Shown: positions 1 to 53,102 of the stretch, piece by piece
Layout of the letters: every line of letters starts with the position of its first letter
Numbering within the stretch: position 1 is the stretch's first letter
From: a virus
Taxonomy: Duplodnaviria > Heunggongvirae > Uroviricota > Caudoviricetes
Reading direction: 5' to 3' (one strand)
Virus record (IMG/VR): IMGVR_UViG_3300032330_001391
Coordinates: 1 to 53,102 of that record
Length of the DNA: 53,102 nucleotides
The notes under the pieces: generated by a model
Seen by the model: the letters and a program-made list of their open reading frames with translations, nothing else
Database searches by the model: none
What the model was told of the DNA's origin: nothing
Translations under genes and position numbers: made by a program

Positions 1-3000
1 CCGGTGTATGGGAAAGTGTTTCCACTTCCTCCATTTAAAGCGTATGATGCTGTAAGAGCATAGGATGAGCTTGTGGCGCTATTAGCTCGAGACGCTGTAC
101 CAAATAATGAACCTGTAAATCCTTGAGTGGCAATTACTGAACCTGTCACCTGAACTAATGAGCCAGATGCAAATATTAAATTGCTTCTATTTAAATCATC
201 TGTACCATTTCCTAATATAAATGCACCAGCTCCTGATGTTGGTAAGTTGTATATGCCTTGAGCATGCTGGTAATTTGATATTGTGATAGTATTTTGGCCT
301 TCAGCGTGTGAGTAATCTCCACTTGCTGTAGTTGAGCGCCCTTCGGTATGTGAATAATCTCCAACTGCTGTAGTTAAGCGCCCTTCGGCATGTGAATGAC
401 TTCCTGATGCTGTTGTACTAAATCCTTCAGCATGTGAATAGCTTCCAACTGTTGTAGTTGAACGCCCTTCGGCATGTGAATAACTTCCTGATGCTGCTGT
501 TCCAGCACCCTCAGCGTGTGAATAGATTCCTGATGCTGTTGTATTAGTTCCTTCAGCATGTGAATAGATTCCTAATGCTGTTGTACTAGATCCTTCAGCA
601 TGTGAGTAGTTCCCTATTGCTCTTGTAAAGTATCCTTCAGCATGTGAATAGCTTCCTGATGCTGTTGTATTAAGTCCTTCAGCATGTGAATAGCTTCCTG
701 ATGCTGTTGTATTAGATCCTTCAGCATGGGATCCAATTCCTGTTGCTACTGTACTTTGACCTTCAGCGTGAGAATTATTTCCATGTGCCGTTACATTAGA
801 TCCTTGGGCATAAGCATTATAACCATTAACTGTAGCTGATGATCCTTGAGCAAAACTATTACCAGACGATCCTATTGTAATGACACTAGTAAGATCTCCT
901 ATAATTAAATTATTATCAGTAATCCTAAAACCACTTATTGCATTATCATATGCAAAATTTGTACTTCCGTTTATTTTACCTGTACCTGTAGTAAGTAAAA
1001 CATAATCAGGGTAATTATTTGTTATCGCCGGATATATATCTGATGCTGTTAATGAAGTTGACGCACTAATTGCATTAGTAGCATAAGACGCAGTTCCATA
1101 TAATGAACCACTAAATACTCCATTAAATGAACCACTAAATGATCCTGTATTACTAAGAAATTGATCTACTCTATTTGCGGTTACTATCACTGAAGGAACA
1201 GTAGGACCATATGCGGGAGTACTGGCCGCTAATTGAATATCTGTAGCATTTGAAGACCACATTATCTGATAGTAATCGTTAGCGGCAGCATTCACAAACC
1301 AATTCCAAGCTGCTACTCCTTTACCATTTTGAGATAATTCAACTATAGTATTTGTTTCTATAAGATCACCTCCATTTTTTCTTAACCAAATATAAGTAGT
1401 ACTTGTTCCTCCAAGACTAGTTTTTTCTAATTGAGCTGAAAATTGGATGTTGTATACACCAGCATTAGTTGTTTTAATATAAGTGTTGTAAGGACTTGTT
1501 GATCCTGATATCGATACTCCGTTTGAAATATCTGTTGTATTAAGAGACATTGAACGGTTAATATTTGCTACAGGATTTGTTTGTGTAGTAGTGTCATAAA
1601 AACTACCATATGATCCTGTTGCTGTATTATATCCTCCGCCTCCACCAGTTGAACTAACAGTAACTTGACCTAATCCGTTTGCCGGAGATAGACTAATATT
1701 TGCTCCTGCTATTAATTGTGTTACACCACCGTTTGCAGAATAAGATGCTGTAGCGGCGTATGAAGCTGTACCCAATAAAGAACCTGTTAAACTTCCAGAT
1801 ACATTTAAACTTCCTGATAGTGTATAACTTCCTGATAATGTTTTTGTATTATTCCAAACAGTTGTATCGTACATCAATAAATCACCATATGTTGGTGATG
1901 TTATAGAAACGTCACTTAATCCAGCTAATGTATTGGTTACAGTTGTACCTCCTCCACTTCCACCTACTGCTCTAAATAATCCACCAGGTATAAATTTATA
2001 TGATGTACTATCAGTAAAATCCGCGTTATTTCTTACTACTAAAGAACCTAAATAAATAGCGTTTGCTGCTGTATTTGGAGCTTCAGTAAATGATTCTACT
2101 GTTATATTCGCAATAGCATCTACTTGTGTTGTGTAGGAAGCATTACCATAGTATACTACTATTGGTTTTGGATTTAATGGTGATGTAGGGAAGAAAAAAC
2201 ATCTTTGAATACTCCATTGTCTGTTTGCTCCTGTACCTGGTACTGCAGTTAAAACTCCATTATTTGAATATTTTGTTGGATCAATAGCTCCGTATCCTGT
2301 TCCATTATTTGTATCGTATGCCCAAACTGAACCAGAGTCATAATATCTAAATATTCTACTTGTAGTAGCTCCAGTTCCAGTTACATACGCTGGGTTATTT
2401 GGATTTGTTTGGTAATTTCCTCCATCTAAGAAGGCAGTACCATCACCTACTACTAAACTTCCTGTTGATGAACCACTTGGTGATAAAAGATATCCTGATA
2501 GCTTTAATGGGCCAAAAGCAGCAATAAATACATTACTTCTTTGCTTCCATCCATATGCTACAGAAGGTTGTGTTACAACTCCATTAATTGAAGAATGATT
2601 TTGATGTAGTACTACACCGACAGGAATATAATCATCTACTTGTCCATCTGTTAAAGGATATCCTTGAGCGTATATTTGTCCACTTGAACTAATAGCAATA
2701 AATGACTGATCATAAGAGGCACTTAAAGCATTAATTGTATTTGTTACATTTCCCCAATTTATATATTGTACTGTTGGATATGGATTATCATTAAATGAAG
2801 CATTTAAATTTACTATAATACCACTACCGCTTGCTACTTGATATGTAGTTGAGTTTACTTGAGTTACTAATCCTCCATCTAATAAACCGGTATATAAATT
2901 TCCTTCTAACCAACGTAAACGAGTTGTATTACTATATCCGGCCCCATTTTGAGAAAAATACAAGTCATTTGTAGAACCAGACACATAAATATAAGACGCA

Positions 3001-4031
3001 GATATCGCAGGGTCAATATTTGAGTTTATTGGTAAATATCTTGTATAACCAGTTTGATTTATATCTCCAAATATTTGAATGTTTGGTGTAGTTGTGCCTT
3101 GTGCTCCTGATATAATCAAACTACCTGATAATGTTGTATTACCATATAAAGCATTATTTCCTACTTGTGTAGTTGATCCACTCACATTAAGTGATCCTGT
3201 CAATGATGTGTTTCCTATTAACGTATTTGAACCAGTTGTTGTTAAAGAACCAGTTATTTGAACAGTTTGACGCAACGGATTAACATACGACGCTGTATTA
3301 GCTGTTTGAGCTAGCGTAGCGTATGACGCACTTACTGCTTGTAAAACGTATGATGCCGTTTGAGCGTTTTGTACGTATGAAGCTGTTTGTGCTGTTACAA
3401 CATATGAGGCTGTACTAGCATTGTTTGCCCAACTTGATGTACCTTGAAGTGAACCTGTGAATCCTGCTGTTGAAATTGTTGAACCAGTTATTGTTAAACT
3501 TCCAGTTGGAATAATAACACTACCATATAATGATTGTGTATCATTAGAAGCGTCACCAAATTGGTTTGATCCAGATGAGTATATTACAGAAGCTGTTTCA
3601 TAAACTACATTTAAATAATTTATAGAAGCTGTGCCATTTATAGTAATATTTCCTGTGATTGTACCACCAGTTAAAGGTAGATATAAGGGAGCTACTGAGG
3701 CAGTAGCAGCATATGATGAACTTAATACATACGAAGCAGTTTGAGCTATTTGTACATATGATGCTGTTAAAGCATATGATGAACTTAATGAACTAGAGGC
3801 AAATGATGATGATGGAGATGTTTTTAGTACTAAATCTGTACTTGCCGTTGTTGGACTAAACCAATATTCTACTGGAGCTCCACTACCTGTGATAGTCACA
3901 GTCATTCCTACATACCTGAGTAACGTACTTATTGATCCTGTAGCTTCCGCTACACTAGCGTATGGTCCTAACCTAGAATCTATGTTCTTGGTCGTATTGA
4001 CTGTAAAATTATCTATTACTGATATTGCCAT
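1..4031 (-). CDS. Long tail-fibre/adhesin-like protein, partial (3' end beyond window start), absent from the ORF track
   Basis: ATG at 4031 (MAISVIDNFTVNTTKNIDSRLGPY...). Segments I translated (start, about 1560-1620, 3-35) share one frame; I did not check every codon for stops. Contains ASYA/TASYV repeats, a GSYGSFYDTTTQTNP C1q/BclA-C-like segment and HAEG repeats. Confidence 0.8.
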   Translation of the reverse strand, partial: MAISVIDNFTVNTTKNIDSRLGPYASVAEATGSISTLLRYVGMTVTITGSGAPVEYWFSPTTASTDLVLKTSPSSSFASSSLSSSYALTASYVQIAQTASYVLSSSYAATASVAPLYLPLTGGTITGNITINGTASINYLNVVYETASVIYSSGSNQFGDASNDTQSLYGSVIIPTGSLTITGSTISTAGFTGSLQGTSSWANNASTASYVVTAQTASYVQNAQTASYVLQAVSASYATLAQTANTASYVNPLRQTVQITGSLTTTGSNTLIGNTSLTGSLNVSGSTTQVGNNALYGNTTLSGSLIISGAQGTTTPNIQIFGDINQTGYTRYLPINSNIDPAISASYIYVSGSTNDLYFSQNGAGYSNTTRLRWLEGNLYTGLLDGGLVTQVNSTTYQVASGSGIIVNLNASFNDNPYPTVQYINWGNVTNTINALSASYDQSFIAISSSGQIYAQGYPLTDGQVDDYIPVGVVLHQNHSSINGVVTQPSVAYGWKQRSNVFIAAFGPLKLSGYLLSPSGSSTGSLVVGDGTAFLDGGNYQTNPNNPAYVTGTGATTSRIFRYYDSGSVWAYDTNNGTGYGAIDPTKYSNNGVLTAVPGTGANRQWSIQRCFFFPTSPLNPKPIVVYYGNASYTTQVDAIANITVESFTEAPNTAANAIYLGSLVVRNNADFTDSTSYKFIPGGLFRAVGGSGGGTTVTNTLAGLSDVSITSPTYGDLLMYDTTVWNNTKTLSGSYTLSGSLNVSGSLTGSLLGTASYAATASYSANGGVTQLIAGANISLSPANGLGQVTVSSTGGGGGYNTATGSYGSFYDTTTQTNPVANINRSMSLNTTDISNGVSISGSTSPYNTYIKTTNAGVYNIQFSAQLEKTSLGGTSTTYIWLRKNGGDLIETNTIVELSQNGKGVAAWNWFVNAAANDYYQIMWSSNATDIQLAASTPAYGPTVPSVIVTANRVDQFLSNTGSFSGSFNGVFSGSLYGTASYATNAISASTSLTASDIYPAITNNYPDYVLLTTGTGKINGSTNFAYDNAISGFRITDNNLIIGDLTSVITIGSSGNSFAQGSSATVNGYNAYAQGSNVTAHGNNSHAEGQSTVATGIGSHAEGSNTTASGSYSHAEGLNTTASGSYSHAEGYFTRAIGNYSHAEGSSTTALGIYSHAEGTNTTASGIYSHAEGAGTAASGSYSHAEGRSTTTVGSYSHAEGFSTTASGSHSHAEGRLTTAVGDYSHTEGRSTTASGDYSHAEGQNTITISNYQHAQGIYNLPTSGAGAFILGNGTDDLNRSNLIFASGSLVQVTGSVIATQGFTGSLFGTASRANSATSSSYALTASYALNGGSGNTFPYT
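255..850 (-). repeat. 42-bp (14-aa) tandem coding repeat, about 13-15 units, consensus HAEGxxTTASGSYS (YadA-head/Hep_Hag-like)
   Basis: ccttcagcatgtga-like cores recur every 42 bp (about 340, 382, 424, 466, 508, 550...). Confidence 0.85.
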
Positions 4032-4040
4032 GATTCGTCG

Positions 4041-5780
4041 TTATGTAAATATATAGTTTTGAGCTGGAGATACATTAGTTAGTGTGTTTGAGCGGTATAT
4101 CTTATAGGATATTCCCGACCATTTTCCTGGGGCTCCATCTTGGTTTCTGGTATATTTTGTAAAAGCTGATAGTACTTCAAAACCATTACCGTCCTTAATA
4201 GATGTTAAATCTGCATAACTTGCTGGGTAGCAGAAATATACATAAGCGCTGGTACCATTAATAGATAGCGTTTTTGTACCTTGTGACTGTACTAGTTGAG
4301 TTAATGATGCTGATATATTTCCTGTTGTAGAGTAGTCAGTTGCAGACATTCCATAATAATATGGATACACATACGTTATAGTTCTTGTTTGAGTTATAAG
4401 AGCACTTGTTTGTGGATTAATAGCGTTTAGGGTAAGTGTTACTGATCCAGCAACAGTATTATTTATTGTTTGTGTACCACCTAATCCTAAGTTATTTGAA
4501 CTTCCTAATACATTGTTTCCAAAGAAATATGTAAAGTTTCCAGTAGATGCATTAGATGCTGTAAAACTAGCACTATAAGCATATCTACCATTAGGACTAT
4601 CTGCTGTTGCTGTAAATGATGAGGTGTTAAATGTATAAGAACTACTTACTTCAGCTGTTGGGCTTGAACTCAATATTAAAGTACCACCATTATATAATGA
4701 AAATGCTCCTAATGTTGGTGCTATGTATGTTATTAACATAGCTCTTAAAATAGATTCTACACTTGATCCAGATTGATAAGTAGTACCAGATGTTGAACCC
4801 CCTACAGTAACATTTGATGTTAATGTTTGTTGTAATATAGTATTTGAGGCTGTTATAGCTAGACTAGCTGTTCCTAATAAACTGCCTGTAAATCCTAATG
4901 TAGATGTCACTGATCCAGTTACAACTAAACTACCAGTTATTATAGCACTACCTGTATACGGGAATGAAGAAGCATTTGCTACATAAGATGCGGTTAAAGC
5001 GTAGGATGAACTCACAGCATTTAAAATATAAGATGCTGTTTGAGCGTTTTGAACATATGAAGATGTTAAAGCGTAAGACGCTGAAGTGGAACTAGATGCG
5101 TATGAGGCGCTTATTACGCTGCCTCCATAATATGATGCTGTATTAGCTGTTTGAGCTAGAATAGCAAACGATGCGCTTACAGCCTGTAAAACATATGATG
5201 CACTTACAGCATTTTGTACGTATGATGCGGTTTGGGCTGTTGCAACATAAGACGCAGTTTGTGCTGTTTGTACAAATGAGGCTGTAGCGGCATAAGATGC
5301 GCTTAAAGCAGGATTAGTACTATTATGAACTGAGCCAGTAACATAAGATGCTGTAAGAGAATATGATGCACTAGTTGAACTAGACGCGTAAGAAGCACTT
5401 ACAGCTTGTAAGACATAGGATGCAGTTTGTGCAGTTTGTACGTAGGATGCTGTCACCGCTTGTGATGCACTTACAGCCCAACTCGATGTACCTTGTAATG
5501 ATCCTGTAAATCCTAATGTAGATGTTATCGAACCAGTTACAACTAAACTACCCGTTATTATAGCACTACCTGTATAAGGGAATGTTGATCCTCCTCCACC
5601 TGAACCAGTTGCTACAGTTATAGGGAATGTACTACCATCTCCCTTAGTAAATGTAATTGTATTTGAAGATACAGAAGCAGTAGTAAGTAGACTCGCTGTA
5701 CTAACTGCACTTCCTCCTCCACCAGCATTTTGCTCATAGAATCCTACTGGAACCTGATCTAAAAATCTTACTCTAGCCAT
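4041..5780 (-). CDS. Ser/Ala/Thr-rich virion fibre-like structural protein
   Basis: Many SASYA/TASYV repeats and a duplicated FPYTGSAIITGSLVVTGS block; lies next to neck/tail genes. Confidence 0.65.
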   Translation of the reverse strand: MARVRFLDQVPVGFYEQNAGGGGSAVSTASLLTTASVSSNTITFTKGDGSTFPITVATGSGGGGSTFPYTGSAIITGSLVVTGSITSTLGFTGSLQGTSSWAVSASQAVTASYVQTAQTASYVLQAVSASYASSSTSASYSLTASYVTGSVHNSTNPALSASYAATASFVQTAQTASYVATAQTASYVQNAVSASYVLQAVSASFAILAQTANTASYYGGSVISASYASSSTSASYALTSSYVQNAQTASYILNAVSSSYALTASYVANASSFPYTGSAIITGSLVVTGSVTSTLGFTGSLLGTASLAITASNTILQQTLTSNVTVGGSTSGTTYQSGSSVESILRAMLITYIAPTLGAFSLYNGGTLILSSSPTAEVSSSYTFNTSSFTATADSPNGRYAYSASFTASNASTGNFTYFFGNNVLGSSNNLGLGGTQTINNTVAGSVTLTLNAINPQTSALITQTRTITYVYPYYYGMSATDYSTTGNISASLTQLVQSQGTKTLSINGTSAYVYFCYPASYADLTSIKDGNGFEVLSAFTKYTRNQDGAPGKWSGISYKIYRSNTLTNVSPAQNYIFT

Positions 5781-5791
5781 CTAATGTTTTT

Positions 5792-5799
5792 TATAAATA
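5792..5799 (-). promoter_or_regulatory. Recurrent TATTTATA motif just upstream of starts (putative late promoter), one of at least 16 copies
   Basis: Plus-strand tataaata at 5792, 8887, 10120, 16483, 18414, 20019, 22203, 24995, 25335, 25728, 26454, 39677, 45801, 48671, 50893 and 51402. Confidence 0.6.
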
Positions 5800-6765
5800 T
5801 TAAATTATAGTAGCTCTTGATGTTGATTGGTCTATTTGTACTTTTCTTTCAGCTTCTTTTCTCTTAAGTTCAGTAGCAGTACCATCAGCATTAACAGAAC
5901 CTTTAAGGATAGCTTCATTAGTTGTAGCTTCAACTGAGAATATCACTTTAGATTTATCACGAAATTTGATTACAGAACTTAAATCTTTTTGTATCACATT
6001 AGGTATAAGATATCCATTTAATTTAATATCAAAAGTACTTTTAACTGCTCTTTCATCATTATCTGATAATTCACTTATTGTACTAAATGAATCAATCCGT
6101 GTTTGGAATTTATAACGTTGAGGATCTCCCCAATATGAATCAGAAGCGTAATTTATTGCTTCAATTATTTTATTTAGTTGATCTACATAATACGTAAACA
6201 CAACACAAGTATACGTTACCGTTACATAATCCGGCATAATAGCGGCGTAGTACGTTTTTTCAGGTACCCTGTTATTTAAAACGTTAAAGTTAGAATACGC
6301 GTCGTATGGGGAATATTTTTTTACAAATACACCAAAATTATTAGGATTATTAGCGTCTAATTTATTAGCTATAGTTCTATTTTTTTCTATACTACCACGT
6401 TTAAATACTATAAGAGGATACATAGGTGATCCTTTACTATCTCTATAATATCCGTCTTTCTGCATTGATTTCCATTTTTCAGGAGCACCATAAAGTACAG
6501 GAACTACTAATCGTTCATTATTTTGAATAATAAATGGTTTTATAATATTTTGAAAATAAAATAATACAGCCTCATCTATATCTTGTATACCAACACTAAA
6601 TGGTTTTGTAGTATCTCCATCAAATGATGTCTGTAGTGCTCTATTTTTCTCAGGAGATTCATACGAGTAATTAGGATTACCCATAGTAGCATCCTTAGGA
6701 GTTTGAAGTCCTACACTTATCTCACGTTGGGTTTTTGGTATTGGTTTTCTTCCTTGTGTGGCCAT
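5800..6765 (-). CDS. Tail completion/sheath-stabiliser protein (T4 gp15-like)
   Basis: Position after the neck genes; DIDEAVLFYF, VPVLYGAPEKW and PDYVTVTY motifs resemble gp15-like proteins. Confidence 0.55.
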   Translation of the reverse strand: MATQGRKPIPKTQREISVGLQTPKDATMGNPNYSYESPEKNRALQTSFDGDTTKPFSVGIQDIDEAVLFYFQNIIKPFIIQNNERLVVPVLYGAPEKWKSMQKDGYYRDSKGSPMYPLIVFKRGSIEKNRTIANKLDANNPNNFGVFVKKYSPYDAYSNFNVLNNRVPEKTYYAAIMPDYVTVTYTCVVFTYYVDQLNKIIEAINYASDSYWGDPQRYKFQTRIDSFSTISELSDNDERAVKSTFDIKLNGYLIPNVIQKDLSSVIKFRDKSKVIFSVEATTNEAILKGSVNADGTATELKRKEAERKVQIDQSTSRATII

Positions 6766-6775
6766 AGTTTATATT

Positions 6776-7297
6776 TTATAATCGGTATGGTTGAATTCCT
6801 AAACGATCTCCTGGTACGTAGTGGGTTGTGCATATAACACTAACATTGTATCCAAAGTATCCTAAATTTGGATTTAATGGATTATTTCCGTTAGAATCAG
6901 TGTATGGATAAGCAGGATCTTTACCTGTAAAGAATTGAACTATGTTTTCATTATCTATTTCCCAATAAGCATTTTGCCACATTATCACATCACCTACTGC
7001 AGGTTCAACCCCAGCATCTACTAGATCATCTCTTAAAAATTTAAATGTTATAGCCCATTCAAATCCAACCATATCATCAGGAGTTGGGGCTGTTTGATCT
7101 CCAACATCAATTAAACAATTAAATAAAACAGGTTCTTCAAAATATCTTCCACTTGAAGCTTCACCATATATGTTTGTAATAGTATCAGTAATATTACATT
7201 TATAAAATACACACTGTTGGGTAATTATATTACCCATCAATTCTCTGTTCACATATCTGAACATACTCATGTCTCTTGCTGATCCAAATAAAGCCAT
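6776..7297 (-). CDS. Head closure/neck protein (T4 gp14-like)
   Basis: NIYGEA, ITFKFLRDDL and PAVGDVIMW motifs; synteny with the gp13-like gene. Confidence 0.55.
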   Translation of the reverse strand: MALFGSARDMSMFRYVNRELMGNIITQQCVFYKCNITDTITNIYGEASSGRYFEEPVLFNCLIDVGDQTAPTPDDMVGFEWAITFKFLRDDLVDAGVEPAVGDVIMWQNAYWEIDNENIVQFFTGKDPAYPYTDSNGNNPLNPNLGYFGYNVSVICTTHYVPGDRLGIQPYRL

Positions 7298-7300
7298 ATT

Positions 7301-8446
7301 TTAACCTATATATATTGTCATTGGTACATAATTAATTTCTTTTACACGTGCTTCTGATTCTGCTGCTCTTCTTTCAAGTAAAGATTGATTAGACGTTTCA
7401 TTAAAATATGTACGTAATCTTTCAATTAAAGCATTTTTAGTTTCAGTAGCGGATGAAAGTAAATCTTGTTGATTTAATGTAACATTATCTCCAGGAATCG
7501 GAATTGTACCATATTTTCCTCTAACATATCCTAACATTTCTTTAGATAATGCCAATGTATATTCAAATATCCATTGTCTGCCTATTGAATTTATTTGTGA
7601 ATATATTGGATTACTATATGGAGCATTAGACTCATTAGTGACTTTATTTCCATCTGTTTGTTGGATTGAGTCATTTATCCTATCATCTAATTTTATATAT
7701 TGAAATGATAAAAATGAATATACATTACCATAATTAGGTACAGGAAATATTCTTAATTTATTATTAATAATTTCAAAAGTATAATTAGGACCAATTACAG
7801 TATTCTGCATTTCAATAGACTGTACAGTCTGTATTGTTAAACTTGTAGGTACCATTAAATATCCTGTAGTACCATATCCTAAACCATAAGCACCAGCAGC
7901 TGGAGCTCCACCTAAATTAGCGTAAGCTATAGGGTTAAATAATTGGTTTACAGCTGGTGGAGGATTATAAAATATATTTTTAATTTCAATTCCTCCTGTT
8001 ATATTTTGAGATGACGCCCATACATTTAAATCATAATCTTGAACACCTGGAATAAGAGGAATTGAACCACTGTACCAAGTAACATTACCTCCAACACCTG
8101 CTTCTTCACCATATTGTTGAGATAGTCTCACTATATTAGCAAAATTAGGTGTTATAATAGCATCATTGAGGTTAACATCAGTATTTAAACCTTCTACATT
8201 TAATAAGTTATCTCTAACTTTAAAGGCATAAAGTTCATTACCATATGTGGTTACAGCATACTCAAACGCTGTATAAAAATTTATATCTTGTAATTCAACT
8301 TCTTGAATAGGATAACCTAAACGTTGAGCACAAAATTTAGATACTTTGTCAGCATCTACCTGAAATTGAGGGTCATAATCGTAAAACCCAAATGGAGTTT
8401 CTCCAGGGGCAAACGATGATGATCCAGGCCATATTGGTACATTCAT
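7301..8446 (-). CDS. Neck/head-tail adaptor protein (T4 gp13-like)
   Basis: RLGYPIQEVEL and WIFEYTLALSKEMLGYVRGKY motifs typical of gp13-like neck proteins. Confidence 0.65.
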   Translation of the reverse strand: MNVPIWPGSSSFAPGETPFGFYDYDPQFQVDADKVSKFCAQRLGYPIQEVELQDINFYTAFEYAVTTYGNELYAFKVRDNLLNVEGLNTDVNLNDAIITPNFANIVRLSQQYGEEAGVGGNVTWYSGSIPLIPGVQDYDLNVWASSQNITGGIEIKNIFYNPPPAVNQLFNPIAYANLGGAPAAGAYGLGYGTTGYLMVPTSLTIQTVQSIEMQNTVIGPNYTFEIINNKLRIFPVPNYGNVYSFLSFQYIKLDDRINDSIQQTDGNKVTNESNAPYSNPIYSQINSIGRQWIFEYTLALSKEMLGYVRGKYGTIPIPGDNVTLNQQDLLSSATETKNALIERLRTYFNETSNQSLLERRAAESEARVKEINYVPMTIYIG

Positions 8447-8450
8447 ATAA

Positions 8451-8876
8451 TTAAGTTGTTGCTATATAATATTCTACTACTGCGCTTGAACCAGATGGTT
8501 CTATGTAAACGTTTTGGATATCTTTAAATGTAAAACTATTATCAACACTACTTGTTATCTTACTAGTTGATAAGAAAAATGAACTTCCTGTTGATACTAA
8601 AAATGAAGCACTTATATTAGGTGTACCTGTAATAATAAGTTTTACAGGAACTGTTGATGAGTTTGTTATTCTAGCATATTGTATACTACTAGTTACAAAC
8701 TGACCAGCACCAGGTATATTACTTAAATTAAAAATTGAAGTTTGAGAACCAGAAGGACAATTTAATATTCTATTATCTACATAATTAATACCATCAATTG
8801 TAAGAGTAGTATATGAACCTAAATCATTTCCGTTTAATGTTATACTTTCATATATCTTTGAGGTAAAGGTTGCCAT
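8451..8876 (-). CDS. Hypothetical beta-rich (probably virion) protein
   Basis: Intact 141-aa ORF in the structural operon; TATTTATA motif upstream. Confidence 0.5.
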   Translation of the reverse strand: MATFTSKIYESITLNGNDLGSYTTLTIDGINYVDNRILNCPSGSQTSIFNLSNIPGAGQFVTSSIQYARITNSSTVPVKLIITGTPNISASFLVSTGSSFFLSTSKITSSVDNSFTFKDIQNVYIEPSGSSAVVEYYIATT

Positions 8877-8906
8877 GGTTTTTGATTATAAATATTGGAA
8901 AGATAA

Positions 8907-9575
8907 TTACTTTCCATATTCATAGTCAAGTATTTTACCAACTAGGTCTGAGCGGTGATTTTCTTTAAGTTTAATCCACTTAATTTCTTCTATTTTTTTA
9001 GATATTTCTATAACGTAAGATAAACCGTTAATTTCGCCGGTAGGTGTTTTTATATCAGTCTGTTCATTATCTCCGTTTATCACGATTTTTCCGTTTTTAC
9101 CTAAACGAGTAAGTATAGCTAACATTTCTGCTTTAGTCATATTTTGTGCTTCTTCTACAATCAAAATATCATCTATAGTTTTACCACGTATAAACTGTAC
9201 AGGCATTGCCTTGATTTTACCATCATCAACTATTTTGGTAACTTCGTTTTTATCCGAGCAACATTTTGTAAGATTCTCAAGTAAGGCTTCCATGTATGGA
9301 TCAAATTTCTCATTTAAAGAACCAGGTAAAAATCCTAAACTCTTACCTACCTCAATTGCTGCACGTGTATTATATATGCAGTCTATTTGTTTTTTCTTAA
9401 GAAAATCTAACGCTGCTTGAGCACACACTAGTGATTTACCACTACCTGCCCTTCCTGTTACTATAACAATTTGATTTTCAACTATTAAACGTTTTGCTTC
9501 TTTTTGCTCATCATTAAGTTGTAGAGCGTTTATAGATTTTATTTCGTTTTTTCTAACGCGATTTGGATCTTTCAT
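8907..9575 (-). CDS. phoH: PhoH-like ATPase
   Basis: GRAGSGKS Walker A; LGFLPG, FIRGKT, EEAQN, LTRLG, GDNEQTD and RSDLV motifs of the PhoH family. Confidence 0.92.
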   Translation of the reverse strand: MKDPNRVRKNEIKSINALQLNDEQKEAKRLIVENQIVIVTGRAGSGKSLVCAQAALDFLKKKQIDCIYNTRAAIEVGKSLGFLPGSLNEKFDPYMEALLENLTKCCSDKNEVTKIVDDGKIKAMPVQFIRGKTIDDILIVEEAQNMTKAEMLAILTRLGKNGKIVINGDNEQTDIKTPTGEINGLSYVIEISKKIEEIKWIKLKENHRSDLVGKILDYEYGK

Positions 9576-9578
9576 ATA

Positions 9579-10106
9579 TTATATATCTAATAACTTTAAT
9601 TTTCCATCTTTATCATACCCCATATTTCCAGAATTGATATCTTTATCTGGTACTGTATCTATTTTATCAACTTCTTTTAGAAATTTAATCCATCTTAAAA
9701 TTAATAATTGTGTTTTTTGAGTATCAATAAAACTAAGATTTCCTATAAATTCAAGAAGTGCTCTTACTTTATCTTTATCCATATTTTTTAAACGTCTCAA
9801 AACATCATATGAAGCAGTATTTAATATACTTGCTATTTCTTTTAATTCATCATCTACCTGATCTGTATTTAATCTTTCTTGAATCATCCATCTTCTATCC
9901 CAATTTATTTTATCTATACGAGCAAATAAATCAGGATATTTTATAGAGGTTTCATATTCTTGTTTAACTAAACTATCAGTAGCATCAGTCCATGTTTTAA
10001 TAACATACTGTGGTTTATGAATAAAAATAAAGACATTTTTCCATATTCCTCGTTTATTTATTTTTTGCTTCCTAACTAAATTTTTTAAGGCTTCATTTAA
10101 TGTCAT
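9579..10106 (-). CDS. Minimal protein-kinase-like fold protein
   Basis: RGIWKNVF (Gly-loop-like), YVIK (beta3 Lys), EYE (alphaC Glu), WMIQERL (hinge), DINSGN (DxxxxN catalytic loop), KLKLLDI (Mg-binding Asp). Start moved to MTLNE at 10106, just downstream of the TATTTATA motif. Confidence 0.65.
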   Translation of the reverse strand: MTLNEALKNLVRKQKINKRGIWKNVFIFIHKPQYVIKTWTDATDSLVKQEYETSIKYPDLFARIDKINWDRRWMIQERLNTDQVDDELKEIASILNTASYDVLRRLKNMDKDKVRALLEFIGNLSFIDTQKTQLLILRWIKFLKEVDKIDTVPDKDINSGNMGYDKDGKLKLLDI

Positions 10107-10132
10107 TATTAACATTTATTATAAATATGGTA

Positions 10133-10162
10133 AAATAAGAAAGAGCCGCAATTGCGGCTCTC
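10133..10162 (-). terminator. Intrinsic terminator after the major capsid gene
   Basis: Perfect palindrome agagccgcaattgcggctct followed on the minus strand by TTCTTATTTT. Confidence 0.8.
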
Positions 10163-10184
10163 TCTACTATGTACCTATACTATA

Positions 10185-11966
10185 TTAAAGGGTAGTTAAA
10201 CCATTTACATAGATCTTAGCATAGAATTCAGGACGTAACATCTTCTTAGCGTAACGAGTCATAATACCTTTACGTGGAGTGAAAGTATTAGGATCGTACA
10301 CCAGAGGAGTCATGATCAACGGAACATAAGGAGCAAATACAGCACCTGCTTCCAAGAACTGAGTACCACGGAATCCTAAAAGAATTGTGTTTTCAGTCAT
10401 GTAAGGGTTTTTGTATACTTTGTAACGACCGTTGAAAGTACCTGCTTTCTGAACACCAAACGCATATTCCATTTGATCAGCTTCGCCGTTATTGCTAGAA
10501 GCAAATCCAGGAATTGATTCAATAACAGTTGCAATTGTAGGACTAATTACCATAAAATTCGCACCTCCACGAAGAGTTAACTGGTGAATTTTGTTGCTTA
10601 ATTTTTGGATTTTAGTGCCTAACGTTTGGAACCATTGGCCTTGAGTGTTATAGAAACCAGCATTAGTATTAGTAGTTGGACCAGCAGTAATAGAAGTAAT
10701 AGAAGTATTATTAAGTACTGACCAATACTCTGTTCCAGCAGATGCGTCTTCAATTAACATATCTAAGATTTCCAAATCAATTTCCATTGAAATGTATTCA
10801 CTCAACATGTTAGTCAATTCAGCTTCAGCATCGATGTTCTGGTAAGCATTCAAGTCTTGTGCAAATTCAGGTGTCCATACAGCTTTCAACTTTTTAGTTT
10901 TAGCAGTGATGGCTTGAGATTGCATTTGAATGTTGATCTCAGGAAGAACGATGTTGGCTGGTGATACTGTACTACTTAATGAGTTCGGTACAGCATAAGA
11001 AGTATTACCATCTTCAAAATCACCAACATTGTAGTTACCAGTACCAGCTGCACTACCACCTAAAGCAGTTGCTTTGTTGTAGTAAATAATCATACTATTA
11101 GCACCACCACCAGCAGCAGCAAGAGCAGTAAAGTTAGCGGATGAAGTAACAAAAAACTGAATTGAACCAGCTCCAGCAGATGTGTAAGTGTAAGTAGTGA
11201 ACTGAGGTAACACACTAGCATTAGTTAAAGAACCTGAAAGTGGTATGAATCCACGAACAGCATCAGGATCAAATCCAGATAATTGAGAAGCACTAATTGT
11301 TAATTTGTAAATAGTACCAGAAGCTACAGAAGCTGAGTAAGCACTGTCAAAGTTTAATTCACTCCAAGATGCTGATACAAAACTACCTGTACTTGCGGCC
11401 ACAGCTGCGGTACCAAAAACTGAACTATTAGTAGCAGAGGCTGTGTAAGGAATAGAAGCACTAAACTGGTTAGTAGAGTATGTAAATCTACCAGCTCCGT
11501 AAAGACCTCCTTCAGCTGCATTTGTTTGAAAAGGATACTGAGAACCAGAATTGTTAGTACCACCATAAAGTGAAGCATTCTGAGTAAATGGATTTTTAGA
11601 GTTACCATATTGGAAATCTAAGAAAAACACTAGACCAGAAGGTAAATTCATAGGCTGTACAGAAACAAATTCTTTAGCAGCGATTTGAGCAAACACCTTA
11701 CGCACTAATGGTAAAGCAATACCAGCCCATTCAGCACCGTTACCAGTACTAAACGCACCAAAACCACTACCACCACCTACGTTGGAAGTTTCAGTTACTA
11801 ATTGTTTGGCTTGGTTTTCAAGCAACATAGCCATGTTATTTCTATCTGTATCTCCTAATCCTTCTAGGAGACCAGTTTTTCCCCACTTTTTCGCTAAGCG
11901 AGCCGCATCACTTTGAAGTGATCTGTATGGGTTTGCGGATTCGAGTAATGATTGAATCTGACTCAT
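10185..11966 (-). CDS. gp23: Major capsid protein, T4 gp23-like
   Basis: LPLVRKVF, VSVQPMNLPSGLVFFLD, KTKKLKAVWTPEFAQDLNAY, RGGANF, YAPYVPL-like and GIMTRYA motifs. Confidence 0.95.
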   Translation of the reverse strand: MSQIQSLLESANPYRSLQSDAARLAKKWGKTGLLEGLGDTDRNNMAMLLENQAKQLVTETSNVGGGSGFGAFSTGNGAEWAGIALPLVRKVFAQIAAKEFVSVQPMNLPSGLVFFLDFQYGNSKNPFTQNASLYGGTNNSGSQYPFQTNAAEGGLYGAGRFTYSTNQFSASIPYTASATNSSVFGTAAVAASTGSFVSASWSELNFDSAYSASVASGTIYKLTISASQLSGFDPDAVRGFIPLSGSLTNASVLPQFTTYTYTSAGAGSIQFFVTSSANFTALAAAGGGANSMIIYYNKATALGGSAAGTGNYNVGDFEDGNTSYAVPNSLSSTVSPANIVLPEINIQMQSQAITAKTKKLKAVWTPEFAQDLNAYQNIDAEAELTNMLSEYISMEIDLEILDMLIEDASAGTEYWSVLNNTSITSITAGPTTNTNAGFYNTQGQWFQTLGTKIQKLSNKIHQLTLRGGANFMVISPTIATVIESIPGFASSNNGEADQMEYAFGVQKAGTFNGRYKVYKNPYMTENTILLGFRGTQFLEAGAVFAPYVPLIMTPLVYDPNTFTPRKGIMTRYAKKMLRPEFYAKIYVNGLTTL

Positions 11967-12001
11967 TGTTTTAAAATTTGGTTTTTAGTTTAAAATATTA
12001 T

Positions 12002-13093
12002 TTACTTTTTAATACCGGCTAATTTTTGCATTCTTTCAAACGCGGAATTAACTTCGATAATTGGTTGTTTGGTGTTTTGAGCACCAGCGATAACTTTAGA
12101 TGCCATACCTCTTACAGACTCAGTCATAGGACGTTTTGTAGTAGTTTGTGTATTTAAGTTTTCCATCATGGTTTCATACACAAGTCTGGCTTCTTTTTTA
12201 CTTGTAGCTTTGTCAAAAGCAGTTAAAACTTTAACTTTTTGTGACTCGCTTAAGTTTTTAGCTTTAAAGACTTTGTTAGCGTAAAGAAGTTTAGAATTTA
12301 ATAAATTAACTTCACTGAGTTCAGATTTAACTTTGGCTAAAACTCTGTAAGCTTCATTTAATTCTTCTTTCATCTCATAATAAGCTTCAAAATCAACATC
12401 TTGGAATTTAGGTAAGTCTCTCTTATGTTTGCTAGCCTTACTAGTTCTGTCATGCTTTTCATAATAAGCATCAGGTTTAAGATCTTTAGCTTCATCTAAA
12501 TCTTCGTCGTCGTACATTTCAGCTAAGAGTTCATCTAAGTTAATTTCCTCTTCTTCTTCATCTTCAACTTCTATTTCATCTTCAGCACCCATCTCATCTT
12601 CCATACCTTCATGTCCAGCTTCTAATTCGCCAGCTTCGATCATGTCAGAGATAACATCTTCAATGAAATTTTTTAAGTCTTTTTCGGTCATGTCTTCAAT
12701 ATCAAATTCTTCTTCCTCCTCTTCTTCAGCTTCTTCAGCTTCCATTAAGTCGGTGTCTGATTCTGAGCTTGGGGTAACATTACCGTGGGCTCCTTGCCCT
12801 CTAGGGTCATTAATAACTTCTTCCATGTCGTTAAGTTCTCTTAGAAGTTCATCTAAGTCTAACTCATCCATGGAATCTTCATTTTCGTACATAGATTCTT
12901 CATCCATGTCCATCTCTTCTGTTATGTCTTCCTCATCCATATTCTCATCTATTTCAGCCAATTTAGCGGCTAATTTTTCTTTAAGATACGGAGTGAAAGT
13001 TTCTTCAAGAGCTACTTTTGCATTGGCGATCGCTGTCTCTTTTATAGCTTTAGCGTCGGCAATGGCTTCTTTCAGAATGTCTCTGTTTGCCAT
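12002..13093 (-). CDS. Prohead scaffold/core protein (gp22-like position)
   Basis: Very acidic and coiled-coil-like; between protease and capsid genes; many L/I-x-E sites; ends ERMQKLAGIKK. Probable start MANRDILKE. Confidence 0.75.
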   Translation of the reverse strand: MANRDILKEAIADAKAIKETAIANAKVALEETFTPYLKEKLAAKLAEIDENMDEEDITEEMDMDEESMYENEDSMDELDLDELLRELNDMEEVINDPRGQGAHGNVTPSSESDTDLMEAEEAEEEEEEEFDIEDMTEKDLKNFIEDVISDMIEAGELEAGHEGMEDEMGAEDEIEVEDEEEEEINLDELLAEMYDDEDLDEAKDLKPDAYYEKHDRTSKASKHKRDLPKFQDVDFEAYYEMKEELNEAYRVLAKVKSELSEVNLLNSKLLYANKVFKAKNLSESQKVKVLTAFDKATSKKEARLVYETMMENLNTQTTTKRPMTESVRGMASKVIAGAQNTKQPIIEVNSAFERMQKLAGIKK

Positions 13094-13120
13094 AATTTTC
13101 CTCAAATTTTTTGTTGGAAG

Positions 13121-13185
13121 TACGCTTATTAAGTGTTGAAAGCGTAATATAATTTATATAAGCGATGCAATATAGGGAATTGCAT
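13121..13185 (-). promoter_or_regulatory. Two hairpins in the 5' leader of the scaffold/capsid operon
   Basis: atgcaat/attgcat stem (13165-13185) and tacgctt/aagcgta stem (13121-13146). Confidence 0.4.
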
Positions 13186-13223
13186 ATTCTAATATACATA
13201 TATCGAAGGGACTCAAAATACCA

Positions 13224-13250
13224 AAAAGAAACCCTCCTTTTAAGGGGGGT
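13224..13250 (-). terminator. Intrinsic terminator after the prohead protease gene
   Basis: Minus strand AACCCCCCTTAAAAGGAGGGTTTCTTTTT. Confidence 0.65.
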
Positions 13251-13272
13251 TAATTTATTTTATAGTATACAA

Positions 13273-13890
13273 TTATATTATAGGACAAGTACCATTAGCG
13301 CAAAGTATTTCAGCTAAAAGAGTATTTACTCTAGAGTATGGATATGTTTTTCTTCTCATTCCTTCATTTAATCCTTCTTTTACTGAGCGCATATATGAAC
13401 CTGGATTAGATGGTGTGCTTACAAAATCCCAACATAATAATTCAAAGTCATCTTGTACTTCCATTGTTCCTTCTCCTAGTGGTTTTAAACTACCCATTCC
13501 ACGAGATGAAACACCTACTTGTACATTATTGTCAATAAGTGCTTTTAATATATTACCAGAAACTGTGGGTAGTATTTCAATTTTACCTATCACTTTATCT
13601 CCATCCCACCATATGTTTCTTATAATATGAGATACATTTTTTAATGAGATAATAGAGGAATCAGGATGATCTAATTCACCTGTTGCTCTATTTTCTTTAA
13701 TACAATCCATGTATTTTTCTATCTCACGTTCCCATAACTCCTTAGGATAATATCTACCATTGCCGTTTTTAACTTCAGCTGTAGCTAATATGCCCTCAAC
13801 AAGTGGATTACCAGATGGAGCTTTAGCACCTTCATGAAGTTGTTCAGGTGATACTGAAAAGGGCATTGTTTCTATTAATACTTGTTTCAT
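13273..13890 (-). CDS. gp21: Prohead maturation protease, T4 gp21-like
   Basis: KNGNGRYYP, GELDHP, GVSSRGMGS and WDFVSTPS motifs. Confidence 0.93.
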   Translation of the reverse strand: MKQVLIETMPFSVSPEQLHEGAKAPSGNPLVEGILATAEVKNGNGRYYPKELWEREIEKYMDCIKENRATGELDHPDSSIISLKNVSHIIRNIWWDGDKVIGKIEILPTVSGNILKALIDNNVQVGVSSRGMGSLKPLGEGTMEVQDDFELLCWDFVSTPSNPGSYMRSVKEGLNEGMRRKTYPYSRVNTLLAEILCANGTCPII

Positions 13891-13892
13891 AC

Positions 13893-14930
13893 TTATTCTA
13901 TAGTGTTATCTTCTTCACCAATTACTTCTTCTTTAGACGTTGATTTTTTATCTAATTTTGCTTTAAGACTTTCAAGTTTTTTTATCTCATTTTTGAGATC
14001 TTTCATTGTCTTAGGATTAGTAGCTCCCTTTTCAATTTCTTCAAGTGTAGTTAATGCTTTAAGTTTTTTCTTGCGCTTCATTATTTCTTCACCAATTTTT
14101 CTAGCTTTAGCTTGATATTCAGCTATTTTGCCTACCTCATCAATTTCTTTCATGTTAAGTTCTTCTTTGATGAGTTGTTGAATAACTCTACGCAATTTAG
14201 TTTCTTGCAATCTAATTGTCTTTGGTTTACCAGGTAATGGCATTTTCTTTACTCCTTTTGAGTTTTGTGGTTTTATTGGCATTTCTTTTACTTTTTTAGG
14301 CATTGTTGTTTTAGCTTCCTTATCACTAAGGGTATCTTTAGTATTGGATTTAATTTTTTCTACTCCAGCATCTGTATCACCATATCCACTAGCTTTCCAT
14401 TTTCCTTTAGGTGCTTTAGGTTCACCTAATCCAGGAGCATCTTTAGTATATCCTATACCTTTAATACCAAATTGAGCTTCTATGGCGTAATAGTTTCTAT
14501 CTTTACCTAGATTTTTAGCTACAATTTGTTTAATTTCGTCTGGTGTTTTATTTTTATTTTTTGGATCTTGCATTTCTGTGTAGAATCCATTTAAAAATGT
14601 TTGACCATATAAATTATCAATATTATCTGGGGTTTTGTAATCGTATGAATGGTCTTGTATGTCAGTTACTTCTTTAGATACTTTATTTTCTTTAGCTCTA
14701 ACTGATTCATTAAATACAGAAAACCAATCTTTACGACCCCCAGTAGATACCATTCCTAATCCAGCTTTACTTTCTGTAAGAATACTTTTATCTTTTAATA
14801 TATTAACTGTTTCCTTAAATGAATTATAGTGGTTAACATATTCAGGAAACAAGTAACGTGCTTGTTTTAGAAAGTGGTTTTTATTACCTTTACCTTCTTG
14901 TATTTGTTTGTATTGGTCTTGTAATGTCAT
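13893..14930 (-). CDS. Hypothetical head-module protein, Lys-rich
   Basis: Intact 345-aa ORF; contains ILTE/VFNE/RLQE sites and a KLRRVIQQLIKEEL motif. Confidence 0.6.
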   Translation of the reverse strand: MTLQDQYKQIQEGKGNKNHFLKQARYLFPEYVNHYNSFKETVNILKDKSILTESKAGLGMVSTGGRKDWFSVFNESVRAKENKVSKEVTDIQDHSYDYKTPDNIDNLYGQTFLNGFYTEMQDPKNKNKTPDEIKQIVAKNLGKDRNYYAIEAQFGIKGIGYTKDAPGLGEPKAPKGKWKASGYGDTDAGVEKIKSNTKDTLSDKEAKTTMPKKVKEMPIKPQNSKGVKKMPLPGKPKTIRLQETKLRRVIQQLIKEELNMKEIDEVGKIAEYQAKARKIGEEIMKRKKKLKALTTLEEIEKGATNPKTMKDLKNEIKKLESLKAKLDKKSTSKEEVIGEEDNTIE

Positions 14931-14944
14931 TTTATTTTTATTTA

Positions 14945-15232
14945 TTATGTGTATAAAATTACAGGGGCACTACCAACTGCTAAACTACATGATGTTATAA
15001 ATAACGGTATCATTGTTCCAGCGGGTAATGTAATTGTAGTTGCTCCAGATTCGATAACTGTGTTAGTAGCTGACAAAGCAACTCCATACTTAAATGTTAC
15101 TGTTGAGCCAGTTATATTAGTACTTCCATTCGCAGAACCAGTTCCTAAACTTTGAATTCCAGCGAAAGAACCAGTTGTGGATTGAGTTCCAGTTAATATT
15201 ACACCACCAAAATTTACAGGTATATTTGCCAT
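14945..15232 (-). CDS. Small hypothetical structural protein
   Basis: 95-aa Thr/Gly/Ser-rich ORF within the head operon. Confidence 0.5.
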   Translation of the reverse strand: MANIPVNFGGVILTGTQSTTGSFAGIQSLGTGSANGSTNITGSTVTFKYGVALSATNTVIESGATTITLPAGTMIPLFITSCSLAVGSAPVILYT

Positions 15233-15249
15233 TTTATATTATATTTTGT

Positions 15250-15618
15250 TTATGATTTTTTATTATTTCCCCATAAATATTTAGTATCTACCCATTTAGC
15301 ATTTTTAGCTAATTTTTTTGCGTTAACTGGTTTATATCCAAATTTTTTAACGTACATGTTGTTAGTAACACCAGTAGAACCAGCTTTAGGACCTTTACCT
15401 AAAGATGCTCCAGGATTAGTTTCATCTAGGGGTTGATGTGGGGCTAATTTATAAGCATATTTTATAGATTGAGCACCTTTAGCTTTTTTATTTGGATTAA
15501 AAGCAAATGGTGTAGCATATTGTGGACCGTTACCAGTACTAAAACCAGCACCACCACCAGTAGCACTTACTTCTTTAAGTTTTTTAAATATGCTATTTAT
15601 AATTTTTTTCTTATCCAT
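15250..15618 (-). CDS. Hypothetical head protein with GGGAGFSTGNG motif
   Basis: Intact ORF; KLKE followed by a Gly-rich segment shared with the capsid N-terminus. Confidence 0.55.
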   Translation of the reverse strand: MDKKKIINSIFKKLKEVSATGGGAGFSTGNGPQYATPFAFNPNKKAKGAQSIKYAYKLAPHQPLDETNPGASLGKGPKAGSTGVTNNMYVKKFGYKPVNAKKLAKNAKWVDTKYLWGNNKKS

Positions 15619-16468
15619 GTATTGAAGTAAGTTCTTCTAACAATTCATAATATTGTAATAAATTAACTAAATCGTCATTATCAATTTTATCTGTTTTACC
15701 TAATTCTACTAGTAAATTAGATACTTCATTAATTTTAATGTTAGTAGCTTTATCTGTTACTTTTTTATTTAGATTAGACAATGATAATTTAATTTCACTA
15801 ATTTTAGTATTATAGAACTGACGTAATGTTGGAGTTGAATCCATTGAATTTATAAATTCTTTTAATACTAATTTTTGATTATCGTTTAAATCTGCGTATT
15901 TACCATTAAATTTCTCTAATAATACTCTGTATGTTAATATACGGAGATCTTTATCGTATGATCTGAATTCTTCTAGTAAATTATCTTTAACTTGTTTTTC
16001 ATCAATCGTTTTATTAGTTAACGCTTCAAGCAATGCTACTTTATTAGTTATAATTTGATCAGGATTAGATAAACTTTCACTATTATATATTTCAAGCAAT
16101 GTATATAATGCTGCTTGTGCTTTATAGTTAGGTAATTTAGTTTTAAAGAATTCATCCAAATTGTAATGTTTAGATATTTCTTTAATTAAATTATATTTTT
16201 GTCTTTTAAGTGTTTTTCTATTTAATTGCTTAGAAGATTCAATAATAGTATTGATCACAATATCTGCCTTTGTCTCACTTAAATGTCTTTTACTCAATAA
16301 AGTTTCATAAAGTTTATATTCTTTACCTAATTCTGTTTTAACAAAGAATTTTTTAAGAATATGAGTAGCTTTAGATTCTTTACCTGAAAGACTGTCTGCT
16401 GTTATTCGTCTTACAAGTAATTCAAATAGAATACCTGTATTTTTGTATTTAGAATGTGATATTCGCAT
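15611..16468 (-). CDS. Hypothetical portal-adjacent protein
   Basis: 285-aa ORF (MRISHSKYKNTGILFELL) directly downstream of the portal gene. Confidence 0.6.
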   Translation of the reverse strand: MRISHSKYKNTGILFELLVRRITADSLSGKESKATHILKKFFVKTELGKEYKLYETLLSKRHLSETKADIVINTIIESSKQLNRKTLKRQKYNLIKEISKHYNLDEFFKTKLPNYKAQAALYTLLEIYNSESLSNPDQIITNKVALLEALTNKTIDEKQVKDNLLEEFRSYDKDLRILTYRVLLEKFNGKYADLNDNQKLVLKEFINSMDSTPTLRQFYNTKISEIKLSLSNLNKKVTDKATNIKINEVSNLLVELGKTDKIDNDDLVNLLQYYELLEELTSIHG

Positions 16469-16501
16469 TCAATAGATTTTATTATAAATATGTAAAAATA
16501 A

Positions 16502-18397
16502 TTACTCCTTCAATTGTCTTTCATCCAACAACGTAATGTTTTCTGTTTCTTTAGGGAACAGAGGTGTTTTACTTAAACTCTCAATTAACGTTTTATTCTT
16601 TTGATATACGGTTTGAGCTGTCTCAAGAGCTAATGGTGAACCACCTTTATAATTAGTTTTTCCGTATGTTTCTTGATCATCTACTTTCATATCAGTTTTA
16701 CCTAATCTGTCTCTACCAAAAGCATTATATTGAGTGTTTATGTTAGATACTTTTTCAGATGGACGACCTAATTTTATATCTTCTCCATACCCATCAGGTA
16801 CATTTTCAGGATTACTTCCCATTCTTCCAGCGCCATATAATGCAGCCAAGTCATGAGGTGTACCATATGATTTACCTGTTACTTTAGGATCATTTCCTTC
16901 TTCAGTAACTTGTTTAATTCTAAACTCACGTTTAGCATCTTCAAGAGCTAAATCTCTATATTCTGAGTATTGGTCTTGAGATAAATGGAATATATTATCA
17001 TAAATCCAATCTGTAGGTAATAGTTTAGATTCTTGGATACTTCTAGCTAAATCTACTTTTTCTTTTAATAACGCAATACGTTCCTGATCATATATAATTG
17101 ATGGTGTAGTAAGAGATAATTCAAAATTAGTTAATTGATCAGTTGTATATCCTTGTGTATATAAATGTACTAATGCTATTTTATACAGCTCAGATAATGT
17201 TATACGTTGAATCCTATCAATAGTACGAGCAAAACGAATATCTTCAGCAGCTAATGTGGCTTTACCTGTTAAATCTTTTTCATACCCCATAAACGCTTTA
17301 GGTACTTTTAACGCTGCGAATAACTTATCTCTTAGGTAAGTTACGTCTTCTATAGCAGTATATTGTAATCCAGGTAATGTTTCTATCTTAGTTGTTTGAT
17401 CATTTCCACGTACAGGTATAAAGAAGTCTTCAAGTAAATTTTGCATGTTGTACTTTAAGTTATATTGACCTGTTTCTTGATCAATAAACGGAGTACGTTT
17501 CATCTTTGAAATAGTTTTTTGCATGAAGTTTTCTACTTCATTAGGTGGAATAGAACCAACATTTAAGTAGTAAACACGTTTATCTGGAGAACGAGCAATA
17601 CGATGTATTAACATCGCGTCTTCCATTAATGTGTATTGTTTAAATAAACGACGAGCGGGTTCAATATAAGCTCTACCATAAGGTAAATAGTTATTGTCTG
17701 TTAAAAGACGAAAATGAGCCATTTCATAGTTATCAAAAAACACACCTGGAGTAGTGCTAGGATCCGTACCTGCTACACTATAATATCCTGATCCACCTGT
17801 ATAAAATCCATCAGGTGAGTATTTAAAACGTACTGAAAATGGATTATCTTTGTCCCATCCCTCTTCTCTTTCAATATGATAAGCAGGAATAGGAATTACA
17901 TTATATACTCCAAATTTTTCAGATATATCTAATTTAAGGAAAAAATCACCATATTTACACATTTGACGAATCCATGCCCATAAATTAAATTCAATATTTA
18001 AAATATCATAAAATAAGTTATATAATGTCTTTTGAATATCTTCATTACTACTTCTTATTTGTAATACTTCACCCATATCATTTTTAAGGGTACATTCTTC
18101 AGCTACAATATCTAAAGCAGATGCAACAATAGCATCTGTATCCATAATATCATAATCAGAATAAATTTGAGGTCTTAAATATCTATAGTTTAAATTAAAC
18201 TGAGCACCAAATAATGATGTTGCTCCAGGTGAATATATTCTATTATATCTATCCACAAGAGAATTAGTAGCAAATTCTCCTGATTGTTGGATAGTATTGG
18301 TATCCATTACTTTAATTTGGTTACCACCATCATTGCGTATAACTACATCTGTTGAAAATAAACGTTGTAGTCTTCTAAATATACTTGTATCAGCCAT
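16502..18397 (-). CDS. gp20: Portal protein, T4 gp20-like
   Basis: MEDAMLIHRIARSPDKRVYYLNVG, EDFFIPVRG, IETLPG and LFAALKVP motifs. Confidence 0.95.
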   Translation of the reverse strand: MADTSIFRRLQRLFSTDVVIRNDGGNQIKVMDTNTIQQSGEFATNSLVDRYNRIYSPGATSLFGAQFNLNYRYLRPQIYSDYDIMDTDAIVASALDIVAEECTLKNDMGEVLQIRSSNEDIQKTLYNLFYDILNIEFNLWAWIRQMCKYGDFFLKLDISEKFGVYNVIPIPAYHIEREEGWDKDNPFSVRFKYSPDGFYTGGSGYYSVAGTDPSTTPGVFFDNYEMAHFRLLTDNNYLPYGRAYIEPARRLFKQYTLMEDAMLIHRIARSPDKRVYYLNVGSIPPNEVENFMQKTISKMKRTPFIDQETGQYNLKYNMQNLLEDFFIPVRGNDQTTKIETLPGLQYTAIEDVTYLRDKLFAALKVPKAFMGYEKDLTGKATLAAEDIRFARTIDRIQRITLSELYKIALVHLYTQGYTTDQLTNFELSLTTPSIIYDQERIALLKEKVDLARSIQESKLLPTDWIYDNIFHLSQDQYSEYRDLALEDAKREFRIKQVTEEGNDPKVTGKSYGTPHDLAALYGAGRMGSNPENVPDGYGEDIKLGRPSEKVSNINTQYNAFGRDRLGKTDMKVDDQETYGKTNYKGGSPLALETAQTVYQKNKTLIESLSKTPLFPKETENITLLDERQLKE

Positions 18398-18403
18398 ATC
18401 TTT

Positions 18404-18435
18404 ATAATATATGTATAAATATTAAAAAAACCAAA
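18404..18435 (-). promoter_or_regulatory. Bacteroidota-type promoter upstream of the portal gene
   Basis: TTTG-N20-TATATTAT, overlapping a TATTTATA motif at 18414-18421. Confidence 0.5.
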
Positions 18436-18440
18436 TAGGT

Positions 18441-20015
18441 TTAATCTAAAAGCCAGCTAAAATTTTCTCTACCTCCTCTTCCATCAGACATAAAATAAGG
18501 ATTATCCTGACCAGTAGCGAAATAAGCACCTTGGGTTGGACCTGATTTTCCTACGCCACTTAATGTTGCTCGAGTTAAATCTTGGCTTTGTTGTCTAAAT
18601 TTAAGTGACGTATCTCTTAGATACATTCCTATTCCAAATGACATTACTAAATCATCATTATATCCAGATTGTGCTTCTGCTCTACCGTTTCTCCATATGA
18701 ATACTTTCATTTCATCTAATAAACGTTTAGAACGTATGGTTACAGATCTATCACCAACATATTCTCTAAATTTATTTACTACTAAAGGTCTTGTTCGTAA
18801 AGACATTGTAAATCCAGCTGTAACATTATCACTATTTTCATATTTGTTAAAATATGAGTCTACAGTTAATGTATCTGATTTAGGAGAAAAATATAAGTTT
18901 TTATAACCTCGCTCTAAAATAGCATCTAATGTAGACCAACCAATATTAGAGTTTTCAACTACAAGTAAAGCTTGATTATATTCTGTAGCGGCTCCTACTA
19001 GAAAATATCCAAATTCTTTAGGAGGTAATTGACCCTTATATTCAGCTACTTGAGTATTAGTTGCTATATCTATAACATGAAACGCTGAGAAATCTCGGCC
19101 ATCACCTCTAGCAACATCTGCTAATACCATATAATCTCTTTGATAATCGGGTTGTTCCCACACCCAATAATTTTGATCTGCGCCTCTACGTTCTGATGGG
19201 TCTTGTATAGTAGTATTAGATATAAATTCTAACCATTCATTATAAAAAACAATATCACCAGATGTTGCAAAATCACAATCACATTCTTGAGCAGCTAATC
19301 TTGGATCACCTAATAATTCATCTTGTCTTTTTCTCCAACTTTCATCTCGTTCTGGATGTACATACCATGGTAATTTAATTGGTAAAAAGTCATTTTCAGC
19401 GTTTTCTGCTTTAGTCCAAGTTTGATGAAACCAATTACCTGTACCATATGGGGTAGATAACACAATAGCTCCACCTCCGGTAGCTAAGGTTTGTTGAGCG
19501 GATGCCCATGTATCTTCAATATTTTCAATAAACGCAGCCTCATCTACTATAAGTAATGATACTGCTTCTGAACGTGCAGCGTCACTATTTGATGATTTTG
19601 CTTTAATTTGAGAACCATTTGATAATCTTATTGATAACTTATTATTTTCTTCTGTAGGTACTTTTAACCAAGATGGTAAATTATCATACATAAATTTCAC
19701 CTTAGTTACCATATTGCGAGCTGTTTCTTGTGTTTTGGATAAACACAAAACATTTTTATCTTTATGGAATAACATTAACCATAAAGAATATCCTGCTGCT
19801 AATGTAGATATACCTAACTGTCTAGATTTAAGTACTATAGAATATGGATTATCTTTCCATAATGTCAATACTTTACCTTGAAACGGATATAAATTAAATA
19901 TTACACGACCCCTCTGTGGATGCTGTATATGACAATATTTTTGCATAAAGTGGGCAGGATCAGCTGCACATTTTATATATTCCTCTCTTATAATCTGTTT
20001 AATATCTGTACTCAT
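18441..20015 (-). CDS. gp17: Terminase large subunit, T4 gp17-like
   Basis: FNLYPFQ, LKSRQLGIST, LIVDEAAF, STPYG, ADVARGDG and NDDLVMS motifs. Confidence 0.93.
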   Translation of the reverse strand: MSTDIKQIIREEYIKCAADPAHFMQKYCHIQHPQRGRVIFNLYPFQGKVLTLWKDNPYSIVLKSRQLGISTLAAGYSLWLMLFHKDKNVLCLSKTQETARNMVTKVKFMYDNLPSWLKVPTEENNKLSIRLSNGSQIKAKSSNSDAARSEAVSLLIVDEAAFIENIEDTWASAQQTLATGGGAIVLSTPYGTGNWFHQTWTKAENAENDFLPIKLPWYVHPERDESWRKRQDELLGDPRLAAQECDCDFATSGDIVFYNEWLEFISNTTIQDPSERRGADQNYWVWEQPDYQRDYMVLADVARGDGRDFSAFHVIDIATNTQVAEYKGQLPPKEFGYFLVGAATEYNQALLVVENSNIGWSTLDAILERGYKNLYFSPKSDTLTVDSYFNKYENSDNVTAGFTMSLRTRPLVVNKFREYVGDRSVTIRSKRLLDEMKVFIWRNGRAEAQSGYNDDLVMSFGIGMYLRDTSLKFRQQSQDLTRATLSGVGKSGPTQGAYFATGQDNPYFMSDGRGGRENFSWLLD

Positions 20016-20040
20016 GTGTATAAATATTATATAAGGATAT

Positions 20041-20064
20041 AAAAACCCGGCATAAAGCCGGGTT
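20041..20064 (-). terminator. Intrinsic terminator
   Basis: aaacccggc-ataaa-gccgggttt hairpin; the minus strand continues with T residues. Confidence 0.7.
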
Positions 20065-20085
20065 TAACTGAAATGGTTAAAGATA

Positions 20086-20883
20086 TTATTTTAATAAACT
20101 TATTAATCTATCTTGTGCTTTTTCTAATTCTTTTTTAGCTTTAGTTTTTTCTTTAAGTGCGTCTTTTAATTTTTCTTTTTCTTCTCCTTCAGCTTGTTTA
20201 TATTTTCCTACTATTTCTTTCATTTCTTTTTCTATAGCAGTTAATTCATCTTCTAACTTTTGAAGTCTAACTGAACTTTTATTTGTTTTTGCTGCTGTTT
20301 GAGCTCGTTCATCTTTTTCCTTTTCATTACTTTTTTCTTTAGATGTTGATGTTTTAGGAGTTGATGCTTTAGGTTCTTTAGGTTCTTTAGGTGTTGATGT
20401 TTTAGGTTCTTTAGGTAATTTTTCTCTACCAGCTTCAAGATATGCTGCAAAATCTCCATCTTCTTTTTCAAGAGCAGCTCGAGTAGCTGGGTTATTCCAT
20501 GTAGCTGTATCTTTATTTGTTTGTTTAGCTAATACTTTAATATCTACTTCATTTTCTTTTTCTAAAGCGGATAATAATTGATCTAAGGCATTTTTACCAT
20601 ATTTTTCACCTCTATTTTCTTTATACTTATCTAATGCTTTTTTAAAGCCTTCTTTATCTTTTACTTTATAAAAAGATGCCATTTCATTAAGTGAAATTTC
20701 AGCTACACCAATTGATGTTTGTGTTTTTCTAGCTTGAGATATAGCGTCTTTAACGGTGTCTAAACCAGTTCGTTCAGTTCTAGCTATACTTGGTGCTTCT
20801 GATGGGTCTGTTTTAGAGCCAACCATAGTTAATTCTGAAATTATCATTTCTTTGATAAGTTGTTTAAGTTGAGATTTTTTCAT
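20086..20883 (-). CDS. Hypothetical charged protein with MKKSQLKQLIKE leader and PKEPK low-complexity linker
   Basis: ORF translation; internal IISE and LNE sites. Confidence 0.6.
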   Translation of the reverse strand: MKKSQLKQLIKEMIISELTMVGSKTDPSEAPSIARTERTGLDTVKDAISQARKTQTSIGVAEISLNEMASFYKVKDKEGFKKALDKYKENRGEKYGKNALDQLLSALEKENEVDIKVLAKQTNKDTATWNNPATRAALEKEDGDFAAYLEAGREKLPKEPKTSTPKEPKEPKASTPKTSTSKEKSNEKEKDERAQTAAKTNKSSVRLQKLEDELTAIEKEMKEIVGKYKQAEGEEKEKLKDALKEKTKAKKELEKAQDRLISLLK

Positions 20884-20913
20884 GTTTGTATTTTTATAAT
20901 AAATATTGTATTT

Positions 20914-22188
20914 TTAATCTAAATAATCATCTACTAATTTTTTCATAACTCTTGCTACATTTGAATTAACATCATATCTATCTCGAAAATAAGATACGTC
21001 TTGATCTATATCATTGTTGTGGCTATATTGTTCCCCATCTTCAATTGTAAAATTTCTTACAAAATAATTAAATCCCCAATTGTTTTCCAAATCATCATGG
21101 ATTTTATTCCACTCTTCTTTAGAATATTTTTTAAAATCATCATAATATATGTCATTAGGATCTATTTCATCATAAGAATGAAATAAAGCCCATTCCCATA
21201 TTTCATAATCCGAATTATATAAATCTGGGTAGTCTATGAATTTGGCTAGATAGTTTATTAATTTACCTTCATTTTCATAACTTACATCTAATTTTAATAA
21301 AGAAGCAATACCAGGATCATTAACTCGCATTTCATTTACAGATCGATTAGAATAATTAATTATATATTTTTTAATATCATTTAAATTTAATATAATCATA
21401 ACCCAAACAAATGTTCCTCCACCTTCACTGTCTGTATAAAACTCTAATATTGGAATTTCATATTGTTTAAGTTTAGATATAAAAGATCTTAATCCATTTA
21501 TGTTAAAATCAGGATTCTCAGATTCAATAGCATCCATAATATTTTCATCACTATATCCAGCCATTATTTCAGGTTCATTATATATAGGAATAGTGAACAT
21601 TAATTCTTTATCTTCATCCAATATATTACCATAATATTCAACGTTATTTTTCTTATCAATGTATATTATTTCATCTTCATTTTCTTTTTTAAAAATAAGA
21701 GAAGAAGGTTCATTAACTCGCATTTCATTAATATCAGATTTTTGATCTTTGATCTTTTTTAAAAAATCTTCAACAGCATACTGATAAAGTTTTTGATCGT
21801 CCTTTACTTCTTTAAGTGCTTTTATATACTTGGGATCATTTATATTTATAATATTTTTATTATTAACTGCGTGCTTTAACATGAGTTCATGACCTAAACG
21901 ATTAGCATACCAGTTAAAATCTCTTTCATCATCAATAAGATCACCTAATGTACCTTTATAACCAATTTGTTTAGCGATATCAAATGCTAAAACATTTGCC
22001 ATTTCACCATCATAAAATTCACTCCAAAAATCCTCAGGATCGTCGGGTATTATATAATCATCCCAATATTCATCTAAGATATCTTTATAAAGATTATAAT
22101 TAGTCCAACGATATTTATTTGGTTCATTAACTCGCATTTCTGTTATAGGGATACCAGCCAATTTTTGCATGCGATAAAATTCACTCAT
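20914..22188 (-). CDS. Modular polyprotein: RMQKLAGI leader plus three EMRVN(E/D)P-delimited acidic domains
   Basis: Motif at 22121-22140, 21707-21729 and 21314-21336. Confidence 0.75.
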   Translation of the reverse strand: MSEFYRMQKLAGIPITEMRVNEPNKYRWTNYNLYKDILDEYWDDYIIPDDPEDFWSEFYDGEMANVLAFDIAKQIGYKGTLGDLIDDERDFNWYANRLGHELMLKHAVNNKNIININDPKYIKALKEVKDDQKLYQYAVEDFLKKIKDQKSDINEMRVNEPSSLIFKKENEDEIIYIDKKNNVEYYGNILDEDKELMFTIPIYNEPEIMAGYSDENIMDAIESENPDFNINGLRSFISKLKQYEIPILEFYTDSEGGGTFVWVMIILNLNDIKKYIINYSNRSVNEMRVNDPGIASLLKLDVSYENEGKLINYLAKFIDYPDLYNSDYEIWEWALFHSYDEIDPNDIYYDDFKKYSKEEWNKIHDDLENNWGFNYFVRNFTIEDGEQYSHNNDIDQDVSYFRDRYDVNSNVARVMKKLVDDYLD

Positions 22189-22210
22189 GAATGTTAATTT
22201 AATATAAATA

Positions 22211-22735
22211 TTATGAAAATAATACTTCTTTAATTGTTTGAATACGTTCTTTAGTAGTACCTTTAATTTCTACTAAACGTTTAGGTGGATATTCTTTCAA
22301 CATTTCTTTAATAGTAAAATCAATTTTATCACGATAATTACTGTCTATAGTACGTATACCATTATCTTCAATATTTACACCTTCAGGTGAAACATAAAAT
22401 ATAACATCATAATCATTACGTAGATGCATCATCAAATTAACAAATTTCTCTTTAACATTCCATTCAATTGAATTAGCACTTAACGTAAATGCGCATACAT
22501 CATATATAGTTCTATCTGTAATAATATTTTCTTTCATTAATTCAACAGAACGTTCAGCAGCAAATACTATTTGTCCTTTTAATGTTGAATCTGTATTTAA
22601 TGTTATGCCTTGATCTCGTAAATATTTACTACGTTCAGTAGCAAATTCATAATCTTCAAATTCAGGTAATTCCATTAATGCTTTAACTAAAGTAGTTTTA
22701 CCACACGATACTGTTCCACAAAAACCTATTTTCAT
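22211..22735 (-). CDS. P-loop NTPase, NadR/AAA_28 (nucleotide-kinase-like) type
   Basis: N-terminal GTVSCGKTT; ITDRTIYD; YDVIFY; EDNGIR motifs. Confidence 0.7.
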   Translation of the reverse strand: MKIGFCGTVSCGKTTLVKALMELPEFEDYEFATERSKYLRDQGITLNTDSTLKGQIVFAAERSVELMKENIITDRTIYDVCAFTLSANSIEWNVKEKFVNLMMHLRNDYDVIFYVSPEGVNIEDNGIRTIDSNYRDKIDFTIKEMLKEYPPKRLVEIKGTTKERIQTIKEVLFS

Positions 22736-22746
22736 ATTATTTTATT

Positions 22747-22992
22747 TTATGCTCTTGTTCCTGATTGTTTACCTGCTGCTGTTTTATGAAATGGTACTCC
22801 TTCACCATCTTTTTTAATATTTTCCCACTGTTCTTTAGTTTTTTTAATACCCCAAACATAATACTCTGCTTTACGTTTATCACCTTGTGGTATTAAGGCA
22901 GGACCATCATAGTTATGAGTTACAGCCTTACCTTCAATGATAGTGTAATATACAATAGTACCGTCTGCTTGTTTTAAATGTTTTGTCTGCAT
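22747..22992 (-). CDS. Small hypothetical protein
   Basis: 81-aa ORF (THNYDGPALIP..AEYYVWGI) preceded by a promoter. Confidence 0.55.
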   Translation of the reverse strand: MQTKHLKQADGTIVYYTIIEGKAVTHNYDGPALIPQGDKRKAEYYVWGIKKTKEQWENIKKDGEGVPFHKTAAGKQSGTRA

Positions 22993-23010
22993 ATTCTTTT
23001 TATTTTTTAT

Positions 23011-23042
23011 TAAATATACTAAAGAATTTTTAAAAAACCAAA
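23011..23042 (-). promoter_or_regulatory. Bacteroidota-type promoter
   Basis: TTTG-N20-TATATTTA. Confidence 0.65.
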
Positions 23043-23104
23043 TTTTTTAATTTAAAAATTTTCTATAAAATCTGGGTATTCTTCGTTAGGATCTTGATAC
23101 ATAA

Positions 23105-24388
23105 TTAGTTTTGTAATAAATATTCAGCAACATATATTCCGTGTGCTCCTGATACAGTAATTCCACGAGCGCTTAATGCGTCTCCAACAAAATGTACATT
23201 TTGATATTTAGTAAGACTTAAATCCTCATAATTTACAAGAGGTTCGGGACTTAAATATTTGCACTCGGGTATATATACGCCCCAATCATCACCAAATTCG
23301 AATACTTTATTCATATCATTGATGAAATTTTCAATATAAGTAAAATATTTACCCATTACTTCTCTTACCGATGTTAAATCATATATTTTTGTTGTGTTGA
23401 TTAATTCATGTTCTGACGTTTTAGATGGATTTCTTTTTGGACTGTAATATAAACCAGTACCACTAATTTGTAATTTACTTACTACATCTCTACTCCATTT
23501 AAACGGATCTTCAATACCTTTAATTTCCATCAATATGCCAAAATTAGTCATATCATTTCTAAATTCCTCACCTTTCTTAGCATGACCATTGTATGTAATA
23601 TCACCATATGTTTCTTCTACAGCAACATAAGCGGCATTATTGTTAGTACAGAATGAACGTAAAGACACGTTATCAAATTTCTGATATAATTTGAAATCAT
23701 ATGATACATCAATTAGTTTCTGAAAATATTTTTGTGGTGCCTCGTAACGTACTCCAATTTGTACTGATTTTGGTTCAGTTGGTAATTTATATCTGTCTGA
23801 TAATGATTGGGCAAAATCAATACCTGATTTGCCTACTGCAAAAATAAGTTTATCATACGTAAAATTTTTATTATCAGTATGAATTGTATTTTGATAAAAT
23901 AAAATATTTTTAACTTCTGTATTCCATTCAAATTGTACACCTTTATCAACTAAATACTGATACCAATTTTTAGCGATCTCGTGCAAGAAATTGGATCCAA
24001 TGTGCCATACAGGAAATAAACGTAATCCAAAGTATGGTTTAATAAAGTCTGGTTCAGTTACAGGATCAGAACAAAATATTTCTTCTGGTTTAGGATGGAA
24101 GCGTCTAAAGTTATTAATAACTTGATCCATTAATTCCATTGCTTTATCCTCACCACAATATTTAGATAACTGACCTCCTATTGCTGTATGGTATGTGAGT
24201 TTACCATCACTCCATGCGCCCGCACCGGCAAAACCACACATTACTTCTTCAGGTTGTCTTTCATATGGGTCCCTTCCCTTATCAATAATAGTAATCAACT
24301 CACCTGGGTAGCCGTTATCTACTAATTTAGTCGCCGCGTTTATACCGGCCACTCCGCTTCCTACAATTACAATTTTTTTCTTTTTCAT
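23105..24388 (-). CDS. FAD/NAD(P)-dependent oxidoreductase
   Basis: VIVGSGVAG dinucleotide-binding motif, GFAGAGAWSDGK, FAVGKSG, SFCTN and VHFVGDA..RGI...GAHG motifs. Confidence 0.85.
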   Translation of the reverse strand: MKKKKIVIVGSGVAGINAATKLVDNGYPGELITIIDKGRDPYERQPEEVMCGFAGAGAWSDGKLTYHTAIGGQLSKYCGEDKAMELMDQVINNFRRFHPKPEEIFCSDPVTEPDFIKPYFGLRLFPVWHIGSNFLHEIAKNWYQYLVDKGVQFEWNTEVKNILFYQNTIHTDNKNFTYDKLIFAVGKSGIDFAQSLSDRYKLPTEPKSVQIGVRYEAPQKYFQKLIDVSYDFKLYQKFDNVSLRSFCTNNNAAYVAVEETYGDITYNGHAKKGEEFRNDMTNFGILMEIKGIEDPFKWSRDVVSKLQISGTGLYYSPKRNPSKTSEHELINTTKIYDLTSVREVMGKYFTYIENFINDMNKVFEFGDDWGVYIPECKYLSPEPLVNYEDLSLTKYQNVHFVGDALSARGITVSGAHGIYVAEYLLQN

Positions 24389-24393
24389 ATTAT

Positions 24394-24425
24394 TAAATAT
24401 ACTAAATTTTATTTAAAAAGCCAAA
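24394..24425 (-). promoter_or_regulatory. Bacteroidota-type promoter
   Basis: TTTG-N20-TATATTTA. Confidence 0.65.
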
Positions 24426-24461
24426 TAAAAAGTGGCGTCTCCTTTTTTTAGGTGACGCCAC
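24426..24461 (-). terminator. Intrinsic terminator
   Basis: gtggcgtc/gacgccac stem followed on the minus strand by a T-rich tract. Confidence 0.65.
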
Positions 24462-24528
24462 AACTGTCATATTTTATTTATTAAAGCAACCGGCTATGAA
24501 TCGGTCTGTATGTTGTATTATTTTTATT

Positions 24529-24972
24529 TTAAAAACCTAATTGCTTACCATATTTTTTTAACATGCTATCATAGTATCTAATTTTTTTATTATAAAAATT
24601 CGCATCATCTAAAAGACCCATATCTTGACCATACTGGAGGTAAAATTGAGCTGCTAAAGCATTGCAATACAAATTAAAAGTTTCATTACTCATTACAAGA
24701 TTATCAAAATTACCTTTAAAACCAGCTCGTTTAGCAATATCAAATGCTAGATCATTTACTAAACTAAAATCATCAAGTTCTAACATAAATTCTTCAGGAG
24801 AATTAATCCCATATGCTTCAAATAAATCTTCTAACACAGATTCATATCCTTCATAATCTTGCCAATCTGGGGAAAGTGAGTCTATAGCGTTGAATTTTTG
24901 ATTGTTTTTAGACGCGCTGATAGCTTTATTAATCTCTTCGCGAATTAATTTTCTAAGTTCAAATTTTTTCAT
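24529..24972 (-). CDS. Hypothetical acidic protein with MKKFELRKLIREEI leader
   Basis: ORF; LAFDIAKRAGFKG matches domain 1 of ORF 20914-22188. Confidence 0.7.
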   Translation of the reverse strand: MKKFELRKLIREEINKAISASKNNQKFNAIDSLSPDWQDYEGYESVLEDLFEAYGINSPEEFMLELDDFSLVNDLAFDIAKRAGFKGNFDNLVMSNETFNLYCNALAAQFYLQYGQDMGLLDDANFYNKKIRYYDSMLKKYGKQLGF

Positions 24973-25030
24973 TGTTTAATTTTTGATTGTTTAATATAAA
25001 TATGTAAAAGAAGAGAAAAATACAATTAAT
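24966..25030. repeat. 65-bp perfect direct repeat, copy 1
   Basis: Identical to 25306-25370; contains the TATTTATA motif, the leader and the start codon. Confidence 0.95.
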
Positions 25031-25036
25031 TTTTCA

Positions 25037-25312
25037 TTACTTACCAAACTTTTTTTTACCATACTGTAGTAACATTCGGTGAGCTTTTGAGTAACTATCT
25101 TTTGAAGCTTTTCCCATAGCACTACCTTCTATTTTTTCAGCCACAGTATCAACTAAATCTGAGTATGTTATTTCATCTTTAAGTGATTCCATGTCTGTGA
25201 CTCCATGGGTCTTTAATATTTTTTCAAGGTCTGAAGACGATAATTCTTGATTTTCATTAATTACTTTACGAATTTCTTCTTTAATGAGTTGTCTTAATTC
25301 AAATCTTTTCAT
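25037..25312 (-). CDS. Hypothetical protein with MKRFELRQLIKEEI leader
   Basis: ORF; leader near-identical to that of 24529-24972. Confidence 0.7.
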   Translation of the reverse strand: MKRFELRQLIKEEIRKVINENQELSSSDLEKILKTHGVTDMESLKDEITYSDLVDTVAEKIEGSAMGKASKDSYSKAHRMLLQYGKKKFGK

Positions 25313-25370
25313 TGTTTAATTTTTGATTGTTTAATATAAATATGTAAAAGAAGAGAAAAATACAATTAAT
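25306..25370. repeat. 65-bp perfect direct repeat, copy 2
   Basis: Identical to 24966-25030, offset 340 bp. Confidence 0.95.
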
Positions 25371-25372
25371 CT

Positions 25373-25714
25373 TTATATTATCTCTACTCCTAAGTTTTCA
25401 AGAGCTGTTTCTAAATCACGAACATAAGAATAATTTAAACGATCAATTTGTTTAGCATATGGTCCTTTTTCATAAAAAAGAAAATCATATGAATTTTCAA
25501 GATTTATACCATACGCTTTAAGGGCAAGTTGTAGCAAAGATAACCATTCATCTGTTCCTGTTTCTACCGTACCATCATCTATTACTTCTGGGTATTCTTT
25601 TTGAATTAGTGCTTTTATTTGTGTAGCTTTATCAGGTGACTTAACTTGCATTTCATTAATGCCAGCTAATTTTTGCATGCGTTTAAATTCCTCGCTTAAT
25701 ATTTGTTTTTTCAT
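25373..25714 (-). CDS. Hypothetical acidic protein with EEFKRMQKLAGINEMQVKSP leader
   Basis: ORF translation. Confidence 0.7.
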   Translation of the reverse strand: MKKQILSEEFKRMQKLAGINEMQVKSPDKATQIKALIQKEYPEVIDDGTVETGTDEWLSLLQLALKAYGINLENSYDFLFYEKGPYAKQIDRLNYSYVRDLETALENLGVEII

Positions 25715-25737
25715 GCTTGTTTTTTGGTATAAATATG

Positions 25738-25983
25738 TTAGTTTTCTAATTCTTGCACATACATTAAGAAATCCTCATATATATTTTTAGTGTTTCCATC
25801 GGCTTTATTCATAGTTTCATTGAGCATTGAACTGATATCTCGTTTAGATTCAGTTAGTAAATTACCAAACATGGATAATGTTTGTTCAGCGAGTAAATAT
25901 TCTTTTTGGTTACCACCATAATCATCAAGATCATTGAGATAAAGCCTAATATACTCGTTTAACTGTTGTTTTGATAGTTTCAT
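25738..25983 (-). CDS. Small hypothetical protein (MKLSKQQLNE...)
   Basis: ORF; probable start at 25983. Confidence 0.55.
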   Translation of the reverse strand: MKLSKQQLNEYIRLYLNDLDDYGGNQKEYLLAEQTLSMFGNLLTESKRDISSMLNETMNKADGNTKNIYEDFLMYVQELEN

Positions 25984-26446
25984 ATATAATACTTTTAACA
26001 CGTTTTAATACTTCTTTAATTTTTTGCACTTGGGAATTTAACCATTTAAGACGTTGACCAAAACGTTTACCTTCCATAGGTGCTTCCATATGTTCTTCGG
26101 GAATATATTTCATAAGCGGTTTCATATACTCAGAACCAGTTAGCATGACGAATGTGTCTTTTTCTGGATTGATTCCTTGTTGTTTCATTTGATTATAAAC
26201 AGTTTCACCCCATTTTTCTTTTTCTTTTTTAGGCATTTCTTTGAGAGTTTTATCGTATGGTTTTAATACTTTAGTAAGAGGTACTAAATAGTGTTTAGCA
26301 GATAAGATGTACATCTTATCTGGGTGGAGTGCTTTACCGTATTCCAATGTTTTTTTAAACATAGGTGATGCTGAGTATAGATCCTGTGCTTGGGCTGGTT
26401 TATCTAATTTAGATTTGGTACAACTCAGTAATACTATTTTAGCCAT
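25946..26446 (-). CDS. Hypothetical protein, DUF6884-like
   Basis: IVLLSCTKSK, AQDLYSAS, ILSAKHYL, PYDKTL and LTGSEY motifs recalled from that family. Confidence 0.5.
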   Translation of the reverse strand: MAKIVLLSCTKSKLDKPAQAQDLYSASPMFKKTLEYGKALHPDKMYILSAKHYLVPLTKVLKPYDKTLKEMPKKEKEKWGETVYNQMKQQGINPEKDTFVMLTGSEYMKPLMKYIPEEHMEAPMEGKRFGQRLKWLNSQVQKIKEVLKRVKSIIYETIKTTVKRVY

Positions 26447-26461
26447 ATTTTATTATAAATA

Positions 26462-27133
26462 TTATGGAAAAAGTGCTATTGCCTCTGATGATACTGGTAA
26501 ACCAAGAGAACTATGTGTTATTTTAATATATTCTTTATCGTAAACTGTTTTTATACCTTTAGTTATAGTAAAATACTTATCCCAATTTATTTTTTGTAAA
26601 TCAGCAAAATGTTTATATTGTTTACCTACCCTAACATCATATGCATATTTAGACTTATGAGATAATATTACTGAAGGGTGAGTAAGTTTCATTGTATAAC
26701 CATCGTAATTAACATGAACCACATCTTTTGGTTTTAAGTATTGACTATTAAACAAATCAATACTGTATTCTAATTTATCATCCTTATGTTTTTCTAACTG
26801 TATAAGTTCTTTATTAGTAAAATGTGGTATAGATTTAACTTTAGCGTATGCTAAATCAGGATTATCCTTTTCTGTTACCATATCATAATCTTCACTATCG
26901 GTAATTTTTACATTTAGTTGAAAAAAATCATGTAATATCCTTAAATCTTCTTCAATTAGTGTCTCTTTTAAACCTATGTCTATATCAGGAACACGTTCTG
27001 TAAAATTATATTCTATTATATCCATAATGTATAAAGATAAACTACCAGCTAATATAAATTTATCGTTAATATTAAGCATAGGTATAATAATATCCTCATA
27101 TTTTTGCGGAAGTTTGTTTATTTTGTATTCCAT
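26462..27133 (-). CDS. Nucleotidyltransferase-fold (pol-beta superfamily) protein
   Basis: LAGSLSL (hG[GS]) followed by PDIDI (DxD), and a later IDLF. Confidence 0.6.
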   Translation of the reverse strand: MEYKINKLPQKYEDIIIPMLNINDKFILAGSLSLYIMDIIEYNFTERVPDIDIGLKETLIEEDLRILHDFFQLNVKITDSEDYDMVTEKDNPDLAYAKVKSIPHFTNKELIQLEKHKDDKLEYSIDLFNSQYLKPKDVVHVNYDGYTMKLTHPSVILSHKSKYAYDVRVGKQYKHFADLQKINWDKYFTITKGIKTVYDKEYIKITHSSLGLPVSSEAIALFP

Positions 27134-28326
27134 TATCTGTTAATTCTAATTTTAGCGCCTGGTAAATCTTGGTTAATATCATATCCTGAGCAGTGTACCC
27201 ATAATATAGGTTTAATAGGATTTGTTTTAGGAGCAGGAGCACATCCATCAGTTAGATAAATTAGGTTAGCATATTTATCTTTATTTTCCATTAAGTATTG
27301 CATAACTGGTTCAAAATCAGTACCGCCTCTACCTTTTACTTCAATATTTTCCCTTTCACCTTTATAGTTGTAGACACGTTGTATAATAGCATCACATTCT
27401 ACTATATCAACATAAGTACCTGTTTTATATATGTGATAAATTTCATTAAAAAATTCAATTAAATCTTTTTGACTAACACTACCAGATGTATCTATAGCTA
27501 CTAATGTTTTTTTCTTTTGTTTAATTTTTAATGCGGGGCCGCTTCCAAATCTACGATTTGGTTTACGTCTTGTTTTTTTAGTGTATACTATACTAGACAT
27601 ACTATTAAAACGTCGTAAATAAGATGTCCAATCAATAACTGGTTCAATTACTTCAAATAAACTATCAATATAGTCTTGCATTTCTGTTGGTATTAATCCT
27701 CTGCCACGATTTTTTAGTTCATTAGCTACTTCTTTTAATTGATAATCTATTTGTTTAGCTATTAAATTACGTTCAGCTTCACCTAATCCTTCCATTGCCT
27801 TCCATAATTCATGTAAATCACCCATACCCTCACCATTACCCATCCCTTCCATCATTTTAGCTAAATCTCCATCAGGATTTTCATCCATTTCTTTTTGAAG
27901 AGTATCATAATAGTATTTAGTTCCTTGCTTTTCTAATAAATTTAATTCTTTAAATGGTGATTGATTAATTTCTAATCCTTCCCATTTATCTCCTTTCATA
28001 TCTTCATTAATATATTGATTAATTTCTAGATCAGCTGCTATATTATATAACTGTTTATCTGGGAATCTGTCAAAATTATTTAAATGAAAAAAAGCAATAT
28101 GTAATAATTCGTGTTTTAATACACCCATTTTTGTTTTTTCATCTAATAGTGTCCAATATTCAGGATTAACTACTAATTTAACATTAATATTTTCAGGAGT
28201 AACACACGCTGTTGATATGCTTGTGTTAAGTTCTTTATTAAGAGATATAAGAAATAAGCCATAAAACGGTTCTTTTAACATAAGCGTTTTAGAACATTTA
28301 GTAATCTCTTGGTAGATTTTTTCCAT
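27133..28326 (-). CDS. Zincin metallopeptidase plus vWA domain protein (DUF2201-like)
   Basis: LKHELLH (HExxH), NIAADLEIN, AIDTSGS (MIDAS), GRGGTDF and YLTDG motifs. Confidence 0.85.
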   Translation of the reverse strand: MEKIYQEITKCSKTLMLKEPFYGLFLISLNKELNTSISTACVTPENINVKLVVNPEYWTLLDEKTKMGVLKHELLHIAFFHLNNFDRFPDKQLYNIAADLEINQYINEDMKGDKWEGLEINQSPFKELNLLEKQGTKYYYDTLQKEMDENPDGDLAKMMEGMGNGEGMGDLHELWKAMEGLGEAERNLIAKQIDYQLKEVANELKNRGRGLIPTEMQDYIDSLFEVIEPVIDWTSYLRRFNSMSSIVYTKKTRRKPNRRFGSGPALKIKQKKKTLVAIDTSGSVSQKDLIEFFNEIYHIYKTGTYVDIVECDAIIQRVYNYKGERENIEVKGRGGTDFEPVMQYLMENKDKYANLIYLTDGCAPAPKTNPIKPILWVHCSGYDINQDLPGAKIRINR

Positions 28327-28336
28327 TTTTTTTGTT

Positions 28337-28368
28337 TAAATATACTAAATTAATCTAAGAAAGCCAAA
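28337..28368 (-). promoter_or_regulatory. Bacteroidota-type promoter
   Basis: TTTG-N20-TATATTTA. Confidence 0.6.
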
Positions 28369-29435
28369 TCAAAGGATTTAATTTGAAATTTATTACTTTT
28401 TAAAAGTTCATTAAGATTTTTTAATATAAATGTTTCAATAATTTGTTTATTTTCTGAGTGGTCTCTGTAATTTTTGTATAGGCCTTTAGCAAAATGTCTC
28501 CATTCACTTTTCCAAATAATGCCTCTACTTTTATAATAGCGGTCAATTACTTTAAAACTGTTCATAGAAGATGGAGTAATACCAGAACCATGATCAAAGA
28601 TATTTTGATACTTATTTAGTAATAAAGCTATAGTTAGAGCATTTGTTTCATCTAATTTAATATTAGACATCATTTCTATAGCTAATTTAACATTATCATT
28701 TTGACCACTACTAAGCATACCTTCTAATGTATTTAGATATTCATCGTCTATATCTAGACCATCCTCATTTAATTCTTCTAACAAGAATTCATCAAAAATT
28801 ATGTTAATATTAGGATTAGACTTAAGAAAATCTAATAATAATATAACATTTTCTATATTTTTTTCTCGATATAATGACTCATGATATAAATGTTCTATAT
28901 CAGCATTTTTTACATATTCTATTATATCTGAGCTAGATGATGTGTTTAATATTTCACTTGCTCCATCACGTGTATTTATAATTGAAAATGTTCTTTCAGG
29001 ATATGAAAGTCCCCAATCAGTTCGAGAATAATATTTTTCAAATAACCTACGAAGTAAATTAAAATTTTCATGATCATGATTTCTAATAATATCTTTCTTA
29101 TCCATATTCTTTAAAAATTTAAGAGTATTAGTAAGAAGAGTTTTATCAATAATAATTGAATCACAATATTCTTGACGAGATGTACGTTTTAATTTATTTT
29201 CAGTTATGTATTCTTTAAGTTTAAAACGTGGAATATTACTTAAAGTTCCAGTATATATTGTTTTACCAAAATTTAAATTTTTAGGTTGAGTTAATAATTT
29301 TTCAATTTGACTAATATAATCAAGTTTTTCTTGTTCATTTAAAATTACAGCTATTCCTGTATAATTTACTGTTCCGTAATTAGGGTATACATTAACAGAA
29401 TTAACGTATACTGACGTAGTATTCTTATATATCAT
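28350..29435 (-). CDS. Hypothetical protein between the MoxR and vWA genes
   Basis: Intact 361-aa ORF; no motif recognised. Confidence 0.6.
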   Translation of the reverse strand: MIYKNTTSVYVNSVNVYPNYGTVNYTGIAVILNEQEKLDYISQIEKLLTQPKNLNFGKTIYTGTLSNIPRFKLKEYITENKLKRTSRQEYCDSIIIDKTLLTNTLKFLKNMDKKDIIRNHDHENFNLLRRLFEKYYSRTDWGLSYPERTFSIINTRDGASEILNTSSSSDIIEYVKNADIEHLYHESLYREKNIENVILLLDFLKSNPNINIIFDEFLLEELNEDGLDIDDEYLNTLEGMLSSGQNDNVKLAIEMMSNIKLDETNALTIALLLNKYQNIFDHGSGITPSSMNSFKVIDRYYKSRGIIWKSEWRHFAKGLYKNYRDHSENKQIIETFILKNLNELLKSNKFQIKSFDLAFLD

Positions 29436-29450
29436 AAATTTAATTTTTTA

Positions 29451-30632
29451 TTATTTAACAATGTATGTTACTAAATTTTTATCTAACATCATTACTTTAA
29501 ATTTGTTAGGATTATTATTATAGATTGATTTAACCATATTATAACAAATATCAGAAGTGAATATTTGCTCATTTACAATTTTAGAAATTCTATCAATAAT
29601 ATTTTTCTCTACAGAATTAGTTTTTGAATATAAATCTAAATAATTAACAATACGTGTAGATAGAGTTGAAGCAATGTCTGCTCTATATTTAGTATCTTTA
29701 CCTACTAAAGATTTTAAAGTATTAGTAACGTATTTTTCATCTTGTTCAAAAATATTTTGTGGAGAAATCATTTTATCTAGTTTATTATTAATAAACATTG
29801 TAAATAAACTACTAAATTCTTGACCTACACTACCTTCTCCAATCATTTGAATTAATGGTAATTGTTCTTCAAATGTTTTAATAGAAGAAATACTATTAAA
29901 AAACATCGATACACTTCTACTATTAACTTCTTTTGTGACTAATTCAGGATGCATAAGTAAGAAATTAATACATCGACCATCAATATGACTTTCTTCAGCC
30001 CATTTAGCCCAACAATCAATATCGAATTTTAATTGTACTGAAATAAAACGTGTTTTTTGAGCGTTGTCAATACTATTTACTAAATAATCTCCATTATCAG
30101 GATTAGCGGTTAATATGATATGCCAATCTTTAGGTAATGTCCAACTAATATATTGTTGACGATCAATTAATTCCATTATAGCTTGAATAAACCTTACATC
30201 AGCACGATTCCAGTCATCTAATAATAAAATTCCACCTTTTTCTTTATTAGCGATCCATTCTGGTGGGCAATAACTCATTCTATTATTACCGGTTGATTTG
30301 TAACCTAATTTATGGTACTCATCAAATGCATGTTCATCAACCCAAATTTTTTCATCAGCTGTTTCTACTTCAAATTGGCGAATAGGAAAACCAACTAAGT
30401 CACCAATTTCTTCAATTTGAGCTAAATTTAATTTAACAAAATGTAAATTTTCTTCTTTAGCTAATTGAATAATTTGAGAAGTTTTACCAATACCTGATTC
30501 ACCAATTACTTCAATACTTACTGGTGGTTTGCTTTGTTCTTGTAAAAAGCGATTATTCTCAATAATGTGTTTGAGAAATGTTTTTAATTCGTTTGGATTA
30601 ACATAAACCAAATCTTTTGATTTCTTTGCCAT
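29451..30632 (-). CDS. MoxR-like AAA+ ATPase
   Basis: GESGIGKT Walker A, LLLDDWNR Walker B, LTANP and TRF motifs. Start moved to MAKKSK downstream of the promoter. Confidence 0.85.
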   Translation of the reverse strand: MAKKSKDLVYVNPNELKTFLKHIIENNRFLQEQSKPPVSIEVIGESGIGKTSQIIQLAKEENLHFVKLNLAQIEEIGDLVGFPIRQFEVETADEKIWVDEHAFDEYHKLGYKSTGNNRMSYCPPEWIANKEKGGILLLDDWNRADVRFIQAIMELIDRQQYISWTLPKDWHIILTANPDNGDYLVNSIDNAQKTRFISVQLKFDIDCWAKWAEESHIDGRCINFLLMHPELVTKEVNSRSVSMFFNSISSIKTFEEQLPLIQMIGEGSVGQEFSSLFTMFINNKLDKMISPQNIFEQDEKYVTNTLKSLVGKDTKYRADIASTLSTRIVNYLDLYSKTNSVEKNIIDRISKIVNEQIFTSDICYNMVKSIYNNNPNKFKVMMLDKNLVTYIVK

Positions 30633-30649
30633 ATTTTTTTTATTTTTAC

Positions 30650-30681
30650 TAAATATAAGCAAGAAATCTTTAAAAACCAAA
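30650..30681 (-). promoter_or_regulatory. Bacteroidota-type promoter
   Basis: TTTG-N20-TATATTTA. Confidence 0.65.
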
Positions 30682-30686
30682 TTTTT

Positions 30687-30950
30687 TTAAAGTTTATAAA
30701 TTTTTAAAAGTAAATTACCTGTTCCTTTGATTACTCTATGCCACATATGTTTAGGAATAGATATGGGTTTATTCATAGATGTAGGTAATTGATTATCTAA
30801 TTGTATTTGCCAATCTGTTTTTCCTAATATTTCTACTATTCGAAATTCATCATCCCTATGCCACTTCAATTCAATAGGATCTATATTTTCATTAAATTCA
30901 CGAATTATGTATTTATCTGTAACTTCTATATTTTTATATGGTGCCATCAT
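30687..30950 (-). CDS. Small cupin-like protein
   Basis: LKWHRDDE and IPKHMWHRVIKG His-containing cupin-like motifs. Confidence 0.55.
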   Translation of the reverse strand: MMAPYKNIEVTDKYIIREFNENIDPIELKWHRDDEFRIVEILGKTDWQIQLDNQLPTSMNKPISIPKHMWHRVIKGTGNLLLKIYKL

Positions 30951-30951
30951 G

Positions 30952-31608
30952 TTAGTAGTATTGCCAGTAAATATCGTTAGGACCTAATTTTATTTTATAT
31001 AAGCGTGGGTTTGTAGGATCACCGTAAAGCAATTCGGGATCTAATGATATGTATGCTCTATTATCATCACCATCATCTAGCATTATATCATCACCACTGT
31101 TCCAAAAACCATATTGTTCTATATCAGCTCTATACCATCCGTTTAATACATTACTCCAAGATGGTTCATCATCTCTTTTCCATTCAGGTGTATTCCAAAG
31201 TGCGTCTACTAAGATTTTTTTAAATGATGGATTTAACACCATATAATTAGCTAGTTGATCATTATTTTTGAATTTAGGTATAGGTTTATTAACCCGCATT
31301 TCATTTACAGGTTGTTTATCTAGTATTACTCCATAATTCAATAGAAATTCTATAAATGAATCAACATTTCCTTCCCAATAATCTTTTTCTTTGATAAATT
31401 TATATGCTTCACGTTTTCTTAATGTTTTATTATCACGTGACGCCACTTTAAACAGATAGATAGCATCAGATGTATCTTCATCAAAATCATACCTAATATC
31501 ATCCCAGTCTTGATCTAACCATTTTTCAAATTCAGGATTAAGATAATATATTTTATCATCAGGAAAATTAATCCGCATCTCATTTAATACATTTATTAAT
31601 TTTATCAT
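30952..31608 (-). CDS. Two-module protein: MIKLINVLNE leader, EMRINFP and EMRVNKP domains
   Basis: Motifs at 31562-31584 and 31283-31305. Confidence 0.75.
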   Translation of the reverse strand: MIKLINVLNEMRINFPDDKIYYLNPEFEKWLDQDWDDIRYDFDEDTSDAIYLFKVASRDNKTLRKREAYKFIKEKDYWEGNVDSFIEFLLNYGVILDKQPVNEMRVNKPIPKFKNNDQLANYMVLNPSFKKILVDALWNTPEWKRDDEPSWSNVLNGWYRADIEQYGFWNSGDDIMLDDGDDNRAYISLDPELLYGDPTNPRLYKIKLGPNDIYWQYY

Positions 31609-31620
31609 GATCGTTGATAT

Positions 31621-32274
31621 TTAATAGTTATGACAGTATAAAGTGTAATCGCCTTCTCCTATGTAAGATATTTCAATTTTTTTATAGCAAACGTTAGTAG
31701 TTATAGTAGTACCGCTTTTATCTCCAAAAATTTCAAAAAGTATTTCATTTGGTTTAAAACGAGTATAATATGATAATATATATTTTTTAGCTTCTTTTCC
31801 GTCTTCACTTAATTGATCTTCATCATTGTAAAAACTCCATTCATTTATTAAAAAATCATCTAATGAATCATAACCAAAACTTTTATAAAGTTCTTGTAGT
31901 GATGAATTACTTGTTATATAAGCTAACAAATATGGTTTTTTATCTATAAAATAATCCAAAATCTGTTCTTTAGAAAGAGATATAGGTTTATTAACTCGCA
32001 TTTCACTTAAAGCTTCAACAGGTTCATACCAGTTTGTACAGTATTCATCAGCGGCATATGGTATCTTGTTAGTGCCAGCCCATTCAGCATAATATGTGTT
32101 ATTACATACTTGATCTTCTTTATTCCACCATTTACAATTAGCACAGCATGAACCTCCTTTAGGTACTTTCATTCCAGCTTTATGACTATCTGGTAGTTCC
32201 ATAGGGCCAGGACCACCATATTCTTCTTTTAATTGTTGTTGTATTAGGTAATTAGTTATGTTGAATTGTTTCAT
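31621..32274 (-). CDS. Two-module protein: Cys-cluster (HiPIP-like) module plus EMRVNKP domain
   Basis: CCANCKWW..C..YCTNW; motif at 31985-32007. Confidence 0.7.
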   Translation of the reverse strand: MKQFNITNYLIQQQLKEEYGGPGPMELPDSHKAGMKVPKGGSCCANCKWWNKEDQVCNNTYYAEWAGTNKIPYAADEYCTNWYEPVEALSEMRVNKPISLSKEQILDYFIDKKPYLLAYITSNSSLQELYKSFGYDSLDDFLINEWSFYNDEDQLSEDGKEAKKYILSYYTRFKPNEILFEIFGDKSGTTITTNVCYKKIEISYIGEGDYTLYCHNY

Positions 32275-32278
32275 ATTT

Positions 32279-35200
32279 TTATGATTCTGTTAAATCGTTC
32301 ATGTTATATATTCTGTTATAATCTTCTTGTTTTTCAGGCATACCTGATGAAAGATATACATTGTTTCCTAACATAGAATCACCAGATATGTTATCTTTTA
32401 TGACGTTACCTTCTGCATCCATTATAACCCAAGATTCATAGTACATATTATCCTTATTAGATTTAGGAAGTAAAACATACTTTTTACCTTTATCATTAAT
32501 AATAAACGGTACAGCGAATAATAAAGTACTATATTTTGTATTTTGATTGAATTTTTCAACTAAATTAATTATTGTTTTTCGTTCAGAAGTTGATAATTTA
32601 CGCCATTGTTCTTCATCTATAGGGACTGGGTTTACTTCTTGTGTAGGCATTGCGTTTCTATTTTCTAAATCTTCACTACTTATATTAGTTCCTTCTTCAT
32701 AAATCCATGGTTCAAATAATTTAATATATAATTCATATAATTGTTTAAGTTTTGGGTCACTAATATAATCAATAGCTTCTGGTGGGAGGAAATCAAGTTC
32801 TTTAGCCATTTTATTAACGTATGTTTTAGCAGCGTCTTCACCAAAATATTTTTTAATATATTCAAAAGATAAACTATCTTTTTCAAAAATATCTAAATAT
32901 TGTTGTTTTTCTTCATCACTTAAATATTCAATAAAAGGTAAAGGTACAATGGTAGTTGATGTTTTACCTTGTTTATAGTCATCTAAAGCTCTAGTAAATC
33001 TAAATTTAGCATAACTTCGTGATAAAGCTTTACTATCTTTCAAATCGTTATATGTAGGTTTATATCCAGTACCAGTTCGTAAAGCTAAATTTTTTAATTC
33101 TGGATCTAGGATTTTAAACATAGCACTATTAAATGCATTTGGTTGATCTGCTCTATTAGCGATATATATTCTTTTTTGATTTCTGTTTAAATCTTTAAAC
33201 ATATTGAAATCTAAAATTTTATCTCTTACTAAAGCTTGATCAGTTTCTTCTTCAGATGGAGGGACATATTTAAATACATCTTTAAGATTTTTTATTTTTT
33301 CCCAAGCTTGTTTTCCACTTTCACCTCCATTTTTTATCATAAATTGTCCCACTTCATCCCAAGACATTCCTTTATCATTTCCAGTAGCTTCATGATTTGA
33401 ACCCCATTGATTTACAGTATCTGTCACTCCAAATTTACCATTTTGGAAAGCATGTATTACAAAAAAGTGATACCAATTTATAAAATTTTCTCTATTTGAT
33501 GGATTACCTTTTATATCCGCATTTTGAGTAGAATCTGCTACAAAATAAAAACTTCTAAATGCTCCACCTCGACCAAAACGATATGTGTAATATTGATTTG
33601 ATGCTTCTTCTTTTCTACCTATACAAAATCCGTAAGAATAAATTTTATTATCTTCTCCTTTATATTTAAAAGCATAATTTAATTTAATACAACCACCGTA
33701 ATCACTTCCTTCATAAATTTTAAGCCCATTATTGTTATATACTACTGGTACTCCTTTTATATCAATAAGTTCAGCATCTTGAATTGTACTAAAATCTTTT
33801 GATGATTTTTCAGCTTTTCCACCATAAGCGTCTAAAACAGTTTCTAAATCTTTCCAAGTATAATTTAAAATATCTTGTGGGTTTAAAATTTTATTAGTTT
33901 TAGGATCAGGTTCAGTAAATTTCTTAGGTACTATTATTCCTCCAGCTTCTCCTTTAAGTCCTGCTTGTATTTTTTTAGGGAGATTTTGTTTAATTTGATC
34001 AAATCTATTTAACTTTTCTTTAATATCATCTTTTGACAGAGTATTTTTCATTTCTTTTTGAAATTTTTCTGTCATTTGATTAATAATCTTTTCAGAGTAC
34101 TCATTTAATTGAGTTCTTTTTGATTCTCTTAAATCTTTAAATTCTTTTGTTTTATATACTTTATCTATTTGTATTTCTCTATCATCAAATACTATTCTAA
34201 CATTACCACCATAATGTGTATTTCCATCTATTCCAGCTCTTAATAAGAATAAAGAGGTATCTTTAGGAGGATTTTTAGATTTTTTTCCATAAAAATTTTC
34301 TATAGTATGATAAACTTTACTACCTATCATAGATGTATTTATATTAACATCCACATTATCTTTTTGGGCTTGTTTATTAATTTTATCAACTTGATATTGA
34401 GGAATAGGACCATCCCAATTTAAATAATCAGGAGTTTTATTAGGAAATAATGTAACTTTATATATATAATGCATTGATTCCTGTTCTACTTCTAGATCTT
34501 TAATAATTTCTATAAATTTACGGTAGTTATCTAATACTTCTTCTTTACTTTCAAAATCAGGTTCTTCTTCAAGAATAGAAATCATGTCTTCTGCATATTC
34601 TATATATTCTTTAGCTGTTTTTAGTCCTTGCGGTAATCCAAAAAATACTTCATTTTCATATTCTAAACCTAATTCTTCAGCAGTTTTACCTTGAAATAAT
34701 GTTTTAAACCTATGGGGTGTATTTATAGATAAAGCATATCCTTTAACCATTTCTGGATTTTTTCCGAAATATAAACCCCATCCAATTACTTGTATTCCTG
34801 TTCCCCCACCCATTCCTTCACTGTGAAATTGTCTAAAATAATTTGGTGAACCATGCCATGCCTCTTCATTTTCATTTAATGGTTTAGTTTTATCTATTTT
34901 AGAAAATGTTTTTTTAATTTCTTTATTAAATGATTCAAGAAATATTTCAGCAAAAGTTTGTTTATGCATATTTTCTTTTTTTATCGGTTTTAGTTTTTTT
35001 ATTAAATTTTCTCGTGCCCAAAATCTTTGACCAGTTTTATCATCATCTATTAAATACCAAGGAATACCATCTTTTTCAGTGTAATATCTGTTATAATCTT
35101 TAGATAAGGTTAATGTTTCATTACCTAATGATACTTTTTCTCCTGGGTAGAATTTTTTAGGCTCATTAACTCGCATTTCAACTAATGGAGCGTATTTTCT

Positions 35201-36115
35201 AATTAATGACATAGCTACCGACCTAGGTTCCCAAGAATCAGGATTGTTTCTATCTATATGAGGAGTATCCATATATGGGGGAGGGTTAGTTATAGCACTT
35301 GTCGATACTACTTTTAAGTTATTATCTTCTTGCTCTGCTTTTTTAGACCAACGTGCTACATTCCATCCAGTAAATGCAGCTATTATTTTTTCTTTAGATA
35401 AATCTATTAAATAATTTTCTGGTTCACGATATGTTAATTTTGGGATTTGTTTATAGTCATCATATGAGTGAATTTCTCCGTATGCCTTTTCATATTTGAA
35501 CGGTTCATTAACTCGCATTTCCTTAATAACATCTGTTTTTTTAAATTCTCCTATCAAATATGATTCAAAATCATTATCATCAATAACATCAGCAAGATAA
35601 AATGAGTAGCAATCATTATTATTTATAACTTCATCTACAGAATATTTTACACTTTTTGTTGTATATATTTCATCATCATAATCTATAATATCTTTTTTAA
35701 CTTGGGCAAGAGCACTTCTAAATAAACAATCTATATCTACATTTTCTTCATAGAATTTAGTTATTAATTTGTATAGATAGTTTTTTAAGTTAGGATTAAT
35801 TTCAAGATATTCTTTAATATTTTCTTCATCTATCAGATCTTCATTATTATATGATAAAAGTATTTCTTCACCATCTTTAAATATCTCATGATTATTAAAG
35901 ATCATTTGATCTATTATAAAAGATTTGAGTACATCATATTGTTCAATTAAATAATCTAAATCAATACCATCAGATTCAAATGTATCTATTACGCGTAAAA
36001 CTACATAATCTTTAATTTTAGATATTATTTCAGGAGAAATACCATAAGTAAGAGATTTGGGTTTATTAACCCTCATCTCATTTAAAAATTTATCAGTCAG
36101 TTTAAATTCTATCAT
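32279..36115 (-). CDS. 1278-aa polyvalent polyprotein with three EMRVN modules, an ART-like domain and a large C-terminal module
   Basis: Motifs at 36060, 35502 and 35160; AWHGSP..F..F..GWGLYF and GIDG..IVFDD; further PLNE and QLNE boundaries. Confidence 0.8.
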   Translation of the reverse strand: MIEFKLTDKFLNEMRVNKPKSLTYGISPEIISKIKDYVVLRVIDTFESDGIDLDYLIEQYDVLKSFIIDQMIFNNHEIFKDGEEILLSYNNEDLIDEENIKEYLEINPNLKNYLYKLITKFYEENVDIDCLFRSALAQVKKDIIDYDDEIYTTKSVKYSVDEVINNNDCYSFYLADVIDDNDFESYLIGEFKKTDVIKEMRVNEPFKYEKAYGEIHSYDDYKQIPKLTYREPENYLIDLSKEKIIAAFTGWNVARWSKKAEQEDNNLKVVSTSAITNPPPYMDTPHIDRNNPDSWEPRSVAMSLIRKYAPLVEMRVNEPKKFYPGEKVSLGNETLTLSKDYNRYYTEKDGIPWYLIDDDKTGQRFWARENLIKKLKPIKKENMHKQTFAEIFLESFNKEIKKTFSKIDKTKPLNENEEAWHGSPNYFRQFHSEGMGGGTGIQVIGWGLYFGKNPEMVKGYALSINTPHRFKTLFQGKTAEELGLEYENEVFFGLPQGLKTAKEYIEYAEDMISILEEEPDFESKEEVLDNYRKFIEIIKDLEVEQESMHYIYKVTLFPNKTPDYLNWDGPIPQYQVDKINKQAQKDNVDVNINTSMIGSKVYHTIENFYGKKSKNPPKDTSLFLLRAGIDGNTHYGGNVRIVFDDREIQIDKVYKTKEFKDLRESKRTQLNEYSEKIINQMTEKFQKEMKNTLSKDDIKEKLNRFDQIKQNLPKKIQAGLKGEAGGIIVPKKFTEPDPKTNKILNPQDILNYTWKDLETVLDAYGGKAEKSSKDFSTIQDAELIDIKGVPVVYNNNGLKIYEGSDYGGCIKLNYAFKYKGEDNKIYSYGFCIGRKEEASNQYYTYRFGRGGAFRSFYFVADSTQNADIKGNPSNRENFINWYHFFVIHAFQNGKFGVTDTVNQWGSNHEATGNDKGMSWDEVGQFMIKNGGESGKQAWEKIKNLKDVFKYVPPSEEETDQALVRDKILDFNMFKDLNRNQKRIYIANRADQPNAFNSAMFKILDPELKNLALRTGTGYKPTYNDLKDSKALSRSYAKFRFTRALDDYKQGKTSTTIVPLPFIEYLSDEEKQQYLDIFEKDSLSFEYIKKYFGEDAAKTYVNKMAKELDFLPPEAIDYISDPKLKQLYELYIKLFEPWIYEEGTNISSEDLENRNAMPTQEVNPVPIDEEQWRKLSTSERKTIINLVEKFNQNTKYSTLLFAVPFIINDKGKKYVLLPKSNKDNMYYESWVIMDAEGNVIKDNISGDSMLGNNVYLSSGMPEKQEDYNRIYNMNDLTES

Positions 36116-36479
36116 AATACTTTAAATCTTCTATATGTTTTTCTTTACTAATATTTTTCTCTCTTAGTTTCCATTGATAGATTTCATCAGCGGGAGATAA
36201 TTTTAGTACATGTCCGTTATAAATATATTCAATATATTTAGCTTGCGGATTTATAAACAAATCAAATAAAAGATTTTCGTATCTATATTTTTTTATTAAA
36301 CGGTGTTGCAATTTATCAACACCAAATAATTCATATATGTGAATACGTTTTGTTGATATAATGTCTATATCTTTAGGTTCACGATATGGGATAATTCCTT
36401 GTAATATTAAAGAAACACTTCCACCAATGTATATATCTGGATGTGTTTGTTGGAATTTAGTTAAAACATCTTTAATCAT
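36102..36479 (-). CDS. Minimal nucleotidyltransferase-fold protein
   Basis: IGGSVSL, PKDIDII and FDLF motifs. Confidence 0.6.
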   Translation of the reverse strand: MIKDVLTKFQQTHPDIYIGGSVSLILQGIIPYREPKDIDIISTKRIHIYELFGVDKLQHRLIKKYRYENLLFDLFINPQAKYIEYIYNGHVLKLSPADEIYQWKLREKNISKEKHIEDLKYYDRI

Positions 36480-37208
36480 TTAAAATACTTCCGGATTTTC
36501 TTTATAGTCTTTATAGCTTACAGTTAAGAACCCTTTATTATTAAACTCACTAAGAGTTCTTGAATAATCTTCATCCCATAGTGGTTCCTTATAACTTATA
36601 CCATCATTGTGTCTTTCTACTAAATATTCTTCTCCAACATAATATCCATAAGCTATAGTAAATTTATTTGTACCTAATTGATTATATAAAGTCACAAATG
36701 GGAGTAATACATCTTCTATATCATCTTTTATTTCTTTTAAAGACATCAATTCTTCTTTATCTGGTTCTACTATTATATGATCACCTTCTATGTATGGTAA
36801 TTCTTCTTGTGATTGCCAATAATCAGTACTATTATTAGCGTCTAAAATATATTTTAATATGCCTTGATTATCATTGTTATTATAATAGTCAACTAATGTT
36901 AATGCATCATTTTTAGTTAAAGTATCTTCAAATATGTCACTTATTGGTCCTTTCATAAATCTATATAGATCTTTAAAACCATAATACCCACCAGCTAAAT
37001 AATTAATATCTTTTTTTAATTCATTAACTACATTTTGTAATGTGTCATTATATTCACTAAATCTTCCACCCATTTCAGAATCAGAATATATAAATTCTAC
37101 TATTATATCTGCGTCAACATCTGTATAAGATTCACTAGTAGCTTTTATATACAATACGCCAGGTTCATTAACCCGCATTTCATTTAATATATCTATTAAT
37201 TTAATCAT
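36480..37208 (-). CDS. Acidic protein with MIKLIDILNEMRVNEP leader
   Basis: Motif at 37162-37184. Confidence 0.75.
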   Translation of the reverse strand: MIKLIDILNEMRVNEPGVLYIKATSESYTDVDADIIVEFIYSDSEMGGRFSEYNDTLQNVVNELKKDINYLAGGYYGFKDLYRFMKGPISDIFEDTLTKNDALTLVDYYNNNDNQGILKYILDANNSTDYWQSQEELPYIEGDHIIVEPDKEELMSLKEIKDDIEDVLLPFVTLYNQLGTNKFTIAYGYYVGEEYLVERHNDGISYKEPLWDEDYSRTLSEFNNKGFLTVSYKDYKENPEVF

Positions 37209-37210
37209 AA

Positions 37211-38674
37211 TTAAATTCTATTTCCGTCCTCATCAAAGTTTTTAACATCTGGATAATACTTTCCAGAGCTATCAAACCATCCAACATATCTATCTTCGTC
37301 TTGACCAGCATATGGGCTATATACTGTTATTTCTTGATTTTTCCTATCAATATTTACGGCAGTATAATAAGCATCGGGTGGTGCACCTAGGGCTGTACTG
37401 TAAGCAAATATGTCTTTTGTTACATGCGTTCCAGGTGATTTTTTAAGTAGATGACGTATTGCTAATAACGCTTTACTATCTTCATCTAAATCTTCATAAT
37501 CTTTTAATCTGTATGTTTCACGCGCAGGTTCATATAAATCAAAACCATAATCTGATTCTCCAAAATACTCTACTAATACCCATAATGCTTCTTCATCTTT
37601 ATTTGTTAATTGTCCTGGAATGTTAATCCGCATTTCTTTTACAGGAATACCCGCTAGTTTTTGCATGCGTTTCATTTCATCCAAACCTTCTAAACCAGTA
37701 TCATCTTTTTTAAGATCAGAGTTTATATCACGCATAGTATAAAACGCCCATCTTTTTTGCTCATTTGTTAATTCATCATTGATAGCATTTTCAACAAATG
37801 AATAAAATTCATCATAATCTGCTATTTTATACAATTCAGCTAAAAATAAATCTCTAACACGAGGATCATCAAATTCAGACTCTACCCATATTTTAGTTAT
37901 ATTATTGTATATATATTGCCCAAATCTTATATCATCTAATTCATTTTTATATGTATCAACTTGATTAGTGACTTTTTTAGCTTCTTCTCCACCTGATTCT
38001 TTACGTTTAGGAAAAGATACATTTACTCTTCCTACTCCTTCTAATTGATCACCATAACGATCAATAACTTGCAATAATTTAGCTATTTGATTTTCATCAT
38101 GATATCCACCAAATATATCATCCATAACTTGAGCATAATCATCAGTTAATTCAGGATTAATAAGATCTAAATAATCTTTGTAATTATAATGACTGAATGC
38201 TCCTCGTACTGCTCCACCTTGTGTTATACTATTTATGATACGTCTTTTTTCAGGAGAAACCTTATTATGGTAAGCTTGTTTAGATATAATCTCATATAAT
38301 CCTTTAGCTATTTCATGCATTAAAATAGGAAATACTAATCCTCGAGCGTGAATTACAATATCATGTTTTTTTAGTAATTCTGGGTCAGTTTGGTATGGTT
38401 TTCCTAATTTGGTATCTTTTCCTAATTTAGCATCTATACCTATCCCAGCATAGTCTATTACAGGATATACTTCTTTAGCTATTTGAACAGCTAAAGCTTC
38501 TAATTCATCCTTATAATCTGCTTCTGCTGCTTCTAATTTATTTACTAAACTAAACGCGTTAGCCTGCATTTGTCCAGGTGATCTTCCTTTTAAAACTTTA
38601 CTAAGAGTATCTTTAGATTTTCCTTTAAGTGTACCTAAAGTTTTAGGTGAGAATATATTTTTGTATTCAGCCAT
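37211..38674 (-). CDS. Hypothetical protein with a C-terminal RMQKLAGI-EMRINIP appended module
   Basis: LDEMKRMQKLAGIPVKEMRINIP at about 37617-37680. Confidence 0.7.
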   Translation of the reverse strand: MAEYKNIFSPKTLGTLKGKSKDTLSKVLKGRSPGQMQANAFSLVNKLEAAEADYKDELEALAVQIAKEVYPVIDYAGIGIDAKLGKDTKLGKPYQTDPELLKKHDIVIHARGLVFPILMHEIAKGLYEIISKQAYHNKVSPEKRRIINSITQGGAVRGAFSHYNYKDYLDLINPELTDDYAQVMDDIFGGYHDENQIAKLLQVIDRYGDQLEGVGRVNVSFPKRKESGGEEAKKVTNQVDTYKNELDDIRFGQYIYNNITKIWVESEFDDPRVRDLFLAELYKIADYDEFYSFVENAINDELTNEQKRWAFYTMRDINSDLKKDDTGLEGLDEMKRMQKLAGIPVKEMRINIPGQLTNKDEEALWVLVEYFGESDYGFDLYEPARETYRLKDYEDLDEDSKALLAIRHLLKKSPGTHVTKDIFAYSTALGAPPDAYYTAVNIDRKNQEITVYSPYAGQDEDRYVGWFDSSGKYYPDVKNFDEDGNRI

Positions 38675-38681
38675 GATTTTT

Positions 38682-38951
38682 TTATTTTTTAGATCTGTAT
38701 CTTTTTATTATTTTTCTTAAAATAGCATCCTTTTCATCTTCATTCACAGCTTTATCTGGTGTTTCATCTGGTGTTTCCTTTGGTGGAGTTAGAGGTCGGC
38801 GTGGACCTGGTTTTTCTATTGGGAGGCCAGGATGAACTTCTGGTTCCGTACCAGGTTGTGTAGATGGTGAAGGTTTAGGAGCTGGTTGATTTTCTCTTAA
38901 AGCTGTTTTTATTTCTTCTCTGATAATTTTTTTTAAGTCTGATTTTTTCAT
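38682..38951 (-). CDS. Pro-rich small protein with MKKSDLKKIIREEI leader
   Basis: ORF translation. Confidence 0.6.
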   Translation of the reverse strand: MKKSDLKKIIREEIKTALRENQPAPKPSPSTQPGTEPEVHPGLPIEKPGPRRPLTPPKETPDETPDKAVNEDEKDAILRKIIKRYRSKK

Positions 38952-38971
38952 TGTTTATTGATTTATATTAT

Positions 38972-39673
38972 TTATTTTGTTTTGCCCCATTTTTTGCCTT
39001 TACCTTTTGTTTTACATTGGGCTGGTGTAGGGCGACATGATGGATATTTAGAGCGTTTTTCTCCTGCTTTTCTTCCACATGCCTTACATTTAGGTTTACC
39101 TCCTTCATTATGACATGTATTACAATCAACCCATCCACCTTCTTTACCTGATGGGCCTTGACGTTTAAACCATTTATGAAGTGATTCGTCTTCTTTTAAA
39201 TCTTTCCAAATTTTACCTTGGCGACATCTAACAATAGCACCTGATTTGTAAGCCGAGGGTTTATCATATCTTTTATCAGCAATACGTTTACAGCGATCTT
39301 CTTTTTCTTGTAATACTTCCTTAATTAATTTTTGTATTATACTTTCATTAACTATAATAGGATTAGAAACATATTTAGCACCTCTAACATCAGGTAATTT
39401 TTTAATATCTGATAATATTTTATCATATGATTTACTATCAAATGGATTAAAAGGTGATGGATCTATTTTAAGACTAAGCTTAACAAAGTGTCTACCTTGT
39501 TCTGTATTATAATCTGAAGCTATAGTATCAACTATAGTCACTCCAGGAACGGCACGTATATCAGATATTACATCCGCTATTGGTCTATTTCCAGCTGTAA
39601 TAGCTACATTACAATTAATTTGATAGACATTTGGATTATATGATTCGTTTATTAAATCAGTAATTTTAATCAT
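38972..39673 (-). CDS. Multi-module protein (MIKITDLINE leader; basic Cys-containing modules)
   Basis: INE/VLQE/LKE boundaries; PSAYKSGAIVRCR and SLHKWF..GGWVDC..YPSCRPT segments. Confidence 0.6.
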   Translation of the reverse strand: MIKITDLINESYNPNVYQINCNVAITAGNRPIADVISDIRAVPGVTIVDTIASDYNTEQGRHFVKLSLKIDPSPFNPFDSKSYDKILSDIKKLPDVRGAKYVSNPIIVNESIIQKLIKEVLQEKEDRCKRIADKRYDKPSAYKSGAIVRCRQGKIWKDLKEDESLHKWFKRQGPSGKEGGWVDCNTCHNEGGKPKCKACGRKAGEKRSKYPSCRPTPAQCKTKGKGKKWGKTK

Positions 39674-39684
39674 GGTTATAAATA

Positions 39685-40341
39685 TTACCAGTATCCACTA
39701 AAATTTGAACCTCCACCTAATGATTTCCAGTATCTACCTATATTACATGACCAGTATCCAGGTTTTGTACGGTCTTTTTTCTTGTCACACTGCTGTCTAG
39801 AGGCAAATGCTTTACGTGCTTTTGGGTCTCGTATTTTAACGGCTAAATTTTGTCCACCACCGGCGGCACCAAAGGATACCTTTTTTACTTTTTTGGTTTT
39901 AGGATCACGAACATAAACATAAAATTTTTTAGACCCACCACGTTTAGGTTTATTTAATTGTACTTTTTTACCTTGATATTCTGATTCATTTAATGGTAAA
40001 TCTAAAGGTACTTTTTGTCCTTCATATATTCCATATTCGCCTAAATTAGTTTCAACAATGATTTTTTTATCTTCACCAGATAAATGTATAGCATCGCGTG
40101 AGTATAAATAGCGTGCTTCAGCCCATAGATCTAAAAATGCGTCTGAACCGTATCTAAATGTGTTTTCTGTTAATGGCTTTTTATTACTGATGTGGTATTG
40201 CATATTTTCAGTCATAATTATTTTAGCGCCTAAACTTTCGTTTAACATAGGAGCTTTAGCACACTTATCATGACACCCACACCCACAATCATAGGCATGT
40301 TTAGCTAATACTTCTTTAATTAATTTACGTAGATTATTCAT
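39685..40341 (-). CDS. Two-module protein (NLRKLIKE leader; basic KVKKVSFG...GYWSC module)
   Basis: LNES boundaries; ORF translation. Confidence 0.6.
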   Translation of the reverse strand: MNNLRKLIKEVLAKHAYDCGCGCHDKCAKAPMLNESLGAKIIMTENMQYHISNKKPLTENTFRYGSDAFLDLWAEARYLYSRDAIHLSGEDKKIIVETNLGEYGIYEGQKVPLDLPLNESEYQGKKVQLNKPKRGGSKKFYVYVRDPKTKKVKKVSFGAAGGGQNLAVKIRDPKARKAFASRQQCDKKKDRTKPGYWSCNIGRYWKSLGGGSNFSGYW

Positions 40342-40352
40342 GATAATAAATA

Positions 40353-40688
40353 TTATGTTACTTTAAATTCTTTATCACCTATTTTTAGATCAGTAATAGT
40401 GTCTACACTTATCATTCTATAACCGTTACCTGTTTTTTTATGGGCATTTGGGTCCCATACTGGAATTAAATTTTTTGCTTCTGGGTCGTATGGTAATTCA
40501 CCCCCTCTTAGGTATTGTTTAACTCCTAAACGAGCATTCATAACTCGTTTTGTATTGTCTTTTTTAATAAAAGTAACTGTGAAAAATTTACCTTTTGTAG
40601 CTTTAATCAGTCTTTTAGCCTCTCTTGAATTTATAGTTGTTACAGGAGGTTTTACATTTTTATCGTCTTCTAAAAGTATCATTTTCAT
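40353..40688 (-). CDS. WYL_2/SH3-like beta-barrel protein
   Basis: FFTVTFIKKD..RVMNARLGV and YRMISVDTI pattern. Confidence 0.45.
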   Translation of the reverse strand: MKMILLEDDKNVKPPVTTINSREAKRLIKATKGKFFTVTFIKKDNTKRVMNARLGVKQYLRGGELPYDPEAKNLIPVWDPNAHKKTGNGYRMISVDTITDLKIGDKEFKVT

Positions 40689-40699
40689 AATTTTTTTAC

Positions 40700-40731
40700 T
40701 AAATATATTAAAAATATTTTAAAAAACCAAA
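40700..40731 (-). promoter_or_regulatory. Bacteroidota-type promoter
   Basis: TTTG-N20-TATATTTA. Confidence 0.65.
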
Positions 40732-40734
40732 TTT

Positions 40735-41496
40735 TTATGGAGACACATTAGCGTAATTTTTTTCATAAATTGTACTAGAAATAGTATGATATTTATGACA
40801 ATCACTACATTGTAATTGAATTCGTGGTGTACCTAAAGCTGAGTATCGTTTTTTAGAGAACTTCATATTTTCTGATCCGCATTCAGGACATGAATGTTTT
40901 TCACCACCATTTAAAACACCATGATGTATTTTAGCTGGGATATATGTGGACATTTCATTATATACTTTTTCTAATAATTCAACATCATTTTTACAATATT
41001 CTATCATATATTCTAAGGATTCTTTATCCTTATCTAATACTACTTTTTTCCATAGATCATACCCAGTGTGTGTTTTTTGTCCTATACCTAAAAATTTAGC
41101 GATATAATCTAATTTATTACTATTAAATTTAAATTTAGAACGAGCGCTTTTTAATGTATCTAATGTTGTATAATTAGGAAATACAGGAATACGATGATAT
41201 AAGCATCTTGTTCTAATCCAAGGCAAATCAAATCTGTCACCATTATGACCTATCAATTCATCCGCTTCATTAGCAACAAGAATAAAGTTTTCTAATAATT
41301 TTTTATCATCTTGATTATTATCCCATTGTAATGAATATATTTTATCTTCACCCGCCCATTTATAACATATACAAATAATAGCGCGTTCTTTAATTATATT
41401 ATCGTGACTTATATTTAATCTATAACCTGCAGTCCAAAACAGTCCAATATTTGGACTTGTTTCGATATCAAAGAATAATCTTTTAATTTTTTTCAT
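40735..41496 (-). CDS. RNase H-like 3'-5' exonuclease (DEDD) with C-terminal Zn ribbon
   Basis: FFDIETS, HNGDRFD, YCKNDV (ExoI-III) and CPECG..CSDC motifs. Confidence 0.8.
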   Translation of the reverse strand: MKKIKRLFFDIETSPNIGLFWTAGYRLNISHDNIIKERAIICICYKWAGEDKIYSLQWDNNQDDKKLLENFILVANEADELIGHNGDRFDLPWIRTRCLYHRIPVFPNYTTLDTLKSARSKFKFNSNKLDYIAKFLGIGQKTHTGYDLWKKVVLDKDKESLEYMIEYCKNDVELLEKVYNEMSTYIPAKIHHGVLNGGEKHSCPECGSENMKFSKKRYSALGTPRIQLQCSDCHKYHTISSTIYEKNYANVSP

Positions 41497-41516
41497 AATA
41501 GAATTTTATTTAAATA

Positions 41517-41548
41517 ACAATATAAGCATAGGTTTAAAAATAACCAAA
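41517..41548 (-). promoter_or_regulatory. Bacteroidota-type promoter (variant)
   Basis: TTTG-N20-TATATTGT. Confidence 0.5.
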
Positions 41549-41549
41549 C

Positions 41550-42842
41550 TTATCTTTTACCTCTAAATTTATTGAAAAAATCAATTATGTCTTGTGGTGT
41601 GGTTTTTTCATTAATAACTAATTCCTCTTCTTTAGCTGTTTCCTTTCCAGGTATACCTGTAGCAAAGGTATTACCATAGAGTTTAATATTAGCTGCTTTA
41701 TTTACTTCCCAATATTGGCCTCCTTTAAAATTAACATAGTTTATCTTACTTACTCTATTTTTTAATTCTTTATTTTTTTGTATAGCGATATCACTTATAA
41801 ATAATTTTTCTCCATTAGAATTATGAATAGCATATTCTTTAGGCACAGGGATAATTTTTATTTTATATCCACTACCTGAATGACCTATTTGGCCTACTTT
41901 ACCTACATAATCAGGATCGTCAGAAGCTAGTTCTTTAGCGTATTTTTGTAATTCACTTTTATCAGAATCATTCATTAATAATTCTACTTTAAAATCTGGA
42001 TTGTTGCGTATACTTTTAAGTAATGCTCTATCTGACGCTGTTCCTAATACTGATTTAGCTTGAGATATAAGTTGTTGTTTTAATGCTTCCGCAGTTCTTA
42101 TAGTGTATGGAAGTATTCTGTATGCTGTTCCACCATCTGTTGTTATTTTAAATAAGTAAAATTGATTTTTTACATCACTAGGTACTGGTTCTTTTCCACC
42201 TCTTGGTGTACCTTTTTTCTTATAAAATGATGGTCTATCTTCAGGGCGATCATATATTTTTTTTCTACCCATCTCATCTATAGACTCAACCTCATTCTCA
42301 ATATCTTCATTTTTATCTATAGTAAAAGAATCTGTAACTTTACCATTAGTTAAAATTAAATTTATATCATCACCCTCTTGTCTTTTATTTATTACTTTTA
42401 CTTTTTCTCCTTTTTTAAACTTACCTAAATTACCCCCTAATATAAAAGTATCTCCAGTTTTAATAAACATGACTTTATCTTCTTTTACAAGTTTAGCTTG
42501 TAATTCATCAGGTAATTTAGTTTGTTTTCCTTTTAATTTAGGATTATCATCATACTTACGAGTAAATGTGGTTTCTGATTTTATTTTTGATGGAGATGTA
42601 AGAATTTTAATATCATCTATATCTAAACCTTGTTTTGGATTTTTATCTGTACCAAAAACAACACCTGCAGCATTTAACCATTTATCAGTTATTTTAAGTT
42701 CATCACCTACTTTGATATCTTCATATCCTCGAGGTAATGACTTACCTTGAAATTCTTGTGGATTTATATTTGTTACTTTAATAGTAGTACCAACTTTTGG
42801 TTCTTTTAAATTTTCTATTAATAGTTTAACTAATTGGATCAT
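41550..42842 (-). CDS. Multi-module protein (MIQLVKLLIE leader)
   Basis: IKSE/LVKE/SIDE boundaries; small beta modules; possible degenerate GIY-YIG segment. Confidence 0.6.
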   Translation of the reverse strand: MIQLVKLLIENLKEPKVGTTIKVTNINPQEFQGKSLPRGYEDIKVGDELKITDKWLNAAGVVFGTDKNPKQGLDIDDIKILTSPSKIKSETTFTRKYDDNPKLKGKQTKLPDELQAKLVKEDKVMFIKTGDTFILGGNLGKFKKGEKVKVINKRQEGDDINLILTNGKVTDSFTIDKNEDIENEVESIDEMGRKKIYDRPEDRPSFYKKKGTPRGGKEPVPSDVKNQFYLFKITTDGGTAYRILPYTIRTAEALKQQLISQAKSVLGTASDRALLKSIRNNPDFKVELLMNDSDKSELQKYAKELASDDPDYVGKVGQIGHSGSGYKIKIIPVPKEYAIHNSNGEKLFISDIAIQKNKELKNRVSKINYVNFKGGQYWEVNKAANIKLYGNTFATGIPGKETAKEEELVINEKTTPQDIIDFFNKFRGKR

Positions 42843-43459
42843 GGTTTTTTAATTTTAAAATTTTTTACTATATTGTATTTTATAGATGGGTTTACTTTAA
42901 GTAATTCTAAAAGTTCAATATAACTACTTAACATTGGAGGTTCTTCTTCTACAATATCATCATCTGGTATATGATTAATTATATCAGATATGTTCATTAT
43001 ATCTAAATTTATTAATGATGGTGATATATCAACTCCATTAGGCAATAATTTTAAATTTATTCTCTCTTCAGATTCGTCTGTAAATAAGTGTCTACCATAT
43101 CCTGCTTTAATATCGGCATACGGTTCTATTCTATATCGTTCTGATAGCATATCTCCATCAATTTTAATTCTAACATTTTGACTTATAGAATTTGATTTCA
43201 TATACTTGTTTCTAGTAAATGAAAGATATGATGATTGTTTACTTCCTATCACAGGATTCATAATTAAGCCATCATTTATTATATCAATCATACTTCTATA
43301 AGAAGTGAAATGATATAATATCCCTACTTGTTTAGCTTCACCTAATATTTCTTGAATTATATTATTTAATAAGGTAACATCATGATTATCATTCATGTCA
43401 GGATAACCTTTAGGAAATTTATAAGCAAACTTTTTAAAGAATTTATCAAATATATCCAT
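42839..43459 (-). CDS. Leader plus putative ADP-ribosyltransferase-fold domain
   Basis: After ILGE: LYHFTS, YLSFTRN and DESEERI. Confidence 0.45.
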   Translation of the reverse strand: MDIFDKFFKKFAYKFPKGYPDMNDNHDVTLLNNIIQEILGEAKQVGILYHFTSYRSMIDIINDGLIMNPVIGSKQSSYLSFTRNKYMKSNSISQNVRIKIDGDMLSERYRIEPYADIKAGYGRHLFTDESEERINLKLLPNGVDISPSLINLDIMNISDIINHIPDDDIVEEEPPMLSSYIELLELLKVNPSIKYNIVKNFKIKKP

Positions 43460-44154
43460 TATTTAGTTTTTATATTTCTTATACTAGTGAATATATTATT
43501 TAATAATACTGTATCATCAGATTTAATTAATCCTATCATAATATCTGCTAGTATTTTATTAGCAGCTGGATTTAGGACTTTATTTTGTTTGACTAATGAT
43601 ATTGTAGTGTTAATCTTTGTTGGTTCTATGCTAGGTATTTCTAATTTTTTAAGATATGAAACTAGGGCTGATATGTTGCCTTCTATTTCTTCTTCATTAA
43701 GGACATTAATGATTTCTTCTTTAACAAGTTTACGTAATTGTTGCATTTTATTTTCTTTTATTCCAGTTACTGTCCTATCTTGATAATTATTTTTTAAATA
43801 ATCTACTAGTTTTTGGTTCATATTAAAATCTTGTTCTAATGGTTTATTATCAGACTCTCCTTCTATAGTTTTAGATATTACTCGCATAAATCCATTTTCA
43901 ATAGTATCATCTATAATTTTAGACATATTATCATCTATATCTAATTTATCTAACCATGTTTTTGTTTTTTTAGTATCTGGTTTAGATATAGCGGCTTTAA
44001 TAAAATCATATGTAGTTTTAGCTGTACTCAGACCTGGTATAAAATCAGATATAGTATCTGCCGCTAATCCAGCTATTTTTTCTCCTTTTTGTTTAAGAGA
44101 TATAGATTTTATAGCTTTTTTTAAATCACCATATGTTTTTAACTCATTAGCCAT
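43459..44154 (-). CDS. Hypothetical two-module protein
   Basis: Internal IKENKMQQLRKLVKEEI..VLNE. Confidence 0.6.
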   Translation of the reverse strand: MANELKTYGDLKKAIKSISLKQKGEKIAGLAADTISDFIPGLSTAKTTYDFIKAAISKPDTKKTKTWLDKLDIDDNMSKIIDDTIENGFMRVISKTIEGESDNKPLEQDFNMNQKLVDYLKNNYQDRTVTGIKENKMQQLRKLVKEEIINVLNEEEIEGNISALVSYLKKLEIPSIEPTKINTTISLVKQNKVLNPAANKILADIMIGLIKSDDTVLLNNIFTSIRNIKTK

Positions 44155-44166
44155 TTACTATTATTT

Positions 44167-44748
44167 TTAAGCCTCAGCAGGTACTTCTTCTGATTTCTCT
44201 ACTGCGGGAGCTTCTGCTGGTGTTTCTTCTGCTGGTGTGGAAGATGTAGGAGGTCTTCCAGGAGACGATGCTTCACCTGGTGTTTCAGGGAATTCAAATG
44301 ATTCTTCTGGTGGTGTTTCTACAGCTGTTTCACCATAGTATAACATATGAGCTAATGTTTGACAAGCAAATTCTTCTTCACCTATATTAAGTAAATAGTA
44401 TTTTTTACCTTCAATTTGAGCTATCCAACTTTTTGGAGTATATATTAAATAAAATAATTCATCATTAGCTAATATAACCCTAAATGTTAAAGGTTTAGGA
44501 GCTACCCACTGTATATCTTTTACAAAAGGCCCGTAATTAGGTGTAAGTAATGTCTCTATAACTTCTTTAAGAGGTGGGAACTTAGACACTATTGGAAATT
44601 TTTCAGATGGAACAGACATCTCATCTGAGTCATCTGTATTATCTGTAGAATCTATAAAATTATCAGTATCAATAGAGTCATTAGAAGCAGGTTTATATAC
44701 CTGCTTAACTAATGCTTTTACTTTTTCTCTAAGTTCGTCTTTAGTCAT
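44167..44748 (-). CDS. Hypothetical protein with Pro/Glu-rich tail
   Basis: ORF translation. Confidence 0.6.
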   Translation of the reverse strand: MTKDELREKVKALVKQVYKPASNDSIDTDNFIDSTDNTDDSDEMSVPSEKFPIVSKFPPLKEVIETLLTPNYGPFVKDIQWVAPKPLTFRVILANDELFYLIYTPKSWIAQIEGKKYYLLNIGEEEFACQTLAHMLYYGETAVETPPEESFEFPETPGEASSPGRPPTSSTPAEETPAEAPAVEKSEEVPAEA

Positions 44749-45278
44749 TATTCACCCTTTAATTTGCGCATGATTGTTTCAGCCATTCTTGCTTTTTGTT
44801 TCGCTGTTGGACCTTTACCACCACCTTTTGCTTTATATGACGCTACAGCTCCTGCTATTTTAGTTGCTGCTTTTTTTGATTTACCTTGTTTTTTAAGTTT
44901 CCCAACAAGTTGTTTAAACGATTCATCTATTGTATCTGTTTTTTCAGCCCAGTATCCTTTAGGTAAACCTTCTTCTATATCATCATCATTTGAAATACCT
45001 CCAACTATATCATTATAATCAGCCATAGTAAGTATTCTATCTTCAGCACTTAAAGTTGTAGCCATTTCTGTCACATCATGTAAATCCATGTCTGTTTCAG
45101 CGTCTTCTTTAGCATATTCTAACATACGTAAAAATAAAGGAACATCCATTACTATAACATCTGTTGGATTTGGTTCTTGTCTTTTACGTGAAGAAATAAA
45201 CGACTCTGAGTCTATTTCATCTTGTTTAGGTACGGCTAGAGCCATTCTAACCATTTCTTTAATTCTAACTTTGTTCAT
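44748..45278 (-). CDS. Hypothetical multi-module protein (DVPLFLRMLEYAKED module plus basic tail)
   Basis: ORF translation; IEE/IDE boundaries. Confidence 0.6.
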   Translation of the reverse strand: MNKVRIKEMVRMALAVPKQDEIDSESFISSRKRQEPNPTDVIVMDVPLFLRMLEYAKEDAETDMDLHDVTEMATTLSAEDRILTMADYNDIVGGISNDDDIEEGLPKGYWAEKTDTIDESFKQLVGKLKKQGKSKKAATKIAGAVASYKAKGGGKGPTAKQKARMAETIMRKLKGE

Positions 45279-45280
45279 GA

Positions 45281-45781
45281 TTAGGCGTTTGGATTTATAT
45301 CAGGTTCAGCTACATGCTGACGAGTGAAGAAAGTAATTGTATTGCCAATTTGATGAAGTAATTTATCATCTTTTAATTTTTCAGCAGCGTCTTGTAATTG
45401 ATCAAGTAAATCTAATATACGTTCTACTTCAGGATCGTCTCCACCACCAGTTTCCATACTTGGTTCTTCCATATCTGGTTCTTCTATGTCAATATCTTCT
45501 ATATCAATGTCTTCATCGTCATCTTTAGATTTCTTTTTAGCTTCATCTACTGGGTCATAGTATGAATCTTCTACAGCAGCACCGTCCATTTCTGCTAATA
45601 CCATTTCACGTATCTTTTTACGTAATTTAGATTTAGCCATTTTTTCACCAGCTTTTTTACCTTTTTCATACTCATAAGCTCCTAAACCTTCATTGAGATT
45701 TTTACGCTCACCAAATGTATTAATCTTTAGTTCACTATCAATGCCAGCTAATTTTAGCATTCTTTGAAATTCATTGTTCAT
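45281..45781 (-). CDS. Acidic protein with MNNEFQRMLKLAGI leader
   Basis: ORF translation. Confidence 0.6.
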   Translation of the reverse strand: MNNEFQRMLKLAGIDSELKINTFGERKNLNEGLGAYEYEKGKKAGEKMAKSKLRKKIREMVLAEMDGAAVEDSYYDPVDEAKKKSKDDDEDIDIEDIDIEEPDMEEPSMETGGGDDPEVERILDLLDQLQDAAEKLKDDKLLHQIGNTITFFTRQHVAEPDINPNA

Positions 45782-45827
45782 TTTTATTGTATTTATTTAT
45801 TATAAATATGTTAATATTTTAAAGACT

Positions 45828-46457
45828 TCATCTTTTTTTATTGTTCAGATAATTTGTAAGTAATGTACCAATAACACCTACTTTTTGACGAATATATATC
45901 CAATTTTCTTTAGTCATTTTATATTCTTCATCAGTAAATGATATACCCATAATTCCTATTAAATGATTATCTAAACTATATAATCCAACAATATAAAGCG
46001 ATTTAGTATAATATTCTATAGAAAATGTTTCTAAATCATATGTTTCATCATCGTTATCAAAACTTAATATAGATAATTCACCATCTTTGTATATTTTACC
46101 TAATGCTTTAGGGAATAAAGATACTGGTATATTTTGAAAAGTATGTTGAGTTGATACTGTATTAGGTGTTACCTTTTCATAAAAAAATGAAAATTTCTGT
46201 ATAGACTTACCGGTTGGGTAAAAATGACCACCATTATGAAATTGAGCTATCCATACTCTATTACAAGATAACTCATCCATTATATTATCTAATTGGATAT
46301 CTACTAATTCATTTAATTCAACTGCTTCCTGTATTGGTGTTTTTTCAGGCTTAGATGTTAATTTATTCCGTATCCATTCAACTAACGTTGGACCTAAAAC
46401 GGCTGTTATAAGAGCTATAATAATAGGAGTTAAATATTCCATACTTATGTGTTGCAT
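45828..46457 (-). CDS. Membrane-anchored protein with a GAF-like domain
   Basis: N-terminal hydrophobic IIIALITAVLGP; RVWIAQFHNGG..FYE and LIGIMGISF pattern. Confidence 0.45.
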   Translation of the reverse strand: MQHISMEYLTPIIIALITAVLGPTLVEWIRNKLTSKPEKTPIQEAVELNELVDIQLDNIMDELSCNRVWIAQFHNGGHFYPTGKSIQKFSFFYEKVTPNTVSTQHTFQNIPVSLFPKALGKIYKDGELSILSFDNDDETYDLETFSIEYYTKSLYIVGLYSLDNHLIGIMGISFTDEEYKMTKENWIYIRQKVGVIGTLLTNYLNNKKR

Positions 46458-47023
46458 TATTTTTTTAAACTTTGTAAATATTTAATTGCTTCTTCACGAT
46501 TTTGTAATAACACTTTTTTACCTTTACCAATCCAACTCTCTACATCACCTGCTTCTGTAACAAAAGATTCACTTTCATTTATAGTTTCATCACTCCAAAT
46601 CATAAACTCTTGTATGAGAGAATCTATATCTGAATTAATAATATTTTTTTCATATTCTTCCCATAACCCTTGTTTTTTAATTTCTGATTCAAAGTCTACT
46701 TGACAATTAAAACAACGTTTATACATTATCCAAAAACGTTTATCTAAATGAGGCTTCATTAGATTATTACATTCTGAACAGAATAAAGGCATATGGAGTT
46801 CTTGTTTGGCTTTATCTAATTTAGTTAGATTTTGTTTTATGCCATTTTTAATAATCCATTTACGACCATTTTCTTCCCATATATCTCCTTCACTATGGAA
46901 TTCTTCTTTTTTAGAATAACCTATTCCTATAACTGTTTTATCATTTTGTTTACCAGTTATTAAATTACGTAAACGTTGAACATCACGCTGTTGGAATTCT
47001 TTTTTTAAAACTGTGTCTTTCAT
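46457..47023 (-). CDS. Hypothetical protein with a CxxC..CxxC Zn site
   Basis: CSEC and CFNC. Confidence 0.6.
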   Translation of the reverse strand: MKDTVLKKEFQQRDVQRLRNLITGKQNDKTVIGIGYSKKEEFHSEGDIWEENGRKWIIKNGIKQNLTKLDKAKQELHMPLFCSECNNLMKPHLDKRFWIMYKRCFNCQVDFESEIKKQGLWEEYEKNIINSDIDSLIQEFMIWSDETINESESFVTEAGDVESWIGKGKKVLLQNREEAIKYLQSLKK

Positions 47024-47025
47024 AC

Positions 47026-47439
47026 TTATTTAATGAATATCCCTAATATAAGGGCTGTTACTATAACCATACTTGATATACCTGTCATTTTAAGATTACG
47101 TTTTAATTGTTTATTTTCTTTATTCACAATCTTAAAATTCTGTTCATATATTTTTTCTTTTTCTTTATACATGTTTATCTGCTTATCATATAATTGTATT
47201 TTACCTACAAAATTATTAATAAGTGTATCTTTCATGTATGATGAATGTTCAGTTTCCATAAGGACATTTTGTGTTGCTTCTAATTCTTCTCTACATTCAT
47301 CCCCATATGTTAAATCTAATACTATTTGTCTAGCTACTGGGGTAGGGATACGGACGTAATTAGTATCCGTAACGGTTTGAGAAAAAGCTGTCAAGCTGAG
47401 TATTATCATACTTAACAACAATAGGATGTATTTTGGCAT
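47026..47439 (-). CDS. Envelope protein: signal peptide, coiled coil, C-terminal hydrophobic helix
   Basis: MPKYILLLLSMIILSLTAFSQ and ISSMVIVTALILGIFIK. Confidence 0.5.
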   Translation of the reverse strand: MPKYILLLLSMIILSLTAFSQTVTDTNYVRIPTPVARQIVLDLTYGDECREELEATQNVLMETEHSSYMKDTLINNFVGKIQLYDKQINMYKEKEKIYEQNFKIVNKENKQLKRNLKMTGISSMVIVTALILGIFIK

Positions 47440-47707
47440 ATTTTTCTTGAATTTTAATTATTTTAATTTTATCTTTTTCTATAATTTTATCTAAATAGAC
47501 AATACTGTCTTTATACATAACAATATTACTATCTTTCAATTTATGAAGTGAATCTATTTTTTGTATTTCTTGTTTTAAACTATCTATAGATTTAAAATTT
47601 TGTTTTAACTTATCATGTTCTCCTTGAACTATATTATAAATAAAATATGTTCCTACTAGAAGACATAACACTATAACTATGTTAGTATAATTAAATTTTT
47701 TTCTCAT
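47360..47707 (-). CDS. Single-pass membrane coiled-coil protein (spanin-like architecture)
   Basis: IVIVLCLLVGTYFIYNIV then coiled coil; probable start MRKKF; overlaps the next gene. Confidence 0.45.
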   Translation of the reverse strand: MRKKFNYTNIVIVLCLLVGTYFIYNIVQGEHDKLKQNFKSIDSLKQEIQKIDSLHKLKDSNIVMYKDSIVYLDKIIEKDKIKIIKIQEKYAKIHPIVVKYDNTQLDSFFSNRYGY

Positions 47708-47708
47708 T

Positions 47709-48230
47709 TTATATAAATTTTTTATGTAGTACTTCTTTAATGAACTTTTTAATTTTATTTTCGTCAAGTTCTTCTACGTATTCCATATGATATATTATAT
47801 CAGCGTTAGTCATAACAGTATCTATAATTTTTTCAACAACTTTTTTATTTGGATTATTTTTTGAAGGAAATACTAAAGTATCCCCTACTACCTTCCATTT
47901 TAGTAAATTTGGTTTAGCATTTAATGTTTTTATAAAATCATCCATAGCTGCTCTAGTTTTAGCAGGAAATGGTTCTCCTCTTTCTCTTTCTAGTCTTCTT
48001 TTAGTAGCAGGACTGTTAGGACCAAAATGATCAATCATTGCTTTTTCTATATCACCTTTAGCGTTTCTAATATTAGTAGCATATAAACCATAATTTTTTA
48101 TATCTTCTAAAGCAGCAATAGCATCTTCTACAGTAACAGTTAATGGTTCTACTGATATGTCCCATTTTATGCTTTCATTACCAAGTGGTTCTTCTTCATT
48201 TTCTTTTATTAGCCTATAATATTTACTCAT
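47709..48230 (-). CDS. Hypothetical protein
   Basis: ORF; LIKE near the start and KIKKFIKEVL at the end. Confidence 0.6.
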   Translation of the reverse strand: MSKYYRLIKENEEEPLGNESIKWDISVEPLTVTVEDAIAALEDIKNYGLYATNIRNAKGDIEKAMIDHFGPNSPATKRRLERERGEPFPAKTRAAMDDFIKTLNAKPNLLKWKVVGDTLVFPSKNNPNKKVVEKIIDTVMTNADIIYHMEYVEELDENKIKKFIKEVLHKKFI

Positions 48231-48232
48231 TA

Positions 48233-48658
48233 TTATTTATTTTTTATATTATCTTCCCAATTACGTAACATCATATTTCCTTTGTCATATGCTTCTCTTT
48301 CTAAATCAGGCAAATCACCATCTTCATTAGTATTGGTAGTATTTACATTATTTAATCTATTTTCTAAATTTTGCATATGATGTACCATTTCATGTGAGTA
48401 TGAACGTAAAATATCTTTAGGATGTCTACCTAAAGAATACAGTGTTATACTTTTATTACTAGGATCATAATGAGCAGTACGTCCTAATAATTTATTAGCA
48501 TTTTCTGTATCATTACTTATGACTTTTAATTTAGGTAATGGTGATATGTTCATACCATTATCTAACATGTATTTAGTTAAAGATACTATACCGTTTTGAA
48601 GTTCTCCATCTTTTTTTTGGCAGTCGCATTCTTTTAATAGTTTAACTAAAGATATCAT
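48233..48658 (-). CDS. Zincin-like metallopeptidase with MISLVKLLKE leader
   Basis: YSHEMVHHMQ (HExxH) and downstream EREAY. Confidence 0.7.
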   Translation of the reverse strand: MISLVKLLKECDCQKKDGELQNGIVSLTKYMLDNGMNISPLPKLKVISNDTENANKLLGRTAHYDPSNKSITLYSLGRHPKDILRSYSHEMVHHMQNLENRLNNVNTTNTNEDGDLPDLEREAYDKGNMMLRNWEDNIKNK

Positions 48659-48680
48659 TAACGTTTTTGTTATAAATATG

Positions 48681-49475
48681 TTAACTATCAAGACTAATCT
48701 GGATTTCCGTTGGGAAATATTCAGAATTAGGTTTTATATCTTGATGTTCAAGTTTATATAATTCATGTATGTATCCAAATAGTTTTAAATTTTCTTCTAT
48801 AGATTTTTCAGGTTCATATATTTCCCATCCTTTACCTTGGATATTTTTACCTTTTTTATCTTCACCACGTTTTGATGATTTTAACCAAAGTATACCTACT
48901 CTATCAATTTTTTCTTCATATAATTCATTCCAAGCTTGAGCGTAAGCGGCTAATTGTAAATTATAACTAGTATGTAATGAGTTAGATGTTTTAATATCAA
49001 GTAACCATTTTTCATTATTAATTTCTACAACTAAGTCACAAGTACCAGCATATATAAATTTATCTGAAAAAAGATGTATTTCACTTTCAATTAATGTTGG
49101 TTTATAAGTTGTCCAAAATTCATGAAATTTTAATATCATTTTCCATATATCTAATGAGTATTTAGAATACCCACTTTCATCAAGCCATTCTATTTTTTCT
49201 CCTAATAAATAACGTTCAATAGCATCATGCACTTGTGTACCTTCATCTGCTGCTTTTTTTACAATAATATCAGCATTATGTCCTACATCTTTAAGCCATG
49301 TCTCAAAGAATTTATTTTTAGGAAAATATTGTAAAATACTAGTCACTGATGGGTAGTATTTATCATCTTTAGTATAATATCTTGTATCTAAGATATTTAC
49401 TCTTTTTAATTCTTGGTTAATATTCATAATGCGTTTAACGCTTTTTTTATGAACATTTGTGTTTTTATCTATCAT
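48681..49475 (-). CDS. PD-(D/E)xK exonuclease (Cas4/RecB-like phage exonuclease)
   Basis: YPSVTSIL, GTQVH, ESE, AGTCDL, LLDIKTS and QLAAY motifs. Confidence 0.8.
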   Translation of the reverse strand: MIDKNTNVHKKSVKRIMNINQELKRVNILDTRYYTKDDKYYPSVTSILQYFPKNKFFETWLKDVGHNADIIVKKAADEGTQVHDAIERYLLGEKIEWLDESGYSKYSLDIWKMILKFHEFWTTYKPTLIESEIHLFSDKFIYAGTCDLVVEINNEKWLLDIKTSNSLHTSYNLQLAAYAQAWNELYEEKIDRVGILWLKSSKRGEDKKGKNIQGKGWEIYEPEKSIEENLKLFGYIHELYKLEHQDIKPNSEYFPTEIQISLDS

Positions 49476-50398
49476 AATGTAAGTTTTTTATATAATAAGT
49501 CTGAGAATGTTAATGGTTCTGTATCTTGTATTATGTGGGTGAAATTTTTAAATCCCATGTCTGATGGGTCTTTATCTTGCATGTTTACTAAATATACTTC
49601 TTTACCTTCATTCATAAGCTGTTGACAAAATTCTAATGCCTTTTTTTGAGCATCTTTATCTAAAGCTATATAAATTTTCTTAACAGAAGACATAACAATA
49701 CGCTTCATAAGACTAGACTGTATATTTTTACCTAACAGCGGTATAACATTACGTTTTATAGCTATAGCGTCAAATGGCCCTTCACATAATATTAATGGTA
49801 AATCCCAATTTATAAAAAATTCAAAAGGTATAATATTACGAGATGAATTAGGATTTTTATATTTTATTGGATTTTCTTTTTCAAAACTACGAGCAGTAAA
49901 ATAGTTTAATATACCATTTTCATCATATGAAGGTACAATTATACGATTAGCATAAGTTCCAGCTTCACAATATCCTAAATTATATTTAATTATGTCATCT
50001 TCTGTTATACCTCGTTTTTTAAGATATGTTAAAGCATGTTTAGCTATTACTGAATTAGTAATGTTTGTTAGTGGTATAAATTCTTTAGGCAGATGTACTT
50101 TATCTGTTACAGTAGATATACTATCTTGAGTATTTACTTTTATGTATGGTTTTAATTCTGCTATTTTTTCTTTAGGTGTATCTATAGCTTTAAGCAATTG
50201 AATTAATTTTTTACCACGTTTATCACAAGCCCAACAGTGCCATTGATTAATACCTTCACTATTTTCTGTGAAATTTATTTCAAGTTTAGGTTTATGATGT
50301 TTACAAAAAGGGCAATGATAAGCATAGTTACCTTTAGATGTAGATTTACCACTACCTAAAATAGAATTGATTATTGCAATTAAAGCTTGATTTACCAT
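49472..50398 (-). CDS. DNA primase (Zn finger plus TOPRIM)
   Basis: CPFC..H..CWAC, YLKKRG, RIIVP, ARSF, CEGPFDA and ALDKDA motifs. Confidence 0.85.
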   Translation of the reverse strand: MVNQALIAIINSILGSGKSTSKGNYAYHCPFCKHHKPKLEINFTENSEGINQWHCWACDKRGKKLIQLLKAIDTPKEKIAELKPYIKVNTQDSISTVTDKVHLPKEFIPLTNITNSVIAKHALTYLKKRGITEDDIIKYNLGYCEAGTYANRIIVPSYDENGILNYFTARSFEKENPIKYKNPNSSRNIIPFEFFINWDLPLILCEGPFDAIAIKRNVIPLLGKNIQSSLMKRIVMSSVKKIYIALDKDAQKKALEFCQQLMNEGKEVYLVNMQDKDPSDMGFKNFTHIIQDTEPLTFSDLLYKKLTL

Positions 50399-50405
50399 AT
50401 AACCT

Positions 50406-50437
50406 ATAATATACCATCTTAAAATTAGATAGCCAAA
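50406..50437 (-). promoter_or_regulatory. Bacteroidota-type promoter upstream of primase
   Basis: TTTG-N20-TATATTAT. Confidence 0.55.
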
Positions 50438-50874
50438 TCTTTTGGAAAAAATTTTCCTAGTATATTACTATTTACCCATATCTTATCATCAGCTAATACA
50501 TCGTATTCAAATAGATATTTTGTTTCATAGTAGGTTAACTCTTTTGAGGACAAGCATAGACGTAACACTACACGTTGTAATTTTTCAGGTGGTATAGATT
50601 TAGCCCATTGTTTAACTTCATCAGCTGAGCCGTAATATGTCTTCCAATCTGATTCTTTTATTATTTTTTTCTTAGATGGAATACGGCCACGTTGAGTAGG
50701 TAAGGATGCTAATTCTTTCTTACCTAGTTTTTTATTTGTTGTATGTTTAAATATTTTTTTACCAATATATTGACGACCATTTTCTAGATTAGTTGTCATA
50801 TAAACGTAACCATAATATTCATCTATATTAAATGTAGGATCGTTGATTAAATCATCAACTAATAGTGGTTTCAT
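50425..50874 (-). CDS. GIY-YIG family (Seg-like) nuclease
   Basis: GYVYMTTNLENGRQYIGKK, YYGS, ELTYYE and NSNI motifs. Confidence 0.7.
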   Translation of the reverse strand: MKPLLVDDLINDPTFNIDEYYGYVYMTTNLENGRQYIGKKIFKHTTNKKLGKKELASLPTQRGRIPSKKKIIKESDWKTYYGSADEVKQWAKSIPPEKLQRVVLRLCLSSKELTYYETKYLFEYDVLADDKIWVNSNILGKFFPKDLAI

Positions 50875-50887
50875 AACTTGTGATATA

Positions 50888-51397
50888 TTACATATAAATA
50901 TTACCTTCAACACCCGGTGCCATTTGTCTAATTTCTTCTTCGGTATGTGATTTGGAAAGTGGAGTATTACTTAAAGAAAGATAATCTTTAACTTCTAAAT
51001 TAGGAGGTAATGATGCGATTAGAGTATCACTTAAATGAAGACTCCATCCAACTTTTAAATCAGGAGGTAATGATGTAATTGGGGCACCAATTAAATAAAG
51101 ATCACCTCCAACATTTAAACCAGGAGGTAATGATTTAATTGGGGTACCACGTAAATCAAGATTACCTCCAACTTCTAAATCAGAAGGTAATGACATAATT
51201 AGAGTATCACGTAAATCAAGATTACCTCCAACTTTTAAACCAGGAGGTAATGATTTAATTGGAGTATCCATTAAATTAAGATCACCTGTTCCTCCATTTC
51301 TTATGTAATCTCTTGCTTGTTGATTGGCTAGTTGGAGTGGAGTTAATTTAGGTGGGTTAACTCTCATTTCTTTCAGTATGTCAAGTAATTTTATCAT
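50888..51397 (-). CDS. LRR protein 1 (five full 20-aa repeats plus cap)
   Basis: MIKLLDILKEMRVNPP leader; 60-bp period; start follows TATTTATA. Confidence 0.85.
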   Translation of the reverse strand: MIKLLDILKEMRVNPPKLTPLQLANQQARDYIRNGGTGDLNLMDTPIKSLPPGLKVGGNLDLRDTLIMSLPSDLEVGGNLDLRGTPIKSLPPGLNVGGDLYLIGAPITSLPPDLKVGWSLHLSDTLIASLPPNLEVKDYLSLSNTPLSKSHTEEEIRQMAPGVEGNIYM

Positions 51398-51398
51398 G

Positions 51399-51905
51399 TT
51401 ATATAAATATTGCACTTTTGATACCTGGTGACATTAATCTAATTTGGTCTTCTGTATGTGATTTAGCAAGTGGGGTATTATATAAAAAAAGACTACCCCA
51501 AACTTCTAAATCAGGAGGTAATGATGTGATTAGTGTATTGTGTAAATTAAGATAACTTCCAACTTTTAAGCCAGATGGTAATGATGTGATTGGAGCATTA
51601 ATTAAAGAAAGACTACCTTCAATTTCTAAATTAGGAGGCAATGATGTAATAGGAGTATTATCTAAAGAAAGGCTACCTTCAACTTTTAAATCAGGAGGTA
51701 ATGATGTGATTAAAGTATCATCTAGACTAAGTTTACCTCCAACCTTTAAGCCAGAAGGTAATGATTTAATTGGAGTATATGCTAAACCAAGATCACCTAT
51801 TCCTCCATTCCTTATGTAATCTCTTATTCTATTCTGAGCTGATTGGAGTGGAGTTAATTTCATATTAACTCTCATTTCATTCAATATATTTATTAGTTTT
51901 ATCAT
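51399..51905 (-). CDS. LRR protein 2 (five full 20-aa repeats plus cap)
   Basis: MIKLINILNEMRVNM leader; repeat xLxLxxTxIxSLPxxLxVxG. Confidence 0.85.
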   Translation of the reverse strand: MIKLINILNEMRVNMKLTPLQSAQNRIRDYIRNGGIGDLGLAYTPIKSLPSGLKVGGKLSLDDTLITSLPPDLKVEGSLSLDNTPITSLPPNLEIEGSLSLINAPITSLPSGLKVGSYLNLHNTLITSLPPDLEVWGSLFLYNTPLAKSHTEDQIRLMSPGIKSAIFI

Positions 51906-51906
51906 A

Positions 51907-52353
51907 TTATATAAAAATTTCACCTTCAACTCTAGGTATCATTTGTTTAATTTGTTCTAGGGTGTGTGATTTAGAAAGTGGAGTATTACTTAAACTAAGA
52001 TAACCTTTAACCTTTAAATCAGAGGGTAATGATGTGATTAAAGTATCACTTAAATTAAGATTACCCCCAACTTTTAAACCAGGAGGTAATGATGTAATTG
52101 GAGTATAATATAAATAGATATGACCTCCAACTTTTAGATTAGGAGGTAATGATTTAATTGGTGTATTTTCTAAATCAAGATTACCTCCAACCTTTAAGCC
52201 AGAAGGTAATGATCTAATTGGTGTATTTTCTAAATCAAGATTACCTACTTCCCCATTTTTTATGTAATCTCTTATTCTATTTTGAGCTAATTGAAGTGGA
52301 GTTAATTGTGTATTAACTTTCATTTCTTTTAATATGTCGAGTAGTTTTATCAT
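51907..52353 (-). CDS. LRR protein 3 (four full 20-aa repeats plus cap)
   Basis: MIKLLDILKEMKVNT leader; same repeat and caps. Confidence 0.85.
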   Translation of the reverse strand: MIKLLDILKEMKVNTQLTPLQLAQNRIRDYIKNGEVGNLDLENTPIRSLPSGLKVGGNLDLENTPIKSLPPNLKVGGHIYLYYTPITSLPPGLKVGGNLNLSDTLITSLPSDLKVKGYLSLSNTPLSKSHTLEQIKQMIPRVEGEIFI

Positions 52354-52354
52354 A

Positions 52355-53102
52355 TTACATATCTATATTTACTAGTATTGTAGTATCTGTAGTAGCACTA
52401 GTAGGTAATGGTTGGGATAATTTACCTACAGCAAGTAAATTTTGCATTTCATCATATAAACCTACTGTTGTTACATATGGTGACCACTGTGAACTTGTTG
52501 TATAAGAATATAATGATCCGCTTGTATTTGACTGGAGTGTAGGATTTAATGTATAATTAAATTCATTTTCTCTGAATGTACATTTATATTGAGTTTCATA
52601 TATAGTGTAAGATGAAGAGAATGAGCATGTAATATCAGTAGCATAATATATCTGCCAATAATCTGAAGGAGGGTTAGGTATAATAATCATACCATGTGGG
52701 TAAAATATATTTCCTATTATAGTACTGCCTGATCTTATATTACCTTCACCGTCGTCTGTAAACAAAAGTATTGTACTTCGATCATCATCATAATATCTAA
52801 GACAAAATGAATTAGGTTGAATATAATCACCAAATAAACGTGAGGGAATAGATATTACATTTATGCTAGCATCAGAATACGTTGGAAAACTCTTAGCAAA
52901 TGTTAATGTGGTTTGTAGATAATTATCATACATACCTGGTGATGGAGTAGTACCTACTAAAATATTTCCTTCAGTATTAGCACCAGGTATTAAACTAGAT
53001 GAGTTAGCTGGATCTCCGTAACTAGAACTTAGATAATTTGAGTAATATAGTTGCTGTATAGAATCATATACTAATTCTCGATCATAGGTAGTTATATATC
53101 CT
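52355..53102 (-). CDS. Probable virion structural protein, partial (5' end beyond window end)
   Basis: The frame of ORF 52355-52933 has no stop up to 53102 (..YDSIQQLYYSNY..); PYVTTVGLYD..LLAVGKLSQP C-terminus. Confidence 0.65.
   Translation of the reverse strand, partial: GYITTYDRELVYDSIQQLYYSNYLSSSYGDPANSSSLIPGANTEGNILVGTTPSPGMYDNYLQTTLTFAKSFPTYSDASINVISIPSRLFGDYIQPNSFCLRYYDDDRSTILLFTDDGEGNIRSGSTIIGNIFYPHGMIIIPNPPSDYWQIYYATDITCSFSSSYTIYETQYKCTFRENEFNYTLNPTLQSNTSGSLYSYTTSSQWSPYVTTVGLYDEMQNLLAVGKLSQPLPTSATTDTTILVNIDM

Follow-up and report, generated by a model that had tools for sequence, protein, structure and literature searches.

Short terminal peptides address the interior of HK97-fold shells in encapsulins, as cargo-loading peptides, and the HK97 protease reportedly has a C-terminal targeting segment (Duda et al. 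2013, as cited in PMC12749128); these peptides differ in sequence from the leaders described below, and none of them is cleaved off by a protease or mimics a scaffold protein. The closest described system is the capsid targeting sequence (CTS) of phage T4, a 10-residue N-terminal tag on unrelated proteins that ends in L/I-x-E (IPI–III; Alt and gp24 have propeptides removed by gp21; PMC9026906, PMC3012670, PMC5694885). Its role is experimentally proven, with positions 4 and 7 being key for targeting and 8 and 10 for processing (PMC9026906); gp21 cuts after L/I-x-E, and the 10 residues are enough for packaging (PMC9026906, PMC3012670). Proteases of the gp21 type act inside proheads, and the T4-type enzymes are related to that of herpesviruses (PMC9026906). 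The T4 CTS has been described as sending proteins into the scaffolding core (PMC3012670), and docking on the shell is therefore not implied by this precedent. Two further systems bear on the locus: the herpesvirus scaffold tail with its maturational (M) site (PMC4498786), and the polyvalent proteins of phages and conjugative elements (PMC5512222).

Here we establish the sequence anatomy, statistics, conservation and swapping of a set of leaders, together with the protease family and promoter association, in a distant T4-like myovirus with a genome of 160.9 kb, whose host group is aquatic bacteria. Positions refer to the window, the whole stretch of 53,102 nucleotides that was analysed, unless given for the genome (Table 1). 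The leaders are probably capsid-addressing propeptides of the T4 CTS kind that are clipped by a protease. A sequence-only reading of the window, which had proposed that unrelated cargo borrow the docking peptide or core-binding helices of the scaffold, missed the T4 precedent; the addressing concept is therefore known, not new. No mention of the leader or junction motifs was found in the literature searched. Both phages have the same protease family and a tag conserved at the nucleotide level, and packaged T4 Alt is an ADP-ribosyltransferase, whereas the cargo here has a module of a different ADP-ribosyltransferase family. T4 has a handful of tagged genes, but here there are approximately 22, with three tag classes, internal sites that would yield polyproteins and, on the P′ side, a further conserved segment, MRVN-x-P. 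The motif that one class copies from the scaffold C terminus is missing from that of T4 (..VYAKVASRF).

Table 1 Features of the window
Feature	Position	Strand	Basis or associated sites
gp23-type major capsid protein	10185..11966	(-)	Pfam Gp23, E 4.3e-75
Predicted capsid-protein maturation site, L-V-T-E / T	11790-11801	(-)	position relative to T4 gp23
Scaffold-like protein (putative), 363 aa counted from ATG	12002..13093	(-)	synteny, acidic composition
Scaffold C-terminal tail, VNSAFERMQKLAGIKK	12005..12052	(-)	P-I-I-E directly before, 12053-12064
Scaffold N-terminal propeptide MANRDILKE, last residues L-K-E	13067..13093	(-)	D[IL]L[KN]E count
gp21-type prohead serine protease	13273..13890	(-)	Pfam Peptidase_S77, E 9.6e-29
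Three-module protein	20914..22188	(-)	E-MRVN-x-P junctions 22126-22140, 21712-21726, 21319-21333
Class B leader of ORF 20914, MSEFYRMQKLAGIPITE	22138..22188	(-)	TATTTATA 22 nt upstream
Class B leader of ORF 25373, MKKQILSEEFKRMQKLAGINE	25652..25714	(-)	fits clade-wide consensus
Class B leader of ORF 45281, MNNEFQRMLKLAGIDSE	45731..45781	(-)	TATTTATA 27 nt upstream
Internal class B tag and cut motif in ORF 37211, DEMKRMQKLAGIPVKE	37634..37681	(-)	sequence
Class C leader of ORF 24529, MKKFELRKLIRE	24937..24972	(-)	sequence
Other class C leaders	20848-20883, 25277-25312, 38916-38951, 40312-40341	(-)	sequence
Class A leader of ORF 36480, MIKLIDILNE	37179..37208	(-)	sequence
Other class A leaders	31579-31608, 39644-39673, 42813-42842, 48629-48658, 51368-51397, 51876-51905, 52324-52353	(-)	sequence
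ORFs 30952 and 31621	30952..32274	(-)	E-MR(V/I)N junctions 31567-31581, 31288-31302, 31990-32004
1278-aa polyprotein	32279..36115	(-)	junctions 36065-36079, 35507-35521, 35165-35179
ART-PolyVal (ADP-ribosyltransferase) module of the polyprotein, residues 416-672	34100..34870	(-)	homologues
13-residue leader of the polyprotein, MIEFKLTDKFLNE	36077..36115	(-)	sequence
Three paralogous leucine-rich-repeat-like proteins	50888..52353	(-)	class A leader and E-M(R/K)VN in each

Head genes and the scaffold-like protein

The head module is of the T4 type, with Pfam matches for Gp23, Peptidase_S77 and Portal_T4 (gp20 portal), and the encoded gp17 terminase shares 61% identity with its counterpart in Flavobacterium phage immuto. 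We placed the maturation site of the capsid protein relative to the conserved LPLVRKVF..VQPM block by comparison with T4 gp23; of its residues, L56, V57 and E59 do not vary across 39 relatives. Between the protease and capsid genes, like T4 gp22, lies ORF 12002..13093, a putative scaffold so named only for its synteny and composition; it matched nothing in Pfam or PHROG, and BLASTP against T4 gp22 found nothing significant. Both of its termini are kept in the relatives with a recovered scaffold ORF, the C-terminal tail in 64 distinct sequences, and an alignment of 39 tail sequences has I, E, R, L, A and G invariant. Among C-terminal MQKLAGI tags in IMG/VR, 80 of 89 have [LIV]-x-E 3–11 residues upstream, the spacing being exactly 7 residues in 56 of the 89. 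As in herpesviruses, a conserved scaffold peptide lies right after a site, here a predicted one, of the maturation protease, and because the tail is downstream of the site, cutting would let the scaffold part from whatever the tail binds. In herpesviruses the tail is known to bind the capsid protein, which is conjectured here; in this phage the peptide also serves many other proteins as their N-terminal leader.

Three classes of leader

Class A is an N-terminal 10-mer, MI(K/Q/S)(L/I)..(I/L/V)(L/I).E, which opens ORFs 30952, 36480, 38972, 41550, 48233, 50888, 51399 and 51907, as had been noticed from the sequence (for the last four, the ATG was used as the start instead of an upstream TTG/GTG). 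Its regular expression matched nine times, always N-terminally, against a shuffle mean of 0.10. The 10-mer is in register with the T4 CTS MKTYQEFIAE (IPII/IPIII): positions 4, 7 and 8 are hydrophobic, 6 is acidic and 10 is Glu, a pattern also shown by the T4 gp24 N terminus, MAKINELLRE. Judged by a shared D-I/L-L-K/N-E, class A leaders also imitate the scaffold N terminus, a point missed previously: D[IL]L[KN]E occurs five times in the proteome (shuffle mean 0.53), each time at residue 5–6, once in the scaffold and once in each of four class A leaders.

Class B carries RM(Q/L)KLAGI, which forms the last residues of the scaffold-like ORF (12011-12034) and recurs, at the places first reported, at 22150-22173, 25658-25681, 37646-37669 and 45740-45763; a sixth copy, the variant RMKTLAGI, lies beyond the window at ~142.1 kb of the genome, and shuffled proteomes contained none. 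Three copies are followed within 1–4 residues by E-M-(R/Q)-(V/I), a site that had been noticed from the sequence, and the 45740 copy by DSE-LKIN. Comparison of relatives indicated that the copying of the scaffold C-terminal F-x-R-M-Q-K-L-A-G-I, also claimed earlier, is genuine and clade-wide. A profile search matched 1113 protein clusters; among the best 150, the tag started at residue 1 in nearly all and lay within the first 45 residues in 149, with the cut motif present in 146 of these 149. N-terminal copies have [LIV]-x-E 3–6 residues past LAG in 26/26. Grouping 112 class B bodies by BLAST gave 76 unrelated families, the conservation of the leader is far above that of the bodies, and PBECR4 and HD domains occur among the latter; by its sequence, class B would be a detachable tag. 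Cleavage at the internal tag of ORF 37211 would leave the N-terminal 347 residues with a scaffold-like end. Among the complete relatives compared, the leader and the scaffold tail showed no covariation at the W/M or I/L/V positions.

Class C, L-x-x-L-I-(K/R)-E, opens ORFs 20086, 24529, 25037, 38682 and 39685 and lies inside 13893 and 38972, as first described, and the expression used in the shuffle test matched near the C terminus of 47709; of the further occurrences claimed, those in 43459 (QLRKLVKEEI) and 45281 (KLRKKIREMV) were found only in looser versions. The strict expression gave 10 matches against a shuffle mean of 0.03. Class C is weakly specific, the least so of the three classes, because the N terminus of the terminase (DIKQIIREEY, 19980-20003), a stretch conserved in the terminases of relatives, fits it as well. 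The idea that class C is a core-binding helix was not borne out in one test: of 67 ORFs homologous to core protein 13893, only 4 have its class-C-like helix. A class-C-like gene also lies elsewhere in the genome (64591-64938), transcriptionally just upstream of a gp25-like baseplate gene.

Such leaders might be generic amphipathic N-terminal helices without function that arose from AT-rich codon usage and paralogy. With a genomic G+C of 30.6%, M-K-K and M-I-K starts are cheap, the terminase fits class C seemingly by coincidence, and some bodies behind the junction have weak mutual similarity. We strongly disfavour this explanation, as the counts are at least 90-fold over proteome shuffles, tags are also internal and C-terminal, one body occurs with different leaders and one leader with different bodies, and the leader is much better conserved than the bodies.

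Cut motif and junctions

Every leader terminates in [L/I/V]-x-E, which is the motif cut by T4 gp21; the boundary agrees with the rule for that protease, whose family this phage encodes. The longer [LIV]-x-E-M-(R/Q/K)-(V/I)-(N/K) occurs 16 times in the genome, always on the coding strand and in frame with the gene (0 copies in the other five frames of the whole genome), and 7 of these 16 sites are internal to proteins. P3 is L/I/V and P1 is E at 16/16 sites, as they are in the capsid-protein LVTE/T and scaffold sites. The protease does not require the strong conservation of M-R-V-N-x-P past the Glu; the capsid and scaffold sites lack this segment, which leaves part of the signal unexplained.

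The junction is also conserved at synonymous positions, which points to a nucleotide-level or gene-conversion component: the Arg codon is CGA or CGG in 10/13 junctions of the window (genome-wide 11% and 1.2%), and the Val/Ile codon has T as its third base in 16/16. E-MRVN-x-P, with 58 matches in all of IMG/VR, each single-copy, was not found in the 5 relatives searched and, on this comparison, is private to this genome; one relative has E-A-F-I-N-x-P in its place. Both the codon bias and the private junction would suit leaders and junctions that are mainly recombination or gene-conversion linkers for cassette shuffling, without a head-addressing role, as would the fusions and splits at junctions and the two copies of T4's own CTS, which are identical at 30/30 nucleotides. 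We consider this quite improbable, since the conserved DNA core is just ~20-25 nt with flanks that lack identity, the invariant part is the [LIV]-x-E rule and no DNA word, and class B is conserved at the protein level over >1000 clusters. A linker role is, moreover, compatible with targeting, as in T4, and not an alternative to it.

Leader swaps and candidate cargo

Leader swaps and gene fusions or splits are located exactly at junctions. The leaders had been called interchangeable, which is borne out both within the genome, where the class C-led 24529 body is homologous to module 1 of class B-led 20914 (E 9e-14), and between orthologues, as class A-led 36480 has an orthologue, P0003, with a class B leader. 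In the metagenomic relative L003, module 3 of 20914 is the C-terminal part of a separate gene, and the polyprotein is encoded as two genes, the second opening with its own class A leader, MIRLLDILKE.

The polyprotein has additional L-N-E sites preceding residues 416 and 673. Its ART-PolyVal module alone falls under the Pfam threshold (E 0.024) and has an Atlas feature score of 0.93 with 202 shared features; PF18760 is carried by P0036, a homologue with 53% identity, and by 11 homologues that are more distant. Distant ART-PolyVal homologues open with a T4-like leader, MKTFKEFINE, and belong to a gene cluster of which all members open with such leaders, and close stand-alone orthologues open MIKLSKVLE.. 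or MTKLIDILNE... The polyprotein resembles polyvalent proteins in being large and multi-modular with an ART-PolyVal domain; both have their genes among those for late and virion functions, with packaging and delivery predicted. It differs in that prohead-protease motifs and an N-terminal leader delimit its modules, one of which is identified; MuF, portal and metallopeptidase domains were looked for in it and none was found. The leucine-rich-repeat-like paralogues share 55–65% pairwise identity and have repeats with a 60-nt period and weak Pfam LRR matches (E 0.002).

For the tagged proteins as a group, we infer docking, cleavage, encapsidation and ejection. Approximately two dozen otherwise unrelated proteins would be made late, bearing as a tag a short amphipathic imitation of one scaffold end, class A mimicking the N-terminal propeptide and class B the C-terminal tail. 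The tag would permit co-assembly with the scaffold core, or with a partner of the scaffold's ends, inside the prohead. The gp21-type protease would cut past the Glu of the tag-bounding [L/I/V]-x-E, detaching the cargo, and would split multi-module proteins at internal sites. The freed cargo, including the ART-PolyVal module, the leucine-rich-repeat-like proteins and many ORFans, would remain in the head and be delivered along with the DNA.

Late promoters and gene context

A late-type TATTTATA element, common to the sheath, tube, portal and terminase genes, is found at 10/22 leader genes versus 22/204 other genes (Fisher p 1.6e-4), and the bipartite TTTGG...TATATTTA early-region promoter at 0/22 leader genes. 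This late-promoter link and the [LIV]-x-E rule suit any late protease-dependent process, and the tags might be cut for another purpose, as inhibitory propeptides that hold toxic effectors in check until late or as baseplate/tail assembly tags. Enzyme-like bodies that are possibly harmful if active early (ART-PolyVal; PBECR4 and HD in class B) and the position of the class-C-like gene at genome 64591-64938 beside the gp25-like gene are in line with such purposes. We regard them as unlikely and favour capsid addressing, as gp21-type proteases are known to work inside proheads (PMC9026906), the tags imitate both ends of the scaffold, a head-internal protein, and relatives have class B or class C genes between the protease and scaffold genes. 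A sizeable ORF lies at that position in 7 relatives, being class B-led in 3 and class C-led in 1, and in relative L071 a class B gene is immediately upstream of the scaffold.

A T4-like head module with a putative scaffold

The window covers the first 53 kb of a viral record of 160,908 bp and 30.6% G+C, and the minus strand carries every one of the window's genes. Pfam searches of the head module identified the major capsid protein (Gp23, E 4.3e-75), the prohead serine protease (Peptidase_S77, the gp21 family, E 9.6e-29) and the portal (Portal_T4, E 2.3e-68), and the genes follow the T4 order gp20-gp21-gp22-gp23. The large terminase shares 61% identity with that of Flavobacterium phage vB_FspM_immuto (immuto) and 51% with that of Microcystis phage Mel-JY01. 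For the protein in the gp22 place, family searches in Pfam and PHROGs returned no match and BLASTP against T4 gp22 revealed no significant similarity; we call it the scaffold on the grounds of synteny and composition. Alignment of the capsid protein with its relatives and T4 gp23 revealed an invariant Q-L-V-x-E approximately 20 residues ahead of a conserved W-A-G-[IV]-A-L-P-L-V-R block, a position that appears comparable to the T4 cleavage site.

Coordinates of the scaffold-like gene, the ADP-ribosyltransferase (ART) candidate and the bipartite upstream elements
Feature	Coordinates	Strand	Description
Scaffold-like protein	window 12002-13093	minus	363 aa, acidic; between the protease and capsid genes, the place of T4 gp22
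Class-A-tagged ART candidate	genome G000:C1:134049-134675 (whole record), outside the window		208 aa; leader MIKLIDLLKE; conserved Arg / Ser-Thr-Ser / Glu
Bipartite element copy	window 23011-23042	coding strand	
Bipartite element copy	window 24394-24425	coding strand	
Bipartite element copy	window 28337-28368	coding strand	
Bipartite element copy	window 30650-30681	coding strand	
Bipartite element copy	window 40700-40731	coding strand	

Three tag classes end in a common motif

The tags fall into class A (N-terminal leaders of the type MIKLIDILNE), class B (leaders or tags like the scaffold C-terminus, F-x-R-M-Q-K-L-A-G-I) and class C (leaders of the form L-x-x-L-I-(K/R)-E), and every leader coordinate in the sequence-only reading was confirmed. 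The class A pattern had 9 matches, each of them at residue 1 (shuffle mean 0.10); for several leaders this placement presupposes that translation starts at the ATG and not at a TTG or GTG further upstream. Matches to the strict class C pattern numbered 10 (shuffle mean 0.03), and RM(Q/L)KLAGI occurred 5 times in the window, with one further variant at approximately 142 kb and none in shuffles. The terminase N-terminus, MSTDIKQIIREEY (window 19980-20003), fits class C almost as well as does MKKSDLKKIIREEI, the leader of ORF 38682 (ORFs are named by their lower window coordinate); this stretch is conserved among the terminases of relatives, in which it looks like part of the enzyme.

Class A leaders end in L/I-x-E at residues 8-10, class C leaders in I-(K/R)-E, and class B is followed by I-x-E or I-x-x-E; leaders of classes B and C are 10-21 residues long and also end in [LIV]-x-E. 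The strongest signal, barely touched on in the sequence-only reading, is an E-M-R-V-N junction. In full it reads [LIV]-x-E-M-(R/Q/K)-(V/I)-(N/K), usually followed by x-P. The genome contains 16 copies, every one of them in the coding frame; the remaining five frames have none. All 16 junctions have L, I or V at P3 and Glu at P1, and 7 are internal to proteins (20914, 30952, 31621, 32279 and 37211). A repeat finder run on the DNA alone recovered the same leader and junction families.

Class A and the T4 capsid targeting sequence

In T4, gp21 cleaves after the Glu of L/I-x-E, the N-terminal propeptides lost by head proteins are 7-65 residues long, and a stretch of 10 residues from the start of IPIII is enough for foreign proteins to be loaded into the head (PMC9026906; also PMC3012670, PMC5694885). 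Within this capsid targeting sequence (CTS), positions 4 and 7 matter for targeting and positions 8 and 10 for processing (PMC9026906). Changing the Glu to Asp in T4 prevents processing and leaves targeting intact. In the T4 record, IPII and IPIII both open with MKTYQEFIAE, the two copies being identical at 30/30 nucleotides, and the N-terminus of gp24 is MAKINELLRE. The class A leader MIKLIDILNE matches the T4 CTS in length and register, with hydrophobic residues at positions 4, 7 and 8, an acidic residue at 6 and Glu at 10, and nine class A genes encode a short N-terminal leader that ends in L/I-x-E and is hydrophobic at targeting positions 4 and 7. The motif D-[IL]-L-[KN]-E was found five times in the proteome (shuffle mean 0.53), always at residue 5-6: in the scaffold itself, which opens MANRDILKE, and in four class A leaders. 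The scaffold N-terminus is kept among relatives (MANRDLLKEAIADAK..). By these likenesses, class A would be a T4-type CTS and also a copy of the scaffold N-terminus.

Class B and the scaffold tail

The scaffold ends in ..P-I-I-E-VNSAFERMQKLAGIKK, and its counterparts in immuto and Mel-JY01 end in ..SRWQKLAGIIK and ..ERMKKLAGIVK, respectively. In immuto, the products of the genes ahead of the terminase open with M(A/E)(D)NF(N/D)L(R/K)(S/K)FL(T/V)ENKL. The 80 IMG/VR relatives provided 64 distinct scaffold tails, of which 39 were aligned; in this alignment the residues I, E, R, L, A and G were invariant. The first 120 loci taken from a scan of IMG/VR for the heptapeptide MQKLAGI all lay in the same capsid-protein clade or with its neighbouring genes, and comprised 89 C-terminal tags, 26 N-terminal leaders and 7 internal copies. 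Among these loci, [LIV]-x-E stood 3-6 residues past LAG in 26/26 leaders and 3-11 residues ahead of the tag in 80 of the 89 C-terminal cases (exactly 7 in 56), so that one cut would nearly always separate tag from body. The herpesvirus scaffold binds the capsid through a C-terminal tail, which a cut at the M site takes off (PMC4498786); the likeness lies in a conserved C-terminal scaffold peptide preceded by a protease site.

A class B N-terminal profile searched against 1.84 billion representative proteins returned 1113 clusters at E <= 0.001 and 127 at 1e-10. Among the best 150 of the 1113 clusters, 149 had the tag in the first 45 residues, with the cut motif present in 146 of these 149; the leader, of consensus MKKQILSEEFRRMQKLAGIITE and 21-22 residues long, was often followed by SQLNE, and the 112 bodies of at least 70 residues fell into 76 BLAST families. 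No Pfam model covers the leader, and few bodies have any domain match, RecA, TnsA-N, HD and PBECR4 being among those that do. In the window, the leader of ORF 25373 equals the consensus almost letter for letter. Unusual arrangements were observed in the library proteins P0063, P0073, P0129 and P0062, with proteins of 874-1005 aa tagged near the N-terminus and again near the C-terminus; in P0063, from the representative library, the leader is duplicated in tandem.

Comparison of the scaffold tail with the leaders in the complete relatives examined revealed no covariation at the W/M or I/L/V positions. An uncontrolled complex prediction that paired the capsid protein with the scaffold's C-terminal 40 residues (39 alignment rows each) scored 0.01 against a mark of 0.32 and is evidence neither way.

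Tags are exchanged between bodies

All-against-all BLASTP revealed that module 1 of ORF 20914, which has a class B leader, is homologous to ORF 24529, which has a class C leader (E 9e-14). Of the orthologues of 36480 in three metagenomic phages, two have a class A leader and one a class B leader, exchanged exactly upstream of L-x-E. In the metagenomic relative L003, the 1278-aa polyprotein 32279 is split over two genes, of which the second opens with MIRLLDILKE where the window reads ..RTQLNE and then Y; L003 has module 3 of 20914 within a different gene, and further L003 proteins end in ..RRMQKLAGIYD and ..KRIQKLAGIL. Leaders common to otherwise unrelated proteins were found by all-against-all BLASTP, in the class B families and in the orthologue swaps. 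Within the window, a 111-nt direct repeat of 88% identity (24924-25034 and 25264-25374) spans TATTTATA, the start codon and the class C leader of 24529 and 25037; approximately 60 nt ahead of the two ATGs are identical and the bodies have diverged.

The sequence-only reading had proposed modular, interchangeable tags, which the orthologue swaps and the leaders shared by unrelated bodies bear out; overall, its interpretation is partly supported. Its idea of core-binding helices failed one test for class C: that class C copies a conserved helix of the head core protein 13893 was rejected, as no more than 4 of 67 homologous ORFs have the helix. We consider the modularity, interchangeability and protease-bounded nature of the tags to be real, as judged from sequence comparison, and the tags are best read as capsid-addressing propeptides, a reading on which several independent comparisons agree.

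To our knowledge, only T4 and its close kin are established cases of a short leader that targets proteins to the capsid and is clipped off; for some giant phages this has been inferred. Our literature search found nothing on the leader motifs or on the proteomics of relatives. The concept is that of the T4 CTS, and hence known, and the expanded version described here appears to be new. The shared logic recurs in a distant, environmentally abundant T4-like clade, where it goes beyond the T4 CTS in that this phage has three tag classes, one of them copying the scaffold C-terminal tail, and polyproteins jointed at protease motifs, and in that the clade bears the class B leader on more than 1000 clusters whose bodies are largely unrelated and mostly unannotated. 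A plausible, if tentative, extension is that both scaffold ends serve as portable, protease-detachable labels, class B docking at the site of the scaffold tail by a logic like that of the herpesvirus M site and marking more than a thousand clusters in aquatic T4-like phages. Such labels would point to a very large unannotated repertoire of capsid-delivered effectors and equip Bacteroidota phages with a packaging tag that is ready for use. If they function in the proposed way, the tags would flag which of the many ORFans enter with the DNA, and these would be the first candidates for roles in host take-over and anti-defence; the tags would also indicate the likely docking peptide of the scaffold and offer a testable means of packaging proteins for delivery by phages of hosts other than E. 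coli.

Bodies behind the leaders

The leader-bearing bodies are mostly ORFans. Pfam gave no match above threshold for 20 leader-bearing or head-core proteins, the weak sub-threshold matches being to DUF5872, Curlin repeat and LRR, and PHROGs gave a single match, to the unknown-function family phrog_7595, in ORF 39685. Three class-A-tagged paralogues at 50888-52353 are leucine-rich-repeat-like, and a repeat of 60-nt period at window 50885-52263 has eight copies over these three tandem paralogues, each with a class A leader. The predicted fold of ORF 36480 (4-row alignment) had a mean pLDDT of 55, falling below 35 over residues 1-70, and left MRVNEP readable either as a linker or as the first strand of the domain.

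Residues 416-672 of 32279 are assigned by homology as an ART-PolyVal domain: the Pfam match on the module itself is sub-threshold, atlas features give 0.93, and PF18760 is found in a 53%-identical homologue and in eleven more distant ones. The other modules of 32279 had no family match, and the protein has no MuF, portal or processing peptidase Pfam domain that would link it, as a polyvalent protein, to packaging. The prediction for polyvalent proteins that contain such domains is that they are packaged and then injected, and T4 Alt is a packaged ADP-ribosyltransferase (PMC5512222). Stand-alone ART-PolyVal orthologues open with class-A-type leaders, the distant ones with MKTFKEFINE, close to the T4 CTS, and the MKTFKEFINE homologues lie in a cluster with seven neighbouring same-strand genes that have similar leaders, for example LKTYKEFLNE. 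The leaders of these homologues are the strongest comparative argument that the sequence ahead of the domain may be a CTS. In another phage, on a JGI metagenome contig (L211:2973-14367), a cluster of same-strand genes encodes products with T4-CTS-like leaders (MKTFKEFINE, MLKNYEDFINE, MINSFKEFIFE and LKTYKEFLNE), and three of these have ART-PolyVal matches.

The class-A-tagged ART candidate outside the window keeps its leader in 17/17 aligned orthologues, and R21, S58 and E110 are invariant across 18 orthologues. Its atlas score to ART-clan clusters is 0.90, on only 132 shared features, and Pfam gave no match. Foldseek searches of its model (pLDDT 65) against the PDB and viral libraries returned no row at E <= 0.001; among the best rows were the ART-fold proteins MTX, PltA, NarE and Tpt1, none of them better than E 0.18. 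The product is possibly an Alt-like packaged R-S-E ADP-ribosyltransferase.

Conservation of the E-MRVN-x-P junction

The P' side of the junction (M-R-V-N-x-P) is far more conserved than a protease should need. The window sites span 21319-37636. Over the 16 sites of the genome, the coding-strand consensus is GAAATGCG(A/G)GTTAAT...CC, and synonymous positions are conserved as well: the junction Arg is encoded by CGA or CGG in 10/13 cases within the window, versus 12% genome-wide, and the third base of the Val/Ile codon that follows is T at 16/16 sites. The copies share no flanking DNA identity. We considered whether the Met of E-M-R-V-N could be an internal start codon, but one relative reads E-A-F-I-N-x-P in place of E-M-R-V-N-x-P, with Ala at the position of the Met. 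A clade-wide motif was rejected: E-MRVN-x-P is absent from 5 relatives and has only scattered single matches in IMG/VR, and is therefore essentially private to this genome. Its conservation may reflect within-genome homogenisation, selection at the codon or RNA level, or a role of the new N-terminus.

Upstream elements and gene position

On one side of the leader genes lies the head module (10-20 kb), on the other a baseplate module (62-64.6 kb) that includes genes like gp6 and gp25. Two upstream elements were found, an exact TATTTATA without an upstream partner and a bipartite TTTGG-N(14-24)-TATATTTA, present in 36 copies in the genome and dense in the small-gene region at 73-82 kb. The former stands ahead of the sheath, tube, portal and terminase genes and upstream of 10/22 leader genes versus 22/204 other genes (Fisher p 1.6e-4). 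The genes it precedes and its similarity to T4's TATAAATA lead us to infer that it is a late promoter. The bipartite element, which resembles the Bacteroidota -33/-7 promoter, precedes 0/22 leader genes (p 0.05) and lies upstream of five untagged genes among them (22747, 23105, 27133, 29451 and 40353). The 73-82 kb stretch is probably the early region.

In seven relatives, the protease and scaffold genes have a sizeable ORF between them, with a class B leader in 3/7 and a class C leader in 1/7; in L071, a class B gene lies just upstream of the scaffold. Outside the window, the products of two adjacent genes (genome G000:C1:118621-120538) read, from their N-terminal sequences only, like GroEL and GroES, and the GroES-like gene has a late-type TATTTATA 25 nt upstream.

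What the first reader, a model, noticed from the sequence alone, without database searches (positions are those of the whole stretch)
20914..37700. EMRVNxP-delimited polyprotein cassettes: a candidate capsid-loaded, protease-released effector arsenal
Seen: the peptide (I/L/V)-x-E-M-R-(V/I)-N-x-P, whose DNA core is typically ggttcattaactcgcatttc on the plus strand, occurs 11 times in six ORFs (21314, 21707, 22121, 31283, 31562, 31985, 35160, 35502, 36060, 37162, 37617). It also heads the three LRR genes and, in degenerate form (INEMQVKSP), ORF 25373. Each copy is followed by a different, usually very acidic, aromatic-rich domain of roughly 50-230 aa. All 15 copies have I/L/V-x-E immediately before the Met. 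Established: T4 gp21 cleaves after Glu in (I/L)-x-E, T4 internal proteins are loaded by a cleavable targeting peptide and ejected into the host, and IPI blocks GmrSD. Inference: the gp21-like protease (13273) cuts these polyproteins into cargo proteins that all begin MRVNxP, a possible shared retention/ejection tag. Modules could be added or swapped at the repeated motif, giving an expandable set of injected anti-defence or host-takeover factors. The acidic modules could be DNA mimics. Alternative: the Met is an internal translation start in an A-rich Bacteroidota context.
Basis: partly seen in the sequence, partly recalled or inferred. Interest (0 to 1): 0.92.

Follow-up and report, generated by a model that had tools for sequence, protein, structure and literature searches.

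The report
Protease-jointed phage cargo polyproteins
A T4-like phage of the Flavobacterium-phage group joins small unrelated protein modules with a repeated nine-residue joint that matches its head protease's cutting motif and is the exact point where modules are swapped between phages. It therefore probably loads, cuts and delivers a changeable set of proteins, but neither cutting nor packaging has been measured.

Summary
[ILV]-x-E-M-(R/K/Q)-(V/I)-(N/K)-x-P occurs 15 times in the window and once more at 142 kb of the 160.9-kb phage genome, always in frame.

What was shown:
- It is a joint between independently folding modules.
- Each module of ORF 20914 occurs elsewhere as a stand-alone protein behind a different leader.
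- In a 95-99% identical contig (L233), one module is missing and another is replaced, with breakpoints inside the 17-20-bp joint.
- Relatives use their own joint variant genome-wide (IKVNKP, IEVGIP) with synonymous codon variation, so the peptide itself is selected. P1' is Ile there, which argues against an internal start.

- The phage has an S77 (gp21-type) protease.
- A 10-residue leader has the T4 capsid-targeting layout.
- A second leader (RMQKLAGI) copies the invariant C-terminal tail of the gp22-like scaffold in at least 63 relatives.
- Leader genes sit behind the same TATTTATA motif as the portal and terminase genes.

Not shown: cleavage, packaging or ejection. The anti-defence and DNA-mimic roles have no support. 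One module weakly resembles ART-PolyVal.

Best reading (about 0.6): capsid-addressed, protease-cut cargo polyproteins, a new variant of the T4 internal-protein system. Earlier unchecked notes of this scan describe similar jointed polyproteins in other phage genomes.

The parts
13273..13890 (-). Prohead maturation protease, T4 gp21 type (peptidase S77), the presumed cutting enzyme
   Evidence: PHROG 207 at E=1.6e-58. Pfam Peptidase_S77 scores 100.7 bits against a cut-off of 27. PDB 5JBL (T4 gp21) matches at E=3.4e-16. The His of GELDHP and the Ser of VSSRG align with the T4 catalytic residues, and an N-terminal L-I-E is present as in T4.
12002..13093 (-). gp22-like acidic scaffold protein. Its last 12 residues (12005-12040) are FERMQKLAGIKK, the peptide that one cargo leader copies
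   Evidence: It lies between the protease and the capsid gene. The tail is seen. QKLAGI is invariant in 63 scaffold tails, and two near-invariant Glu residues are each preceded by [IVLM]-x.
10185..11966 (-). Major capsid protein (gp23 family), with an invariant V-x-E59 at the place of the T4 gp23 maturation cut
   Evidence: Pfam Gp23 scores 253.9 bits. E59 is invariant in 50 relatives. It aligns to T4 L-T-E65|A.
20914..22188 (-). Polyprotein: RMQKLAGI-type leader followed by three modules (aa 18-155, 156-286 and 287-424)
   Evidence: In the AF2 model the three joints lie in low-confidence coil between three folded blocks. A TATTTATA motif lies at 22203-22210.
22120..22146 (-). Joint I-T-E|MRVNEP (leader to module 1)
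   Evidence: It is the left crossover point against L233.
21706..21732 (-). Joint I-N-E|MRVNEP (module 1 to module 2)
   Evidence: It is the right crossover point against L233.
21313..21339 (-). Joint V-N-E|MRVNDP (module 2 to module 3)
   Evidence: It is the left boundary of the module replaced in L233.
25373..25714 (-). Small cargo protein: RMQKLAGI-type leader, variant joint I-N-E|MQVKSP (25634-25660) and one module
   Evidence: The immuto phage has a homologue that starts with the same leader followed by I-T-E|S. TATTTATA lies at 25728-25735.
30952..31608 (-). Polyprotein: 10-residue MIKL-type leader followed by two modules
   Evidence: Module 2 occurs stand-alone in P0064 and behind a different first module in L251 and L252.
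31561..31587 (-). Joint L-N-E|MRINFP
31282..31308 (-). Joint V-N-E|MRVNKP, in front of the PIPKFKNND module
   Evidence: The orthologous module is preceded by IRINKP in L251, IEVGIP in L252 and IKVNKP in P0064.
31621..32274 (-). Conserved 87-residue Cys-rich protein with one module added in frame after the joint
   Evidence: The G006 homologue covers only aa 1-87. The added module is a stand-alone leader gene in L251 and L252.
31984..32010 (-). Joint L-S-E|MRVNKP
32279..36115 (-). 1278-residue polyprotein: short leader, two small modules, then a 965-residue core with a weak ART-PolyVal-like region (aa about 407-671)
   Evidence: It has 30 homologues of 710-2218 aa, most of which carry variable numbers of jointed modules. 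For ART-PolyVal, all 17 homologues scanned match below threshold; the window's own score is 16.2 bits against a cut-off of 31.2. The atlas lead scores 0.91.
36059..36085 (-). Joint L-N-E|MRVNKP
35501..35527 (-). Joint I-K-E|MRVNEP
35159..35185 (-). Joint L-V-E|MRVNEP
36480..37208 (-). MIKL-type leader, joint L-N-E|MRVNEP (37161-37187) and one 232-residue acidic module
37211..38674 (-). Conserved 347-residue protein ending in an RMQKLAGI anchor, then joint V-K-E|MRINIP (37616-37642) and an added module
   Evidence: Homologues end at or near the anchor (L119, L251, L252) or carry inserted modules (P0025, P0027, P0030). The added module is a stand-alone gene with another leader in G010.
38972..39673 (-). 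First gene of the closely packed block 39673 to 30687; starts with the leader MIKITDLINE
   Evidence: TATTTATA lies at 39677-39684.
45281..45781 (-). Protein with an anchor-type leader (FQRMLKLAGI) but no MRVN extension
   Evidence: TATTTATA lies at 45801-45808.
24529..24972 (-). Stand-alone paralogue of module 1 of ORF 20914, behind a different (MKK-type) leader
   Evidence: tblastn gives 36% identity over 80 aa at E=3e-11. TATTTATA lies at 24995-25002.
50888..51397 (-). LRR-like protein (20-residue repeats) with MIKL leader and joint L-K-E|MRVNPP (51350-51376)
51399..51905 (-). LRR-like paralogue with MIKL leader and joint L-N-E|MRVNMK (51858-51884; no Pro)
51907..52353 (-). LRR-like paralogue with MIKL leader and joint L-K-E|MKVNTQ (52306-52332; no Pro)

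Best explanation
These are capsid-addressed cargo proteins and polyproteins of a T4-like phage. A short address peptide recruits the precursor into the assembling prohead. The address is either a 10-residue N-terminal leader (M-I-K-L-x-x-I-L-x-E) or a helix (F-x-R-M-Q-K-L-A-G-I) that copies the C-terminal tail of the scaffold protein; the second kind can sit at the N-terminus, at the C-terminus or internally. The gp21-type protease then cuts after Glu in every [ILV]-x-E|M-R-V-N-x-P joint. This removes the address and separates the modules, which stay in the head and probably leave with the DNA.

The joint has a second, evolutionary role. Its conserved coding sequence is the in-frame crossover point at which modules are gained, lost and exchanged.

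Shown here: the joint is real, lies between autonomous modules, is selected as a peptide, differs between genomes but is uniform within each, and is the recombination breakpoint. Inferred only: recruitment, cleavage by this protease, retention in the head and ejection. Unknown: what the modules do.
For: 1. Enzyme and rule. The S77 protease has the catalytic His and Ser. T4 gp21 cuts after L/I-x-E (PMC9026906). All 16 joints have [ILV]-x-E. The capsid protein has an invariant V-x-E59 that aligns with the T4 gp23 cut.

2. Leaders. MIKLIDILNE is 10 residues long, with hydrophobic residues at positions 4, 7 and 8 and Glu at 10. These are the positions found to matter in the 10-residue T4 IPIII CTS. 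Its codons vary synonymously between copies, and it heads many unrelated genes in relatives.

3. Scaffold mimicry. The scaffold ends in RMQKLAGIKK. QKLAGI is invariant in 63 scaffold tails, with a near-invariant [IV]-x-E about 8 residues before the RMQKLAGI core. The same peptide followed by I-x-E heads small proteins in about a quarter of 120 viral contigs.

4. Modularity. Each module of ORF 20914 has stand-alone homologues behind other leaders or with a C-terminal anchor, and many of them lack the joint. In the AF2 model the three joints lie in pLDDT<50 coil between folded blocks.

5. Polyprotein habit. Homologues of the ORF 32279 core carry 0 to about 11 jointed modules on either side. Modules are also inserted at existing [IL]-x-E sites of the ORF 37211 family.

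6. Peptide-level selection. L251 uses IK(V/I)NKP and L252 uses IEVG(I/L)P in several genes each, with synonymous codon variation. One orthologous module carries the local variant in each genome.

7. Swapping. In L233 (95-99% identical) the crossovers fall inside the shared joint core.

8. Timing. TATTTATA precedes the portal, terminase and tail genes. It also precedes 8 of 17 leader genes but only 2 of 31 other genes in 20-53 kb (Fisher p=0.002). The interspersed enzyme genes carry a different, host-type motif.
Against: There are no proteomic or biochemical data for this phage or any relative; nothing was found for the cultured relative immuto.

[ILV]-x-E is short and common in this AT-rich proteome, so the match to the gp21 rule is weak by itself.

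T4 gp21 needs almost no determinants beyond L/I-x-E. Cleavage alone therefore does not explain why the P' half (MRVNxP) is conserved and genome-specific.

The closest long relative, G006 (terminase 89% identical), has leaders but no extended joint, so the extension is not needed for the leader system.

The cassette genes lie outside the head-gene cluster, among early-type genes.

An MKK-type leader-like N-terminus also occurs on the terminase, so N-terminal helices of this style are not specific to cargo.

The late-promoter reading of TATTTATA rests on analogy with T4 and on its position only.
Confidence: 0.6

Rival explanations
1. The joint is an uncut flexible linker. The products act as intact multi-domain proteins, and the motif is kept because it works as a standard linker and in-frame recombination point, or as a docking peptide for a common partner. 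Nothing is cut.
For: The joints lie in predicted coil. The breakpoints of module gain and loss fall in the joint. The conserved, genome-specific P' half is not explained by the specificity of a gp21-type protease.
Against: [ILV]-x-E is invariant in front of every copy and every variant. The same [ILV]-x-E closes the N-terminal leaders in relatives that lack the extension. A linker alone would not need a Glu at a fixed position or leaders with the T4 CTS layout. Modules are inserted inside a conserved protein at existing [IL]-x-E sites, which is easier to tolerate if those sites are cut.
Confidence: 0.17
2. The joints are cut, but by another protease or outside the capsid. Candidates are the DUF2201-type putative metallopeptidase at 27133-28326 or a host enzyme. 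In this reading the modules are cytoplasmic early or late proteins, not virion cargo.
For: A DUF2201_N/DUF2201 gene lies within the cassette region in L251, and its homologue in the window is ORF 27133. The polyvalent proteins of other phages are proposed to be processed by embedded metallopeptidases (PMC5512222). The cassette genes lie away from the head-gene cluster.
Against: The presence of the DUF2201 gene does not track the joint. The locus of L252 has joints but no DUF2201 gene, while L222 has the gene but no joint. Cutting after Glu with a hydrophobic residue at P3 is the known rule of S77 proteases. One leader copies the scaffold tail, which ties these proteins to head assembly.
Confidence: 0.1
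3. The element acts at the DNA or RNA level, as a recombination site for a dedicated enzyme or as a regulatory signal. The peptide is then incidental.
For: In the window, 10 of 13 Arg codons in the joint are CGA or CGG, which make up 13% of Arg codons genome-wide (p=3e-7). Val is GTT in 12 of 12 copies, against 37% genome-wide (p=7e-6). The crossovers lie in the core.
Against: In L251 and L252 the joint codons vary freely at synonymous sites while the peptide is kept. The window copies also vary at the Glu, Arg, Asn and Pro codons. No recombinase or endonuclease gene accompanies the cassettes. All copies are in frame and on the coding strand. The codon bias is explained by recent spread of copies through recombination.
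Confidence: 0.06
4. The Met of the joint is an internal translation start, so each module is made separately.
For: Every copy in the window has ATG at this position, in an A-rich context.
Against: Relatives have Ile (ATT, ATC or ATA) or Val at the same position in dozens of joints. The residues upstream of it are conserved as a peptide. The N-terminal leaders upstream of the Met show synonymous and conservative changes, so they are translated.
Confidence: 0.03

Closest known systems
Phage T4 internal proteins IPI, IPII, IPIII and Alt, with the capsid targeting sequence (CTS) and gp21 processing
   Same: A homologous protease is present (S77). There is a 10-residue N-terminal leader ending in hydrophobic-x-Glu, with hydrophobic residues at positions 4 and 7. 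One conserved leader sits on otherwise unrelated, fast-changing proteins. One large member may carry an ADP-ribosyltransferase, as Alt does.
   Different: There is no sequence similarity to the T4 CTS or internal proteins. Here several modules are chained in one ORF with internal joints. The joint has a conserved, genome-specific P' half. A second leader copies the scaffold tail and also works from the C-terminus or internally. Packaging, cutting and ejection are proven for T4 and unmeasured here.
Polyvalent proteins of phages and conjugative elements (Iyer et al. 2017, PMC5512222)
   Same: These are long, mosaic, rapidly shuffled multi-module phage proteins that are predicted to be packaged and injected. 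The ART-PolyVal family gives the only Pfam signal here, and that signal is below threshold.
   Different: Polyvalent proteins are defined by sets of known enzymatic domains, with proposed autoprocessing by embedded metallopeptidases. Here most modules have no known family, no embedded peptidase was found, and the modules are delimited by one repeated joint that matches the head protease motif.
Head-protein proteolysis in giant phages (phiKZ, 201phi2-1, SPN3US)
   Same: Diverged gp21 homologues cut many head and ejection proteins after Glu within a short motif, and propeptides act in targeting.
   Different: In those phages each protein is a separate gene with a few sites, and the motif is S/A/G-x-E (from my own knowledge, not checked here). 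A repeated, extended joint that doubles as a cassette boundary has not been described there; full-text searches for the joint peptides found nothing.
Herpesvirus scaffold protein: a C-terminal tail binds the major capsid protein and is cut off at the maturation site by assemblin (from my own knowledge)
   Same: The scaffold here ends in an invariant short peptide with a near-invariant protease-type site just upstream. The protease belongs to the fold family shared with assemblin.
   Different: Binding of the tail to the capsid protein is not shown here. Use of the same tail as an address on cargo proteins is not known for herpesviruses.
Encapsulin cargo-loading peptides (from my own knowledge)
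   Same: A short terminal peptide addresses diverse cargo to the inside of an HK97-fold shell and can be moved between proteins.
   Different: The sequences are unrelated. Encapsulins have no protease step and no polyproteins. This is an analogy only.

Membership tests
Peptidase S77 (T4 gp21-type prohead protease), ORF 13273-13890 | Profile match above the curated threshold | tested here: met
   Pfam PF03420 scores 100.7 bits against a cut-off of 27. PHROG 207 matches at E=1.6e-58. PDB 5JBL matches at E=3.4e-16.
Peptidase S77 (T4 gp21-type prohead protease), ORF 13273-13890 | Catalytic His and Ser conserved | tested here: met
   GELDHP and VSSRGMGS align with T4 GELNHP and VSSRGLGS.
Peptidase S77 (T4 gp21-type prohead protease), ORF 13273-13890 | Gene placed in the portal, protease, scaffold, major capsid order | tested here: met
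   The order is portal 16502-18397, protease 13273-13890, scaffold 12002-13093, capsid 10185-11966, the same as in T4.
T4-type capsid-targeted internal proteins (CTS system) | Short N-terminal leader ending in L/I-x-E, shared by otherwise unrelated proteins | tested here: met
   Five genes in the window start M-I-K-L-x-x-[IV]-L-x-E, and others carry close variants. The same leader is seen in relatives.
T4-type capsid-targeted internal proteins (CTS system) | Sequence homology to the T4 CTS or to IPI-III/Alt | tested here: not met
   No Pfam or PHROG family was found. tblastn of ORF 37211 and ORF 32279 against 50,697 phage records gave no T4-like hit. The likeness is in layout only.
T4-type capsid-targeted internal proteins (CTS system) | Leader removed by the prohead protease | not testable with these tools
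   Needs N-terminal mapping or an in vitro cleavage assay.
T4-type capsid-targeted internal proteins (CTS system) | Protein present inside the mature head and ejected with the DNA | not testable with these tools
   Needs virion proteomics and an ejection assay. No proteomic study of a relative was found.
Polyvalent proteins (Iyer et al. 2017) | Contains signature domains such as ART-PolyVal | tested here: inconclusive
   PF18760 scores 16.2 bits (E=0.019) against a cut-off of 31.2 for the window protein. All 17 homologues match weakly, the best at E=1e-5. The atlas feature score is 0.91. The AF2 model is poor (pLDDT 67) and Foldseek finds no significant match.
Polyvalent proteins (Iyer et al. 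2017) | Embedded processing peptidase (MPTase) or several known enzymatic domains in one chain | tested here: not met
   No Pfam family at E<=0.01 in any motif-bearing protein scanned, apart from one sub-threshold Curlin-repeat hit in ORF 30952.
T4 gp22-type scaffold, ORF 12002-13093 | Acidic helical protein encoded between the protease and the major capsid gene | tested here: met
   Sequence and position are shown, and the immuto phage has the same arrangement. No profile match exists, so membership by homology is inconclusive.
Leucine-rich repeat proteins (ORFs 50888-52353) | Profile match or LRR fold | tested here: inconclusive
   No Pfam hit. Regular 20-residue repeats of the L-x-L-x-x-T-P-I-x-S-L-P type are visible.

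The most novel reading that the evidence does not exclude
The joint may carry two codes. Its P side ([ILV]-x-E) would be the protease site. Its P' side would be a separate tag that stays on every mature module and is read by a co-evolving partner in the head, for instance for retention, ordering or ejection; this side is MRVNxP here and IKVNKP or IEVGIP in relatives, uniform within a genome and different between genomes. The same coding sequence would also serve as an in-frame splice point. Together with the interchangeable address peptides, one of which mimics the scaffold tail, this would make a cassette-exchange system for injected proteins, comparable in logic to an integron but working inside reading frames.
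Probability: 0.25. Interest if true: 0.85.

Novelty: new variant of a known kind. Interest (0 to 1): 0.68.

Why it matters
If these precursors are loaded and cut as proposed, the T4 principle of a leader plus a protease site has been extended in aquatic Bacteroidota-type T4-like phages into a polyprotein system. One gene would then yield several virion-delivered proteins, and modules could be exchanged in frame at a fixed joint.

This would matter in three ways:
- It gives a sequence rule for predicting packaged, injected proteins in uncultured phages. At least 600 related contigs exist.
- It points to a large pool of unknown small acidic proteins that are candidates for host takeover or counter-defence.
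- It offers portable address and cut tags, including one that copies the scaffold tail, for studying how cargo is recruited into HK97-fold capsids.

Even without cleavage, the exact-joint module swapping between 95-99% identical genomes is a clear case of in-frame domain shuffling caught in the act.

Tried and rejected
- Complex prediction of the capsid protein (alignment A1) with the scaffold tail (alignment A2) gave no verdict (score 0.00). It counts neither for nor against binding.
- An exact DNA scan of IMG/VR for the joint core gave 11 unrelated chance hits.
- A scan of the metagenome contigs gave 17 chance hits, none in a related phage.
- Megablast of the region against phage records gave no match.
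- The search for related loci with ORF 20914 and ORF 37211 found no relatives.
- tblastn of ORF 37211 found nothing, and tblastn of ORF 32279 found one weak hit.
- Pfam and PHROGs gave no family for the motif proteins.
- The word-based homologue search with ORF 30952 gave one useful hit, P0064.
- The first alignment for folding ORF 20914 (A3) put module-1 homologues under module 3 and was dropped in favour of A5.
- Fold searches with the ORF 20914 model (BFVD and AFDB clusters) and with the ART-like model (PDB) gave no match at E<=0.001.
- The proteases of L251 and L252 could not be compared with their joint variants because those records are not held.
- The internal-start reading was considered and rejected because relatives have Ile or Val at that position.
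- The DUF2201 peptidase was considered and rejected as the processing enzyme because its presence does not track the joint.
- A resemblance between the scaffold N-terminus and the MIKL leader was looked at and not pursued as too weak.

Full report
**What the window is.** The window is the first 53 kb of a 160,908-bp virus record with 30.6% G+C, rated complete by CheckV. Every gene between 4 and 53 kb lies on the minus strand. The head module is of T4 type:
- large terminase at 18441-20015 and portal at 16502-18397;
- prohead protease at 13273-13890, with Pfam Peptidase_S77 at 100.7 bits against a cut-off of 27 and T4 gp21 structure 5JBL at E=3.4e-16;
- an acidic gp22-like scaffold at 12002-13093;
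- a gp23-family capsid protein at 10185-11966 (Pfam 253.9 bits).

The protease keeps the catalytic His and Ser of gp21 and has an L-I-E near its N-terminus, as T4 does. The nearest cultured relative is Flavobacterium phage vB_FspM_immuto, with 56% portal identity. At least 600 IMG/VR contigs encode a terminase 72-89% identical to this one.

**The observation.** The 20-nt core matches 8 times at up to 3 mismatches, against 0.01 expected. As a peptide, E-M-[RKQ]-[VI]-[NK] occurs at 15 sites in the window, all in frame and all preceded by [ILV]-x. A sixteenth copy lies at 142139 in the tail-gene region. That gene has no counterpart in the related contig G001.

The modules that follow the joints are 92-232 aa, plus one of 965 aa. 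Apart from the three LRR-like ones, they are acidic and somewhat rich in aromatic residues.

**Two address peptides.** The N-terminal copies follow one of two leaders.
- The first leader is ten residues, M-I-K-L-[IL]-[DN]-[IV]-L-[NK]-E, and heads five genes. Differences between copies are synonymous or conservative, so it is translated. The same leader heads many unrelated genes in relatives. Its layout is ten residues, hydrophobic at positions 4, 7 and 8, with Glu at 10. This matches the T4 IPIII capsid targeting sequence, where positions 4 and 7 matter for targeting and 8 and 10 for processing (PMC9026906).
- The second leader is [FY]-x-R-M-Q-K-L-A-G-I. The scaffold protein itself ends in FERMQKLAGIKK, and the immuto scaffold ends in RWQKLAGIIK.

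About three quarters of the hits are the last residues of a 280-500-residue protein lying just upstream of the capsid gene. About a quarter lie within 16 residues of the start of a small protein and are followed by I-x-E. In 63 distinct scaffold tails QKLAGI is invariant, and two Glu residues, each preceded by [IVLM]-x, are nearly invariant; one lies about 8 residues before the RMQKLAGI core.

The second leader is therefore a copy of the scaffold's C-terminal tail. The anchor also occurs at the C-terminus of other proteins (P0053, P0057 and the ORF 37211 family) and internally in ORF 37211. What the tail binds is not known.

**The joint lies between autonomous modules.** An exhaustive profile search with ORF 20914 found 30 other proteins at E<=0.001. 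Each of its three modules has stand-alone homologues of 108-170 aa. These sit behind different leaders: the anchor type ending in I-T-E, an MKK type, an NFDLK type or the MIKL type. Some instead carry a C-terminal anchor. Many of these homologues lack the MRVN/IKVN motif, so the motif is not part of any module fold.

Module 1 has a paralogue in the window, ORF 24529, behind another leader. In an AlphaFold2 model of ORF 20914 (mean pLDDT 71, module 3 above 90), residues 12-29, 146-162 and 281-291 are below pLDDT 50. These coil stretches contain the three joints (E17|M18, E155|M156, E286|M287) and separate the folded blocks. Module 1 also has short low-confidence stretches between residues 106 and 135.

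**Comparison with relatives.**
- G006 is syntenic (terminase 89% identical) and has leaders but no extended joint. It lacks ORFs 20914, 30952 and the block 32279-38951. Its homologue of ORF 31621 covers only residues 1-87, the part before the joint.
- The module added to ORF 31621 is a stand-alone leader gene in L251 and L252.
- The module added to ORF 37211 is a stand-alone gene in G010, behind a different leader and the joint variant IKVKAP.
- Module 2 of ORF 30952 is stand-alone in P0064 and follows a different first module in L251 and L252.

**Polyproteins are common in this group.** The 965-residue core of ORF 32279 has 30 homologues of 710-2218 aa. Most carry a variable number of extra modules in front of or behind the core, each bounded by [LIVM]-x-E-[IMV]-x-[VI]-x-x-P. 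One 2142-residue protein has about eleven such joints.

Three homologues are fused to a copy of the ORF 37211-type protein. In them, one to four modules are inserted between conserved segments of that protein. One insertion site reads V-I-L-K-E|A in the uninterrupted form, which is already a protease-type site.

**The joint is selected as a peptide and is genome-specific.** In L251 the joint is E-I-K-[VI]-N-K-P in four genes. In L252 it is E-I-E-V-G-[IL]-P in four genes. In both, codons vary at synonymous positions. The same orthologous module (PIPKFKNND...) is preceded by MRVNKP in the window, IRINKP in L251, IEVGIP in L252 and IKVNKP in P0064.

The P' half of the joint therefore changes in concert within each genome. 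Cleavage specificity of the T4 kind does not predict this. The cause could be co-evolution with a partner, or homogenisation by recombination.

P1' is Ile or Val in relatives, which argues against an internal start codon.

**The joint is the recombination breakpoint.** Contig L233 (3.5 kb) is 95-99% identical to window 18.4-22.6 kb. There, the leader of ORF 20914 is joined directly to module 2. The switch from sequence upstream of joint 1 to sequence downstream of joint 2 falls inside the shared 17-nt core. Module 3 is replaced by an unrelated module: identity ends within joint 3 and resumes at the stop codon.

This also explains the codon bias of the window copies. CGA or CGG is used in 10 of 13 Arg positions against 13% genome-wide (p=3e-7). 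GTT is used in 12 of 12 Val positions against 37% (p=7e-6). The copies have spread recently by recombination.

**Expression context.** TATTTATA resembles the T4 late promoter TATAAATA (from my own knowledge). It lies 3-22 nt upstream of the portal, terminase and ORF 15611 genes, and likewise within 45 nt upstream of several tail-region genes. It also precedes leader genes 20914, 24529, 25037, 25373, 38972, 45281, 48233 and 50888. ORF 38972 opens the closely packed block that runs down to 30687.

In 20-53 kb, 8 of 17 leader genes carry the motif against 2 of 31 others (p=0.002). The interspersed enzyme genes 22747, 23105, 27133, 29451 and 40353 instead carry TTTGG...TAnnTTTA, of the Bacteroidota -33/-7 type. 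Reading these as late and early promoters is an inference.

**Function of the modules.** No Pfam or PHROG family is found, and there are no significant fold matches. The one lead is residues 407-671 of ORF 32279. All 17 homologues scanned match Pfam ART-PolyVal below threshold (window 16.2 bits against a cut-off of 31.2; best E=1e-5). A language-model search points to the same family. If real, this parallels the packaged ADP-ribosyltransferase Alt of T4. DNA mimicry and anti-defence roles remain guesses.

**Verdict.** The best reading is a T4-type address-and-cut system enlarged into cassette polyproteins (about 0.6). The remaining probability is spread over four rivals: an uncut linker or recombination joint, cutting by another protease, a nucleic-acid-level element, and internal starts.

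Full-text searches for the joint and anchor peptides, and for polyproteins cut by prohead proteases, found no prior description. The closest published concepts are the T4 CTS and internal proteins and polyvalent proteins. Unchecked earlier notes of this scan describe similar protease-jointed, joint-swapped polyproteins in other phage genomes, and another note describes the leaders of this genome.

Noticed in passing
window 20000-53000 and the whole genome: Two upstream motif classes separate the genes. TATTTATA precedes virion and leader genes (31 ORFs genome-wide). TTTGG...TAnnTTT(A/G) precedes about 30 small or enzymatic genes, mostly between 70 and 130 kb. They look like late (T4-type) and early (host Bacteroidota sigma) promoters.
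   Followed up: partly
window 37211-38674, against P0025/P0027/P0030 and L251/L252: In the ORF 37211 family a conserved segment of about 35 residues (...FP-[IM]-L-[MV]-H-E-[IL]-x-K-G-L-Y-E...) lies before the RRIIN segment in the window but after it in the homologues. This is a segment permutation within a conserved protein.
   Followed up: no
L251:8483-10001 and G010:12616-13131: There is a third interchangeable address peptide, N-F-[DN]-L-K-[KQ]-Y-L-S-x-x-x-L-L-x-E. It ends the ORF 37211 homologue of L251 and starts the next gene. It also heads stand-alone module genes in G010, G007 and P0042.
   Followed up: partly
genome 141741-142190 (outside the window): A 149-residue gene with an anchor leader and the joint L-A-E|MRVKLHEP sits in the tail and baseplate gene region. 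It has no counterpart in the syntenic contig G001.
   Followed up: partly
window 50888-52353: Three tandem paralogues (55-65% identical) have 20-residue LRR-like repeats and MIKL leaders. G006 has one related copy fused behind another domain.
   Followed up: partly
window 24973-25032 and 25313-25372: The 60 nt upstream of ORFs 24529 and 25037 are identical except for one base and include the TATTTATA motif. This looks like a duplicated promoter and start cassette.
   Followed up: partly
window 36102-36479: This is the only gene in the cassette block without a leader or joint. It matches PHROG 33731 (unknown function, E=9e-8), and its G-G-S...D-I-D-I pattern suggests a small nucleotidyltransferase. 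It is conserved next to cargo modules in G010.
   Followed up: no
window 26462-30632: ORF 27133 is homologous to a DUF2201_N/DUF2201 (putative metallopeptidase/VWA-like) gene in L251. ORF 29451 and its neighbours are also conserved there. The block sits between the cassettes, behind early-type motifs. It is present in L251 and L222 but absent from G006 and from the L252 locus.
   Followed up: partly
window 32279-36115, aa 407-671: The top Foldseek PDB row for the model of this region is a cyanophage A4 pre-ejectosome chain (9k3a_B, E=0.26, TM 0.36). The match is not significant and the model is poor.
   Followed up: no
window 18441-20015: The terminase large subunit starts with a K-Q-I-I-R-E-E helix. 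It resembles the MKK-type leaders of small genes 20086, 24529, 25037 and 38682, so that leader-like class is not specific to cargo.
   Followed up: no

What the first reader, a model, noticed from the sequence alone, without database searches (positions are those of the whole stretch)
50888..52353. Tandem trio of VLR-like LRR proteins with hypervariable concave faces and a cargo leader
Seen: three paralogues share a leader (MIKLxxILxE-M(R/K)VN), an N-cap (LTPLQxA..RDYI.NG) and a C-cap (TPL.KSHT.EQI..M.P). They carry 5, 5 and 4 full repeats with an exact 60-bp period. The framework xLxLxxTxIxSLPxxLxVxG is nearly fixed, while strand positions 1, 3, 5 and 6 vary freely (NLDLEN, HIYLYY, NLNLSD, DLGLAY, KLSLDD, SLSLIN, YLNLHN, SLFLYN, DLNLMD, NLDLRG, DLYLIG, SLHLSD). 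Established: these x positions form the ligand-binding concave sheet of LRR solenoids, and lamprey VLRs diversify by assembling LRR cassettes between fixed caps. Inference: a phage-encoded repertoire of variable binders, diversified by repeat shuffling or gene conversion and injected from the head, possibly to sequester host defence proteins.
Basis: partly seen in the sequence, partly recalled or inferred. Interest (0 to 1): 0.82.

Follow-up and report, generated by a model that had tools for sequence, protein, structure and literature searches.

The report
Head-tagged variable LRR binders in phage
A T4-like phage carries three tandem genes for small leucine-rich-repeat binding proteins whose predicted binding strand evolves unusually fast, and whose short N-terminal tag, shared with unrelated proteins of the same phage, looks like the signal T4 uses to load proteins into its head for injection; neither loading nor a target has been measured.

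Summary
There are three minus-strand paralogues (148, 168 and 169 aa) with 4, 5 and 5 exact 20-aa repeats, and they share a leader, an N-cap and a C-cap.

The window is the start of a complete 160.9-kb T4-superfamily phage. Its nearest cultured relative is Flavobacterium phage immuto.

**Cargo leader: supported by sequence, unproven.**
- MIKLxxxLxE also opens three unrelated ORFs of this genome, one of them an ADP-ribosyltransferase fold.
- It is followed by E-M-R-V-N-x-P. This motif occurs 14 times in the genome, always after L/I/V-x-E, the type of site the T4 head protease cuts.
- The phage encodes a Peptidase_S77 head protease.

**Hypervariability: supported.**
- Strand positions 2, 4, 6 and 7 have pN/pS 1.87 (CI 1.58-2.19).
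- Other exposed positions have 0.93 and the framework has 0.26.

**Turnover among relatives: shown.**
- The same genomic slot holds 0 to 3 LRR genes.
- Repeat number ranges from 2 to 13.
- One relative carries a perfect chimeric paralogue.

**Not supported.**
- Kinship or mechanism shared with lamprey VLRs: there are no Cys caps, the period is 20 aa, and no reverse transcriptase is present.

Packaging, injection and the target remain inferred.

The family is large, almost entirely viral and unannotated. Its nearest solved relative is Vibrio FlrP.

This scan has already reported similar leader-tagged LRR arrays in other phage genomes.

The parts
51907..52353 (-). LRR1, 148 aa. Leader aa 1-10 (52353-52324), joint E-M-K-V-N, N-cap helix aa 19-32, four 20-aa repeats aa 37-116 (52245-52006), C-cap aa 117-148.
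   Evidence: ORF and sequence. AF2 model with pLDDT 92.7, in which residues 1-20 have low confidence. Repeat register.
51399..51905 (-). LRR2, 168 aa. Leader 51905-51876, five repeats aa 37-136 (51797-51498), C-cap.
50888..51397 (-). LRR3, 169 aa. Leader 51397-51368, five repeats aa 38-137 (51286-50987), C-cap. Repeats 1, 3 and 4 are recent duplicates of one another.
51402..51409 (-). TATTTATA promoter-like motif inside the last codons of LRR2, 4 nt before the LRR3 ATG. A second copy lies at 50900-50893 inside the end of LRR3.
   Evidence: The motif is strand-biased (ATATTTATA occurs 38 times on the coding strand and 2 on the other). It also sits just upstream of the TerL, portal and cargo genes.
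52355..53102 (-). 3' part of the 306-aa gene (it runs to 53275 outside the window). This is the last gene of the run of genes that follows the baseplate-wedge gene, and it is used here as the synteny anchor.
   Evidence: ORFs, baseplate wedge PHROG hit upstream, 72 related loci.
50425..50874 (-). SegE-like GIY-YIG endonuclease gene (start most likely the ATG at 50874). It borders the variable slot and is conserved at this position in most relatives.
   Evidence: Pfam SegE_GIY-YIG, E 1e-26. Synteny.
49472..50398 (-). DnaG-type primase.
   Evidence: Pfam and PHROG hits.
36480..37208 (-). Unrelated 242-aa ORF with the same leader and joint (MIKLIDILNEMRVNEP).
30952..31608 (-). Unrelated 218-aa ORF with the same leader (MIKLINVLNEMRINFP) and a second internal joint (PVNEMRVNKP).
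13273..13890 (-). Prohead protease (Peptidase_S77, the T4 gp21 family), the presumed reader of the L/I/V-x-E joint.
   Evidence: Pfam E 1e-28.
12002..13105 (-). Acidic scaffold-like protein in the gp22 position. It ends in ...FERMQKLAGIKK, a motif copied at the front of other joint-bearing proteins.

Best explanation
The three genes encode small (15-17 kDa once processed), cysteine-free LRR solenoids built from 20-residue repeats between helical caps.

**Proposed mechanism**
1. The first ten residues (MIKLLDILKE) are not part of the fold. They are this phage lineage's counterpart of the T4 capsid targeting sequence (CTS): an amphipathic tag that brings late-made proteins into the prohead core.
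2. The gp21-type protease then removes the tag by cutting after Glu10 (L-K/N-E | M-R-V-N).
3. The mature binders stay in the head and enter the host with the DNA.
4. In the host, the face formed by strand positions 2, 4, 6 and 7 binds host proteins. The most plausible targets are defence proteins that act before any phage gene can be expressed.

An arms race keeps that face under diversifying selection. Homologous recombination between the near-identical repeat frameworks and leaders creates new repeat combinations, repeat numbers and gene copies.

**Shown here**
- The LRR fold (predicted, with a solved sequence relative).
- The position-specific excess of amino-acid change.
- Copy-number, repeat-number and chimera variation among relatives.
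- The leader shared with unrelated proteins.
- Presence of the protease.

**Inferred**
- Packaging, cleavage, injection, and what is bound.
For: **Fold**
- AF2 model: pLDDT 92.7 and pTM 0.85, one short strand on L-x-L per repeat, helical caps.
- Foldseek: Leptospira LRRs, IpaH/SspH1/YopM LRR domains, and VLRs further down the list.
- Profile against PDB sequences: Vibrio FlrP (8Z5U), E 1.4e-38.

**Leader**
- The same MIKL(I/L)(D/N)xL(K/N)E opens six ORFs of the genome, three of them unrelated to LRRs. Synonymous codon differences show that the conservation is at the protein level.
- One of these ORFs (G000:134049-134675) models as an ADP-ribosyltransferase fold, the class of T4 Alt.
- In both AF2 models the leader is a low-confidence helix separate from the domain.
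- E-M-R-V/I-N occurs 14 times in the genome. All copies are in frame and all follow L/I/V-x-E. They lie in ORFs near the head module.
- The phage has Gp23, gp20 and a Peptidase_S77 protease.
- T4 CTS = MKTYQEFIAE (PMC8442874). gp21-type proteases cut after Glu and remove the propeptides of the IPs and Alt (PMC5694885). T4 Ip1-3 share only the leader, and each blocks one GmrSD variant (PMC12373910).
- The leader recurs on unrelated ORFs next to LRR genes in other phages: 16 cases in 79 loci. It is found on five ORFs of a second complete genome and on one ORF of the cultured phage immuto.
- All five large LRR-bearing phage records tested encode an S77 protease.

**Selection**
- dN/dS at positions 2, 4, 6 and 7 is 2.8 against 0.24 for the framework in the window, and 2.2 against 0.46 in an independent array.
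- Across 157 independent close pairs of 478 distinct repeat units, pN/pS is 1.87 (CI 1.58-2.19), against 0.93 for other exposed positions and 0.26 for the core.

**Turnover**
- The slot between the 306-aa gene and SegE holds 0, 1, 2 or 3 LRR genes, or another leader-bearing ORF.
- There are 1 to 10 copies per locus and 2 to 13 repeats per gene.
- A perfect chimera is present in L008 and absent from the near-identical L009.
- A close relative has mosaic caps and repeats.
Against: - No proteomic, N-terminal or genetic evidence exists for packaging, cleavage or injection, here or in any relative I could find.
- The LRR module is not tied to the leader. Some family members start with other N-termini (NLFKFIEDK type). 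Edwardsiella phage Edno5_0047 carries the same repeats in the early region of a temperate phage, without the leader. Bacterial FlrP has a Sec signal instead.
- In other phages the LRR leader is followed by (K)ILVPRRS.EER, which I did not find on non-LRR ORFs. The joint therefore co-varies with the genome only in this phage.
- An earlier follow-up on another genome read a shared LRR N-terminus as a cap helix of an early protein (e1-1679040).
- The genes follow the run of genes downstream of the baseplate-wedge gene. This position would also suit a tail or adhesin role.
- The mature proteins have pI 5.1-9.2, so they are not uniformly basic like the T4 IPs.
- The selection estimates use simple Nei-Gojobori counting on recombining repeats of an AT-rich genome.
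- Solvent exposure of the variable positions rests on the strand register and general LRR knowledge, not on measured coordinates.
Confidence: 0.55

Rival explanations
1. The LRR proteins act inside the infected cell after ordinary expression and are not packaged. The shared N-terminus has another role, for example a recombination handle between cassettes, a translation-start context, or a tag for some other assembly or turnover process.
For: - Family members exist without the leader, and a temperate siphovirus carries the repeats in its early region.
- An earlier follow-up reached this reading in another genome (e1-1679040).
- The near-identical leader DNA would itself favour recombination.
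Against: - Here the leader lies outside the cap helix, with low pLDDT, and it sits on an ART-fold protein and on two other unrelated ORFs.
- It ends in L-x-E followed by the motif that is repeated 14 times in ORFs near the head module.
- Codon differences show that selection acts on the peptide.
- LRR3 is preceded by the same TATTTATA motif as the TerL and portal genes.
Confidence: 0.2
2. The proteins are tail or fibre accessories, such as adhesins or fibre-tip adaptors. In this reading the variable face recognises host surface structures, which would explain their place at the end of the run of genes that follows the baseplate-wedge gene.
For: - They lie directly downstream of that run of genes, with single-base gene spacing.
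- A variable binding face suits receptor recognition.
Against: - In most relatives with the same synteny the slot is empty, so the genes are dispensable for the tail.
- In other phages the LRR genes lie elsewhere, next to other leader-bearing genes.
- The T4-type protease motif would be unexpected on a tail protein.
Confidence: 0.1
3. The variation is relaxed constraint in a drifting repeat family and has no specific binding function.
For: - No target is known.
- Other exposed positions evolve at about the neutral rate (0.93).
Against: - pN/pS at positions 2, 4, 6 and 7 is 1.87 (CI 1.58-2.19). It exceeds the other exposed positions 1.6- to 2.5-fold.
- The residue choice is biased towards D, N, S, Y, H and R.
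- ORFs and framework are kept intact in hundreds of phages.
Confidence: 0.07
4. Programmed diversification: either a diversity-generating retroelement or VLR-like cassette copying within one phage genome.
For: Variable codons are mostly NAT or NGT, which superficially resembles DGR targets.
Against: - There is no reverse transcriptase in the complete genome.
- There are no extra silent repeats or template copies.
- Differences are not restricted to adenine positions.
Confidence: 0.02

Closest known systems
Phage T4 internal proteins IPI, IPII, IPIII and Alt, with the capsid targeting sequence
   Same: - A leader of about 10 residues shared by otherwise unrelated proteins. T4 has MKTYQEFIAE and this phage has MIKLLDILKE. 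The two share M1, hydrophobic 4, acidic 6, hydrophobic 7-8 and E10.
- The leader ends in L/I-x-E, and a gp21-family protease is encoded.
- The cargo genes are non-essential, variable and clustered.
- An ART-fold cargo parallels Alt.
- Known Ips are specific inhibitors of fast-evolving defence nucleases (PMC8442874, PMC5694885, PMC12373910).
   Different: - The cargo here is a modular repeat binder in paralogous arrays, with a hypervariable face.
- The joint is extended (E-M-R-V-N-x-P).
- The phage is a distant T4 relative near Flavobacterium phage immuto.
- Nothing has been shown biochemically.
FlrP, the LRR protein on the rod of the Vibrio alginolyticus polar flagellar motor (PDB 8Z5U)
   Same: It has the same 20-residue repeat type (GxLxLxxTPIxxLPxGLxVxG). 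The sequence match is E 1e-32 for LRR1 and 1e-38 for the family profile. The solved structure is a beta-solenoid that binds partner proteins (bioRxiv 10.64898/2025.12.04.692373).
   Different: - It is a bacterial periplasmic protein with a Sec signal.
- It is single-copy.
- It lacks the MIKL leader and the phage caps.
- It is a structural spacer, not a variable repertoire.
LRR domains of type III effectors (IpaH, SspH1, SlrP, YopM)
   Same: - Short 20-residue bacterial LRRs containing an (L/I)TSLP motif.
- Helical N-cap.
- Delivered into another cell, where the concave face picks the target.
- Foldseek and profile hits.
   Different: - No E3 ligase domain.
- Different register of the variable segment, with Thr in place of the Asn ladder.
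- Phage-encoded.
- A different delivery route is proposed.
Lamprey and hagfish variable lymphocyte receptors
   Same: Small capped LRR binders whose diversity lies on the concave strand and in the number of repeats. Weak structural and profile hits.
   Different: - VLRs have 24-residue LRRV units and Cys-rich LRRNT/LRRCT caps.
- VLRs are assembled somatically from flanking cassettes.
- None of these features is present here, so the resemblance is analogy only.

Membership tests
Leucine-rich repeat superfamily | Tandem repeats with an LxxLxLxx(N/T)xL core that form a solenoid with a parallel beta-sheet | tested here: met
   The consensus is G-x-L-x-L-x-x-T-P-I-x-S-L-P-x-x-L-x-V-x, in 14 units. 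The AF2 model is a solenoid with pLDDT 92.7. There are LRR hits in the PDB by fold and by profile.
Leucine-rich repeat superfamily | Match to the Pfam LRR models above the gathering score | tested here: not met
   LRR_1 scores 18.1 bits against a cut-off of 20.6. LRR_4 scores 14.6-18.4 bits against a cut-off of 27. There is no PHROG hit. This is a divergent subtype.
T4-type capsid-targeted internal proteins | A short N-terminal leader shared by otherwise unrelated proteins of one phage | tested here: met
   Six ORFs in this genome, three of them non-LRR. Five ORFs in a second complete genome.
T4-type capsid-targeted internal proteins | The leader ends in a hydrophobic-x-Glu site, and a gp21-family prohead protease is encoded | tested here: met
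   L-K/N-E at residues 8-10. All 14 E-M-R-V-N sites are preceded by L/I/V-x-E. Peptidase_S77 hit with E 1e-28.
T4-type capsid-targeted internal proteins | The protein is present in the mature head with the leader removed, and is ejected with the DNA | not testable with these tools
   This needs virion mass spectrometry and injection assays.
Variable lymphocyte receptors | Cys-rich LRRNT and LRRCT caps and 24-residue LRRV units | tested here: not met
   No cysteine in any of the three proteins. The period is 20 residues. The caps are helical.
Variable lymphocyte receptors | Assembly from silent flanking cassettes | tested here: not met
   The genome holds no LRR sequence outside the three complete genes.
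Diversity-generating retroelement targets | A reverse transcriptase and a template repeat in the genome | tested here: not met
   No RVT_1 match in the complete genome, while the control genomes were positive.

The most novel reading that the evidence does not exclude
T4-related phages of aquatic Bacteroidota and their relatives carry an evolving repertoire of pre-made LRR 'antibody-like' binders. These are loaded into the head through a CTS-type leader and injected with the DNA. New specificities arise by recombination between repeat cassettes and by positive selection on four strand positions. The binders neutralise fast-evolving host defences that strike incoming DNA, for example modification-dependent nucleases aimed at 7-deazaguanine DNA. 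The nearest cultured relative has fully replaced G with fdPreQ1 (PMC10516641), and this genome encodes QueC.
Probability: 0.3. Interest if true: 0.88.

Novelty: new variant of a known kind. Interest (0 to 1): 0.7.

Why it matters
Injected phage proteins are known mainly from T4, where each internal protein is a one-off inhibitor of one restriction enzyme variant.

A repeat scaffold with a fast-evolving binding face, copied in arrays and tagged for the head, would be a general way for phages to generate new inhibitors quickly. It would be a viral counterpart of the LRR-based recognition seen in plant R proteins and VLRs.

The family is very large. About 100 ESM Atlas clusters of at least 50 members each match it, nearly all of them viral. 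More than 439 metagenomic homologues were found. No Pfam or PHROG family covers it, so a function would annotate thousands of genes.

The small cysteine-free scaffold, with four defined variable positions per repeat, might also serve as a binder framework.

The shared leader also gives a simple sequence rule for listing candidate injected proteins in uncultured T4-like phages.

Tried and rejected
- **Cultured phage DNA.** blastn of the locus against 50,697 phage records gave no match. tblastn found only the repeat part of Edno5_0047.
- **Family libraries.** PHROGs gave nothing and Pfam gave only sub-threshold LRR hits.
- **DGR.** There is no reverse transcriptase.
- **VLR membership.** Rejected on the caps, the period and the absence of cassettes.
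- **Co-variation of the post-leader joint in other phages.** The ILVPRR motif of other LRRs was not found on non-LRR ORFs in the loci held, and EMRVN was not found outside this genome. That argument therefore rests on this genome alone.
- **Fused partner domains in long family members.** None was found. The only hit was a sub-threshold PBECR3 match in one protein.
- **The three non-LRR leader proteins.** They have no Pfam or PHROG family.
- **The 306-aa anchor gene.** It has no Pfam family (tested on the 248-residue part that lies in the window), no PHROG family and no PDB sequence relative.
- **Association with SegE.** A SegE-like gene lies within 8 kb in only 14 of 79 LRR-centred loci, so it is not a general partner.
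- **Complex prediction.** Not run. The leader's binding partner in the prohead core is unknown, and a negative result would carry no weight.
- **Model coordinates.** These were not available to scripts, so surface exposure could not be computed directly.
Full report
**What is there.** Three ORFs lie head to tail on the minus strand at 52353-51907, 51905-51399 and 51397-50888, separated by single bases. Tandem Repeats Finder reports 60-bp periods with 4.5, 5.3 and 5.5 copies. In protein terms there are 4, 5 and 5 full 20-residue units, each followed by a half unit that merges into the C-cap. The three proteins share the leader MIKL(L/I)(D/N)IL(K/N)E-M(K/R)VN, an N-cap and a C-cap. The genome has no further copies.

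**Genomic setting.** The window is the first 53 kb of a 160,908-bp virus record that CheckV rates as complete.
- It is a T4-superfamily phage. It has a Gp23 capsid protein, a gp20 portal, a Peptidase_S77 (gp21-type) prohead protease, a large terminase and PhoH.
- The nearest cultured relative is Flavobacterium phage vB_FspM_immuto, with 52.6% capsid protein identity.
- The LRR trio ends a long same-strand run of genes that follows a baseplate wedge gene.
- It is followed by a SegE-like GIY-YIG gene and a DnaG primase.

**Fold and relatives.**
- An AlphaFold2 model of LRR1, built on 62 family sequences, has pLDDT 92.7. Residues 1-20 have low confidence and contain a short helix at 4-9. Then come a cap helix (19-32), a regular solenoid with a strand on each L-x-L, and a helical C-cap.
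- Foldseek returns LRR proteins only. Leptospira LRRs score best by TM, followed by the IpaH, SspH1 and YopM LRR domains and then VLRs.
- A family profile matches one solved protein strongly: the Vibrio alginolyticus LRR protein FlrP (8Z5U), E 1.4e-38, which has the same 20-residue unit. FlrP is a periplasmic beta-solenoid that binds the flagellar rod and FliF loops (bioRxiv 10.64898/2025.12.04.692373).
- Pfam LRR models score below their cut-offs, and PHROGs has no family for these proteins.
- The word-indexed search found 439 metagenomic homologues. The ESM Atlas lists about 100 neighbouring clusters, almost all viral.
- Among cultured phages, only Edwardsiella phage Edno5 carries the repeats. 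They sit in an early-region gene that lacks the leader.

**The leader.**
- The same ten residues open three further ORFs of this genome that are unrelated to LRRs and to each other: 31608-30952, 37208-36480 and G000:134675-134049. The codons differ at synonymous sites, so the peptide is what is conserved.
- All homologues of the third ORF keep the leader. Its model matches only ADP-ribosyltransferase folds: Tpt1/KptA, cholera and pertussis toxin A chains, and DarT. T4 Alt, a head-packaged ART, is the obvious parallel.
- After the leader comes E-M-R-V-N-x-P. This pentapeptide occurs 14 times in the genome, always in frame and always preceded by L, I or V two residues before the Glu. It lies in ORFs at 20.9-22.2 kb and 31-38.7 kb near the head module, including a 1278-aa protein with three copies.
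- The acidic scaffold-like protein in the gp22 position ends in RMQKLAGI. This motif precedes the same joint in other such ORFs.
- From the literature: the T4 CTS is MKTYQEFIAE (PMC8442874). T4-type prohead proteases cut after Glu and remove the propeptides of the IPs and Alt (PMC5694885). Ip1-3 share nothing but the leader, and each inhibits one GmrSD variant (PMC12373910).
- The pattern repeats elsewhere. Sixteen non-LRR ORFs with the leader lie within 8 kb of LRR genes in 79 IMG/VR loci. Five ORFs of a second complete 148.6-kb genome carry it. So does one ORF of phage immuto. All five large LRR-bearing records tested encode an S77 protease.
- An earlier follow-up on another genome concluded that a shared LRR N-terminus was only a cap helix (e1-1679040). 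That does not hold here, because the leader sits outside the cap and also on non-LRR folds.
- Packaging and cleavage are still inferences.

**Hypervariability.**
- Among the 14 window repeats, entropy peaks at unit positions 2, 4, 6 and 7. These are the residues that alternate with the buried leucines of the strand, plus the residue after it.
- Nei-Gojobori dN/dS is 2.8 at these positions against 0.24 for the framework. An independent eight-gene array (L008, 48 repeats) gives 2.2 against 0.46.
- Across 478 distinct repeat units from about 150 loci, 157 non-overlapping close pairs give pN/pS 1.87 (bootstrap CI 1.58-2.19). Other exposed positions give 0.93 (0.78-1.11) and the core gives 0.26.
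- The four most recently related repeats (LRR3 R1, R3 and R4 and one repeat of a close relative) differ at 11 nucleotide columns. Ten of these are nonsynonymous and six fall in the four variable codons.
- The residues used are mainly D, N, S, Y, H, G and R.
- Caveats: the counting method is simple, the sequences recombine, the genome is AT-rich, and exposure is inferred from the strand register rather than from coordinates.

**Turnover and recombination.**
- 72 IMG/VR loci share the upstream 306-aa gene. Most of those with enough downstream sequence also share the order 306-aa gene, SegE, primase.
- In most of them the slot before SegE is empty. In others it holds one LRR (3 or 5 repeats), two LRRs (7 and 4 repeats), or a different leader-bearing ORF. 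The window has three LRRs.
- A close relative (L012, which has the same upstream gene end) has a first gene with the caps of window LRR3 and a second gene that mixes features of LRR1 and LRR2.
- In L008, one paralogue is 100% identical to one neighbour over its first 300 nt and to another neighbour over its last 300 nt. It is missing from the near-identical contig L009. This is a fresh product of unequal recombination.
- Across loci there are 1 to 10 copies per locus and 2 to 13 repeats per gene.
- No reverse transcriptase is present and there are no silent cassettes. The diversification is therefore evolutionary, not programmed.

**Mechanism and its limits.** The best reading is a set of head-loaded, protease-trimmed, injected LRR binders under diversifying selection. 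This would be a repeat-protein version of the T4 internal-protein strategy.
- The target is unknown.
- The T4 precedent fits: inhibitors of modification-dependent nucleases must be present before transcription starts.
- The nearest cultured relative replaces all G with fdPreQ1 (PMC10516641). This genome encodes QueC, though no Pfam TGT match was found. These facts make defence nucleases a reasonable guess, but no more than that.
- The rival readings are an unpackaged intracellular role, a tail accessory, neutral drift and programmed diversification. Each is scored separately in the rival explanations.

**Novelty.**
- Capsid-targeted injected proteins are a known kind. An arrayed, hypervariable LRR cargo is a new variant of it.
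- I found no paper describing such a cargo.
- Within this scan it is not new. Similar leader-tagged LRR arrays were reported from several other phage genomes. The joint and leaders of this genome were also noted before.

Noticed in passing
window 51402-51409 and 50893-50900 (minus strand): The promoter-like octamer TATTTATA is embedded in the last codons of LRR2 and LRR3, in two different reading frames (coding ..AIFI* and ..NIYM*). The conserved extreme C-terminus may therefore be shaped partly by a DNA signal for the next gene. The same motif precedes the TerL, portal and several cargo genes. ATATTTATA occurs 38 times on the coding strand and 2 times on the other.
   Followed up: partly
window 50425-50874: The SegE-like GIY-YIG gene is conserved at the same place, directly after the variable slot and before the primase, in most of the 72 related loci. 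This is unusual for a free-standing homing endonuclease. Its position next to a gene-gain and gene-loss hotspot recalls SegB-driven segmental amplification of anti-defence genes in T6 (PMC13096335).
   Followed up: partly
G000:C1:134049-134675 (minus strand; L011:2050-2676): A 208-aa protein with the same MIKLIDLLKE leader. R21, S58-T59-S60 and E107/E110 are invariant across 20 homologues. The AF2 model matches only ADP-ribosyltransferase folds. It is a likely counterpart of T4 Alt.
   Followed up: yes
window 12002-13105, 20914-22188, 25373-25714, 37211-38674: The scaffold-like protein ends in FERMQKLAGIKK. The motif RMQKLAGI recurs at the N-terminus of the 424-aa and 113-aa ORFs and inside the 487-aa ORF, each time a few residues before an E-M-(R/Q) joint. 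This looks like a second address label, copied from the scaffold.
   Followed up: partly
window 20086-20883: A 265-aa Lys/Glu-rich low-complexity protein starts MKKSQLKQLIKEM. This resembles the alternative LRR leader MKLVQLYRQIKEE seen in other phages (P0076, L058). It may be a third leader type and a basic internal protein.
   Followed up: no
L045:13619-14161, L023:7237-8001, L043:2225-2983, L095:3545-4303: Other cargo candidates carry the same leader in related phages. One is a 180-aa ORF with an HTTLLYGLH motif, possibly a 2H phosphoesterase. Another is a recurrent 252-aa P-loop protein (GPAGSGKT), which in L007 is annotated with the Pfam family Zeta_toxin.
   Followed up: no
L039, L054, L036, L071 (LRR genes): A subset of family members has a different N-terminus (..IYNLFKFIEDKK.. 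or ..QFFDFLEKKE..) in place of the MIKL leader. Sometimes these lie in the same array as MIKL-type copies. Edno5_0047 starts similarly (MFDLIKYLDEK). They may be a non-packaged version of the same binder.
   Followed up: no
L083 and L087 (IMG/VR contigs of 296 kb and 75 kb): Arrays of 9-10 paralogues start MIKLKDILLEG...IFVPRR. Their repeats are so divergent that my regular expression for the 20-aa unit did not count them. The family extends into jumbo phages.
   Followed up: no
MW353175.1 24569-24994 (L168:2570-2995): The cultured Flavobacterium phage immuto has one hypothetical 141-aa ORF that starts MIKLIDLLTES. It offers a handle for testing the leader experimentally.
   Followed up: partly
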